This document shows positions 1-64,000 of a DNA stretch of 64,000 nt, piece after piece; position 1 is the first letter of the stretch; the number at the start of each line of letters is the position of its first letter. Below the pieces are notes generated by a model that was not told where the DNA came from, did no database searches, and saw nothing but the letters and a program-made list of their open reading frames with translations. The stretch spans positions 19,216,587-19,280,586 of the forward strand of contig CM120648.1 of assembly GCA_051362555.1 (NCBI GenBank), in the 5' to 3' direction. The stretch comes from Lingula anatina (taxonomy: Eukaryota > Animalia > Brachiopoda). The position numbers and the translations under genes are program-made.

Positions 1-2119
1 TGTCATCCACATAACACAAAAAAGTTATGGACCGATTTTGCAGAAATTTTCAGGAACTGTCGGAAGTGGGCCAAAGAGGACAATGATTAATTTTTGGTGG
101 TGGTCCGGATCAATAATCAATCAATTATCAATAATAATCAACAATTGCTGCCTTGGCAGAGGTCTGCACTCTCAAAGTGCTTTTCTAGTTTTGTTGTTTT
201 CCTTTATAATTTTTTCTCAAACACTTGCATTTGTGACTTTTAACTCTCATCTGCCTGGGGCTCTGCACATTTTCTGTATTTCTACATAAGCAGTTGTATT
301 GTTTTTTATGTCTTTAAACATTATGTAATATTATTTTATGCACTGTCATCATTTTTCAAATATTGAGACTTTCATAATGTGAATTTGAACTCTCATGGTC
401 CTGAAACTGTAATCTTATTGAAGGGGTGGATTGAGGCCATCTTCTGGGTCTTCCAGAAGACATTCAGGTTATTAAGTTTATATTGACTGGTATCTATTTT
501 TTTCTGTTGGAAGACCATCAAAATGGAGGATGGATCAACATAGATACTTTGTAATACTGTCAGAAAATATCTCTGGGTCTGCTCCTGTTATTGACCATGT
601 TACCTGTTGTGCAAGATTAAAATTCAGTGTTGACTGACAGTGCTATTATAAGCATTATTTATTATTGCATCAAAATTGACAAAATGACCTTTTTTGCATC
701 TTTATTTTCTGTTTTTTGTCTGTACATTTGTCAGCTTTGCTGCCTTGTTGCATCTTTATTTTCTGTTTTTTTGTCTGTACATTTGACAGCTTTGCTGCCT
801 TGTTTTACTTTAAAAGGGTTTTAGTGGGCATATTAGAATATTCAGACATGTCCCTATATAACAAATTGCTTAGAATCCTGTTCTGTGCAATTGAGCCAAT
901 TTTCATGCTTGTAGTTTTAAGTGCATGATGAATTCACCATACTGCTGCTGTGAGTGGCCTTTTTTTCTTATTTTTGGATGCCATTTTGGATTTCTATACA
1001 CTTAAAGAATCAAATATTGATACTTCATGCATACCATAGTCTTGTCTAACCATAAAAGTTATTATAGGATTATATATACTTGTTTTAATTTTTAACGGGT
1101 ATTTGTGTCGGCTATATTGGATTTGGGGGCCATATATTGAAATTTTTAGACATGCTCATACATCCAAAAGTGCTTGGAATCCTGTTTTACAACTGTACCA
1201 AATGCAATGCTTGTAGTTTTTGATGAATTAACCACTCTGCTGGATATCTTGGATTAGTAGAGTGCTTTTTACTATTGACGGCCATTTTGGATTTAATACA
1301 CCTAAAAAAGCAAATATTGATTCTGAATTCATACCGTGGTGTTTTTTAACATTTGTATGATATTTACGCCCTTAAAAGACTATATACTTGAAGTTTTAAT
1401 TAGAAGCCGTATTTTTTGGAGGCCATCTTGGATTTGAAGGCCATTTTTAAATTTTCAGATATGCCCATACATCCAAACTTGCTCAAAATTTCATTTTCCA
1501 CAAACCTGCCAAATTTTATGCTTGTAGTTTTAAGTGCTTGATGAAATGGATATCTTGAATAAATGGTCTGCTTTTTTTTACTTTTGGCGGCCATTTTGGA
1601 TTTAATACACCTGAAGGATTCATACCATGGTGTTTTCTAATCTTTATATGATATTTTAAGTCATTAGAAGACTATGTACTTGAAGTTTTAATTTGAAAAG
1701 GTATTTTGGTTGCCATATTGGATTTGACGGCCATTTTGGAATTTTCAGACATGCCCATATATCCTAATTTGCTTAGAATTTTATTGTCCATAAGTGTGCC
1801 AAATTTCATGCTTGTAGGTAAAAAATGCACAATTTTTCACCAATTTCCTGGACTATTACATCGTTATATGCTGTTGTGCATAATTAAATTTTGGGGTTGA
1901 CTGTGCAGTTAAGCATTGTATTACATTAGAACTGACAGTCTCCTATTTTGTGCATTATTATTTTCTGCTTTTTTAAAACTGTGACTTAGATATTTCATGG
2001 GCCTGAATACCTTTGCTAGTCACATTTGGGTGACAAGCCTCTAATCTTCCCTTGAGGAACTACTAGCTAAATTCAGAGCTATAAGGTCACTTGCCTAATT
2101 AAGTTTCAAGTGGCAATTA

Positions 2120-2378
2120 AATGAGATTATATAAATCACACATGTTGAGATTCCCTGTAAACTCCCATAGGTTAAGTTCTCTGCCAGATAACAGTGTCCA
2201 TAATAAAATGAGATTATATAAAACACACATGTTGAGATTCCCTGTAAACTCCCATAGGTTAAGTTCTCTGCCAGATAACAGTGTCCATAATAAAATGAGA
2301 TTATATAAAACACACATGTTGAGATTCCCTGTAAACTCCCATAGGTTAAGTTCTCTGCCAGATAACAGTGTCCATAAT
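2120..2378. repeat. 87-bp tandem repeat, 3 copies
   Basis: atgagattata...gtgtccataa at 2121, 2208 and 2295; ORFs show 29-aa periodicity. Confidence 0.9.
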
Positions 2379-3768
2379 AGGGAAGCAGTGATAATTATGC
2401 AGGTAAATGTTGTTTGATATTGCAAATAAGTTTTCAAAAAAATACATTGTATATAATGCCAACATTAATGCTGTATATGAACAACAGTGCCTTATTATCC
2501 TCAAACTCAATGGGGTTATTCATAACATGCTTATACATTAAGACTAAAAGTTTGAAAAGCAGCTTTACTGGAATAATTTTGTTGTTTTGTTTTTAATTTT
2601 TTCAAACACTGAGAATTTCAACTGAATTTTTAACTCCCCTCCACCTGAAGCTCTGCACATTTTCTGTTTTTCTACATAAGCATTTGTATTGGTATTTATG
2701 TCTTCAAACATTATGTAACATTATATTATTCTATGCACTGCTTTCATTTGTCATATTGTGATTTTCATCATGTGAATTTGAACTCTCGTGGTCCTGAAAC
2801 TGTGATCTTATCATAGGGGCAGATTTGGATCGTCTTCAGGGTTTTCCAGAAGACGGTCAGATTTTAAAGTTTACATTGACGGGTATCTATTTTTTCTGTT
2901 GGAAGACCATCAAAAATGGAGGATGGATTAACAAAGACATTATAAAATACTGTCAGAAAATACATTTGGATCCGCTCCTGTTATTGACCATGTTACCTGT
3001 TGTGCATGACTTAAATTCAGTGTCGATTGACTGTGCTATTACAAGTATTATTTATTATTGCATCAAAAGGAGAAATTAACCTATTTTCTGCATCTTTAGT
3101 CACGATCTTCTGCATGGTTTTAGTCACGACCTGTCTCGTACAGCTCCGCCGGCTAATGCGGCTCCGCCGGCTCCATAGTCGGGCGTCGGAAACAAGTCAC
3201 CGTTACCACTTCTCATCCTAGACCGCCAGGACCTGTGTCCCCATCTCTTGGATTTAGGTCACATATAATCTCAACTTGAACACCCTGATTTTTTTGTCTC
3301 TGTCAGTGCATTGGCCTGGGCCCGGCGTGACACTTGTTGAAAGGCACCCTTGTAAACATTTTTGAAAATTCAAGGCTAAATATCTCCCAAACCAAAGGAA
3401 TTATGGGAAAAATTACTACAGAAGTCTGACCGAAAGTCATATGTGGAGATTCCAAATATGCCCTTGGATTTGACTTTAGACCTTTTTTTCAAGGTCAAAC
3501 AAGGTCTAAAAATGGGAATTTTCTGCAAAAAAAAATTTTGTTTGTGCTATTTTTTTGGAAACTTCACAGATCTAAGCTCTTCTGTTATAGTGAGGGGTCT
3601 CAATTGGGGACTCCTTTCATCTCTGGGAGTTAGGGGTCAATCGGTGCATTTTCACGGGAGAAGCAGCCATTAGATACCGAAACTGAATTCTGGAATGGTA
3701 AATGCCAGAGACCTTTTGTTCATCTCATTATGTAGAATATGCAAGTGCAATACTGGAGGTGGTGTCCA

Positions 3769-6455
3769 TTTATTGTACCACCAGCGTTAGCGCTGGCGGT
3801 ACACATGGTTTTAGTCCCGTCCGGTCCGTTCCGCCGGCTCTGCCGGCTCAGCCGCCATGTTACCGTTACCGCTTCTCCTCCTAGACGTTAAGGGCTCCCA
3901 TACCCATCTCTTGGATTTAGGTCACCTATAATCTCAACTCCTTCCACGTAAAATTTGGGCTTTGTCGGTATTGGGGTCTAGGTGTGGCATTCATTGCAAT
4001 GCACCCTTGTCCAAAAATGGCAAAATTAAATGCTAATTATCTACCCTACGGAAGGAATTATGGGAAAAAATTTCTACAGACAGCTTTCCAAAAGTCATAT
4101 GTGTAGATTTCAAATATGCCCTTGGATTTGACCTTTGACCTTTATTTCAAGGTCAAACGGGCCAAAATTTTCAAAAAAAAGAATTTTTTTACGAAAAAAA
4201 AATTATTTGCGCTGTTATTCAGACACCACACAGACTTAACCAATAATATTATTGGAAAATGTTACCCTTCAGGTCATCTTTCATCTCCGTGAATTTGGGG
4301 TCAATCGGTGCATTTTCACGGGAGTAGCGGCCATAAGATGCCGAAACTGAAAACTGTCTCTAATTCGGGAACCGTTAATGCTAGAGACCCATTCTTTTTT
4401 GCATTTTGTAGAGCATGTAAAACCCAACACTGAAGGTGGTCTCCGTTTTTTTGTATTCCAAACAGTTTTCGAGTTACGCTATCAAAAAGTACATATTGGT
4501 GGTGAAAGCAAAATGTGCAGTACAGTATAGTCAGGAGGCTATGTCCAAATTTTATCCAGAATTGTGCAATAGATGATAAAAGCATGAAACAATAGATGAT
4601 AAAAGCATGAAACTTTCCACGATGAATGACCATTGGGTGTTCGTCTATTTTGGATCGGGGGGTTGACAAACACCCAATGGTCATTCATCGTGGAAAATTT
4701 CATGCTTTTATCATCTTTTGCAGAAATCTGGATAAAATTTGGACATAGCCTCCTGACTACTTTTCAACATGAACTAAACTTTGCATATTTTGCTTCCCTT
4801 TTTTCTCCAAAACTGGCAGAGATAGGTCCATAGTTACTATTGAACTTGAATAGGAAGTCATATACTGGCAATCTAAATGTGACCTTGAAATTGACCTTTG
4901 ACCTACTTTTCACCATGAACTAACCTTTGCAAATTTTGCTTCCCTTTTATCTCCAAAACTGGCAGAGATAGGTCTATAGTTACTATTGAACTTGAATAGG
5001 AAGTAATATACTGGCAATCTAAATGTGACCTTGAAATTAACCTTTGACCTACTTTTCACCATGAACTGAACTTTGCAAATTTTGCTTCCCTTTTATCTCC
5101 CAAACTGGCAGAGATAGGTCCATAGTTACCATTGAACTTGAATGGGAAGTCACATACTGGCAATCTAAGTGTGACCTTGAAATTGACATTTGACCTACTT
5201 TTCACCATGAACTAACCTTTGCAAATTTTGCTTCCCTTTTATCTCCAAAACTGGCAGAGATAGGTCCATAGTTACTATTGAACTTTAATAGGAAGTCATA
5301 TACTGGCAATCCAAATGTGACCTTGAAATTGACCTTTGACCTACTTTTCGCCATGAACTGAACTTTGCAAATTTTGCTGCCCTTTTATCTCCAAAACTGG
5401 CAGAGATAGGTCCATAGTTACTATTGAACTTGAATAGGAAGTCATACACTGGCAATCTAAATGTGACCTTGAAATTGACCTTTGACTTACTTTTCACCAT
5501 GAACTGAATTTTGCAAATTTTGCTTCCCTTTTATCTCCAAAACTGGCAGAGATAGGTCCATAGATACTATTGAACTTGAATAGGAAGTCATATACTGGCA
5601 ATCTAAATGTGACCTTGAAATTGACCTTTGACCTACTTTTCACCATGAACTGAATTTTGCAAATTTTGCTTCCCTTTTATCTCCAAAACTGGCAGAGATA
5701 GGTCCATAGATACTATTGAACTTGAATAGGAAGTCATATACTGGCAATCTAAATGTGACCTTGAAATTGACCTTTGACCTACTTTTCACCATGAACTGAA
5801 CTTTGCAAATTTTGCTTCCCTTTTATCTCCAAAACTGGCAGAGATAGGTCCATAGTTACTATTGAAGTTGAATAGGAAGCCATACACTGGCAATCTAAGT
5901 GTGACCTTGAAATTGACCTTTGACCTACTTTTCACCATGAACTAAACTTTGCATATTTTGCTTCCCTTTTTTCTCCAAAACTGGCAGAGATAGGTCCAAA
6001 GTTACTATTGAATTTGAATAGGAAGTCATATACTGGCAATCTTACTGTGACCTTGAAATTGACCTTTGACCTACTATTTATGATGAACTGCACTTTGCAT
6101 GTTTCCTGGTCTTCGTATCTCCAACATTGGCAAAGAAATGCCCAAAGCTACTATTGAACTTATATAGGAAGTCATACACTGTGACCTTGAAATTGACCTT
6201 TGACCTATTTTTTTTACCACAAACTGAACTCTGCATATTTTCTTGCCCTTCATATCTTCAAAACTAGCAGAGATCGGCCCAGTGTTGTCCCTAGGTTTTC
6301 TCTTTTGTCAGGATACTGGTATATGCAATACTGATAATGCATTTCAAGGAAAACCAATAGGCCTATTGTCTAGAAAATAACAGGAGTGATCAGTGTAAGG
6401 AAAATACAGGTCAATTTGAACATCTCCTTGATTGGACCATTTAAATTGTTGTTTT

Positions 6456-6486
<31 letters not shown>

Positions 6487-6650
6487 TTTTTTTTTTTTTT
6501 TTTTTTGCATATTTTGAGAACTTTTGTTTATTGCATTTTATAGAGCTTGTCAAGCACAAGACTGGTGGTGATGTCCAATTTGTTTTTTTTTTTTTTGGGG
6601 GGGGGGTCCAGCTTGTGGTACAATATCCAGAGGCGGCCATTATACTTTTT
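3769..6650 (+). mobile_element. Helentron-like non-autonomous element (HINE/DINE-type, family B) with internal 146-bp satellite
   Basis: 5' TT plus palindrome taccaccagcg-cgctggcggta and a CCGGCT microsatellite; ~10 x 146-bp units (4760-6280); 3' gtggtacaa inverted repeat. Confidence 0.7.
4760..6280. repeat. 146-bp satellite array (~10 copies) rich in TGACCT
   Basis: ctccaaaactggcagagatagg recurs at 4951, 5097, 5243 and onward. Confidence 0.95.
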
Positions 6651-6880
6651 GTGCCTTGAAGACTGGGCGCTTGATAGCAATTATACTTGATCTTATTAGA
6701 CACATTTTCAATGTAATTTATTCATTTTTTTACAATATTTATACAATATCCCGAAGTTAAATTATATGTTAAAATTTTGGAAAGAAATTCCTTTATCTTA
6801 GCCCTGTTTTTGTTTTCTTTAAAGTTGAGTCATTTTCTGCTAGAATGGTGTTTGATATTATTCTTCTCTTTATTCTACAG

Positions 6881-6931
6881 CCGCTCCCCCTGATGACAGT
6901 GAATCACCTGCCTCTCCTGACAAAACAGCAG
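6881..6931 (+). CDS. 51-nt phase 1-1 exon (APPDDSESPASPDKTA), low-complexity linker upstream of Roc G3
   Basis: Strong polypyrimidine tract ending ctacag, donor CAG|gtaagt, unique sequence among repeats. Confidence 0.6.
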
Positions 6932-9900
6932 GTAAGTAGTGTACATGTACTAGTAAAACAAGATTCTCGTCTATTGCTCAGAATGTTCCAGAGTTGTTCT
7001 TAGCTTGTCGATTAAGTATGTGAGTTCCTGCATTCTTATTTTCATCAAACTGTATGAATAATGTTACGTTGAAATTGACTATACCTTACAATTTTAATTG
7101 TTATGTACAGACACAGATGTGTCTGTACATATTGCCATCACCTGCGTCTGTCATCGCCAATGGCGATGCCGATGGCGATGCCGGTGCCGTGCACTTTCCT
7201 TGTAAACACGATAAGTGGAGGGCAGTTTTACTTTTTGGCTTTATATTTACAGAGCTGATGAATATTCATAAAACGCAGGTCAAGTTCGAAAATCACCATG
7301 ATCGGGCCATTATTGTAGAAGTTATGCTGTTTTTTCACTTTTCAGCATATTTTTCATATTTCCTCAGATTCAATTCTTAGGCATGTTAACAGTCTCATTA
7401 TTAAACTAATAAGATACGTAAAAGTGTTTGTTTGACATTTCCTGCATCTTTACAACATTGTCAGTTGATTATGTAAAAATGATGATAAATTTGTTATCGT
7501 GTATTGTGTAATGAAGTGTCAAAAATGGAAATAAACACATATCATTGCAGTTTGTCAGATTCCACTATCATCCACTATGTTCAGAGTCTCAGAATGGAGG
7601 AAATTGGACATTTAACACTGTTCTATCGATATTTTTCCCATCTCATCAATTTTCTTAGTTGATCATATAAAAATGGCAGTAAACTGTTAATTTTGTTTTA
7701 TGTTAAAAATTGTTAAAAATGGAGAAAAAAAACATTTCAGAACAGTGCTGTCTTGTTTACATTTTGGCATTTTCAAGTTGTGACTTTGAAGTTCCATGGG
7801 CCTGAAGACCTTTGCTAGTTACATTTTCTGAATATCCATGATACTAATATGTTATTATTAAAAATTGATGGTCATTATGCTGTTAAACATTATGTAATAT
7901 TGCATCAAAATTTGAAAAAAACCTATTTTGGGCACTGCTCCCATGATGACCATTTAAGAAAAACCATGTCACTTACTGTTCTCAAACAGTACAGTAAATA
8001 TATATAGATGTGTCTGTACATATTGCCATCACCTGCGTCTGTCGTCCCCGTCATTGCCGTCGCCGGCGCCGTGCACTTTCATTGTAAACATGATAAGTGG
8101 AAGGCAGTTTTACTTTTTGGCTTTATATTTACAGAGCTGATGAATATTCATAAAACGCAGGTCAAGTTCGAAAATCAGCATGATCGGGTCATTATTGTAG
8201 AAGTTATGCTTTATTTTTCACTTTTCAGCATATATGCAACACTGTAAACACATTCCAAGGAAAACCGATAGGCATGTTGTCATGAAACTCACAGGAGTAA
8301 TCTATCTTACTAAAACGCAGGTCAAATCCGCATGATCAGGCCACTATTTTAGTAGTTATGCTTTTTTATGTACAGACACAGATGTGTCTGTACATAAAGC
8401 CATCATCTGCGTCTGTCGTCGCCGTCGCCGTTGGCGTGCACTTTTACCGTAAACACGATAATTGAAAAAATGTTTTCCCTTTTGGCTTGAAACTTACAGA
8501 ACTGATGAATATTCATAATACGTCACTTAAGTTCGAAAATCAGCATGATCGGGTCATTTTTAGGGAAGTGATGCTTTTTTTTTCACTTTTTTCAGCAGAT
8601 ATGCAACACCGTAAACACAATAATTGAAAAACCGTTTATATATATATAATCAAAGATTAAAAGTTTGAAAAGCAGCTTCATTGAAATTATATTTACCTCA
8701 GGCTCTGCCAAAGAGGTTATATTTGTACCACCAGCGTTAGCGCTGGCGGTACACATGGTTTCAGTCCCGTCCGGATCGTTCTGCCGGCTCCGCCGGCTCC
8801 GTTGGCTCCGCCGGCTCCGCCGGACGGCTACCGTTACCGCTTCTCCTCCTAGGTGGTAAGGCCCCCCGTACCCATCTCTTGGATTTAGGTCACCTATAAT
8901 CTCAACTCGTTCCACGTAAAATTTGGGCTTTGTCGGTATTGGGGTCTGGGTGTGGCACTCATTGAAATGCACCCTTGTCCAAAAATGGCAAAATTAAATG
9001 CTAATTATCTACCCTACGGAAGGGGTTATGGGAAAATTTTCTACAGACGGCTTTCCAAAAGTCATATGTGTAGATTTCAAATATGCCCTTGGACTTGACC
9101 TTTGACCTTTACTTCAAGGTCAAACGAGCCAAAATTTTCAAAAAAATTAAATTTTTTACGAAAAAAATTTTTTTTGCCCTGTCATTCAGACACCACACAG
9201 ACTTATAATATTATTGGAAAGTGTTACCCTTCTGGTCTTCCTTCATCTCCGTGAATTTGGGGTCAATCAGTGCATTTTCACCGGAGTAGCGGCCATAAGA
9301 TGGCGAAACTGAAAACTGTCTCTAATTCGGGAACCGTTAATGCTAGAGACCCATTCTTTTTTGCATTTTGTAGAGCACGTAAAGCCCAACACTGAAGGTG
9401 GTCTCCGTTTTTTTGTATTCCGTACGGTTTTCAAGTTATGCTGTATCAAAAAGTACATATTGGTGGTGAAAGCAAAATGTGCAGTACGGTAATGGATAAT
9501 AAATTTTGAACTCTGGAAAAATAAAACATAAGGCTTGGCAAAGCAGACAACTTGTTGTCAAAAATGACATTATTTCATCAAATTTGAACTTCTGGAACTT
9601 CAGAGCACCTCCCATTTCAAGAATTTTGACCAAAATGACCTTTTCTTTATTTTAATTAATTTTTGCTGTAGGAAATTTATGGCACATTAAGGTAATTCCA
9701 AAATTATAACATTTAGTCCCTTATATCTCCAAAACTGGCAGAGATAGGTCCATAGTTACTATTGAAGTTGAATATGAAGTCATATACTGGCAATCTTACT
9801 GTGACCTTGAAATTGACCTTTGACCTACTTTTCACCATGAACTGAACTTTGCAAATTTTGCTTCCCTTTTATCTCCAAAACTGGCAGAGATAGGTCCATA

Positions 9901-12900
9901 ATTACTATTGAAGTTGAATAGGAAGTCATATACTGGCAATATAAATGTGACCTTCAAATTGACCTTTGACCTACTTTTCACCATGAATTGAACTTTGCAA
10001 ATTTTGCTTCCCTTTTATCTCCAAAACTGGCAGAGATAGGTCCATAGTTACTATTGTATTGAATAGGAAGTCATATACTGGCAATCTTACTGTGACCTTG
10101 AAATTGACCTTTGACCTACTTTTCACCATGAATTGAACTTTGCAAATTTTGCTTCCCTTTTATCTCCAAAACTGGCAGAGATAGGTCCATAGTTACTATT
10201 GAAGTTGAATAGGAAGTCATATACTGGCAATCTAAATGTGACCTTAATATTGACCTTTGACCTACTTTTCACCATGAACTGAACTTTGTAAATTTTGCTT
10301 CCCTTTTATCTCCAAATTTACGCTATATCAAAAAGTACATATTGGTGGTGAAAGCAAAATGTGCAGTACGGTAATGGATAATTAATTTTGAACTCCAGAA
10401 AAACAAAACATATGGCTTGGCAAAGCAGGCAACTTGTGGTCAAAAATGACATTGTTTCATCAAATTAGAACATCTGGAACCTCAGAGCACCTCCCATTTC
10501 AAGAATTTTGACCAAAATGACCTTTTCTTTATTTTGATTAATTTTTTCTGTAGGAAATTTATGGCACATTATGGTAACTCCAAAATTATAACATTTAGTC
10601 CCTTATATCTCCAAAACTGGCAGAGATAGGTCCATAGTTACTATTGAAGTTGAATAGAAAGACATATACTGGCAATCTTACTGTGACCTTGAAATTGACC
10701 TTTGACCTACTTTTCACCATGAACTGAACTTTGCAAATTTTGCTTCCCTTTTATCTCCAAAACTGGCAGAGATAGGTCCATAGTTTCTATTGAAGTTGAA
10801 TAGGAAGTCATATACTGGCAATCTAAATGTGACCTTAAAATTGACCTTTGACCTACTTTTCACCATGAACTGAACTTTGTAAATTTTGCTTCCCTTTTAT
10901 CTCCAAATTTACGCTGTATCAAAAAGTACATATTGGTGGTGAAAGCAAAATGTGCAGTACGGTAATGGATAATTAATTTTGAACTCCAGAAAAACAAAAC
11001 ATATGGCTTGGCAAAGCAGGCAACTTGTGGTCAAAAATGACATTGTTTCATCAAATTAGAACATCTGGAACCTCAGAGCACCTCCCATTTCAAGAATTTT
11101 GACCAAAATGACCTTTTATTTATTTTGATTAATTTTTTCTGTAGGAAATTTATGGCACATTATGGTAACTCCAAAATTATAACATTTAGTCCCTTATATC
11201 TCCAAAACTGGCAGAGATAGGTCCATAGTTACTATTGAAGTTGAATAGAAAGTCATATACTGGCAATCTTACTGTGACCTTGAAATTGACCTTTGACCTA
11301 CTTTTCACCATGAACTGAACTTTGCAAATTTTGCTTCCCTTTTATCTCCAAAACTGGCAGAGATAGGTCCATAGTTTCTATTGAAGTTGAATAGGAAGTC
11401 ATATACTGGCAATCTTACTGTGACCTTCAAATTGACCTTTGACCTACTTTTCACCTTGAATTGAACTTTGCAAATTTTGCTTCCCTTTTATCTCCAAAAC
11501 TGGCTGAGATAGGTCCATAGTTACTATTGAAGTTGAATAGGAAGTCTTATCCTGGCAATCTAAATGTGACCTTGAAATTGACCTTTGACCTACTTTTCAC
11601 CATGAATTGAACTTTGCAAATTTTGCTTCCCTTTTATCTCCAAAACTGGCAGAGATAGGTCTATAGTTACTATTGAAGTTGAATAGGAAGTCATACTGGC
11701 AATCTAAATGTGACTTTGAAATTGACCTTTGACCTACTTTTCACCATGAACTGAACTTTGCAAATTTTGCTTCTCTTTTATCTCCAAATTTACGCTGTAT
11801 CAAAAAGTACATATTGGTGGTGAAAGCAAAATGTGCAGTACGGTAATGGATAATTAATTTTGAACTCCAGAAAAATAAAACATAAGGCTTGGCAAAGCAG
11901 GCAACTTGTGGTCAAAAATGACATTATTTCATCAAATTAGAACATCTGGAACTTCAGAGCACCTCCCATTTCAAGAATTTTGACCAAAATGACCTTTTCT
12001 TTATTTTAATTAATTTTTTCTGTAGGAAATTTATGGCACATTATGGTAACTGCAAAATTATAACATTTAGTCCCTTATATCTCCAAAACTGGCAGAGATA
12101 GGTCCATAGTTACTATTGAAGTTGAATAGAAAGTCATATACTGACCATTTTTAATTATATTTTTTTGTATATTTTGAGAACTCCTGTTGATTGCATTTTA
12201 TAGAGCTTGTCAAGCACAAGACTGGTGATGGTGTCCCTTTTTGGAGGGGGGGTCAATACGAATGCGCTTACTCCAGCTGGTGGTACAATATCCGGAGGCG
12301 GTATCGCCTCTCTGATCCTCTAGTTTCACCCCTGTTTGTCTGTCATCTACATAACTCAAAAAGTTATGGACCGATTTTGCTGAAATTTTCACGAACTGTC
12401 AGAATTGGGCCAAAGAGGACAATGATAAGTTTTTAGTGGTGGTCTGGCTCAAAAATCAATCAATAATCAATAATAATCAACAATTGCTGCCTTGGCAGAG
12501 GTCTGCACTCTCAGTGGTATTCTAGTTTTGTTATGTTTTCCTTTACAATTTTTTCTCAAACGCTTGCATTTGTGACTTTTAACTTTCATCCGCTCGAGGC
12601 TCTGCACATTTTCTGTATTCTTTTAATGAATGTTAAAACATTCAGTGTTTATCACCCCGTTATGTTTTGAGCTTACCTACTTGTATTCATCAGAGAGGAT
12701 ACATTTAAAAAAAAAATTTTTTTTTTTTCGCAAATTGCCGATAAACCTTCAGAAACAGACGAAAGCTTCTAATGTATTTGATAACTGTTTCACAAAGTTA
12801 ATTGACACTAAACACATTCATATTTTGTCAATAATTACAATACTTTTTAATGCTAAAAAGATTTATTTTAACCGCACTGTTTATTGTACAGTCCCTTTCA

Positions 12901-15900
12901 AAGGTGAAAGTGGATCTCATACCTCTGGGGAAGAAAACATGAGTAGTATAAGAATGTTGACGATATGTCGCCGTATGAACAACACCTGACAGATGAAATA
13001 GATTAGATTGGAAGCATGTCTATTAAGATTAAGGTCTAGTCTCTCTCTCTCTTTCTCAAACCCCCCCCCTTGAAGAAGGCACATCAGCTAAAAACTCAAT
13101 CGGGCGCTTGATACCAAATATACTTATTACATGCATTTTCAATCTAATTTATTTATTTTTATACAATATTTATACAATATACTGTGGGATTAATACGATG
13201 ATATATATGAATATGCACGCATTGCAATACATAACATTATGCATTATGCTTAAATCAGTTAGTTTGGACATAGCTTATTGTATTCCTCGCAGTGGCAGAA
13301 AGGGACCATCTAGATGATATTGACAAGGAGCTATTGGAAAAAATTGAGAAAATTGCCCGAGGAGAAGATGTGGAGCCAGAGAAACAGGTCACAATTTGGG
13401 ATTTTGCAGGACAGGATGTCTACTACACCACGCACCAAACGTTCCTCTCAGAGCGGATCATCTACTTGTTGGTATTCCGACTTGACCAGGACCTCGATGA
13501 TAAAATCCGTGTATACAGGGGAGAGAAGACCCTGAAAGGTATTGTTGAGGTTTATGTATATATCTTTACATGTATAAGCTACTCAGGGCCCTCATGTAAA
13601 TAATGGCCTGTCAACTGTGTGTAAATTCTTTATTAAAAGACCCACATTTTTAAATCTCTCTATTGTTCTTAATATATAATATATAATATATATATATATA
13701 TAACATTGAGTTTTTAGTAGTGTTAATTTTAAATGGTTCCGATGAGTGTTTTAGATTTTAATATTGTAGTAATTTTAAGGATTTTAGTTATATTATCCAT
13801 TGTAAGCCGCCCAATAAGAAACATTATTATTATTATTATTATATTAATTGGTGCTATTTTTTAGCAATGCTGAGGAGAAAACACTGATTAATATTCATCT
13901 TTGCAATCACCTCAAGGCTTTATATGTAATTTTCAGAGTTTATTATGTTTTGGTTAAACTCAATCCATATGCACACTATTGGAAAATTGAGGGGAGAAGA
14001 CAAAAATGCCATGCCATACGTATTGATTATTGGAACTCATAAGGACATGTTATGCCCACAGGTGAAAACGCTTTTCTTATCACAATTATTCAATTACTAC
14101 CATACTTATTACTACCACCAGCGTGTACGCTGGCGGTACTCATGGTTTTAGTCCCGGCCCGTCTCGTCCGTCTCCGTCGGCTCCGTAAGCTCCGCCGGCT
14201 CCGCGTTCTGGCGCCGGATACAAGTCACCGTTACGGCTTCTCCTCCTAGACCGCAAGGACCCCTGTCCCTATCTCTTGGATTTAGGTCACATATAACCTC
14301 AACTTGAACCCCCAGGTTTTTTTGTCTCAGTTGGTGCATTGACCTGGGCGTGACGCTCGTTGAAATGCACCCTTGTCAAAATTTTTGAAAATTCAATGCC
14401 AATTATCTACCCTACAGAAGGAATTATGGGAAAATTTTCTATAGACGGCTTTCCAAAAGTCATATGTGTAGATTTCAAATTTGCCCTTGGATTTGACCTT
14501 TGACCTTTATTTCAATGTCAAACGGGCCAAAATTTTCAAAAAAATGAAATTTTTTACGAAAAAAATATTTTTGCACTGTTATTCAGACACTACACAGACT
14601 TAAGCAAGAATTATATTGGAATGTGTTACCCTCTGCAGCCTGGGAGCCACCGGCTGATTTGACGGTTATTTTGGAAAATATTAGATTTGGCCTCGTTTTC
14701 AAAACGTGGAGTGGTAGCCCCAAAAATATTTGGCGGGAGACGAAGGCATGGAGACAGGTAAGTTGTACATGTGTTTGTGGAATGAACAGTAGATTTAAAT
14801 ACTAATGAATTTGACGGGACAATACAGTATATGCATAAGTTACATTTTATACACCGAATAAGTCTTTGTGTATCGATTTCACTGAGTATTCTCTAAAGTT
14901 ACTGGCGATTAGCGAAATGGCTGCACACAAAACGTCATTGTAAACATTGACTTTTGAACTGTGCCAAATGCAGCTTAAGGGTTTTTTTCTTTATCTGTTC
15001 CTGTTTTTTCATAGTTTGGCAATATTTTTTGAACATATCAAATTTTTAAGATGTGCGATGGCCTGTAATTTGTAGAATTTCAACATTTCCAACAAGCTGT
15101 ATATTCACCGTGCCGGGTACCTATCATTTAGTTGATCGAGTGATGGCAGTGGCTTTCTGGTCTCATGCATGGAATGAATGTCACCGTATAAGTGAAATGT
15201 TTGAATCTTGGCTTCTCATGCAATATCTTCGTGTTTTAATGTGAAAAGGATGAAGTGGATTGCGAAATAACATTGTCATCCAACCTGCATACACGTATAC
15301 GTATGTGCATATCGTGGTGTACCAGTACTTGTTTGCAAAGCGGTGGGGAGGGGGGGGGGGATTGGTACCAGTAGTTGTGAAAGATACAGCAGGGGCGTAA
15401 CTAGACCTTTTAAAATTGTACGCACAGAATTTTAAAATTCCCAGGTATAGCTAAATGTAGATCGACTTACGCAAAAGATGAAGGGCAGTTTAAATTATAT
15501 GTGCCAAATATAATAGCTTAGTTTTCACCGTTTATAAAATCATTACTTAAAGTTCAAAATATTCCCTCAATATAATTAAGTTCCAGTAAATTATTTCACC
15601 CAGAACCAACGCTTTTTCCGGGATTGGGGTACAGGCCATACATAATTGCCATCTGTATCTTACTTCAAAATGTCAGGGCCTCAAAGTTTTCCAAAAGCCG
15701 TGAGCGGGGGTGGGGGTGGGGTAAAAATTAATGGAATCTTTTTTTAATAATAAATTTCATTGGGAAAGAGGGTTAAAAATAATTGATACCGATCTCCCGT
15801 CACGCTCTTCCACGAAAGAACGCCCTTGTATGAATATAAAAATTGCCTTCTCGTCTCGCTCGGATCGCGAACGATCTCTGGCTGACGATCTTCTGCGAAC

Positions 15901-18900
15901 GAAGTCCATTGAACGAATGTGAAAATTGCTTTCTCTTTTCGCTCAGATCATGCTCGATCTCCTGCTGAAGATACGAAAATTGGCTTCTCATCTCGCTGCG
16001 GTCGGTAACTATCTCTTGTTCCCGATCCTCGGTTAACGAAGTCTCTTGAACAAATATGAAAATTGCCTTCTCGTCTCTTTCGGATTGCGAACAATCTCTC
16101 GCCGAAGATATAAAAATTGCCTTTGTTATGTATTAGCTTTGTCAGGTGCCATACGTATAAAGATCCGAAAGGTGTCCCCTTTCATAATTTGGCGGCAAGT
16201 TAGGTCATATTTCATTTAGGGCCTACACGTGTTTTGTACCGTATGTAGATCATTCTTGTCACTTCTGCATTATATATTTTAAAGTCAATGGAAACATTTT
16301 ATTGTGTTTTGTAAGCTTTAGGAAGTAGTTACGTCGTGACTGAAAAACAGCGTGCACTACAAAGTAGTATAATATTCATACGTCAAATTACTGCAATGGA
16401 TTTTCATACGACGTCCACAGCTACCCCGACAAGTCAAGACTTTTTTAATCGTAAGCCATCCAGCCTTCAAAATTTGAAAACATAGGCCGTCCAGTGATGA
16501 CAGCGGCCGTTCAATTGGCAGCTGGAGGGCTCGCTGAAAAAAGCCTTGCTTAGAATGGTATATTTATTGAACTAGGGGCTTACTGACACAAACTTTGAAA
16601 ACATATGCAAATTATGCCCGCTTGTATCAAGCTAAATTCTAAATAATGGTGAGGCACCTTTGTTCGATGTGGTTTGTTGCGGTTATCCCGAGTTGTCAGA
16701 AAATAATCTTAAGAACAGTTGATCGTTGTAGGATTCTTGCACCTTCTTGCTATCCATGGCAGGGCCGTAGCCTCCGGGGGGGCAGGGGGGGCAGCTGCCC
16801 CCCCCCCCTGGAAATTGGGGTGCAAAAAAAAGAAAATGATCGCAAAGGTAAAAAAAAAATAATTGCAAAGTTGGTATTAATTCTGTGAGAAAAGGCACTC
16901 ATGGCCACTAGACAATCATTCAACAATCTGTTTACAAAGGTGTACTGTTTTTAGCCAACTCAGTTTATGCCAAAAAGCTCACCCTCCGTGTTGTGTTGAA
17001 AAAATGTACTTATGGCAAAATGAACCCACAATTTCTGACTTCTGATTGACCAATAAATAACATTTAAAATGCACCAGAATGCAGTATTATACATTAAGTT
17101 TTTGAAAATTTTCCACACCGTGGGAGGGAGGCACCCCCTCCCCCCTCGGGGGCTTCTCCCCCTCGTGTCCGCTTACTGCCCCCCCCCCTGGCATTTTGCT
17201 CAGGCTACGGCCCTGCATGGTCAGCTTAATGATGAATCTTCTAAAAGTTGAACTTATACATGGTATCGTCCAAAATCAAACAATTATATTACAGGATAAA
17301 GCTCTGTTTGTTTGTGAAAATTGCCCATATCACCCTGTTAGTTTAGGGGGTTAAGCTGGGTCAAGTCCGTGTCAAAATTCTTTAGAGCTTTGCAGGAAAT
17401 ATTTTTTTGTTTCTCTGGCTCCTTATAAAGCCCGTTGTCCAGATTTTATCTAGTGTCCCCAGGTTTGCTGGAACTGCTCTTTGAAAATAACACAGGTAGA
17501 TTTTTATCTGAGATAAATCTCGCCAGCGAGTGTGCATTCGACACACTTAAGACAAAGGCTACCTGAGAGTTGAAGGGCATTCAAACCTTCAATTAAGAGG
17601 CAAAGGAAGTTCCAGCTAGATGGACGATTAAGATAGGACTTCTGGAGGTAGCTAGTATTGTTTATTTACCTCAGTTCTGTGAAAGCAAACGAGACGGGGG
17701 GCGTCAGAACAATGGTGCATATACGATTCATACAGAAGATTTGTACATTCAGGTGACTCTAACTTGCAATCGAAGAGGATTTTCGATTATTTTTCGTGAA
17801 AAATACACTAAATTTATAGAGAATAATATCATGATTGGCTAAAAAAATTGTACGCACAGTGCATCCGTGCGTATGCCTAGTTACGCCCATGTACAGTATT
17901 GTAAACTAACCATAGGCATGTTTTGAAATATATGAATCGTAAATTATGTCTTTTTTGCTGGGGGCGGGGGGGGGGGGGGGTTAAATGTATCAATTGTGTT
18001 AATTCTTTTAGAAAAAAAACATGTAAACACAAAATAAGTTTTATTGCATTGGTTGGGGGTTTTGAGGAGAAGAATGTCATAAAAATGCAAGTTTAAAAAA
18101 GGTGAATAATATATGTATGTGTGTATGTACATAAAATGAAACAGGCTCTTCAATGATGAGGGCATATGATAGTGACGTGGTGCTCTGACTTGCATGTGTT
18201 TTCTAATTTTTTCATGCCTTGATTCAAATTGGGTTTTTGAATTATGATGGGTGTGCAACTTTGCCCAAAGTTCAGTTTCAAATGTTTTTTTAATAATCAC
18301 TGTTATGAATTAAGTATAAATAGTGCAGTTTAAGGTAAAAATTGTAAATATAGTGCTGTTTAAGATTGATTGTTACAGTTTACCTATTACAAAGATTGCA
18401 ATAAATTATGATAAATTTCAGTGTGTATGTGTGTGAGCAATTGATAAATGTAGTTAGATTTTTTTAATGATATTCTTTTAAAAACTCTATTATTTATTCT
18501 AGGCTTGAATAGCATGAATGGGACCAGGATTATTCTTTTTGTCGTGCAATTATCATAACAAAAGCGCCCATCATTTCCAAATGCTGTGTGGCAATGAACA
18601 CCACAACCTCTGGGATACTTCTAAGGGATGAAAAATATGTGCTCTTGCTAATATAAATAATTATTGGTTATCAGTACATAGAAATGCAGTTTGTGAAATC
18701 ATTTTAGGTTTTAACCACATGAAGTTAGTTAAAAGTGTATGTGCAAATAAGTTAACAATACATTGTTTTATTTTTACTGTGCAGGTTTTTTTATATATGT
18801 GTAGCTTATAGATAATATCTACTTATCAGAATACAAGTAAAACAAGTTTATTCAAATGCAAATATGGATTGATACCTGGTATCACTGAAAGAAAATTAAC

Positions 18901-21900
18901 ATGACATCTTTGGGAAAATTTATGAAATTATATTATTTGTAAAAATTCTGGTCCACTGTGTAAAGGGGAATTGTGTGTTAGATGGTTAAATATATATAAA
19001 TGTGTACCAATCAAGTAAAGTAGCATTGAATTATCACCTACTGGGTAATTAATGTACAATGTAATGTAAAATAACTATTTTGCAATGTACATGTCTCACT
19101 GGTAAAATATTTCAGGCTAGTTGAATTTTATGTAAAATTAAAATAAAATATATAGCAATGTGATTAAATGTAAATTGTCTTTCATTTGTTATTTTTCATA
19201 TTTAATGAAAGGAATACCCTCATCAGTTGGCCTCATGTAATAAAAAGGTTTATCTACAATGAAAAAAATGTTAAAATTCATTTGTATTAGCACCGTGGTA
19301 AGTGCCAAGAAAAAAATTATTTCATTGTCCCCAATACCCAGTTGCTCTATATAAGTAATACTGTGTGAAGGAAAAACTAAAACGAGACTGAAGCCCATGA
19401 GAAAGCACTAAGTCAAAGCGAGGCTTATATGCGGATATCGTAAGTGAGAGTTTTCAGGCTGACATGGCCGTGAATTGATTTGTGCCATTCACAGCTTAAG
19501 GCAAAGTTCTTTACATGCTTACATTGACAGAAAGCTGAATAAATTTTCCACAACTTGTAGTAATTTCAAGTTGTGCGGAGGCCTCTATAGGTACAAAAAT
19601 CAAAATCAAAAACCAACTTCCGTAATAGCTTTAATAAAATTTCGATTTCAAACTCATTTTTCAACATTAAATATGCTGTAGATCAACTTTTGGGTCATCT
19701 CACATTATTCGAAATTTATTTCTCAATATGACAATGTACATATTGTAACCCCAAGTACGTTAATAGCAGAGATAATACACCGTTTATGACACCCTATAAA
19801 TCTCAAAAAATATTGCCCAATTCAAATTCTCAAACTTCCGGTTTGTTTAATAGCCACCTAGCGGCAGACCAGTGGCTCCCGGGCTGTGGGTCATCTTTCA
19901 TCTCCGTGAATTTGGGGTCAATTGGTGCATTTTCATAGGAGTAGCGGCCATAAGATACCGAAACTGAAAACTGTCTCTAATTCGGGAACCGTTAATGTTA
20001 GCGACCCCTTCTTTTTTGCATTTTGTAGAGCATGTAAAGCCCAATACTGTAAGTGGTCTCCATTTTTTTGTATTGCATACGGTTTTTGTGTTATGCTGTA
20101 TTAAAAAGTACTTTGTGGTGGCACATTATTGTAACTCAGAATTGTAACATTTAGTCCCTTATATCTCCAAAACTGGCGGAGATAGGTCAATGGTTATTAT
20201 TTAAGTTGAATAGGAAGTCATTTACTTGCAATCTAGATGTGACCTTGACATTGACCTTTGACCTACTTTTCACAATGAACTGAACTTTGCAAATTTTTGT
20301 TCCCTTTTATCTCCAAAACTGGCAGAGATAGGTCAATAGTTACTATTAAAGTTGAATAGGAAGTCATATACTGGCAATCAAAGTGTGACCTTGAAATTGA
20401 CCTTTGACCTACTTTTCATCATGAATTGAACTTTGCAGATTTCTTTCCCTTTTATCTCCAAAACTGGCAGAGATAGGTCCATAGTTACTATTAAACTTAA
20501 ATAGGAAGTCATATACTGGCAATTTACTGTGACCTTTAAATTGACCTTTGACCTTCCTTTTACTATGAACTGAACTATGCAAACTTTCGTTCATCTATCT
20601 CCAAAACTGACAGAGATAGGTCCATAGTTACTATTGAACTTGAATAGTAAGTAATACACTAGCAATCTGTGACCTTGAAATTGACCTTTGACCCACTTTT
20701 TTATGATGAACTGCTTTTTGCTTGTTTTCTGGCCTTCAAATCTGCAAAATTGGCAAAGAAATGCCCATGGTTGCTATTGAACTTGAATAGAAGTTCATAT
20801 ACTATGATGTTGAAATTGACCCTTGACCTACTTTTTCACCATGAACTGAGCTTTGCATATTTTTTGCATCTGATATCTTTAAAACTAGCAGAGATGTGCC
20901 TATTGTTTCCCCTAGGTTTTCTCTTTTGTCAGCATATATGCACCATTGACAACACATTTCAAGGAAAACCAATAAGCCTTTTGTCTAGAGAATACAGTAG
21001 TGATCAAGGGTAGTAAAATGCAAGTCAATTTGAAAATCTGCTTGATTGTACCATTTTAAATTATATTTTTTTGCATATTTTGAGAACTCTTGTTGATTGC
21101 ATCTTACAGAGCTTGTCAAACACAAGACTGGTGATGGTGTCCCTTTTAGTAGGGGGGGGGGGGGTCCATACGAATGCCCTTACTCCAGCTGGTGGTACAA
21201 TATCCGGAGGCGGTATCGCCTCTCTGATCCTCTAGTTCTAATTTGTATCCCTTCAACCATATCACATTGCAATTCCTGATGAGTGACTTAATTATTTAGA
21301 AACTTTTCACTATGTGACTATTTGTGGATGGCATGATTAAATGTTGGGGGAAAAGGGTGTTCCTTGCCCCCTGTACTCCATCCTAATTTTATAGGTTCAT
21401 TGCAACATACCCCATTTCTCAACTTGAACAAAGTGGACTTTATCATATACACACATACACATACACACACACACACCCCGGTAAATGATTTCTTTCGCAC
21501 TGACAATTTAACATTATTATATGGTAATGAACAACAACTTCAAAATTTTCTAAACTAGTTTTTATTCATAGGGCGACGTTGAAAAGATTTTTGATAAACT
21601 CAAGAAGTGTCTCGACGACAAGCAGGTACTCAAGGACCACGTCTACCAATATTTTGCCGTAAGCAACTTGGCCGAAGATGATGGGGAGTTCGCTGAAATA
21701 AAAAGAGCGATCGAAGATTTGTGCGGTTATAGCAGCAACAGTATTGCTACCGTTCAACATCTTTCAGTGAGTTGGATAAAATTGGAAATGAATTTGGCAG
21801 AGAAGAGTGAAGAAAACCCCATCATAACTATTGAAAAACTGAGGGAAATGGCGCAAAGGGTAGGACTCCCAGATGAAGAATTACAAGAAAAATTCATTCC

Positions 21901-24900
21901 TTACCATCACCGTCAAGGCGACATCCTACACTTCAAAGTTGATGGACTGGAAAATGTCGTCATAATAGATCCACTTTGGTTAGCAGTTGTGTTTTCTGCC
22001 ATCATGACCACGGCCAGCAGTCAACCCGGAGGCAGTCACTTCGATCTCCTAAAAGACGATCTGAAAAGAGGGGTGCTAAAGGAGGAGGTGTTTGATGAAT
22101 ATCTAAAACAAATCAAAATGGCCGAAAAAAAGACCGAAATCATTCAACTTATGCTGCATTTCGACTTGATGTTAGAAATATCCCAATCAGTTGAAAACCC
22201 TCTGCCCGGGTCTGGAAAAAGAAGATTCGTCGTGCCTAGTATGCTGGTATCCAATAACAGTGCAAATAACGCCTTGTCTGAGACGGATCCACAGAAATAT
22301 TTGCTTATTGCATTCCCTCACATTCTGTTTCCTACCGGGTTGTTTCATCGTCTGATCGTCCGTCTTCTTAGGAAGTATAGAGCTCAGGACTATGAACATA
22401 ACATTCCAGTTGTTGGGTTTGACCACGCCTCCTTCCGTATGGTTGACAAACAGTCGGTGCTCCATCTTGCCATTGAAGAAAAGGCCATGAGAATGATGAT
22501 AACAAACGCTACTGGACACAAAACAAAACCTCACATATACTTAAACGCACGGAAAACCGTCGAGGAAGAGCTGTCAACTCTTAGGGAGACGTACTGTCCC
22601 AGGATGCTGTTTGAATTCCGCATTAGGGTAAATAACAAGGGAAAAGATATTGCAATAAAAGCAGAGGACGTCCAGGAAAACGAGATCTGTAGATCTGTAG
22701 AGGGCTCTGAAAATGCAATTGATATGACACCGTATCGCAATTGGTTTTCAGGTAAGCATTAAAATTTTACGTAGTTTTGCTGTGAACAGACATTAAGTTG
22801 CTATATAATTAGGGGTGATATAGTCATTGATATCGGCGATTCCTCAAACTGATGTAAATGCAACTAATAATCTTGGAAGATGTACTAAGATGTAGGTGTA
22901 GGGAATTTATATTTCAAATGTTTGCCAATAAACCAAGCTATATGTAATGCCATTCACGCAAAAAATGCAGAAGTCAATTCAACAATCTATCGGCACTATT
23001 TAACAGCCAAAACCTACTTTAAAGGGATAATAACTCTTCGTATGAAATCTGTATTTCACAATAAAAACATTGTGAGTGACTCATAAAAATATAATATATT
23101 CTGTTTTCCCACAAAAACGGCTGTTATAGCTATTATTCTGATATCTGAGCTTGTCTTTAGACCACGTGACCTCCATTGATGGCTATACTCTGTTAAAATC
23201 TCTTAAGAGATTTTAACAAAAAACCAAACTTTTTAGAAAAAAACCAGGGACTAACTTTGAATGTAAAAATGGATTCATTAACCATTGGTAAGTATGGGAA
23301 AATTGTTGTTTACTCCAGGAAAATTCATTTTTTGGCCGAAACGAAGAGTTATTATCACTTTAACTATCTAAACTTAATTCTACTAAATTAGTTTTTGTCA
23401 TTTTAATCATTCGTCAAAATCTAACAATCAATAAATGATTCAAAAGTCAGTTACTGCAACTCAACAATTAGTCACCGCAACTCAACAATGTATTTTTGCG
23501 TGAATGGCATGAATGCATGGAACGCCATTCACGCAAAAAATGCAGAAGTCAATTCAACAATCTACTGGCACTATTTAACAGCCAAAACCTACTTAAACTA
23601 TCTAAACTTAATTCTACTAAATTAGTTGTGGTCATTTTAATCGTTCGTCAAAATCTAACATTCAATAAACGATTCAAAAGTCAGTTACCGCAACTCAACA
23701 ATGCATTTTTTGCGTGAATGGCGCGATGCATGGTGCGCCATTCACGCAAAAAATGCAGACGTCAACTCAACAATCAGTTACAGCAACTCAACAATCAGTT
23801 GTCGCAAATGGTCATTCGCGGACTTAACACCAGATGGCGCGCGCGCACCGTCAGCGATCTGAAACGTCCTTGACCTTTTTGCATGTTTTCAATTCCGCAT
23901 ATTATGCGAGTACATGTGGTTCATCATGTTCGTATTGTCATGATATAGTTAAGTATATATAGTAGGATTGCGTTCAATCACAACATACTGAAATTAGATA
24001 TGGCAATGAACCACATGTACAGCCCGGGAGCCACCGGCTCATATGACGGTTATTTCAGAGAATATTAGATTTGGCCTCGTTTTCAAAACTTGATGCGGCG
24101 GCTTTACCCAATTTGGCGGGAGGAGCAGGCATAGAGACAGATAAGATGAACAGACGTTTATATGCTGATATGTTGATAATTTTACTAATGCACTTGACAG
24201 AACGATAAAGTATATTCTCAAGCTATATTTTTTATAACAAAGTAGTGTTCAAGTATCGGTTTCACTGAATCTTTTATCAAGTTACTAGCGTGTTCCAAAA
24301 TGGCGGCACACAAAACCGAAATGTAAACACGTTCTTTTGAATTGTGCCAAATGCAGATGAAGGTGATTTTCCTTTGTCTGTTCAGTTTTTTTTTATAGTG
24401 TGACATTTGTTTTTGAATATGTTAAAATTTTAGGAAGGAACCTAACCTTCCTAAAATTTTAACATATTCAAAAACAAATGTCACACTATAAAAAACACAT
24501 TTTTACTCCTTTGTCAGGAGACAAATGTATGATATCAATATGAGTGAATTTTTATGTACAGACACAGATGTGTCTGTACATATTGCCATCACCTGCGTCT
24601 GTCGTCGCCGTCGCCGATGCCGATGCCGATGCCGGATGCCGATGCCGATGCCGTCGCCGTGCACTTTCCTTGTAAACACGATAAGTGGAGGGCAGTTTTA
24701 CTTTTTGTCTTAATATTTACAGAGCTGATGAATATTCATAAAACGCAGGTCAAGTTCGAAAATCAGCATGATCGGGCCATTATTGTAGAAGTTATGCTGT
24801 TTTTTCACTTTTCAGCATATATGCAACCCTGTAAACACATTTTAAGGAAAACCATTAGACCTTTTGTCATGAAACTCACAGAAGTAATCAATCTTATTTA

Positions 24901-27900
24901 AATGCAGGTCAAGTTCGAAAATCGGCATGATCGGGCCACTATTTTAGTAGTTATGCTGTTTTTTCATTTTTCAGCATATATGCAACACTGTAAACACAAT
25001 ATAAGAAAAACAGATAAGTCAATTGTCATTAAACTCACAGGAATGGTCAATCTTACTAAAACGCAGGCTGAGTTCGAAAATCAGCATAATTGGGGCATTA
25101 TTTTAGAAGTTATGTTGTTTTTTCACATTTCCTCAGATTTAATTCTTAGGCATGTTAACAGTCTCATTATTGAACTAATAAGATACGTAAAAGTGTTTGT
25201 TTGATATTTCCTGCATCTTTACAACATTGTTAGTTGATCATGTAAAAATGATGGTAAACTTAATATAGTGTATTGTGTAATAAAGTCTCAAAAATGGAAA
25301 TAAATTCATATCATTGCAGTTTGTCAGATTCAATCATCCACTATGTTCAGAATCTCAGAATGGAGGAAATTGGACATTTAACATTATTCTATTGATACTT
25401 TTCCCATCTCATCAATTTTCTTAGTTGATCATATAAAAATGGCAGTAAACTGTTTATTTTGTTTTATGTTTAAAAAATGTTAAAAATGGAAATAAACCCA
25501 TGTCAGAGCAGTGCTGTCTTGTTTCACATTTCCTCAGATTCAATTCTTAGGCATGTTAACAGTCTCATTATTTAACTAATAAGACATGTTAATGTGTTTG
25601 GTTGACATTTCCTGCATCTTTACAACATTATTAGTTGATTATGTAAAACTGATGGTAAACTTGTTATCGTGTATTGTGTAATAAAGATTCAAAAATGGAA
25701 AAAAACTCATATCATTGCAGTTTGTCAGATTCAATCATTCACTATGTTCAGAATCTCAGAATGGAGGAAATTGGACATTTAACACTGTTGTATTTATATT
25801 TTTCCCATCTCATCAATTTTCTTAGTTGATCATATAAAAATGGCAGTAACCTGTTAATTTTGTTTTATGTTAAAAAAAATTGTTTAAAATGGGAAAAAAA
25901 ACCATTTCAGAACAGTGCTCTCTTGTGTACATTTGGCATTTTCAAGTTGTGACTTTGAAGTTCCATGGGCCTGAAGATCTTTGCTAGTCACATTTTCTGA
26001 ATATCCATGATACTAATATTTTATTATTAAAATTGATGGTCATTATGCTGTTAAACATTATGTAATATTGCATCAAAATTAAAAAGAAAAACTATTTTGG
26101 GCACTGCTCCCATGATGACCATTTAAGAAAAACAATGTCACTTACTGTTCTCAAACAGTACAGTAAATATGTACAAATTTTTGTGTACATATTGTCATCA
26201 CCTGCATCTGCCGTCGTGGCCGTCACTGTCACTGTTGCCGTCGCCGTGCACTTTCATTGTAAACATGATAAGTGGAAGGCAGTTTTACTTTTTGGCTGTA
26301 TATTTACAGAGCTGATGAATATTCATAAAATGCAGGTCAAGTTTGAAAATCAGCATGATAGGGCCATTTTTGTAGAAGTTATGCTGTTTTTTCACTTTTC
26401 AGCATATATGCAACACTGTAAACCCATTTCAAGAAAACTGATAAGCCTGTTGTCATGAAACTCACAGGAGTAATCAATCTTATTATAACGCAGGTCAAGT
26501 TCGAAAAACGGCATGATCGGGCCACTATTTTAGTAGTTATGCTTTTTTTTTTTCACTTTTCAGCATATATGCAACACTGTAAACACAATATAAGAAAAAC
26601 AGATAAACCAATTGTCATTAAACTCACAGGAGTGGTCATTCCTGCAAAAATGCAGGTTGAGTTAAAAAATCAGCATAATCGGACCATTAAAGAAATGCTG
26701 TTTTTTCACATTTCCTCAGATTTAATTCTTAGGCATGTTAACAGTTTCATTATTTAATTAATAAGATACATAAAAGTATTTGTTTAGCATTTCCTGCATC
26801 TTTACAACATTATTAGTTGATTATGTAAAAATGATGGGAAACTTGTTATCGTGTATTGTGTAATAAACTTTCAAAAATGGAAATAAACTCATATCATTGC
26901 AGTTTGTCAGATTCAATCATTAAAATTTGATGTTGAATTTGCAGTTTAACATAATGTACTTTTGCATCAGAATTGACAGTAGCCTATTTTGTGCATAGTT
27001 AATTCCTGTTTTTTGTCTGTACATTTGACAGCTTTGCTGCCTTGTTTTTTTTCTCAAAAACAAGTTTTATATCTTACATTACATATTACAACCTTCATTT
27101 GTTGACCATTTTCAATAGATAAACACTTTGCATAATACAATGCCAGTATTACATTGTAAGTGTGTTTTCAAATTGCACATTTTTGCACGGCTTTACCCAA
27201 TTTGGCGGGAGGAGCAGGCATAGAGACAGGTAAGATGAACAGACGTATGCTGATATGTTGATAATTTTACTAATGCACTTGACAGAACGATAAAGTATAT
27301 TCTCAAGCTATATTTTTTATAACAAAGTAGTGTTCAAGTATCGGTTTCACTGAATCTTTTATCAAGTTACTGGCGTGTTCCAAAATGGCGGCACACAAAA
27401 CCGAAATGTAAACACGTTTTTTTGAATTGTGCCAAATGCAGATGAAGGTGATTTTCCTTTGTCTGTTCAGTTTTTTTTATAGTGTGACATTTGTTTTTGA
27501 ATATGTTAAAATTTTAGGAAGGAACCTAACCTTCCTAAAATTTTAACATATTCAAAAACAAATGTCACACTATAAAAAACACATTTTTACTCCTTTGTCA
27601 GGAGACAAATGTATGATATCAATATGAGTGAATTTTTTTTTCTCAAAAACAAGTTTTATATCTTACATTACATATTACAACCTTCATTTGTTGACCATTT
27701 TCAATAGATAAACACTTTGCATAATACAATGCAAGTATTACATTGTAAGTGTGTTTTCAAATTGCACATTTTTGTTATAAGGAAAAGTTTATTTTTGTTA
27801 AAAATCTCCCCTGCACAAACCTGCAAAAACATGGGTTATAAGTTTGTAAAGGAAAATTGTTTCATGAAAAAAGAACATTTGTAAAATTCTTTTGTTTTAA

Positions 27901-28221
27901 TTTATAAATATTGTGGATTTTATGAAACAAAATGTACCAGTAGTTGTGTACACTCTAGTTTGTAGACTAAGATGTATTTCCTAAACTCTTCAGGGCTTCA
28001 TCTAAATGGGATCTTAATTGATTTAAAGAAACGCATGTTTGCCACAGTTCAGCTTCTGATGATGAGCTTCATTTATCTATACTGATACACTTTAAGAGTA
28101 AAAAGTGCCATTTTAGATAATTCAGTTGTTACCAGCTTCCCTAATAAATTACCAAGATTGTGATTTATTATTTATATTGATTTTAGTGTGTATTGTTGTT
28201 TTGGTTGTGTGTGTGTGTGTG

Positions 28222-28259
<38 letters not shown>

Positions 28260-31200
28260 ATATGCAGTTACAAAAGTTTTCCTGTAAATTACTTTTTAAA
28301 CCTTTTTAATATTTAATCTAATATTTTTCTAGGCTTGAAGAACATGAATGGGACCAGGACAAATGCGTTTTCCAATTCCTTGGCCTGCAGTTTTTATGAC
28401 AGAATCACCTATCATTTCCAAATACTGTGTGGCAGTGAGCACCATCACAACCTCTGACATTCTTTTAAGGACTGATAAATATTTTGTGCTGCGCTAGCTG
28501 TTGCTTATAATAATATTTTTTGATCATCAGTATTACTACATTTGTCATATATTTTACAGTATATTTGAACCATGCACCATAGGTAACATATGCGAAGTTT
28601 AGCTTTTGCATAAATGACATGCCTTGTAGACAGAAACTTCTACTTATAAAAATAAATTCAAAGTATGGATTGGTACAGGACTAACTGGGCATCAGTGAAA
28701 ACAACTGCTGACCCAAGGTAAATTTATAAAATAATATTATTATTAATATTGATCCTGTTTTTAAAAGGAGTGGTGTGTTCATTGGTTAACTGTATGTACT
28801 GATTAAGTAGTGTAAAATAATCGCCATATTGAAGTGTTGCTAAAATAAAAAATAATTTTTTTTGCCACAAATATACAATGTGTATTACATGTATGAAAAT
28901 AAAATAAAGAAAATTGAATTGATGTTTCTTTTTTTCTTTTTTTTTCATAAAAAGGGACTCTTATCAGTTGGACTAAATAAATAAATGCTTATTTACAAAG
29001 AAAAAATATGAAATGTTTATTTTCCTCTATTTATCCTGTGCAAGCTTCATTTCACTATATAGACAATAATGAGCGGTGGAAAAAAACGAGGTCAGAATAC
29101 CTACAGGATGTAATGAGTCAAAACGAGGCTGGTATACGGTTGTTGCAAGGAAGACATTTTTTGCATACACGGGTGTGAATTGATTTGTGCCATTCCTGGA
29201 TGAAGGTAAAGTTCCGTACATGCTTACATTTACAGAAAGCTGAATAAATTTGCCACAACTTACTGGTAATTTAAAATTGGAACCTGTTCTCTAAGAATGC
29301 AAGCATTTGAGTCAAAGTTGAACTTCCGCTGTAGCTTTAGTAAAATATTTGGTTTCAAACTCGCTTTTCTACACAAAAAAGGGTTTAAATCAACTCGAGG
29401 AGCTTCTGACATGATTTGCAATTTACTTTTTAAAATGACAGTGTACATAACAAAACTTTTATACCCTTAATAGCCGAGATATTCCACCGTTTCTGACACC
29501 CTATAAATCTCAAAAAATTTCACCCAATTCAAATTCTTCAACTTCCAGTTTGGTTAAAAGCCACCTAGCGGCAGACCGGTGGCTCCCAGGCTGTGTAGTT
29601 CCTACTCGAATAATATGCGGAATAGCACAGGTCTCAAACTACTGCGCATGCGCGAAAAGTACGCTGTTTGAAATAAACAAATGCATTTATTTTCTCTTCA
29701 CAAATAGGGTAATTTCTTTCGCATTTATAGTGTTATATGTGGCACCAAGGGGATTTTCCACCCCTCCCCCACTCTTGATTAATAAAATTATCCATCGGGA
29801 GGAATGAAAATTATATTGCAAAATACATTATAAAGCGTAGGAAGGTTAATTGCAGATAATACTGTGAGGATATTCTAGGGGGTCATGCCGATACTCCCCC
29901 GCACCGTAACTCCCCCGTACTAATACTCCCCCGCACCGATACTTCCCCTTAGTAAATTTTTGCATTATGCACATCGATACGACCTCACACCGATTGATCC
30001 CCGCATCGATAAATCCCCTCTAAAATTGCCGTTATACGCACACCGTTACTCCCCCGCAACGATACTCCCCGCATTATTACTCCCCCTATGCAATTTCCAC
30101 GAAACTGAGGGTCTGGGTAATGGAGAGTCATCCCTTCATTTAATTATAGGCCTACAGGTTAGGGTCAATCGACGTAAGTGGGTCAAAATCTAGGGCGGGG
30201 CTGAATTACCTATGCAAATTGATGGGAACCGGACTGTCTATCATGGGAGAGTATGTCACCTTGCATCAATTTTTTTCACATATAGATTTGAAAAATTGGT
30301 CAACGCCTTGGAAGCACGGCCTGCATTGTATAAGAAATACTTTTTTCAAATGGAAAAACGCTTTGGATATTGGTGAGATGAGTAAAAAAAAAATGGCCAC
30401 AGGGAGATCCTTGGTGATGTTGTTTTTATGCTATTGCGCAGTGCATACAATAATTGCTTACAATTGAACATCGAAGCCGTACAAAAGAAGCCGCAAAATT
30501 CCTAAAAAATCTTGGGCGACAACACATTAGTCTCATTCACAACCGGCCGCATGGACTCAACGACCCGTTTGAGTCCAAATTTTGCGGAGAATCTCACGTG
30601 CCACGCAAGTCCTGTATGCGAAATTATGAGTTCGCATGCACGTATGTAAGCACGTACGGAGGATACTAAACATTTCCAATAGATGCTACAAATAATCTTT
30701 GTTACGCTTTATTCTACAAATAATCTCAAGTTACGCTTGCGGCCTCGCTGTTTAAATAACCTTTAAACAGCGGGGCCGCAAGCGTAACTTGCTCCCTCCG
30801 CAAGGAGTTTGCGAGGAGTTTGCAAGTGAGACTTGCGTGGTCCAAGACGCACGTCGTAAGCAATGAGAGAGAAAGTGCCCTTTGCGTGTTGAGTACGGCG
30901 CACGCCCTCACATCTATGATGAAGTAAGTCGAAAACACGGCGGGACTGCGAGAATAATAGGTGTGCTCACGACGCATGCTCGTTGTCCAACAATTTTCAG
31001 AAATTTTGAATTTTGCTCAATTCAGATTCTAATGTGCCTCCAAAAGACAAGGGAAAGAAGTTTAAGAGCAGAAAAGAAGGTTGGAGGAAGATAACAGAAA
31101 ACGAAGCGCTTTAGCACTGCTTTTTTATTATTTAATAATTTAACAAAATCATCGTTGCCTGAAGAAAAGACATAGCTGCGTCATCTTAGATTAAAACTAA

Positions 31201-34200
31201 CGTTGCCTTAACTAAATAAATAAAAGGGCGTATAATATAAATACGGTAACTACAGTAGGAGAACAATATTTATTTTGCACAAACATTTCTCAAATTTACA
31301 AGGCATAGCTATAGGCCCAGGGCTCGACAGTAACGCTGGCCCGCTGGCCCGGGGCCACTGAAAACCGGTTACGGGCCAGTAAATCACATGTGTTACTGGC
31401 CCGAAGGGCAAGTGGGGTTTAATACGCCGAATAAACGTAATATTTGACGATACCTCGCTTCTCGGTAAAATCCCAAGTCCTAAAGTGCTAGCGATCGGAC
31501 CTGCTTTTGCGTAAATAGCTGTGCCCCCCTTTCAATTGGCGCAAATCTGTTATTTGCAAAAACTATTTTGAGAGGGGGGGACAGTGAGGAACAGAAGAGC
31601 AGCTGACGTGTTTTGCATAATTTAATGCATGTGACTTGTTATAGCCAATCAGCTATTCGATTTTTGACCTCGCTGAGTACAATGCTAAAAGTTTGTGTGT
31701 CACTAACCACGCGCGCACTACGAGATCACGCAAGCTGGAAGCCATTATTGTCAAACATGAGACAAGCTAAATTGACTAATTTTTGGCCTAAAGTTTCAAC
31801 GGACCCGAACTTGGAGCCCGTGCCGGAAAGTAGTGGGGTTACTTCAACCGAATTATCCACAGGCTTCAGTTATGAACAAAAACGCAAACGTGAATTCCAA
31901 ACGCAATGGATAAAAGAATTCCCCGGAATTAATTGGACTGAAGAAAAAGGAATGACATGCACCACGTGCGTGGAGCATAGCAGTTGCAGAGCGAGCGTGT
32001 TTGTAACCGGGTGTACAAACTTCCGGAAGCATTCAATAAGATGTCACTTTGAGTCTTCTCAACACCTAGATGCAGAGAGGGTGAAGGCATGTGCACAGAG
32101 GGGCCATATAGGACCCTTAGACAGGATCGTGAGAAAAATCGGAGAAAAAAACAAACAGTTACTCACATATCTTTTCAACACTGCGTATTGTGTTATTCAC
32201 GAGGAAATGGCTTTTACCACATACCCAGTTTTATTAAAGCTTCAAATAAAGAATGGATCGGACCTACGCCGTTGCCAAAGCTATGCCAGTGACAAGGCCT
32301 GCGCCAGGTTAGCGTACCTTTATGTATTAAATTATAAATACACAAAGAATCCGGTTCAAACTGCCTGTTGTTAATGATATTTTCAGTGAGGTAACTGACA
32401 ACATTTTTGACAAGATTTAACCTTTCGTGGGTAACAAATGCAGTTACAATTCAATGTCATTGTCAATTTTTGTAATCTCTACTGTTTTGACGTTACTCAT
32501 TAGGCTTTATTTATTTATTTATTTATTTATTTATTGTAGTGGATACATTAGTAAATTTAGTTACAGTTTTAGTAACAACTTTGTTCTTTATATCCAATAA
32601 GGTTTACCAAGTACATTGTGCAAGGGCTAAGAGAGCCATTCATTGAGGACATACGTGATACCGATGTGCTTCGCATAACTTTTGATGGGGCAACTGATTG
32701 CAGCGTTTCGGAAACTGAAATCGTGTATTGCAAGTATATGCAGCAACAAGCATAATGTGTATTATCTGAAAATATCACTTACATGAAATATAAAAGAAAA
32801 ACCTTGAGTGAAACAATCATTCTTGAATATTTAATTAGTAATGCTGATATTGATTTAAACATATGTTTTAGATGTGTAAAAAGTGGAGAACCAAAAGAAG
32901 TTTTAGTTGCCTTGGAGGACCTGGAACATGCACACGCTGATGGTGTTATGAGTGCCATTTCAAGGGGTATGAATAGAATTGCAGGTAATGGTTTATAAAA
33001 ATTACTGGAACGAGTGTAAATTTTAGAATGTCTTTATTCTCTGGCCAACAGATATGTTATTTTAAATGCAATAAAATTTTCGTAACAAGTCATTATAGAG
33101 GTTTTAAGCACTGGTTGCTTATAATGCACATAAAGGTTATTTCAAACGAACTGTTATGAATTTGTACTGATTCCATGTCTGTTCTCTCTTTCTTTCTATT
33201 AGATTTTTTTAGTTATTTTCATTGCATTGATTTATGTTCAATATTTGCTTTTTAAACTGTAGTAAATAAAAATTAATTTTTTTTATAAGGTGCAGACTGG
33301 CTCACCAAAGTTGTAGGAGCTGGATGTGATGGAGCATCAGTAAACTTAGGACCAAACAACAGTGTGGGTACTCGATTGAAAGATGGAAGGCCGTATATAA
33401 CGTTGGTTCATTGTGTTGCACACCGTCTGGAACTGGCAGTGGTCAGTGCTATTAAGGAAAATGCTTATATGGCAACAGTTAATGATATTTTGAAGAAAAT
33501 ACACAAACATTATCACTATTCCCCCAAGGCACTGAGGGACTTACAAGCTATAGCCGTCTTCATGGAAGAAAAGGTTATCAAGCCAACTCGTCTGCAAGGA
33601 ACCAGATGGGTCCCCCATGTTTTAAAGGCCTCAAAAGTCCTGATTTCAAGTTACCAAGTTATTACTACACACTTTGAGCATGTGGTGGAATCTCCACCTG
33701 GATCCCATTCCATAGAGGTGAAAGGAAGGGCAACATTTCTGGCCAAAAATCTGAAAGATTTTAGAGTGTTGAGATTTCTCTTTCACATTAGAGATATATT
33801 AGAAGTGGTATCTAATCTATCACTTGCAATGCAGTGCAGCAAAGCTACATGTGTTGATTTCCTGGACAGCTATGAAACTGCTCTCATGCTACTTACGGAG
33901 TTGCAATATACCCCTGGTATAGAATACAGCAGTTTCTTGGCTGAGGTCAATTCCCCTCCATATGGGATGTTTAGGGGGGTGCAGCTGGAGCATATTGAGC
34001 AAAATCCTGTGAGATACCAAGACCTTGCTGATGTTTGTGTTCTTGTACAAAATAAAGTCATCACCAGATTAGAAAACGAGCAGGATCCTTCCATGGCTGT
34101 GTTGAATGCAGGGCGTGTCTTTGACACTAAGGAGTGGCCTTTGGATCGCCAGAACTTAGCAGGATATGGGAATGACAGTGTAGGGTATCTTGTGAATCAT

Positions 34201-37200
34201 TTCAGGCCTGTTCTTCAGAATCTTGGAGTGTATGATTTTCCCAGTATACGTAATGAGTGGGCTCGCATGAAGGCCATATTGGGAGTGAGACTGCAGAGAA
34301 ATCCAAGACCGACTGTGCAAGAAATATTCATCACGCATGCAGATGATTTAAAGCATATTCTTAAACTTGTTGAAATAGTATTGGCAATCCCTGTTTCCAG
34401 TGCTAACTGTGAACGTGGATTCTCTGCACTGAAGAGAATCAAAAGTGATTGGAGGGCATCTCTTGCTACCGTACAAACCAATGATTTGCTTTTTGCTTCA
34501 TTGGAAGGCCCTGACCTTGAGTCATTTTCTGCAGAAAGAGCCTTGCATCTCTGGTGGACAGAAGCTCAGAGACAGCGGCGCCCCCAGTTTCAGGAAGCAC
34601 CCGTTGATGGAGATGCAGATGAACTGTTCAATTTCCTCTTGAACCACAATGATTAAAGGACAACTCAGTGGGTTAGATTAATGTATAGAAGCAGGTTCTA
34701 TGTAAAACTTTGATCAGATTTGTGTTTTGGGAGATTGTTTATTATTATATGAATAAGTCTGGGTCACAAAAGTCCTGTTAAGACAACTAGAATAAAGAAT
34801 TAGAAAACGAAAACTATTTATCATGATTTCGGAGCACAGCCAGAAGTACTTCAGGCTCAAGGTCACGACCTCGATTTTCCCATGCTTACGACCAATCACA
34901 GCAGGCTTCAGTCAGAATGAGATAGACGTCACGACTACACAGCGAAACTTGTCAGACATGTAAGTGCCGCCTGTCCATCTTTTCGGTACATGTACCGATC
35001 AAAAACAGAAAAAGTAAAGCCCAAAAACGCTCTTATACACGTAACCAACTTTGTATGAGCACAAATATTGCCATTTATTGTGAACGGGATAATATGATAA
35101 TGAGACACACTTGAGACCTGTGAAGCGCATACTCACGTGTCGAGGAGTAGTTTTGCCATTGCCTCGTATGTGAGTCCTAACTCAGCTTTAAGTGTCCTCC
35201 ACCGCCCCACCTCCCTCCCAACATACACAGTCTGACTGCTTCTTCGTCTGTCTCTAATTTCTTTCGTATCTTTCGAACAGGAGTGGCTATTTTCTTTCGC
35301 CCCCTTTTGTCGCTCTCCTCTTCAGACTTGACGCGCGTCTGAGCCATGTTTGCTGTTTTGGCGCCAAATAGTAACATCCGGGTCTCAGCCGTAGTACTTC
35401 ATTCATAGTAAACCGCGAGACTTAGCGAGAAATTGCGCGTTCTGAAGCCGTACTGTGAGGTGGTAGCTGAGTATTTAAGACGAGTCGTCTTTTATTATTT
35501 AATGGAACTTAAAAACGGTATTAGGTAGCTTCATTTTCTGAATGGTTTTGGATAGGATATACCTTGGTCATTATGGGGAAATTGGTGAGTTTTCCAGGAA
35601 AATTCATTTTCGTGCTATTTTAAGGGTTTAACGCGCTGAGACTGTCTTTAAAAACTAATTTAATAAATAGGTTATGTGTTTAAAAGGATCAAACAATGTT
35701 TCCAAAAGTTTATTCTTAAATTGCCTGTAATAAATGAATAGTAAGCAAATAATAGTTGCGACTTCTGATGTCATGTTGGGCAAGTGGAAAGCTGAGTCGG
35801 GCCAGTGAGTTTCATGCCTCACTGGTCCAATGGGCCAGAAGAAAAAAAAGTTAGTGTCAAGCCCTGCAGGCCTACGTACTGTTAAGCTGCACGCAAAGTC
35901 TGAGATCGACTTTGAGCAACGCCCTTTTTTTCCCCAATATATTTCGAATAAATTGTGTCAATCCCCTATGTGTCCCAAGAGGGTGGTGCATCTTGAAAAA
36001 AAAAAATAGCATAATAGAAAGGGTTTTGAATCACGATTTGTGTTTACAAAGCCCAGGGAATTTTTTGCTTTGGGGGAGTAGTGTTTTTGCGGAGTATTGG
36101 TAGGCGGGAGCATCAGTGGGGGAAGTATCGATGCGAGGATGTAAAGAAGCTGGGGAGTATTGGTGCGGTGATGTAAAGAAGCGCGGGAGTATCGATGCGG
36201 GGACGTATAGGCATTCTAGTCAGGGGCGAACTCGGCCAATATAAAAATTTTAACTTCGTCTTACGATTTTGGAGCGCCTGTTCTAATTTTTAATAGCGAG
36301 GCAATGGAACCAAACAAAACGAATCTAAAAAGAATTGATATTTTTTAATAGAGGTTATAGCCGGGCGTATATCAAAAGGCGGCTCGTTTATTATTGTGAT
36401 ATGTAATAATAATTTATGTAAAAGATACGATATAATAGGTTCTTGTCGATTAGCTTTATTGATTTTTATGTACAGACACAGATGTGTCTGTACATATTGC
36501 CATCACCTGCGTCTGTCGTCGCTGTCGCCGTCGCCGTCGCCGATGCCGATGCCGTCGCCGGCGCCGTGCACTTTCCTTGTTAACACAATAAGTGGATGGC
36601 AGTTTTACTTTTTGGTTTTATATTTACAGAGCTGATGAATATTCATAAAACGCAGGTCAAGTTCGAAAATCAGCATGATCGGGCCATTATTGTAGAAGTT
36701 ATGCTGTTTTTTCACTTTTCAGCATATATGCAACCCTGTTAACGCATTTTAAGGAAAACCGATAGGCCTGTTGTCATGAAACTCACAGGAAAAATCGATC
36801 TTACTAAAATGCAGGTCAAGTTCGAAAATAGGCATGATCGGGCCACTATTTTAGTAGTTATGCTGTTTTTTCACTTTTTAGCATATATGCAACACTGTTA
36901 ACACAATATATGAAAAACAGAGTGGCCAATTGTCATTAAACTCATAGGAGTGGCCAATCTTACTAAAATGCAGGTTGAGTTTGAAAATTAGCATAATTGG
37001 GTCATTGTTTCAGAAGTTATGCTGTTTTTTCACATTTCCTCAAATTCAATTCTTAGGCAAATTAACAGTCTTATTATTTAACTAATAAGATACATAAAAG
37101 TGTTTATATGACATTTCCTGCATCTTTACAACATTGTAAGTTGATTATGTAAAAATTATGGTAAACTTGTTACCGTATATTGTGTAATAAAGAGTCAAAA

Positions 37201-40200
37201 ATGGAAATAAACTCATATCATTGCAGTTTGTCAGATTCAATCATTCAGTATGTTCAGAATCTCAGAATGGAAGAAATTGGGCATTTAACACTATTCTATT
37301 GATATTTTTCTCATCTCATCAATTTTCTTAGTTGATCATATAAAAATGGCAGTAAACTGTTAATTTTGTTTTATGTAAAAAAATTGTTAAAGATGGGGGG
37401 GAAAACCCATTTCAGAACAGTGCTGTCTTGTTTCACATTTCCTCAGATTCAATTCTTAGGCATGTTAACAGGCTCATTATTGAACTTATAAGATATGTAA
37501 AAGTGTTTGTTTGACATTTCCTGCATCTTTATAACATTATTAGTTGATTTTTAAAAAAATGATGTTAAACTTGTTATCGTGTATTATGTAAAAAAGTGTC
37601 AAAAATGGAAATAAACTCATCATTGCAGTTTGTCAGATTCAATCATTCAATATGTTCAGAATCTCAGAATGGAAGAAATTGGACATTTAACACTGTTCTA
37701 TTGATATTTTTCACATCTCATCAATTTTCGATGTTGATCATATAAAAATGGCAGTAAAATGTTAATTTTGTTTTATGTTAAAAAAGTGTTAAAAAGGGAA
37801 ATAAACCATGTTGAAACGGTACTGTCTTGTTTACATTTTGGCATTTTTATGTACAGACAGAGATGTGTCTGTACATATTGCCATCACCTGCTTCTGTCGT
37901 GGCCGGTGTCACCGTCGTCGTCGGTGTCACCGTCGTCGCCGTGCACTTTCCTTGTAAACATGATAAGTGGAAGGCAGTTTTACTTTCTGGCTTTATATTT
38001 ACAGAGCTGATGAATATTCATAAAACACAGGTCAAGTTTGAAAATCAGCATGATTGGGCCATTATTGTAGAAGTTATGCTGTTTTTTTTTCACTTTTCAG
38101 CATATATGCAACACTTTAAACACATTTCAAGGAAAACCGATAGGCCTGTTGTCATGAAACTCACAGGAAAAATCGATCTTACTAAAACACAGGTCAAGTT
38201 CAAAAATCGGCATGCAGCCTGAGTTGGAAGAGCAGTCTAATTGGATTCTTTTTCTGGAAGTTATTCATTTTCAAAGTGTGAACTTGAACTCCCATGGGCC
38301 TGAAGATTTATGCTTGTTACACATTTTACTTACATTGGAATTACCTGTTGAGCATAATTAAAATTTGATGTTGAATTTGCAGTTTAACATAATGTACTTT
38401 TGCATCAGAATTGACAGTACCCTATTTTGTTTTTTCCTGCTTTTTGTCTGTACATTTGACAGCTTTGCTGCCTTGTTTAAGTATTTGGAGACTAAAAACA
38501 CAATTTAAGCTGAATGGTTTCAAATCGAGGCACCACGTATTTTAATACTGTTAAAACCACGGAAAAGGTCAAGGACGTTTCAGATCGCTGACGGTGCGCG
38601 CGCGCCATCTGGTGTTAAGTCCGCGAATGACCGTTTGCGACAACTGATTGTTGAGTTGCTGTAACTGATTGTTGAGTTGCGATAAGTGATTGTTGAGTTG
38701 CAGTAACTGACTTGAATCGTTAATGATTGTTAGATTTTGACGAATGATTAAAATGACCAAAACTAATTTAGTAGAATTAAGTTAAGATAGTTAAAGTAGG
38801 TTTTGGCTGTTAAATAGTGCCGATAGATTGTTGAATTGACGTTTGCATTTTTTGCGTGAATGGCGTTCCATAAATCTAAATGCAACCATATAAATATTAA
38901 AATAATATAGGCTTAACTTAGTAAATTCTTAGTCAAATGTATTTTCATAATCCCCGAAAAATGATATTTTACACATCTTATCAGTATTTTTCTGTACTTT
39001 ATAACCATTGGTAATTTTCGCCCATCGACTTCGTTAAAACAATATGAATATTCTCCACAACACCATGCAGTTTATATTTTAATCAGGCTAACAATACGAG
39101 TTTTACATGGGCATCAAAGTCTTGGTGAGGGTAAGACTATTGCCATTCTGTGTTGCGAAAATTTTTCATATAAACTGTTGCATATTAGATTTATTACCCA
39201 GCCGTGTACAGTGCTAGAATTGTTTTAACTTTTGATTTAAAAACAAATGCCCAAGCATATTTGGAAAGCGTTTAATGACAAAAATTAATATCAGGCTATC
39301 CAACTACCAGACTCGGCACATAAGGATCCTTGAATTAACCGTTATATCGGACCACACTACCCGTTTTCAAGGTGTGTGTTAGGTCGCATTTCGGAGTATC
39401 ATGCCCCAGAACAAATTTTGTAGCACGACTGCGGGCTCATCCACGCTCGGCTGAACAACCTTAAACTGTACTCTAGCTTTAGAGTACTCTATTTTATTGT
39501 CTCTTTGGGGGTATATGGGGACTTTACGACATTCGGTTTAAATGTTTTAACCACTTTTGATAGGGATTTTTGCATTGTATTAGATTAATGTGGCGGTCTA
39601 AGGTTCATCTAGGTGGCTTTCAAATTTATGCACCCGGTTTTAAAATCAAATAGCAATTTTACGACAATCGTTTACTATCCAATCAAGGTGACAGTCGAGC
39701 GTGGGCTCATCCTGTCGGTGTTCCGACTGATACTCCGAAATGCGATCTGACACACACCTTGAAAACGGGTTTTGCAGTCCGATATACCGGTTAATTCAGG
39801 ATCCTTAGGTGCCGAGTCTGGTAGTTGGGTAGGCCTGAATATGCCCTGGTCGTATTTTGACATTTTACCTGCGGTGCGGCAGGTATACATGTGCAGCGGA
39901 TTACCTTTTGCTCACAACACATATCCATTAATAAGTTTCTTCATACTTAAATTACACGTATATTATTACAATTGCTAATTGTGGTTCATCATGCGCACAT
40001 TCTTAAAATCCTTATTTTTACAGATAGTGCACAGGCAGTACAAACAAGTGAACCAGGTAATTTTGTATTTGGTAGTGCTTGGGTTAGGCTTAGAGGTGCG
40101 TTCATTATTCTTATTTTTACTTTTATTTATTTTTTTTTACAAATCTTCAATATAAAGAAATAGCATAATGTTATTAGCATGTACCCCCTGTTCATATGAC

Positions 40201-42536
40201 AGCACATTTCACTGACTACATATTTCTCCCATAATGCAGGGTGATTGCCGTATATTTTACACACAAAAACACGCACGCATGCACGCACACACACACACAC
40301 TAGTATACTACTCACTCTCTTTCCCTATAAAATTATTGTACAAAAAGCATTGATCATTATCAGAATTTTCTATTTGTAGGTGCGAGTGGCCCGAATGTGT
40401 CATTGATCCATAAACAGAGGTTTACAAGGCTGCATTATCTCGTTATTGAACTTGGAACGAAAGCCATTAAAACCTTCTTCCTCAAGGATGTTGTTAGGCC
40501 TGGCATCACTGACGGTGGGGACATCAGTGATAACAATGCAGTGGTTCAGTTTTTAGGCAAGAAAGGCGTGAGAAAGGAACTTGAGAAACTCAAGAAAACA
40601 AAGGCCATATTCGACTCTCAGTGGAATCTGTTGTATCCTGCCTCTGGTCATACAGATGTGGAAACGTTTGACATTACATTGCTTGTGTTATTGATAAGAA
40701 ATCTTCACCCAGACAAAGCCAACCTAAAATGGCCCAAAGCAAATGCCACGACAAGTACCCCTCCACAAACAACACAGGGTTTCATCGAACACATCCAACG
40801 GCTTAAAAATGTCAGGAATTTTTTACAGCATTCCGCCAAATATGGGATCCAAGACATGGAGAAATTCTGCACAAATTGGGAAATCGCCGGTGCTTCTGTT
40901 CTAGCACTTGGTGCAGATCCAAAGGAAGTGGAAAAGATACAGGAATTCAACTTTAGCTTACAGGAGATAAATACAATAGTGTGTGAAATACGCAGCTGGG
41001 CAGAAGATAACAAACGGCATTTCGACAGCAGATTTGACAGGCTTGAATTAGTAATTAAAAATATTTATTTCCCTCTGTATGTGCCGTTCTCTGTGCCGTC
41101 GTCATTGCGCTTGTCATAAATTGAAAGAGGCAGATTTTTTTTTTTTTTTTTTTTTTTGGGGGGGGGGGCGGGGGTCCTGATTTCTGAAAAAAATTGCGCT
41201 TACATTTCCCTCTTGAAATTAGAATGTTGACTTGCTGAATTACAGTTCTGAATAGAACCGAATGACACCGTGCACCCTCTAAGTATCAAAATTGTTTGGG
41301 GCCTAAAGCAGGCCTTCGAAACCCCACGGCAGGGTGGGGTGGCTTGGCATCTGTGCCCCTCCTCTTCAAATAATCCTGGATCCGTCCCTGAATTACCGTA
41401 AGTGAAAGGGTTAGTTGATGTTCGTCTTCAGTTGTACGTGGCATATGTGGATGGTCCAATGCCAGATTGAACCTTCACATTTTTACCTAGTGATATTTTT
41501 AAAACACAATTAAAGCCTACATATAGTTTACATTTACACCGGCCCGTGCGCTGAAATTGTCCATACTTTTTTTTTTTTTTTTTTTTTTTTTGAAATCGTC
41601 CGGAGCTAGGGTCTACGGCAAGTATGTCTACATTTAAATGGCCTAAAATCAGTACGATTTCGCACGGTCATCGTCTACCTCCTCTCAGACGCCGTATGAT
41701 AAGGGTATTACGGGCAGTATACGTGCACCGTAGGGGAAGGGGGGTTAGTCCACCCTCGGGGCAAATTTGCACACACACACCCATATCTCGAAAGTGAAAA
41801 GTTGAATTCCGTCCTCCGCTATATTACACGTGGAAGTGCGCTATCAAAACAAAAATCGTGGGCTGTAAGACTACGTAGTGTTCTATTCCTTGTCAGTCAA
41901 AACTCAGTTTTATTACCTGGTAAAAAAAATCAGACTCTATTTACTGTCTTTTTTTTTTGTCGACAGAGTATTGATTTACATTAAGTTTGCATTAAGTTCT
42001 ATTGAGGCAAGTCAGCTACTTTTGCACGGGGCTTAGCTAGTTCACTCCTGGGCGGACTTGCCTCATTACATAAAACCTCTTGTTAAACATATTTTCTAAT
42101 GAAAGTTTATGTTTTTTTTAATGTTTTATTTTTTAACAGGTATTCTAAGAGCTTTGTCGTATTGACATGGTGACATTACAGTGGCGGATTTAGACGTGGG
42201 GTCAGGGGTTCCTCCCCCACCTCTTCGATTTCTGGTCCCAGCTTGAATTAGTATTTTGACTAGCTGAATCATATTTCTAAACCGCACCAAATTGCACCGT
42301 TTGCCCTCTAAAGTACCAACAATTTTCGGACCCCAAACCCCATGCCAGGTGGGGTGGAAGTGGGGGGGAATCAGGGCTTCAGTTTTGCATCAGCGCCCCC
42401 CCCCCCCCCCTTCAAATAATCCTGGATCCGCCCCTGTATTATATGTGTTATTACCAAACTAAATTGTTGATTCAAAGACATTGTATTTTATTTTCAGATG
42501 GTGGAGGAACGTATAAGAAAAAAACCTAAAGTATGA
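6881..42536 (+). CDS. ROCO-family gene (Roc GTPase-COR-DZIP3-like HEPN), 5'-partial; join(6881-6931,12892-12942,13293-13538,13937-14061,21572-22751,40024-40056,40380-41050,42498-42536)
   Basis: All junctions are GT/AG with consistent phases (1,1,1,0,1,1,0), giving one open frame of ~798 aa to TGA 42534-42536. Roc G3 WDFAGQ, G4 GTHKD, G5-like FAVSN; COR motifs (W..LE, IIDPLWL, FVVPSML, FPTGLFHRL); HEPN FDITLL..RN and RNFLQH. The G1/P-loop is not in the window. Confidence 0.75.
7100..8690 (+). mobile_element. Helentron-like non-autonomous element family A (fragments)
   Basis: Palindrome tgtacagacacagatgtgtctgtaca plus a (CGCCGT)n-like microsatellite; shared with 24551, 36464 and 50990. Confidence 0.7.
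8722..12326 (+). mobile_element. HINE family B copy with higher-order internal duplications, inserted at TT inside a smaller HINE (8690-12527)
   Basis: Same 5' palindrome; 3' ctggtggtacaa...gaggcggtatcgcctc hairpin...ctagtt; the host element resumes at 12326 and ends like 1-190. Confidence 0.7.
12892..12942 (+). CDS. Putative 51-nt phase 1-1 exon (VPFKGESGSHTSGEENM); alternative donor after 12903
   Basis: Acceptor ttattgtacag and frame compatible with both neighbours, but the donor gtagta is weak. Confidence 0.4.
   Translation, partial: SLSKVKVDLIPLGKKT
13293..13538 (+). CDS. Roc GTPase exon (G3 motif)
   Basis: [30 protein letters not shown], the hallmark Roc switch II; cgcag acceptor, G|gtattg donor. 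Confidence 0.92.
13937..14061 (+). CDS. Roc GTPase exon (G4 motif)
   Basis: EFIMFWLNSIH...PYVLIIGTHKD; ttttcag acceptor, CAG|gtgaaa donor. Confidence 0.9.
15390..17891. mobile_element. hAT-like non-autonomous element, 5-bp flanking duplication TACAG
   Basis: TIR caggggcgtaactag / ctagttacgcccatg. Confidence 0.75.
16760..17215. mobile_element. hAT-like MITE, 5-bp flanking duplication CATGG
   Basis: TIR cagggccgtagcct / aggctacggccctg with G/C-run subterminal motifs. Confidence 0.85.
21572..22751 (+). CDS. Roc C-terminus plus COR-A/COR-B exon
   Basis: 1180-nt open exon: FAVSN, SWIKLE, HRQGDILHF, VIIDPLWL, FVVPSML, PTGLFHRLIVRL; donor G|gtaagc. Confidence 0.9.
23023..23359. mobile_element. 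Kolobok-like MITE with TTAA target-site duplication
   Basis: TIR agggataataactcttcgt / acgaagagttattatcact; TTAA on both sides; empty site cctactttaactatc visible (rc) at ~38790. Confidence 0.85.
24020..29593 (+). mobile_element. Non-autonomous TIR DNA transposon (CAGCC...GGCTG ends), copy 2
   Basis: TIR cagcccgggagccaccgg / ccggtggctcccaggctg; TGTA on both flanks; collinear with 14636-19886. Confidence 0.8.
24551..27045 (+). mobile_element. HINE family A full-length copy inserted in a T-run
   Basis: 5' palindrome and microsatellite; 3' ctgtacatttgacagctttgctgccttgtt; uninterrupted empty site in the duplicate at 27630-27645. Confidence 0.8.
31757..34656 (+). CDS. hAT transposase (ZNF862/TTF-zinc-finger type), ~720 aa; join(31757-32307,32602-32733,32872-32984,33290-34656)
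   Basis: Phases 2,2,1 give 721 codons; CxxC..H..H zinc finger, DGATD, CDGAS, HCVAHRLEL, GTRW, SSANCERGFS. Confidence 0.88.
34782..35647. mobile_element. Possible Kolobok-like non-autonomous element nested in the hAT 3' region
   Basis: TTAA at both ends, short agaca/tgtct termini, shares ggaaaattcattt with 23023-23359. Confidence 0.35.
36464..38478 (+). mobile_element. HINE family A copy (with internal second head at 37848)
   Basis: Same palindromic head and the gacagctttgctgccttgtt tail. Confidence 0.75.
39292..39837. mobile_element. MITE with ~110-140-bp TIRs, 5-bp flanking duplication AATAT
   Basis: caggctatccaactaccagactcggcac... / ...gtgccgagtctggtagttgggtaggcctg. Confidence 0.85.
40024..40056 (+). 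CDS. 33-nt phase 1-1 linker microexon (DSAQAVQTSEP)
   Basis: ttatttttacag acceptor, CAG|gtaatt donor; preserves the frame between the COR and HEPN exons. Confidence 0.6.
40380..41050 (+). CDS. DZIP3/hRUL138-like HEPN domain exon
   Basis: RLHYLVIELGTKAIK, QWNLLYP, FDITLLVLLIRNL, IQRLKNVRNFLQH (Rx4H at 40814-40831), F...W..I; tttgtag acceptor. Confidence 0.85.
42179..42436. mobile_element. hAT-like MITE (related decayed copy at ~41127-41390)
   Basis: cagtggcggatttag / ctggatccgcccctg; flanks catta/tatta. Confidence 0.75.
42498..42536 (+). CDS. Putative terminal exon MVEERIRKKPKV*
   Basis: ttttattttcag acceptor, phase 0 matches the TTA|gtaatt donor, AATAAA at ~42546. Confidence 0.55.
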   Translation: MVEERIRKKPKV

Positions 42537-44230
42537 TGTAGAGACAATAAAGCATGCCATACAACATTACAGACCCACCACTGATGGATATAGAAAAAAC
42601 TTGACATTCCATGTTCAACCTTAAGAGATTATATTAAGAAAGTGCCTGAGTGGGAGTGCCTCAAACTAATATCATTTGATAATCAAAATCCAAAGAAAAA
42701 ACTTTTACTATTTAGAAAATGCTGACAGTGAAGATAAATGTGTTTGCATGGAGTCATGGTCAAACAGTAAAGCACATGAAAAGTGGATGGTATGTTGTGC
42801 ATGAAATATGTGGGCCCACGAGGAGTGTGCGGACTCCCTTGGCCTGCCTGACTTTACGTACGTTTGTCACAACTTTGATTCTGATTAATAACTGCCAAAC
42901 CATAATTTTTACTTACAATTTACTCAGTGGCTTTGTTTGGTAAATAGGCAGGTTGCTTTTGAAAATCAGCATGATCAGTTTACATTAACTGTGATAATTG
43001 TTTTTTTTTTTCTTTTGTGAAATCTTCATTATTCACATATTGGCATTTTCAGTGGCTTTTATATCTCATGGAACTGACTCAGTAGCTAGTTTTTCATGTT
43101 ACCTGTAGCGCATTATGTAAGAGGTTAAGAGTGATTATGCTATTATGTAACAGTGCATCAAAATTGGCCAAAACATCATTTTGTGCACTTTTTCTGCAGA
43201 ATGTCTGAACATTTGACAGCTTTGCTGCCTTGTTTCTTGGTGACTGTATATTTGCAAGCTTTATTGTCTAGTTTTTAATTAAAATGTTGGAATAGAAGTA
43301 AAAGTAAAATGTCTGGATATTAGGTAAGATTTTCAAAATACTTACCAGATTACACATAATATTGATTATTGTAAAAACTTCTAAGATTTGGTTTTACAAT
43401 AATATACTGGAAAATGCCTTCTTAATAATTAGAATGGTTGCCTAAGCTGGAAAAATGCATCTGCTGTCTCAGTCCTGTAACTGTTTCACACCTTGACTAA
43501 AATGTTCTCAAATTTGGTAAAATTTTTCAAAATATCCCTCAATTGCAAAGGGAATCGCCATTTTTCACATCTCTCTTGTAAGTGAAATAAAAGAATATGT
43601 CATCTCATTGGAAGCTGTGGATCTTCTAAATGGTCTCCACTGGTCTATGGACTGTGGCCTGGAAAGAGAACACCAAAATCGTTAGCATGGTTACAGAGTG
43701 TTCGGCTACTTAATTTGCTTATATTGGTAACATTGAATCTATTTTATCTTAATAATTGTAACAATGCAAACTTTATACATAATCACAGTTGTATATTGCA
43801 TAAATGGTAATCAGTTGCAATAATTGACCTATTATATCAATTTGACAAGTATCTCAAACGGTGCAGTGCATGTTGTACTATACCTGAGGAATTGCTAACC
43901 AAACTCCCTGGGCACAACTCCCTGCACAAGGATTTGGAGTTACATTATATCCAAAGTCTAAAATCTGAGTGAGCTGACACCCACCATACAGAATTAAAGA
44001 TATGGTATATTATAGATATTGATTCTTCCTACCCACTTTCTGACTTACCCCCCCCCCCTCCCCCTTGAGAGTTAGGAGATATAAATAACTTAAAACCATT
44101 CTGGATGAGCCCCCCCCCCCCCCCCCCAGGGCCACGCATCCATCCACGGTTTCAGAAAATAACTGATACTTCCTATGCACTTTTTATTTGACATCTACCC
44201 CCTCCCCAGTAAACGAGCATATTTTCCCCA

Positions 44231-47200
44231 TTGAGGTTGGAAAAAATTGGTGACAAAGGTTTCTCAACTGATTCTGGTCCGTTGAAGGCTCAGTATAGCC
44301 CAAAAAAATTTCCCCATGAATCCCCCCACAAAAATCCAAAATGGTCGCCATTGAATTGGGTGGGTGGACTTGAAATCCACAACTTGGGAACCCAATGTCA
44401 CAGAGACATGTTTTAAGTATCAACTTCTACTAAGTGAGGGATCCCCAATCTTTTGCAACTAGTCTCAAGGTCGCTGGAGGTCAAGGTCATGACCTTATTA
44501 CAAGGTCAAGGCAATTTAAAGGAAAAAACCCCATAATGTCCAAATGACAGTTTCCCAATGTAACAGAAACATGTTTTAAGTATCAACTCCTACTAAGTGA
44601 GGGATCCCCAATCTTTTGCAACCACTTTCAAGGTCACTGGAGGTCAAGGTCATGACCTAATCATAAGATCTATACATTTTGTGAGCAAAAAAAATGATGT
44701 GCTGTCCATATATTGGTAACCTAATGTCACAAAACATATTTTAGTATCCACTATTATTGAATGATGCACCGCCAATCTTTTGCAAATTTATTCAGAGTCA
44801 TTTGGGGTCAAGGTCATGACCCTGCAAGGACACTGCATTTTTCAAGCAGAAAATTCCCATATTATCTAAACCTTTGTAATTGGATGTCACAGAAGCATGT
44901 TTAAATATCATTTCCTACTAAGTGAGGTTCTGATAATAATATGCAATTGCTTTCAAGGCACCAGAGGTCAATGTTATGACCTTATTTTCAAGGTCATGGC
45001 ATTTTTAGCTCGGACAAAATGCCATCATGTCTACATTTGGATAACCCGGCCAATGTCACAGAAACATGTTTAAAGTATTGATTCATACTAAGTGACATAT
45101 TGCCGATCATTTGAAACTATTTCTAAGATCACCACAGGTCAGGGTCATATCCTTATAACAAGGTTGTCATAATATTTAAGAAAAATTGATTTTTCACTTA
45201 TCAAATACAACACAGGTGATTGTTTAAAGAATATTTCATTACAGAAAAGGCATCGCTGCCACTGCATAGTACTCATTTAAATAAATGGCATTCAGTTTAC
45301 AAGGCTTAAAGATATACTGTACCCATTTCAAAATCACTAGGGCCTATGTGTTATATCTATGTTTAAATAAAGCTGTGTGTTTTACATTTTACAGGAACTA
45401 AAAGTGAACTAAAAGCTTAATAACAAAATATAAACTTGTTTCATACTGGGCAAAGACAGCCTGTTATACAATTACCATTCTAGCCTCACATAAGACATGT
45501 AAAAAATTGGAATATTCAGAATCTTATTACAGCATTCTATACTACTGCAATGGGGGAATTATGTCATGTTGGGTATATATATATTTAGATAAAATATTAT
45601 GGAATTAGAAATGGGGACGTTTTATATTGAACACAGGCTGGGGGTACAAACTGCCAGTAAAAAAAACAATCATACAACCGGTGGTGAGTTTACAAGGAAT
45701 GAAACAACCACATCAGAAGTAGGTAAGCAGTTTCCCTGGGGAAATATAACCAGGTGGGATGGCACCTTTTTATGGTATTTACCTTCTTGCCCAGAAGTCA
45801 GATTGCTACACCATTTGAACATCCGTAACAAATAAGTTGGGTTTCTCTCCAGCTTTAAAAGAAATATCAAATGTTGATTTCTCAGATATTCACTTCCAAT
45901 GCTTCTCTCAAATCTTCAAACTTACTAGCCACAAGTTTATCACAATTGCTAGCTGTGGGTCTTTAACAATAGGTCTACATGTATATGTGGCATAGCAGAG
46001 TTAGGTATGGGTCAATAAGAGTCCTTTTCAGAGAAGAAATGCATTTTTCTGGACAAATTTAAGGAGCAATTCGACTGCATGATGGACAGTGATTAAAAGG
46101 CAAATGTGTCCTCTGCAGATAAGTTGGACTATTTGCTTCAATACAACTTGTGGATTAGGTAGTCTGCATTAATGCACAACATTCGATAAGCATTTATTAC
46201 CACCTGATTACTTAATATTTGTCAGAAGGTTATTTCTACGTGGTCAGCTTCAAACTGAAGGATACAAAGTCCTTTACATATGTGTTAGATCCTAGCCCAC
46301 AGCTAGAACCGTTTGTACGTCCCTTGTCCTTGGTGCTTTGACCATCAAATACAGGCCTGTAGCCAGTGGTGTTCTGGATAAAATTTTATCTAATTACACA
46401 AATATTTCATGGTAGAAGGTCCACTTTTTTCAGAAAAAGCCCCCCTCCCCCTATTTGAGACCGCAAGCTCGACACAATGACTGTCAACTGAGCTGCAGCA
46501 AAGTAAACAAAGGATGATGACGAGAGCCTGTAGCCAGTTTCCTATCCTAACAGACCTGATAAAAACTTCCAGGTTGCAATCATGTCTCAGTACTAGTTCT
46601 CCAATCTGACAGGAGCTGGCATGATATGAAAACATGTAACTACTTTTGACACAGATGAGCACACCACGAAATAGCAGCTTTAAAGTTTATCGACCAAAAC
46701 ATACTACACCTTCTAGTAGAGTGTTCACTTGCGGTGAACAAGTTCTTCCCAGCAAATGACCTGCTTATTTCAGAATCCCACTGCAGGACCAAGAATTGGG
46801 ATATTTAGGAAAAAGATGCTGAAATGACACTCAAAGTGCACCATCTACAAGTTTGTCTTCACACAAAAAAACTTATTAATTTCCCACTCAGCACATTAAA
46901 ATTACCCAATTAACCCAAGTACAGACTTGTGTCAGCATGCTCAGTAGGCTTGGGAGAGGGTATAGCTTTTAGACCTCACCCATCCATGATGGAGCTAAAG
47001 GTTTGAATCGACCATTAAGAATCAACACACTTTACCATTGGCAATTCAGTAATGGCTGGCCTTTGGTTGTCATAAAAGCAACCAAATACAGATACTGATT
47101 AAATGGACAAATAAATATGCTTTATCCACTATCTCCTCTCTACAATGGCACACAGATACTCCAAAGTAGATCATACATAAAAAGGTGGGACAAGAAGGCT

Positions 47201-48367
47201 TTAGGTCAATCATTGGGCAGACAAGAAGAGAGCTTCTGCCTGTAGCACCTGTATTAAAAGTTAAAAGTATTTACATCAAACCACAATGGGCTCAGGTCGC
47301 TCTATAAAATGTAACATTTGTCATAAAAAAATGGAGATGCATATTTTGCTCTTAAACAATCTTATGTGTTGTATTTAGCACACCCTAGAATCAAATTTTC
47401 ATTAAATTTCATGATGACCTTGCAATAAGGTCAAGCCTGTACCTCCTAGATTTTGGAAATAGTTGCAAATGATAAAGAGGGCCCCATTTAAAAGGCATTA
47501 ATTGGCACGCTAAACGCGTTTCTGACACATTTGGTAATTGAGAAAGTATGGAATTTTGCTTGAAAACCTCATGACCTTGTAATTAGAGGTCAAAAACTTA
47601 ATCTCTGGTGACCTTTAAATTAGTTGCAATTGATTGTTTACTTCTCATTTAGAAGGAATTGATACATTAAACATGCATGATTTAGTGACATACGGTTACC
47701 AAGATACAGATAATATGATATCATTCACTTGGAAAATACCATGACCTTGACATTTTTTAATAATATTGGCCTCTGCTGACCTTGAAATTAGTTGCAAGTG
47801 TTTGGCAGTGTCCCACTTGCTTGGTATTGTTTCTTATAACATGTTTCTATGACACTGGGAAACTGTCATATAGACATTAAGGGGTTTTTTTGCTCCAAAA
47901 ATGCCTTGACCTTGTAATAAGGTCATGACCTTGACCTCCGGTGACCTTGAGACTAGTTGCAAAAGATTGGGGATCCCTCACTTCGTAGGCGTTGATACTT
48001 AAAACATGTTTCTGTGACATTGGGAAACTGTCATATAGACATTATGGGTTTTTTTTCTCCAAATATGCCTTGACTTTGTAATAAGGTCATGACCTTGACC
48101 TCCAGTGACCTTGAGACTAGTTGCAAAAGATTGGGGATCCCTCACTTAGTAGGAATTGATACTTAAAGCATGTTTTTGTGACATTGGGTTCCCAAGTTAT
48201 GGATTTCAAGTCCACCCACCCCATTCAATAGCGGCCATTTTGGATTTTTGTGGAAAATCAGACTTTGCCATGGGGGGATTCATGGGGAAATTTTTTTGGG
48301 CTATACTGGGCCTTCAACGGACCAGAATCAATTGAGAAACCTTTGTCATCAATTTTTTCCAACCTAA
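44231..48367. repeat. ~0.95-kb inverted repeat arms (44231-45180 and 47380-48367) built of ~170-bp AAGGTCA-rich subrepeats
   Basis: aggttggaaaaaattg...ccccatgaatcccccca on + at 44234 and on - from 48365; ORFs 44231+ and 48258- give near-identical peptides. Confidence 0.8.
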
Positions 48368-48855
48368 GTTGTTTATTGAGAACTACTTTATTTTCATGAT
48401 CAACATTCCAGATGACCTCCTCCCCCCTCCCTCCCCACAGGCCTGAAAACAATTACTTACATTCCACTTCAGAGGCTGGTTATCAGCCTTAAGAATACAC
48501 TGGACATGAGTGAAGATGGTCACTTTCTAGGTGACCTCCCTGGGGTGGTCATCATCTGGGGCCCACACCAGGGTCAGCTCGGAACATTTACGGACCTTCT
48601 GGTAGGAGAAACTGCTCAGGGGAAGTTTCTGTATGCACAGAGCAATGGTCTTTATATATAAAATAAATAAAATATAAAAGATGTACACAGTTTGCACATC
48701 AGCAAAGAAACTGTTCAATAGGAGAATTCCATCAAAAATTTGCTAAACTTTTACGTAAATGATGCTACAGAACTAAAATCTCTGAAAAGGACAACAATAT
48801 ATTATGCATTTACATAATTTAAAATGGCTAAAAAAGTTAGCGAAGAAAAACACTA

Positions 48856-49063
48856 AGACCCCATTCCCATAGATTTTAGATCGATCTATCCCTGTGGGGA
48901 GTCTCACTAGATTACTGTCAGCTTTGCCGGCTTAAGCGTCTGTCCGCCTACTGAAAGCTGTAAGAGGGTAACCAACTAAGATGCGCGCTCGGCTGACTGC
49001 AATTTAGCGTGAACCCCCAGGGAGTTAGGTCGATCTAAATATAAATCTCTGGGAATGCACCCT
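48856..49063. mobile_element. Palindromic MITE (related copy at ~60995-61254)
   Basis: cattcccatagattttagatcgatcta / taggtcgatctaaat...ctgggaatg. Confidence 0.55.
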
Positions 49064-49928
49064 AAATATACATCAAGGGTGGATCGAGACATTTTCTGAC
49101 AGTCTACCAAATTATCTTTGGTGATCCATCCTCCATTTTTGACTTTCTTAAACAAAAAAACAAAACAAAACAAAATTCTGACCCTCTTCAAGACGACCCA
49201 TGCTTTAAGTAGAACCAGAAAGGGCTTCCCCCACCCTTGTAAACAACCATGTACAAAGTACCCAGACCCCTCCACTTTCTATACTCACATCACAGTACAC
49301 TCTCTTCACCACTCCAAGCTTTAGCACCAAAACATCAAAATCCTTGTCCAGAATTCCCATCACCATCCCTTGTTCCTCTAGTGGACCACATTCCTGGAAG
49401 ACATAAGGTATGACAAAGTCAGATATTTCCTATCCTTTTTTCCTCCAGAGGGCCACACTCCTGAATTTTACTCCATTTCTGAGATACGTCCTATCCCTAG
49501 AAAATGATATTTGACAAAGTACATCTGCACAGTGGAAATGTGTTAAAAAACTAAAAAAAAAAAAAAAAAACACTTTACCATGGCGTTCTTCTTCAATCTC
49601 ATTCGCCATTGCCTGCGTAAGAGGACAACTGGCAAAATACCCTTGGAATAATGATACCTAATATACACTAAACAGAACATATTTTTCAATTCCAGTATAA
49701 GATAAGCTGGCTATTTTCACCTTGACATATATGGCAAAGAACATGTCACTGCTGATTTCCTGGACCTGTTTGGAAGCATTCTTCCTGTCATCGCAGTGTT
49801 CTGCCTGTCTCTGTATGGACTCCTTGGACTTACTGGGAGGGTCACAGTAGCCTGGAATTATGAGTGTTCTGGTGATAAAAAGGTACTGGTTTAACATGAT
49901 AAGTAAGCTGTAAAATATAAAATGACCC

Positions 49929-50750
49929 CCAGCAGTCTGTGTGGTATGACATAGAACACTTACCCAGAAAGACACCCAGCAGTCTGTGTGGAATGACATA
50001 CTGTAGAACACTTACCCAGACAGGCATCCAGCACTCTGTGTGGTATGACATAGAACACTTACCCAGAAAGACACCCAGCAGTCTGTGTGGTATGACATAG
50101 AACACTTACCCAGACAGGCACCCAGCAGTCTGTGTGCTATGACATAGAACACTTACCCAGAAAGACACCCAGCAGTCTGTGTGCTATGACATAGAACACT
50201 TACGGCCGTACCCAGACAGGCATCCAGCAGTCTGTGTGGTATGACATAGAACACTTACCCAGAAAGACACCCAGCAGTTTGTGTGGTATTACATAGAACA
50301 CTTACCCAGAGAGACACCCAGCAGTCTGTGTGGTATGACATAAAACACTTACCCATACAGGCATCCAGCAGTGTGTGTGGTATGACATAGAACACTTACC
50401 CAGAAAGACATCCAGCAGTGTGTGTGGTATGACATAGAACACTTACCCAGAAAGACATCCAGCAGTGTGTGTGGTATGACATAAAACACTTACCCAGAAA
50501 GACATCCAGCAGTGTGTGTGGTATGAGAATAGAACACTTACCCAGAAAGACACCCAGCAGTCTGTGTGGTATGAGAATAGAAAACGTACCCATACAGGCA
50601 TCCAGCAGTCTGTGTGGTATGACATAGAACACTTACCCAGAAAGACACCCAGCAGTCTGTGTGGTATGAGAATAGAAAATTTACCCATACAGGCATCCAG
50701 CAATCTGTGTGGTATGACATAGAACACTTACCCAGACAGGCACCAAGCAA
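49929..50750 (-). repeat. 47-bp minisatellite (~17 copies) derived from the DIS3L2 exon end plus 5' splice site
   Basis: Unit on -: cacacagactgctgggtgtctttctgg|gtaagtgttctatgtcatac. Confidence 0.92.
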
Positions 50751-50989
50751 CCTGTGCACAATGACATCAGCATATCTCCTAATGGGGGAGGTGAAGTGAG
50801 TGTAGAGAGGAACACTGAGGGCATAGTGTCTGAATGCGTCCTCATCATCAATACAGCCAGTGCAGAAATAACGGGCAGTCTGAAACACACGGTGGAAGGG
50901 AAATGTTTCACTCATTTCATTGAATAATACTTAAACATCCTACCTCTCTCTCTCATTAAAATTTGATGCCAAAAATATAGCAAACTAAG

Positions 50990-52333
50990 AGACAAGGCAG
51001 CAAAGCTGTCAAATGTACAGACAAAAAACAGAAAATAACAATGCAAAAAATTGGCTACTGTCATTTTTGATGCAAAAATACATTATACTAACTGCAAATT
51101 CAACATGAAATTTTAATTCTGGTCAACAGGTAATACCAATGTAAGTAAAATGTCTACCAAGCATAGGGCTTCAGGCCAATGGGAGTTCAAGTTCACACTT
51201 TGAAAATGTCAGAATGAGAAAAATGAAAATTTCACACAATATTCCATAACTTCAAAAATAAATGAGCTGGCTTTCTAATTTGAACTGCGTGCCAATCCTA
51301 AAAATCATACTTGTAAGTTAAAAATAATAAGTTACACAGTTTTTTTTCATAATGTTTGTAGTAACAGTGCAAAAAGATTTTTGTCAATTTGGATGTAACA
51401 TTACATTATAAATTACAGAATAATTATCACCAATTGGACATGTAGAAAATTTGATTACCATATGGCTTCATATCCATGGGAGCTCTGAGTCCCACAGTGA
51501 ATATGCCAACACGCTAAAAATGTACCCTCTACCAGGGCGAGTGATAGATTCTTTTACAGATACTCACAGATATGTCTCAAGCTAGACAGATAGTCACTCA
51601 CAGTCGAACTCACCCTGTTGAGGAATCTCAAGGCTGATTACATGGCTAATAATCGTTTGCATAACTGCTCAGGCACTGCCACTTAGCAGGTCCAGTCTAA
51701 GTCTGTGTGACAGCAATCAAGACAGTTAATTTCTCTGACTTCAATCACTTGCTCTTCTGTGACAGATAAAAAAGCCTGGTTGTGTAACGAGCAGTTATCA
51801 CATGGTTGTGAATCGAAGCTCATGCAGAGCAAGTACAAAGCCTTTGGCGCGAGGGCAGAGATAATTGCTCCCACATGTGATTCCTCAACAGGGTGGGTTC
51901 AGCTGAAAATGACCATCCAGCCAGCCAGAGACACATCTGTGAACATCTGCAAAAAATCCATCACTCACCCTGGTAGAGGGTACTAAAATGAATATTTTAC
52001 TAAAATGCATAACTTCCGGAAAAAGAAGCCAATAAGACTGCTTTTCCAACTCAGGCTGCATTTTAGTCCTGCGTTTCTTTTTTGAAAGTTTTACAATCAT
52101 AAGTAACATGGTTTTTCCATAATGGTCATCATGGCAGCAGCACCCAAGATTGTGTTTTCTTCTATTTTAATGCAACATAACATAAGGTTTAACAGCATAA
52201 TGACCATCAATTTTTAATAATAAAATATGCGTATCATGGATTTTCAGAAAATGTGACTAGCATGGGTCTTCAAGCCCGTGGAGATTCTAAGTCACACCTT
52301 GAAAATGCCAATATGTGAAAAATTAAATTTTCA

Positions 52334-52369
<36 letters not shown>

Positions 52370-53290
52370 AACTGCCAGAAAAAAATTACCAAACAGACTG
52401 CATTGCCTAATGAAGCTGTATTTTAGTCCCATATTTCTTTCCTGTAAGTTTGAGAACAGTAAGTGACATGGTTTCCTTAAATGGTCATCATGGGAGCAGT
52501 GCCAAAAATAGGGGTTTCTTCAAATTTTGATGCAACATTACATAATGTTTAACAGCATAATGACCATCAATTTTTAATAATAAAATATTAGTATCATGAA
52601 TATTTAGAAAATGTGACTAGCAAAGGTCTTCAAAGTCACACCTTGAAAATGCCAAAATGTAAACAAGACAGCATTGTTCTGAAATGTTTTTTTTTTTTTT
52701 CATTTTTTACAGTTTTTTAACATAAAACAAAATTAACAATTTACTGACATTTTTATATGATCAACTAAGAAAATTGATGAGATGGGAAAAATATCAATAG
52801 AGCAGTGTTAAATGTCCAATTTCCTCCATTCTGATTTTCTGAACATAGTGAATGATTAAATCTGACAAACTGCAATGATATGAGTTTTTTTCCATTTCTG
52901 ACCTTTTATAACACAATACACGATAACAAGTTTATCATCATTTTTACACAATCAACTAACAAAATTATAAAGATGCAAGAAACACTTTTACGTATCTTAT
53001 TAGTTCAATAATGAGACTGTTAATATGCCTAAGAATTGAATCTCAGGAAATGTGAAAAATGGGAGCAGTGCCAAAAATAGGGGTTTCTTCAAATTTTGAT
53101 GCAACATTACATAATGTTTAACAGCATAATGACCATCAATTTTTAATAATAAAATATTAGTAACATGGACATTCAGAAAACGTGACCAGCAAAGGTCTTC
53201 AGGCCAATGGAACTTCAAAGTCACACCTTGAAAATGCCAAAATGTAAACAAGACAGCACTGTTCTGACATGGGTTTATTTCCATTTTAAA
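50990..53290 (-). mobile_element. HINE family A sequences in reverse orientation
   Basis: caaggcagcaaagctgtcaaatgtacagac (rc of the family A tail) and rc of the 7380-8000 body. Confidence 0.7.
51525..51980. mobile_element. MITE with ~105-bp TIRs and TA flanks (Tc1/mariner-like)
   Basis: ta|ccctctaccagggcgagtgat...caccctgttgaggaatc versus its reverse complement at 51879-51980|ta. Confidence 0.8.
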
Positions 53291-53572
53291 CCCTTTTTTA
53301 CCATACAGGTACGTATATAATATTGTAATCCTATCTGCATATTTTGTACAACTTCAAAACAAACTGGAAATTTAGCAATAAAATAAAATTAGTGTCATTA
53401 TTATAATTTTATCAACATTCTTTGGTACCGCCAGCATTCCAATTACATGCAAGCACTGGTAAATAGGCACTTTGTACGTGTGAAATGAAAATTACAATAA
53501 TAAATACGATAACATTAACAAATTCAAATCACGCTGGACTATCAAAAATTACATAACTTTACTTGTACTTAC

Positions 53573-56500
53573 GTGTAGCTCCTACCATACACAAGGTAAC
53601 AGACACCCCAGAGTTAAAGAGAGCCAGTTCCTGCCTGAGGACGCCAAAGAACCCCTGGAGAGCGTACTTAGTGGCGGTGTAAACGGCTGTATATGGAGTG
53701 GCGGTAACTCCTGAAATAACAGCGTGGTCTAAATTAGTACAGATACTGTAGTGACATCTTCAGTCATCAAAAGGAAATAGTTCAAGTCTTATTATGTTCA
53801 TTGCTATGACATACGCCCACTGGGCTATAGGTACCATAAAACTAATACAAGTATAGTCGTGCTATTTTCAAATATATTATTTTATAAATATATTCATATA
53901 ATTATAAATATATAATATTAGTTAGATTAGATTGACAGAATTGTAGGAAAATAAAATGATGGAGTTTGAAACACGTGACAGTAAACGTTTGAACATGTGT
54001 GACAGGAATGGAAGACCGGGCTCCCATATGATTAGTACAGGTTAGGGTTAGCGTTGTGACAGGAATGGTAGTCCTAGGAATGGAAGTCCAGGTTCACATA
54101 TGATTAGTACAGGTTAGGGTTAGCGGTGTGACAGGAATGGTAGTCCTAGGAATGGAAGTCCAGGGTCCCATATGATTAGTACAGGTTAGGGTTATTTGGA
54201 GTTTTGGGGTTATTTTATTGGACTGTACAAAGTTGTGGAGAATGGACTACAGCTCGTGTCAAACTGACCACTTCTGACGCGTCTTCAATACCACAGCAAC
54301 ACATTCAACCTCTCTGAAACAGTATTCTGCTAGTGCATTTTATGGAATTGAACTTTTTAAAATTCTCTTGTTATTTGAAACTTTTTTGTTTGAAGTGATT
54401 GACAAGCATACGACCTACCCACCCGCAGTAGAGGAGACCACAGAAATGTGACCACAACTCTTGGTTAACAGAGGTAGTGCATGGGACGCCAGGTGAACAT
54501 ATGACCGGAAGTTAACGTCCATACTGGTGGTCAGTCTCGTGAAGTTGTCCCCTGTCCCCAGCCACGGCTGAACGTTAGGGAGTATGGCATGGTTCAAAAT
54601 CAGTATGTCCAGCCCTCCGAGTTTGTTTTCCGTAAACTTAGAAAAAAACAATAACGTTTTTTTAATATTTAGCCAATCGTTTGTTGCAATTCTAGAGATA
54701 TTTTGCAGTTGTACACACTTTTAATTCTCACTGTTAATTGACACTGTCCTCACTGTCCGTGCTTTCGTTAAGGTCGCAAAATTCGTCACGCTTGTTTCCA
54801 TGAATATTATATTATATTTATAAAAAAAGAATAAGATTGGTATCCAATTCCACTTTATTCAGACGCCGTCCCGTACATTTGACAATACTGTAATTCACAG
54901 CGTTCACATTGTTCAGGACCCATATAACCCATCTACCAATTGTCGGGAGCGCACGTGGATCAAGAGACGCTTCCAATGACCTAATTACGTAAATAGACTT
55001 CATTAACTTTGTGCGCTGATTGGACATTGGTCCTCCAGCAGAAAATCCACCTAAGATCATAATGATAAAGGAAACTAGTATAAAAGATCATATTTGTTGT
55101 CCCCACAAAATGAAAAAGACACCTTTTAGACCTGGAAGACGGGCCCTTTTCTTCCCGGACCCTTTCCATAGGCTAAAGAAAGTTTGCTGGGCATACTCTA
55201 GATAATGAAAGAGATTTAGACTACCCTCCAACCTCTGTCTCCATTGCTATCCTTCGTTAACCGTAACGAAATTGTCCCTTTTTGCCCAATTCACTTCTTT
55301 CATTATATCTACAAACTTACCTCTAATAGTGACATTGTCCCATTGGGGTTTTTCAATAGTCACTAGGACAGTCCACTGAGCCTTCATGACTTTCAATGGC
55401 TGCCGTTCCATAAGGAGGACTCCGTCCGTTAACTTCGTGAACTCCCCGTGAACTCCCGATGAGAACAAAAAGATTAACAAAGTTAGTAGGAACCTACATG
55501 TACCTGCTAACTTACCTAGTGGGAAACTTCCATCTCCACTTCCTTTGCCACATCCTCGTGGTCTACAGCCTGTGCCACATCCTCATGGTCTACAGAACCG
55601 TCCTCCATTTCCTCTGCCGCTTCCTCGTGGCAGGTATTGCCTTTTTGCTCTGTCGCTTCCTCGCGACAGGCTTTCTTCTTTGGTTGCTCGTGAACCAAGT
55701 CCTCTGCTGTTTGCATGCATCTTTTTCTGTGTCTAGTGAAGTGTGAATGTTGGGGTACGGTGGCTGCCTGTATGCGCCTTTTCCTGTACCTGGTGTTGTG
55801 AGTGTGTAGGCACTGTGTTTCGCTTTGATGCTACTGGAGCTTCCCACTTGTGAACTGATTCAGTGTCTGAGTTGTCAGTGTCTGAGTTGTCGGAAACACT
55901 TACCGTATCACCTACCTGGCCCTTCGCAGGTCTGGCTACTTGGTCAGCAACTCTGTCCTCAGCTGCTAACTGCCCCTGCCTTGCGTTTGGAGTTCTTTTT
56001 AACACCCTCGGACGTCTGGCCCTCGGCGCTATGCCATCCCAGACTACACCTCTATCAACTAATCGGATCTTATCTCTATTAACTACTCTGGTCTTACCGG
56101 TCTGTTGGTTAATTAGCCAGAATAGGTTATTTCTTCGGCGCGTCACTGTCCATTGGGGGTCCCACTTTGATCCAAATGTAATATTATCAGGTGCATATAT
56201 GATCACACTATCACCCACCCCAATCTTGTTCGCGTTTGCCTTTGCGTCATACCGTCTTTTCTAATCGGCCTGCTTGTAAATTGTCGCGCGCGGTGATCAG
56301 GGCGTCTGATAAGTCACTTCAACGGCCTTTTAGCGCGAGGGGGTCATTAGACACGTTAAAGGTTGCCGACAGCGGCATTCGCGGTCTTCTTCCGTACACT
56401 AGGAAGAATGGGGTAAAATTTGTGGCTACCGATACGCTGGTTCCATAAGCAAAAAGCGCGTTCGCGATGTTTTCCTCCCATGCTCTCGTGTTGTTATTTA

Positions 56501-57141
56501 CAACTCTGGTTATCAAGCCCTTGAGTGTTTTATTGAATATTTCTACTTTCCCGTTACACCGCGGATTAAAACTCGTGGTTCTCCTGTGATCTATTCCCAG
56601 GCCTTGCAAATATGAGCGAAATTCGTGCGCGCTAAATTCACTGCCTCTGTCCGATATTATAATTTCGGGCACTCCGTGTCGTGGAAAAAATTCCGTAGCC
56701 AGCGCGGCTTGTACTGATTCGGATGTTTTATTGGGAATGGGAAAACTTTCGGCCCAGCCACTAAGGTGACAAACAAAGTTTAGACAATATTTGTTGCCTC
56801 GCGGAGACTCTTGGAAAGGACCGATTAAATCCATACCAATGTATCTGGAATGGGTACGCGGGTAAAGGTAACTCGCCCAAGGTGGTTCTTTGCGGTCGCG
56901 TTTTGTGTACCAGACTCGTGGGACATTGTTTTATCCATCGCGTCACATGCTTTCTCATTCCCGGCCAAACGTACGCGTGAGTGAAAGCTTCCTACGATTC
57001 AGTACGTTCAGTACACAATGATGACTGCCGAAATTGATAATGCCAACAATTTAGCTTGGTTCCCGATCTTAACGTCCTTTTGCGTGTGTGTACAGTGTAC
57101 CTTGATAATCCAAGCTGTCTCCTCCATGTCTCCCAGGTCAA

Positions 57142-57182
<41 letters not shown>

Positions 57183-58175
57183 CTTGATAACCCTAGCTGT
57201 CTCCTCCATGTCTCTCAGATCAGCTACTGTGTACACATGGTTAGACTCAGGTGCCGGAGATAACTTTTTACACTCTGCGATGACCTGAAACCGTTATTAT
57301 GGAAAGATGTAAATGACACCCAACTGATTATTCAAATAACAACCCCAATCTGTAAGTTATAGAGCAGCTTGTGTAAAGACAAATAAAATGTTAATAAAAC
57401 ACATTGCCTTAGATACGAAATGAGAAGTTATACCGGCAACTGACCTTTTTTAAGAGATTTTCCCTGCGCGCCGTCAAAACAAGGTTTGCTCCCATTTTGG
57501 CGAAATGATACGCCACCTGTTCTCCAATTCCAGAGGACGCCCCGGTAATGAGCACTCTCTTGCCTCTCACCATGGCTGTGATAAAACCGATATGCTTATA
57601 TCAGCCTATTATCATTTTGATTTCTGTTACAAATCTGGAAATTTAATAAAGCACTGGTATTTTTTTTTTAATTCATGTGTAGTGGCAAAGTTTCATGTGG
57701 CTTTATCTTGGGCAGACGAAGTAGATTGTGGTTATGATTTTGAAGACAAGGAAAGATATGGTAGGCCTACATGTACGAAATTCATGCGTTAGCACTCCTT
57801 TTTTCGGCTTAATGTATGTGTTTTCTGGTTGTGTTTACGTTGTTTAGCGCGGAGAGTGAGAGAGAAAGAGAGAGAGAGAAAGAGAGAGAGAGTTGTACAC
57901 AAAATATGAACGACTTGCGTTTTTGTCAGCATCACCAAACTAAGTTGATCTAACTAAAGTCATTAATCGTTTACGCACACAGATTACAAATATCAGTCCC
58001 ATTTCAACCGTGTAGAGTACAGTAGACTATATGAACATGTACATCAGACTTAGATAAGGACCTGCAAAGACCGTTCATGCTCACCGGGATCAAAATCATC
58101 CACGTAGAGGGTGGCGATGTAGACGGCAGTCACAGTGAGGAGGACAGCAAACAGTGTTTTTGTCATGGAACCCAT
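53573..58175 (-). CDS. HSD11B1L: Short-chain dehydrogenase/reductase, 11-beta-hydroxysteroid dehydrogenase 1-like; exons 58175-58085, 57575-57445, 57284-57183, 54636-54423, 53710-53573; last exon not found (possible pseudogene)
   Basis: N-terminal TM anchor plus DDFDP, TGASSGIG, LTARRE, GGLDILILNHA, VNFRSYV, VVSS, YTATK (YxxxK), FF..LRQE; phases 1,0,0,1 consistent; exon-3 donor is GC. Confidence 0.82.
53996..54194. repeat. ~70-bp tandem repeat x3 containing GGTTAGGGTTA
   Basis: gtgacaggaatgg...catatgattagtacaggttagggtta repeated. Confidence 0.85.
54800..56985 (-). mobile_element. Degenerate Ty3/Gypsy LTR-retrotransposon fragment (integrase plus env-like ORF) in SDR intron 3
   Basis: WPGMRKHV..C, MDLIGP, ISDRGSEF, NGKVE..NKTL, TPFFLVYGRRPR; frameshift near 56840 and stops; downstream ORF 55480-54818 with WTVLVTI; no LTRs seen. 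Confidence 0.85.
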
Positions 58176-58235
58176 GTTGAAATATTTCTCACTTCCAGTT
58201 CTCAAACAAAGAGCATATAGGCCTACCAGTACGTG

Positions 58236-60386
58236 ATACCCTCTGCATCCCTGAGTGACCTTTTAATGTATTCCCGGCCTACTCCCCGTTCTACCAGTAG
58301 CATTGAGACCTATCGTTATTAAACTATGAACATAACATTACTGATTAGGTACGCGATAGCCTCTGCATCCCCGAGTGACCTTTTAATGTATTGAGACCAT
58401 TCATTAGAGACCTATCATTATTAAACTATGAACATAACATTACTGATTAGGTACGCGATAGCCTCTGCATCCCCGAGTGACCTTTTAATGTATTGAGACC
58501 ATTCATTAGAGACCTATCATTATTAAACTATGAACATAACATTACTGATTAGGTACGCGATAGCCTCTGCATCCCCGAGTGACCTTTTAATGTATTGAGA
58601 CCATTCATTAGAGACCTATCGTTATTAAACTATGAACATAACATTACTGATTAGGTACGCGATAGCCTCTGCATCCCCGAGTGACCTTTTAATGTATTGA
58701 GACCATTCATTAGAGACCTATCATTATTAAACTATGAACATAACATTACTGATTAGGTACGCGATAGCCTCTGCATCCCCGAGTGACCTTTTAATGTATT
58801 GAGACCATTCATTAGAGACCTATCGTTATTAAACTATGAACATAACATTACTGATTAGGTACGCGATAGCCTCTGCATCCCCGAGTGACCTTTTAATGTA
58901 TTGAGACCATTCATTAGAGACCTATCATTATTAAACTATGAACATAACATTACTGATTAGGTACGCGATAGCCTCTGCATCCCCGAGTGACCTTTTAATG
59001 TATTGAGACCATTCATTAGAGACCTATCGTTATTAAACTATGAACATAACATTACTGATTAGGTACGCGATAGCCTCTGCATCCCCGAGTGACCTTTTAA
59101 TGTATTGAGACCATTCATTAGAGACCTATCATTATTAAACTATGAACATAACATTACTGATTAGGTACGCGATAGCCTCTGCATCCCCGAGTGACCTTTT
59201 AATGTATTGAGACCATTCATTAGAGACCTATCGTTATTAAACTATGAACATAACATTACTGATTAGGTACGCGATAGCCTCTGCATCCCCGAGTGACCTT
59301 TTAATGTATTGAGACCATTCATTAGAGACCTATCATTATTAAACTATGAACATAACATTACTGATTAGGTACGCGATAGCCTCTGCATCCCCGAGTGACC
59401 TTTTAATGTATTGAGACCATTCATTAGAGACCTATCATTATTAAACTATGAACATAACATTACTGATTAGGTACGCGATAGCCTCTGCATCCCCGAGTGA
59501 CCTTTTAATGTATTGAGACCATTCATTAGAGACCTATCGTTATTAAACTATGAACATAACATTACTGATTAGGTACGCGATAGCCTCTGCATCCCCGAGT
59601 GACCTTTTAATGTATTGAGACCATTCATTAGAGACCTATCATTATTAAACTATGAACATAACATTACTGATTAGGTACGCGATAGCCTCTGCATCCCCGA
59701 GTGACCTTTTAATGTATTGAGACCATTCATTAGAGACCTATCATTATTAAACTATGAACATAACATTAATGATTAGGTACGCGATAGCCTCTGCATCCCC
59801 GAGTGACCTTTTAATGTATTGAGACCATTCATTAGAGACCTATCGTTATTAAACTATGAACATAACATTACTGATTAGGTACGCGATAGCCTCTGCATCC
59901 CCGAGTGACCTTTTAATGTATTGAGACCATTCATTAGAGACCTATCATTATTAAACTATGAACATAACATTACTGATTAGGTACGCGATAGCCTCTGCAT
60001 CCCCGAGTGACCTTTTAATGTATTGAGACCATTCATTAGAGACCTATCATTATTAAACTATGAACATAACATTACTGATTAGGTACGCGATAGCCTCTGC
60101 ATCCCCGAGTGACCTTTTAATGTATTGAGACCATTCATTAGAGACCTATCATTATTAAACTATGAACATAACATTACTGATTAGGTACGCGATAGCCTCT
60201 GCATCCCCGAGTGACCTTTTAATGTATTGAGACCATTCATTAGAGACCTATCATTATTAAACTATGAACATAACATTACTGATTAGGTACGCGATAGCCT
60301 CTGCATCCCCGAGTGACCTTTTAATGTATTGAGACCATTCATTAGAGACCTATCGTTATTAAACTATGAACATAACATTACTGATC
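58236..60386. repeat. 102-bp VNTR, 21 near-identical copies, immediately 5' of the SDR start codon
   Basis: gatagcctctgcatccccgagtgacc... at 58355, 58457 and onward; essentially one A/G variable site. Confidence 0.97.
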
Positions 60387-61790
60387 AGGTCAGGTTAGTA
60401 CATAAGATAACAGGTACGTGTGAGGTACACTGGCTGGCAGGAGTCTAAAGTCGATAATACTGAGGGCTTGTACAGGGGGGGGGGGATAAGACTGGGTCTG
60501 CTGTGTTAAATCCTATATAGGCACATTCAACTGAAACACTTACCATACATATTATTTAGATATTTATATTTTTATAATGAATACTGCGGATATTAAGAGG
60601 ACACGAGACATTCACTTACACTTAACATTTAAAAGGTTAAATAAATAAGACTGAAGTAGCCTATACATGTGGCTAGAAACAAACGGTGGTATGGAAGTGT
60701 TAGGTGATCATCATGTACGTGTTGCCTACACACAGACACTTGTCTTGTGCGTTCTTGTTTATGTTTTCTGGTTCAGACAGGACAGTCGGTAATTAAGGGG
60801 ATATGTATAGACAGTTCAAAATAAGAGAACGATGTTATACACAGTCTCAAAGCGTTTGATTTTGAAGAACTATAAAACTTTTTCAAATTCATAACAATTT
60901 ACCACTACACACACTGCTGGCAGCATTAAGTGTAATACCAGTACATATAAGATCAGCATTAGCATTCCTGCTTTGGCCAGGTCAGTACATATAAGACTAG
61001 GTTCCCATACCTAAATCGATCTAACAGGATCGATCCATCTCCACGGGGTTTCTCGCTTAAATTGCTTGCAGCTTAAACGGCTTAGGTGTCTGGGACCCCT
61101 CCAAAGCTGCTAAACAATAGTTAATTACCCCCTATCAGCTTCAGTAGGCGTGACAGACATTTAAGCCACTTAAGTTAATTGCAATTGAGTGAGAATCCCC
61201 ATGGAGAAAGTTCGATCCAAAGTTAGTACAATAGGGTCTGGGAATGGTCTCTTATACCAGTACACAAACTCGATGGTTGTGTTGTAGCAAGTTCATTTTA
61301 TTTGTATGCTATCATTACTGTGGAGTAAAATAAAATAAAGATGTTTTGGGTGATCTGTCTTTTCCTGATATGCGAGGTAGGTGATCAAAATCTTAAGGGA
61401 AAACAGAAGCTTTATTTGTTTTTCAACATTATTCAAGGTTGCCTACTAAATGTGACGATGGTATTGACTTCTGTCTTTTGCTGACAAATACCACTCAGTT
61501 ATAGTCGTTCTTATTATTTATTTACTACTTCCCTGTTGTTACTCGTGCTGCTTCCAACATTTCTATTTCTACCTCTTGCAATCTTTAGCGGCCTTCTCTA
61601 CGTTTACCTTACATTATAAATACCATAAGATCATGTCAATCAACTCAAGTTACTCTACAAAACACTCCCCGCTCCTGTCAATTACTAACATTACATAAAT
61701 TGCATCAGTTATTCTAAAAGATCGAGGGTCTTGTAAATAAAAACGGCCATCAGCGGCTGAGTTTTGAAGATGAAACTTGTGTATGTCTTA

Positions 61791-62092
61791 GGAAGCATTC
61801 ACATCGAGAAGAGCCGAGGTCTAACAAGGCCGCGACCTACATGAAAGGGAAATCGCTTAATCCTGTAATGTTATCTCCGCCTCTCACACGGCTTAGGACC
61901 ACGCGTCGTCCCTCGACCGGTTGAAGTATGCCGAGATTGAATTAGAGTGCCCCTGCAGGGACGACGCGCGGGGAGGAGTGTGAGAAGGCAGAGAAACTAT
62001 TAATGAATCAAGCGTTCTTCCTTTCATGTAGAACCGCCATATTTAGGTCGCAGCCTTACTAGACCTCGGCTCTTCTCGATGTGAAAGCTCCC
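61791..62092. mobile_element. PIF/Harbinger (Tourist-like) MITE, TTA TSD
   Basis: tta|ggaagcattcacatcgagaagagccgaggtct / agacctcggctcttctcgatgtgaaagctccc|tta. Confidence 0.8.
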
Positions 62093-63314
62093 TTAAATTG
62101 TTGCTTCTAGTGTGCATTAGGAGACATAAAGGACACATACGACATCAAAGGGATTTAATCTCGGCTCCGATGTTTAATTGCTAGGCCCCTGCAGCAACGG
62201 CGCATGTGGAGGCGGGGAGACCGTCGAGAATCAGCGGCAGCTCTTGTGAAGTGTGGTCGGCCATATTTAGTCGGCGGATCAGTTAATACTCGGATCATCT
62301 TTTCTGAATGGAGCCTTAATCTGTGTTTGTTATTCAACTTCTATTGAAGTGTCTACACTCATATTTTGTTACTTACATCATAAGATACAGTGGCGGATTT
62401 AGAGGGGAGGGTTAGGGGGACCTAATACCCCTTCCTTTTCTCAAAAAAATAACACTATTATTCCACTCTTGAAATTAGAGTTTTAACTAGTTGATTTATA
62501 TTCCTTAAATATGCATACAAAGTCAATTTTTTGTCACAAAAACCAACCAAATGCCAGCATATAGTAACAAGTAGTATAACTAAGATAATTGCCAAAAGGC
62601 ATTGTTTAATTTTACCCGAAAATGATGTTTGAATGGATTTTTCTGCTAGCACTCTATGCTGTATGTCAATGGGACAGAAAAGTAGGTCACGAAAGTAGGT
62701 TAAATTTCCAACCAAAAATTTTAAGAAAGGAGCAGTCTAAAGCTCTTTTTGGGCTGATCAAGTGATCTATTCAGTTTATCCCTTGGCATGTCAAATTTAT
62801 TTGAGTCGTATAAGAAACTGGTAGAAGTGGTTAACATGTGTTACTGGGAAACCACTCTCCACCGATGCCCGGTTCGTATGTACTTTAACCGTTTCAAATG
62901 GAACCGTTTGACCTTCAAAACACCAAAATATTACGGCTCCCGGGCTATCGATTGTAATTGCAGATGTAAACATGTACAACCAAACTGGCCCTCTGCGTGA
63001 TAAGGTAGAAGGTTTTTCATTTGATTTCAAATCTACCAATGAATCTTCTGCGGCTCCGTGTAATTCCGCTGTCTTAACACAGCTAGCTTACCGCGGTACA
63101 TGTATAGCCTTGTACGCGGGTTTTTATGCAGTGATTTTTCTAGATTTTTTTTCCTGAAAATTGCATTAAGAAGAAAAACGTATATTAGGTGGGCGGGTGG
63201 GTCAGGCACAGTGCTGTCGTTGGCGTGCACGGGTGCAGGAAAAAACAGTCCGTTACAACAACGACCTGGCCCTGCAATCGAGAAGGCACGGGAAAAAGTC
63301 GATGGTTTAGAATA

Positions 63315-63856
63315 CGAGGGTTGATTGATAAGTAGTGAGCCTCGTGTGGAAGGGCCGGGGTTAAGCAGGGATATCCCTTTTTAGCCCTTCTATTCCCTGA
63401 CTATTTAAAGGTGTGTAGCCGAAGTTTGGTGTCATTTGGTTAGTTGATGTCGACGAGGTAGCACTCTCAAATAAGCAAGGCAAGTGACATTTGCAAAATG
63501 CCCCTGCTCACAAGCCTGTCATCGCCATGGCTGCAATCAACGAGTGTGGCTTTGAACTGATAGAACATCCACCTTATTCGCCTGATCTTGCTCCCTCTGA
63601 CTATTATCTATTTCCCAAATTGAAAAAGGCCATTTCAGGTACTCACTCTGTGTCAGATGATGACGTCATACGTGAATTGGAGGGGTTTCTGAACAGCCAA
63701 GAGAAGGGCTTCTATAAAAGTTGCAAAGAGGCTCTCAAAACTCGCTGGAAAAATTGTATAGATACTCAAGGAGACTATGTTGAAAAATAAATGAAAAATA
63801 TTTGTAAAATGTGTACCCCTTCTATATGAGGCTCACTACTTATCAATCAACCCTCG
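63315..63856 (+). mobile_element. Internally deleted mariner element retaining the transposase C-terminus (63491-63790)
   Basis: Perfect TIR cgagggttgattgataagtagtgagcctc, TA TSD; NAPAH, HPPYSPDLAPSDYYLFPKLK, GDYVEK. Confidence 0.93.
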
Positions 63857-64000
63857 TAAGTGATCGATTTGACAACAAAATTTTTACTGGTCATTATCTT
63901 AAAGTATTCCTTTCTCTTCAAATTTTGCTTTAGAATATTAAAGTTTACTATTTAGATTGATTTAGATTCTTTGGAATGGTGCCTGATGACATCGGTATTA

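What the first reader, a model, noticed from the sequence alone, without database searches (positions are those of the whole stretch)
13293..42536. ROCO GTPase with a C-terminal, catalytically intact HEPN ribonuclease: candidate nucleotide/dimerisation-gated RNase immune effector
Seen: the Roc exons (G3, G4, G5-like) and the COR exon splice in frame, through a phase-1 17-kb intron and a 33-nt linker exon, onto a DZIP3-like HEPN exon with an intact R-N-x3-H motif (RNFLQH, 40814-40831). No kinase domain is visible downstream of COR. Established: COR mediates ROCO dimerisation under Roc nucleotide control. HEPN RNases (Csm6/Csx1, Cas13, the KEN domains of Ire1 and RNase L) build their active site from two HEPN units. 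DZIP3-like HEPNs are expanded in invertebrates, usually next to NACHT/STAND NTPases. Inference: Roc-COR could be the switch that juxtaposes two HEPN domains, giving an animal GTPase-gated RNase for antiviral defence or cell death. I do not know of a characterised Roc-COR-HEPN protein, but I cannot confirm novelty without a search.
Basis: partly seen in the sequence, partly recalled or inferred. Interest (0 to 1): 0.88.

Follow-up and report, generated by a model that had tools for sequence, protein, structure and literature searches.

The report
Animal GTPase-switch proteins carrying RNase domains
This lamp-shell (brachiopod) DNA holds the in-frame exons of a gene that joins an LRRK2-type GTPase switch (Roc-COR) to a domain with an intact RNA-cutting motif; relatives occur in other lamp-shell genes and in freshwater mussels, and they likely act as immune proteins whose predicted RNase would switch on when two copies pair.

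Summary
Observation largely confirmed. Seven exons splice in frame into Roc (G3, G4), a full COR, a linker and HEPN_DZIP3 with RNFLQH at 40814-40831; no kinase. The gene belongs to a Lingula expansion. Its Roc exons are 123/124 identical to a RefSeq model with an N-terminal NHL propeller and intact G1/G2, so the likely full protein is NHL-Roc-COR-HEPN. RNA shows the linker-HEPN and HEPN-last-exon splices. The COR-linker splice is shown only for a paralogue (37 reads); reads most like this copy gave 3 joins from an intron exon and no listed COR join. Sister genes end in caspase or RHIM. The same architecture sits in unionid mussels on a separate Roc-COR lineage (AU p=0.0003), and 22 of 22 ROCO-linked HEPNs keep R-N-x3-4-H. 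Most Lingula HEPN paralogues end in a membrane anchor; this copy ends in a basic tail. The architecture is not unprecedented: Kaur 2021 lists bacterial LRR+AP-GTPase+COR+HEPN, and this scan noted an Asgard Roc-COR-HEPN. No animal report was found. RNase activity and gating are untested; ROCO biochemistry predicts off with GTP, on when nucleotide-free.

The parts
6881..6931 (+).
   Evidence: Strong splice sites; same peptide in P0001 and P0171
13293..13538 (+). Roc exon with G3 (WDFAGQ)
   Evidence: Pfam Roc 3e-8; this exon plus the next are 123/124 identical to P0171
13937..14061 (+). Roc exon with G4 (GTHKD)
   Evidence: In frame; 95% identical to P0004 residues 355-396
14110..21229 (.). About 7.1 kb of intron sequence absent from the RefSeq model P0171's locus (inferred insertion)
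   Evidence: P0171's intron read-through matches the window on both sides, from 14062 and at 21240-21296
21572..22751 (+). End of Roc plus complete COR (COR-A helical part and COR-B alpha/beta part)
   Evidence: Pfam COR-A 7.6e-22; model pLDDT 86.7; Foldseek best hits are C. tepidum Roc-COR/COR, 3dpt_B E 5.8e-14, TM 0.77 by target
22752..40023 (.). 17.3-kb phase-1 intron, repeat-laden: outer inverted repeats (22936-23879 / 38563-38877) and hAT-type transposase ORFs (31607-34656)
29179..29205 (+). 3' end of an alternative intron-derived exon in a repeat; it splices to 40024 and has a stop in the HEPN frame just upstream of the join
   Evidence: 3 reads in run X1; 25/25 match at one place in the window; repeat copy at 19411-19888. 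Its 5' end was not seen
40024..40056 (+). 33-nt phase-1/1 linker exon
   Evidence: Joint 40056^40380 GT..AG in 8 reads of X1
40380..41050 (+). HEPN exon (DZIP3-like); R-N-x3-H motif RNFLQH at 40814-40831
   Evidence: Pfam HEPN_DZIP3 1.4e-20; model pLDDT 83.4; AbiF and Csm6 among the top structural matches; sense-strand RNA coverage in 4 of 4 runs
41077..41121 (+). Out-of-frame remnant of the C-terminal transmembrane anchor that paralogues carry; now intronic
   Evidence: tblastn of P0004 residues 1032-1046; frame 2 behind a stop; no depth beyond 41051 in X1-X3
42498..42536 (+). Terminal exon giving a basic tail (ends RIRKKPKV-stop); AATAAA at 42546
   Evidence: Loose ends behind 41050 in X1 (4 reads) and X2 (3 reads) match this exon type, with differences

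Best explanation
This is a spliced Roc-COR-HEPN gene of a Lingula family, likely encoding a sensor-switch-effector immune protein (an inferred NHL propeller, a Roc GTPase, COR and HEPN) whose predicted RNase would be turned on when COR pairs two copies. Shown: the exon chain, domains, intact motif, family membership, and expression of the HEPN and last exons. Inferred: the N-terminal NHL and G1/G2 (from a near-identical RefSeq model, about 0.85); RNase activity (about 0.7); an immune or cell-death role (about 0.65); gating by Roc-COR (about 0.45). By analogy with C. tepidum Roco, the GTP-bound form would be monomeric and RNase-off. A ligand on the NHL propeller, or GTP hydrolysis or loss, would favour the dimer and build the two-HEPN active site. 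Paralogues would do this on a membrane through a tail anchor; this copy would be soluble.
For: In-frame exons and Pfam hits. RefSeq models P0001, P0002/P0005 and P0156 join COR to HEPN, and P0009/P0158 join the COR end to HEPN. X6 reads: 37 join a paralogue's COR end to the linker exon. P0171 has NHL, G1 GPYGVGKT and G2, and is 123/124 identical over the Roc exons. Lingula paralogues align up to the same COR end (WFS) and then carry HEPN, caspase with intact QAC, or RHIM. Among 51 relatives scanned, at least 20 carry Death, 3 caspase, 3 TIR, 2 DED, 1 GT4 and 6 HEPN. 22 of 22 ROCO-linked HEPN domains keep R-N-x3-4-H. Nine of 10 unionid Roc-COR-HEPN proteins have an intact G1; the tenth is a partial model. 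COR is complete and matches the C. tepidum dimerising COR. 4 of the top 5 structural matches of the HEPN model are HEPN proteins, AbiF and three Csm6. Literature: the C-terminal COR half mediates dimerisation, and nucleotide state shifts monomer/dimer (PMC6337361); non-Cas13 HEPN proteins typically homodimerise (PMC12165695).
Against: The COR-linker join was not listed for the runs most like this copy. In X1, 8 reads cross the linker-HEPN joint, 3 continue into an intron exon at 29205, and no COR row appears (11 loose-end rows were not shown). In one search, 0 X1 reads ran past 22551 inside the COR exon, while the 5' part of the HEPN exon had depth about 12 in the same run (laid at a lower likeness cut-off). 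G1/G2 are outside the window and missing from most Lingula RefSeq models (P0001, P0002, P0006, P0007, P0156). Structural Z-scores are only 5.8-6.9, under the tool's bar for helical folds, and Foldseek found nothing at E<=0.001. HEPN also occurs N-terminal to Roc (P0008, P0095, P0096, P0051, P0045), so its position next to COR is not essential in this group. No biochemical data on a DZIP3-type HEPN turned up. Listed base differences in the HEPN exon are 24 of 34 and 4 of 6 non-synonymous, against 0.78 expected at random (incomplete lists), so they show no clear purifying selection.
Confidence: 0.5

Rival explanations
1. The HEPN is an active RNase, but Roc-COR is a scaffold or signals intramolecularly as in DAPK1; activation comes from sensor-driven clustering, membrane crowding or proteolysis, not from a nucleotide-controlled COR dimer.
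For: HEPN occurs on either side of Roc-COR among relatives. COR and HEPN are separated by a linker of about 20 low-complexity residues. Paralogues have a membrane anchor that could itself concentrate them. The ROCO mechanism is described as debated (PMC6337361).
Against: G1-G4 are retained wherever the N-terminus is modelled, and COR-B is complete. The swappable effectors (caspase, HEPN, TIR) are proximity-activated types (established knowledge, recalled).
Confidence: 0.2
2. The family is real but this copy is decaying or mostly unproductive: the repeat-filled intron diverts transcripts, and the HEPN exon is read mainly from an intron-derived exon that cannot make the fusion.
For: 3 X1 reads splice 29205^40024 with an in-frame stop just upstream; no COR join listed in X1-X3; 0 X1 reads across 22551. 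The membrane anchor is lost through an 11-14-nt length gain against paralogues. Large insertions lie in two introns.
Against: All exons are open and keep canonical splice sites, with motifs intact. A new terminal exon with a poly(A) signal is used in 2 runs. Read numbers are small: 15-32 reads per run in X1-X3.
Confidence: 0.15
3. The HEPN binds RNA or nucleotides but does not cut; the protein is a ROCO adaptor.
For: No solved relative by sequence. The HEPN survey lists the DZIP3 motif as only 'mostly conserved' (PMC3710099).
Against: R, the following polar N, and H, the residues needed for catalysis in KEN/PrrC according to PMC3710099, are kept in 22 of 22 domains, although the mussel rows are only about 20% identical to this one.
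Confidence: 0.1
4. The HEPN exon belongs to a separate gene and the fusion is a prediction artefact.
For: 17-kb gap; several RefSeq models of the family are split or mis-merged (P0004 joins a neighbour's caspase; P0171 and P0158 are split).
Against: 37 reads join a COR end to the linker in a paralogue; several independent models in two phyla are fused; Atlas clusters carry both families.
Confidence: 0.04

Closest known systems
Prokaryotic AP-GTPase(Roc)-COR counter-invader proteins (Kaur et al. [quoted passage not shown]
   Same: Repeat sensor, Roc-COR and a variable C-terminal effector; several paralogues per genome with different effectors; HEPN listed as one effector in the supplement. Also predicted only.
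   Different: Animal, intron-split, NHL propeller instead of LRR, DZIP3-type HEPN, membrane tail in paralogues. The relation of these HEPNs to the bacterial ones was not tested.
ROCO family (LRRK1/2, DAPK1, C. tepidum Roco)
   Same: Roc-COR tandem; COR matches 3dpt/3dpu and LRRK1/2 structures.
   Different: No kinase; HEPN in the effector position; Roc has a long low-complexity insert built from micro-exons.
Invertebrate HEPN_DZIP3-NACHT/STAND receptors (corals, Aplysia)
   Same: Same HEPN family tied to an NTPase switch in lineage-specific expansions (PMC10236652, PMC9334734, PMC3710099).
   Different: The switch is a Ras-like GTPase with COR rather than a STAND ATPase; the HEPN is C-terminal.
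RNase L / IRE1 (KEN) and Csm6 / AbiF
   Same: HEPN-family RNases whose site forms between two copies; AbiF and Csm6 are the best structural matches. Tail-anchored paralogues recall IRE1's membrane setting (recalled analogy).
   Different: Those use a kinase or pseudokinase, CARF, or an RNA as regulator; here the candidate regulator is Roc-COR.

Membership tests
ROCO (Roc-COR) proteins | Roc followed directly by COR in one chain | tested here: met
ROCO (Roc-COR) proteins | Complete COR including the C-terminal dimerising half | tested here: met
   Model with alpha/beta C-terminal half, 338 columns aligned to 3dpt_B; Pfam COR-B itself did not hit
ROCO (Roc-COR) proteins | G3 and G4 motifs | tested here: met
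   WDFAGQ, GTHKD
ROCO (Roc-COR) proteins | G1 P-loop and G2 threonine in this gene | tested here: inconclusive
   Outside the window and no genome held; intact in P0171, which is 123/124 identical over the Roc exons
ROCO (Roc-COR) proteins | GTP binding/hydrolysis and nucleotide-dependent oligomer state | not testable with these tools
   Needs biochemistry
HEPN RNases, DZIP3 type | Match to HEPN_DZIP3 above the curated cut-off | tested here: met
   73.9 bits against 27
HEPN RNases, DZIP3 type | Rx4-6H motif with a polar residue after R | tested here: met
   RNFLQH; 22 of 22 relatives
HEPN RNases, DZIP3 type | HEPN fold by structure comparison | tested here: inconclusive
   AbiF Z 6.9 (rmsd 5.1, 149 aligned), Csm6 Z 6.8 (rmsd 3.5, 117 aligned): top ranks but under the tool's bar for helical folds
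HEPN RNases, DZIP3 type | RNA cleavage by a two-HEPN site | not testable with these tools
   Needs an assay
AP-GTPase-COR counter-invader proteins (Kaur 2021) | Variable C-terminal effectors among paralogues | tested here: met
   HEPN, caspase, RHIM after the same COR end
AP-GTPase-COR counter-invader proteins (Kaur 2021) | N-terminal leucine-rich repeats | tested here: not met
   The near-identical model P0171 has an NHL propeller, not LRR; so it works like this system but is not filed in it
LRRK/DAPK ROCO kinases | Kinase domain | tested here: not met
   None after COR; gene ends at 42536; none in P0171's N-terminus

The most novel reading that the evidence does not exclude
Brachiopods and freshwater mussels independently built a cell-autonomous antiviral RNase from an NHL sensor, an LRRK2-type Roc-COR switch and a HEPN. 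It is held off as a GTP-bound monomer and fires when ligand binding or GTP loss lets COR dimerise: a GTP-sensing counterpart of RNase L and IRE1, with membrane-anchored and soluble (possibly nuclear) versions and exon-swappable killers (RNase, caspase, RHIM). It would also give a direct enzymatic read-out of the ROCO monomer-dimer cycle.
Probability: 0.22. Interest if true: 0.85.

Novelty: new variant of a known kind. Interest (0 to 1): 0.55.

Why it matters
Kinase-less ROCO proteins are numerous in invertebrates and mostly uncharacterised. A version whose effector needs exactly two copies would test the debated question of whether the ROCO nucleotide cycle works through monomer-dimer switching, with a simple RNase read-out that bears on LRRK2. 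It would also carry the sensor-NTPase-effector immune layout predicted for bacteria into animals with a GTPase switch, and supply a first biochemical test of a DZIP3-type HEPN (none found in my searches). Interest is tempered because the architecture is already catalogued in bacteria, sits as many unnamed models in mollusc databases, and no activity is shown.

Tried and rejected
1) HEPN homodimer prediction (205 residues, 2 copies): no verdict, score 0.00 in both runs, alignment not used; neither support nor evidence against. 2) Foldseek of the HEPN model against the PDB: no match at E<=0.001; phmmer against the PDB: 7 weak unrelated hits. 3) RNA laid on 22551-42550: swamped by intron repeats; 15 joints shown, 238 not shown, none of the 15 a gene joint. 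4) No run was listed as holding the stretch in the word index; the RNA runs came by species label. 5) No whole genome is held, so the exons upstream of base 1 could not be read. 6) Idea that the protein has an N-terminal caspase (old model P0004): rejected. That piece is 105/129 identical to the C-terminal caspase of paralogue P0170 and is best read as a tandem neighbour's end. 7) Idea that the family lacks G1: rejected as the default once P0171 was found; still open for individual copies. 8) Single origin of C-terminal HEPN fusions in Lingula and unionids: rejected by the AU test on Roc-COR, with caveats in the full report. 9) Syn/non-syn count from listed read differences: uninformative. 10) Literature searches for an animal Roc-COR-HEPN found none. 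11) Look-ups of earlier findings by place, by sequence and by a second word set were empty.

Full report
1. Observation. The window is animal DNA rich in repeats. Seven exons with canonical ends join in frame into 780 codons: 6881-6931, 13293-13538, 13937-14061, 21572-22751, 40024-40056, 40380-41050 and 42498-42536. Pfam gives Roc (3e-8), COR-A (7.6e-22) and HEPN_DZIP3 (1.4e-20), all above the curated cut-offs (6 ORFs scanned, of which the short G4 exon matched nothing and two intron ORFs matched hAT-type families). RNFLQH is at 40814-40831. A model of the COR exon (pLDDT 86.7) matches C. tepidum COR over 338 columns (E 5.8e-14, TM 0.77 by target) and LRRK1/2, so both halves of COR are present. 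The HEPN model (pLDDT 83.4) has AbiF (Z 6.9) and three Csm6 entries (Z 5.8-6.8) among its top five matches in 48,161 chains. These scores are below the tool's bar for helical folds, and Foldseek found nothing. No kinase was found.

2. What it belongs to. A HEPN-exon search of longer proteins returned 2 of 3,614 candidates, both Lingula anatina RefSeq models with Roc, COR and HEPN. A COR-exon search returned 5 of 4,288, all Lingula. I infer from this that the window is Lingula or a close relative. The family includes C-terminal HEPN (P0001, P0002/P0005, P0156, and fragments P0009, P0157, P0158), C-terminal caspase with an intact QAC motif (P0006, P0170), a weak RHIM (P0007, E 0.007) and N-terminal HEPN (P0008). 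All align to the same COR end and diverge right after it. In the window that point is the phase-1 intron; that paralogues share the intron is inferred, since their DNA was not seen. Some fragments may be haplotypes of one locus (P0009 and P0158 are identical over 235 residues). The window gene is a mosaic relative to them: Roc exons 123/124 to P0171, 5' COR 94.5% to P0156, 3' COR 93.8% to P0001, HEPN 77-79% to all anchored paralogues.

3. The missing N-terminus. Most RefSeq models start inside the Roc insert and lack G1. P0171 (LOC106159696) has an NHL propeller, G1 GPYGVGKT and G2. Its gene model ends by reading into the intron after the G4 exon, and that read-through matches the window's intron on both sides of a 7.1-kb insertion. 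It lies on a 45,860-base contig, the same length as that of the COR-end/HEPN fragment P0158, whose locus number is the next one, LOC106159697. The likely full protein is therefore NHL-Roc-COR-HEPN. This is inferred; the upstream exons are outside the window and no genome is held.

4. RNA. Four runs were laid on 39960-41190: 32, 25, 15 and 286 reads, almost all sense-strand. X1-X3 are mostly 95-99% alike to the window; X6 is mostly 90-95% alike and its junction sequence fits P0009/P0158. X1 shows 40056^40380 (8 reads). X1 and X2 leave at 41050 into an exon of the 42498 type (4 and 3 reads; similar but not identical). X6 shows a COR end joined to the linker exon in 37 reads. Against my reading: for X1 the only listed upstream partner of the linker is an exon ending at 29205 in an intron repeat (3 reads; exact match), with a stop in the HEPN frame just upstream; 11 loose-end rows were not shown. 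In one search (runs X1, X4, X7, X5; cut-off 92%) 0 X1 reads and 2 X4 reads ran past the ends of a stretch that starts inside the COR exon. The fusion is thus shown by reads for the family and inferred for this copy.

5. The tail. Five fetched Lingula HEPN models end in a hydrophobic segment (best 19-residue hydropathy 2.3-2.9; P0002 does not, 0.67). In the window the matching codons lie out of frame at 41077-41121. The stretch before them is 14 bases longer than in P0001/P0158 and 11 longer than in P0156 (my count; X6 reads show 6+8 and 2 bases left out there, 3 reads each). The gene instead splices to a basic tail followed by AATAAA at 42546. A nuclear-localisation role for that tail is a recalled resemblance only.

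6. Beyond Lingula. A full HMMER search with P0001 found 4,423 representatives at E<=0.001 and listed 150. A local HEPN profile placed 9 of these 150 with HEPN after Roc, 4 before, and 4 unplaced by my motif rule. Eight of the nine are from the unionid mussels Sinanodonta and Potamilus, and a profile search added two more (15 hits among 7,999 scored). Nine of these 10 have an intact G1; the tenth is partial. P0026 and, weakly, P0166 have NHL hits. N-terminal HEPN versions come from Nematostella, Mytilus and Mercenaria. Pfam was run on 51 of the 147 new representatives in one batch (at least 20 Death, 3 caspase, 3 TIR, 2 DED, 1 GT4, 6 HEPN; only five families shown per protein) and on selected others; the rest were not scanned with Pfam. 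The ESM Atlas lists mollusc-dominated clusters of 55, 82 and 103 members that carry both COR-A and HEPN_DZIP3 (COR-A on 13%, 35% and 96% of members).

7. Origins. On Roc-COR trees (137 rows; 32 of these rows) the Lingula and unionid groups are separate, and the AU test rejects joining them (difference in log-likelihood 57, p=0.0003). Caveats: LG+G4 without the mixture model, quick search, a long branch to the Lingula group, subset chosen after seeing the first tree, isoforms and near-duplicates dropped. Unionid HEPNs fall into two groups on a weakly resolved HEPN tree. Repeated acquisition is likely; an old fusion with many swaps is not excluded. All 22 HEPN domains in that tree keep R-N-x3-4-H.

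8. Mechanism. From papers: the C-terminal half of COR mediates dimerisation, and C. tepidum Roco is mainly monomeric with GTP and dimeric when nucleotide-free, with GDP intermediate; the mechanism is described as debated (PMC6337361; passages; section 10 whole). HEPN proteins other than Cas13 typically homodimerise, and DZIP3 HEPN resembles AbiD/F and Swt1 (PMC12165695; passages). R, the next polar residue and H are catalytic in KEN/PrrC (PMC3710099; passages). Inference: sensor engagement or GTP hydrolysis/loss favours the COR dimer, which pairs the HEPNs. I put this at 0.5 overall with the rivals as listed. Nothing about activity was measured.

9. Prior knowledge. Kaur et al. 2021 (PMC8195603; passages and section 15 whole) describe bacterial LRR-AP-GTPase-COR proteins with at least 24 C-terminal effectors. 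[quoted passage not shown] Supplement file 4 held no COR+HEPN string but was cut when stored, and file 13 was not searched. A 2026 preprint repeats the tripartite idea (10.64898/2026.10.19.760177; two passages; its supplements were not seen). Invertebrate ROCO-TIR and HEPN-NACHT proteins are noted in PMC9334734 and PMC10236652 (passages); PMC7159879 (passages); brown-algal ROCO exon shuffling in PMC11378527 (abstract and outline). Nine full-text searches showed no report of an animal Roc-COR-HEPN; the library lacks most subscription journals. This scan earlier noted an Asgard MinD-Roc-COR-HEPN (e1-5671414; not checked here).

10. Verdict. A real gene of a real, apparently undescribed animal family; a new variant of a predicted bacterial system. 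The fusion is secure for the family (about 0.95) and likely for this copy (about 0.8). RNase activity and nucleotide gating remain predictions. Interest 0.55.

Noticed in passing
window 40024-40056 (run X6): 31 reads join a micro-exon of the 6881-6931 type directly to the 33-nt linker exon. This is either a paralogue with a similar micro-exon in the Roc insert or an isoform that skips G3-G4-COR and links the N-terminus to HEPN.
   Followed up: no
window 31607-34656 (+): hAT-type transposase in the long intron (zf-C17orf113 3.5e-9, hAT dimerisation 2.8e-7), with almost no RNA depth, inside a 15-kb stretch bounded by inverted repeats.
   Followed up: partly
window 24389-24498 and 27470-27582: Two near-perfect 50-53-bp palindromes with 7-nt spacers, copies of each other about 3 kb apart.
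   Followed up: no
window 56322-56930 (-): Integrase core (rve, 3.4e-14) with adjoining ORFs at 55247-56260, likely an LTR retroelement remnant.
   Followed up: partly
window 50541-50930 (-): Exon with an RNB exoribonuclease domain (1.1e-15), flanked by short repeated sequence; a neighbouring gene on the other strand.
   Followed up: partly
window 54418-54720 (-): Short-chain dehydrogenase exon (adh_short 9.3e-7).
   Followed up: partly
window 63488-63790 (+): DDE transposase fragment (DDE_3 2.8e-5, below the curated cut-off).
   Followed up: partly
window about 4750-6250 and 9700-12000: Long tandem arrays of a unit of roughly 100-150 bases, also present near 20150-20900 (seen by eye; not measured).
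   Followed up: no
P0012 (Owenia fusiformis): Bcl-2, Roc-COR and caspase in one chain, an unusual death-switch architecture among the nearer relatives.
   Followed up: no
P0003 (next accession to P0001): Caspase fragment whose catalytic motif reads QAD instead of QAC; probably the inactive C-terminal effector of a tandem neighbour.
   Followed up: partly
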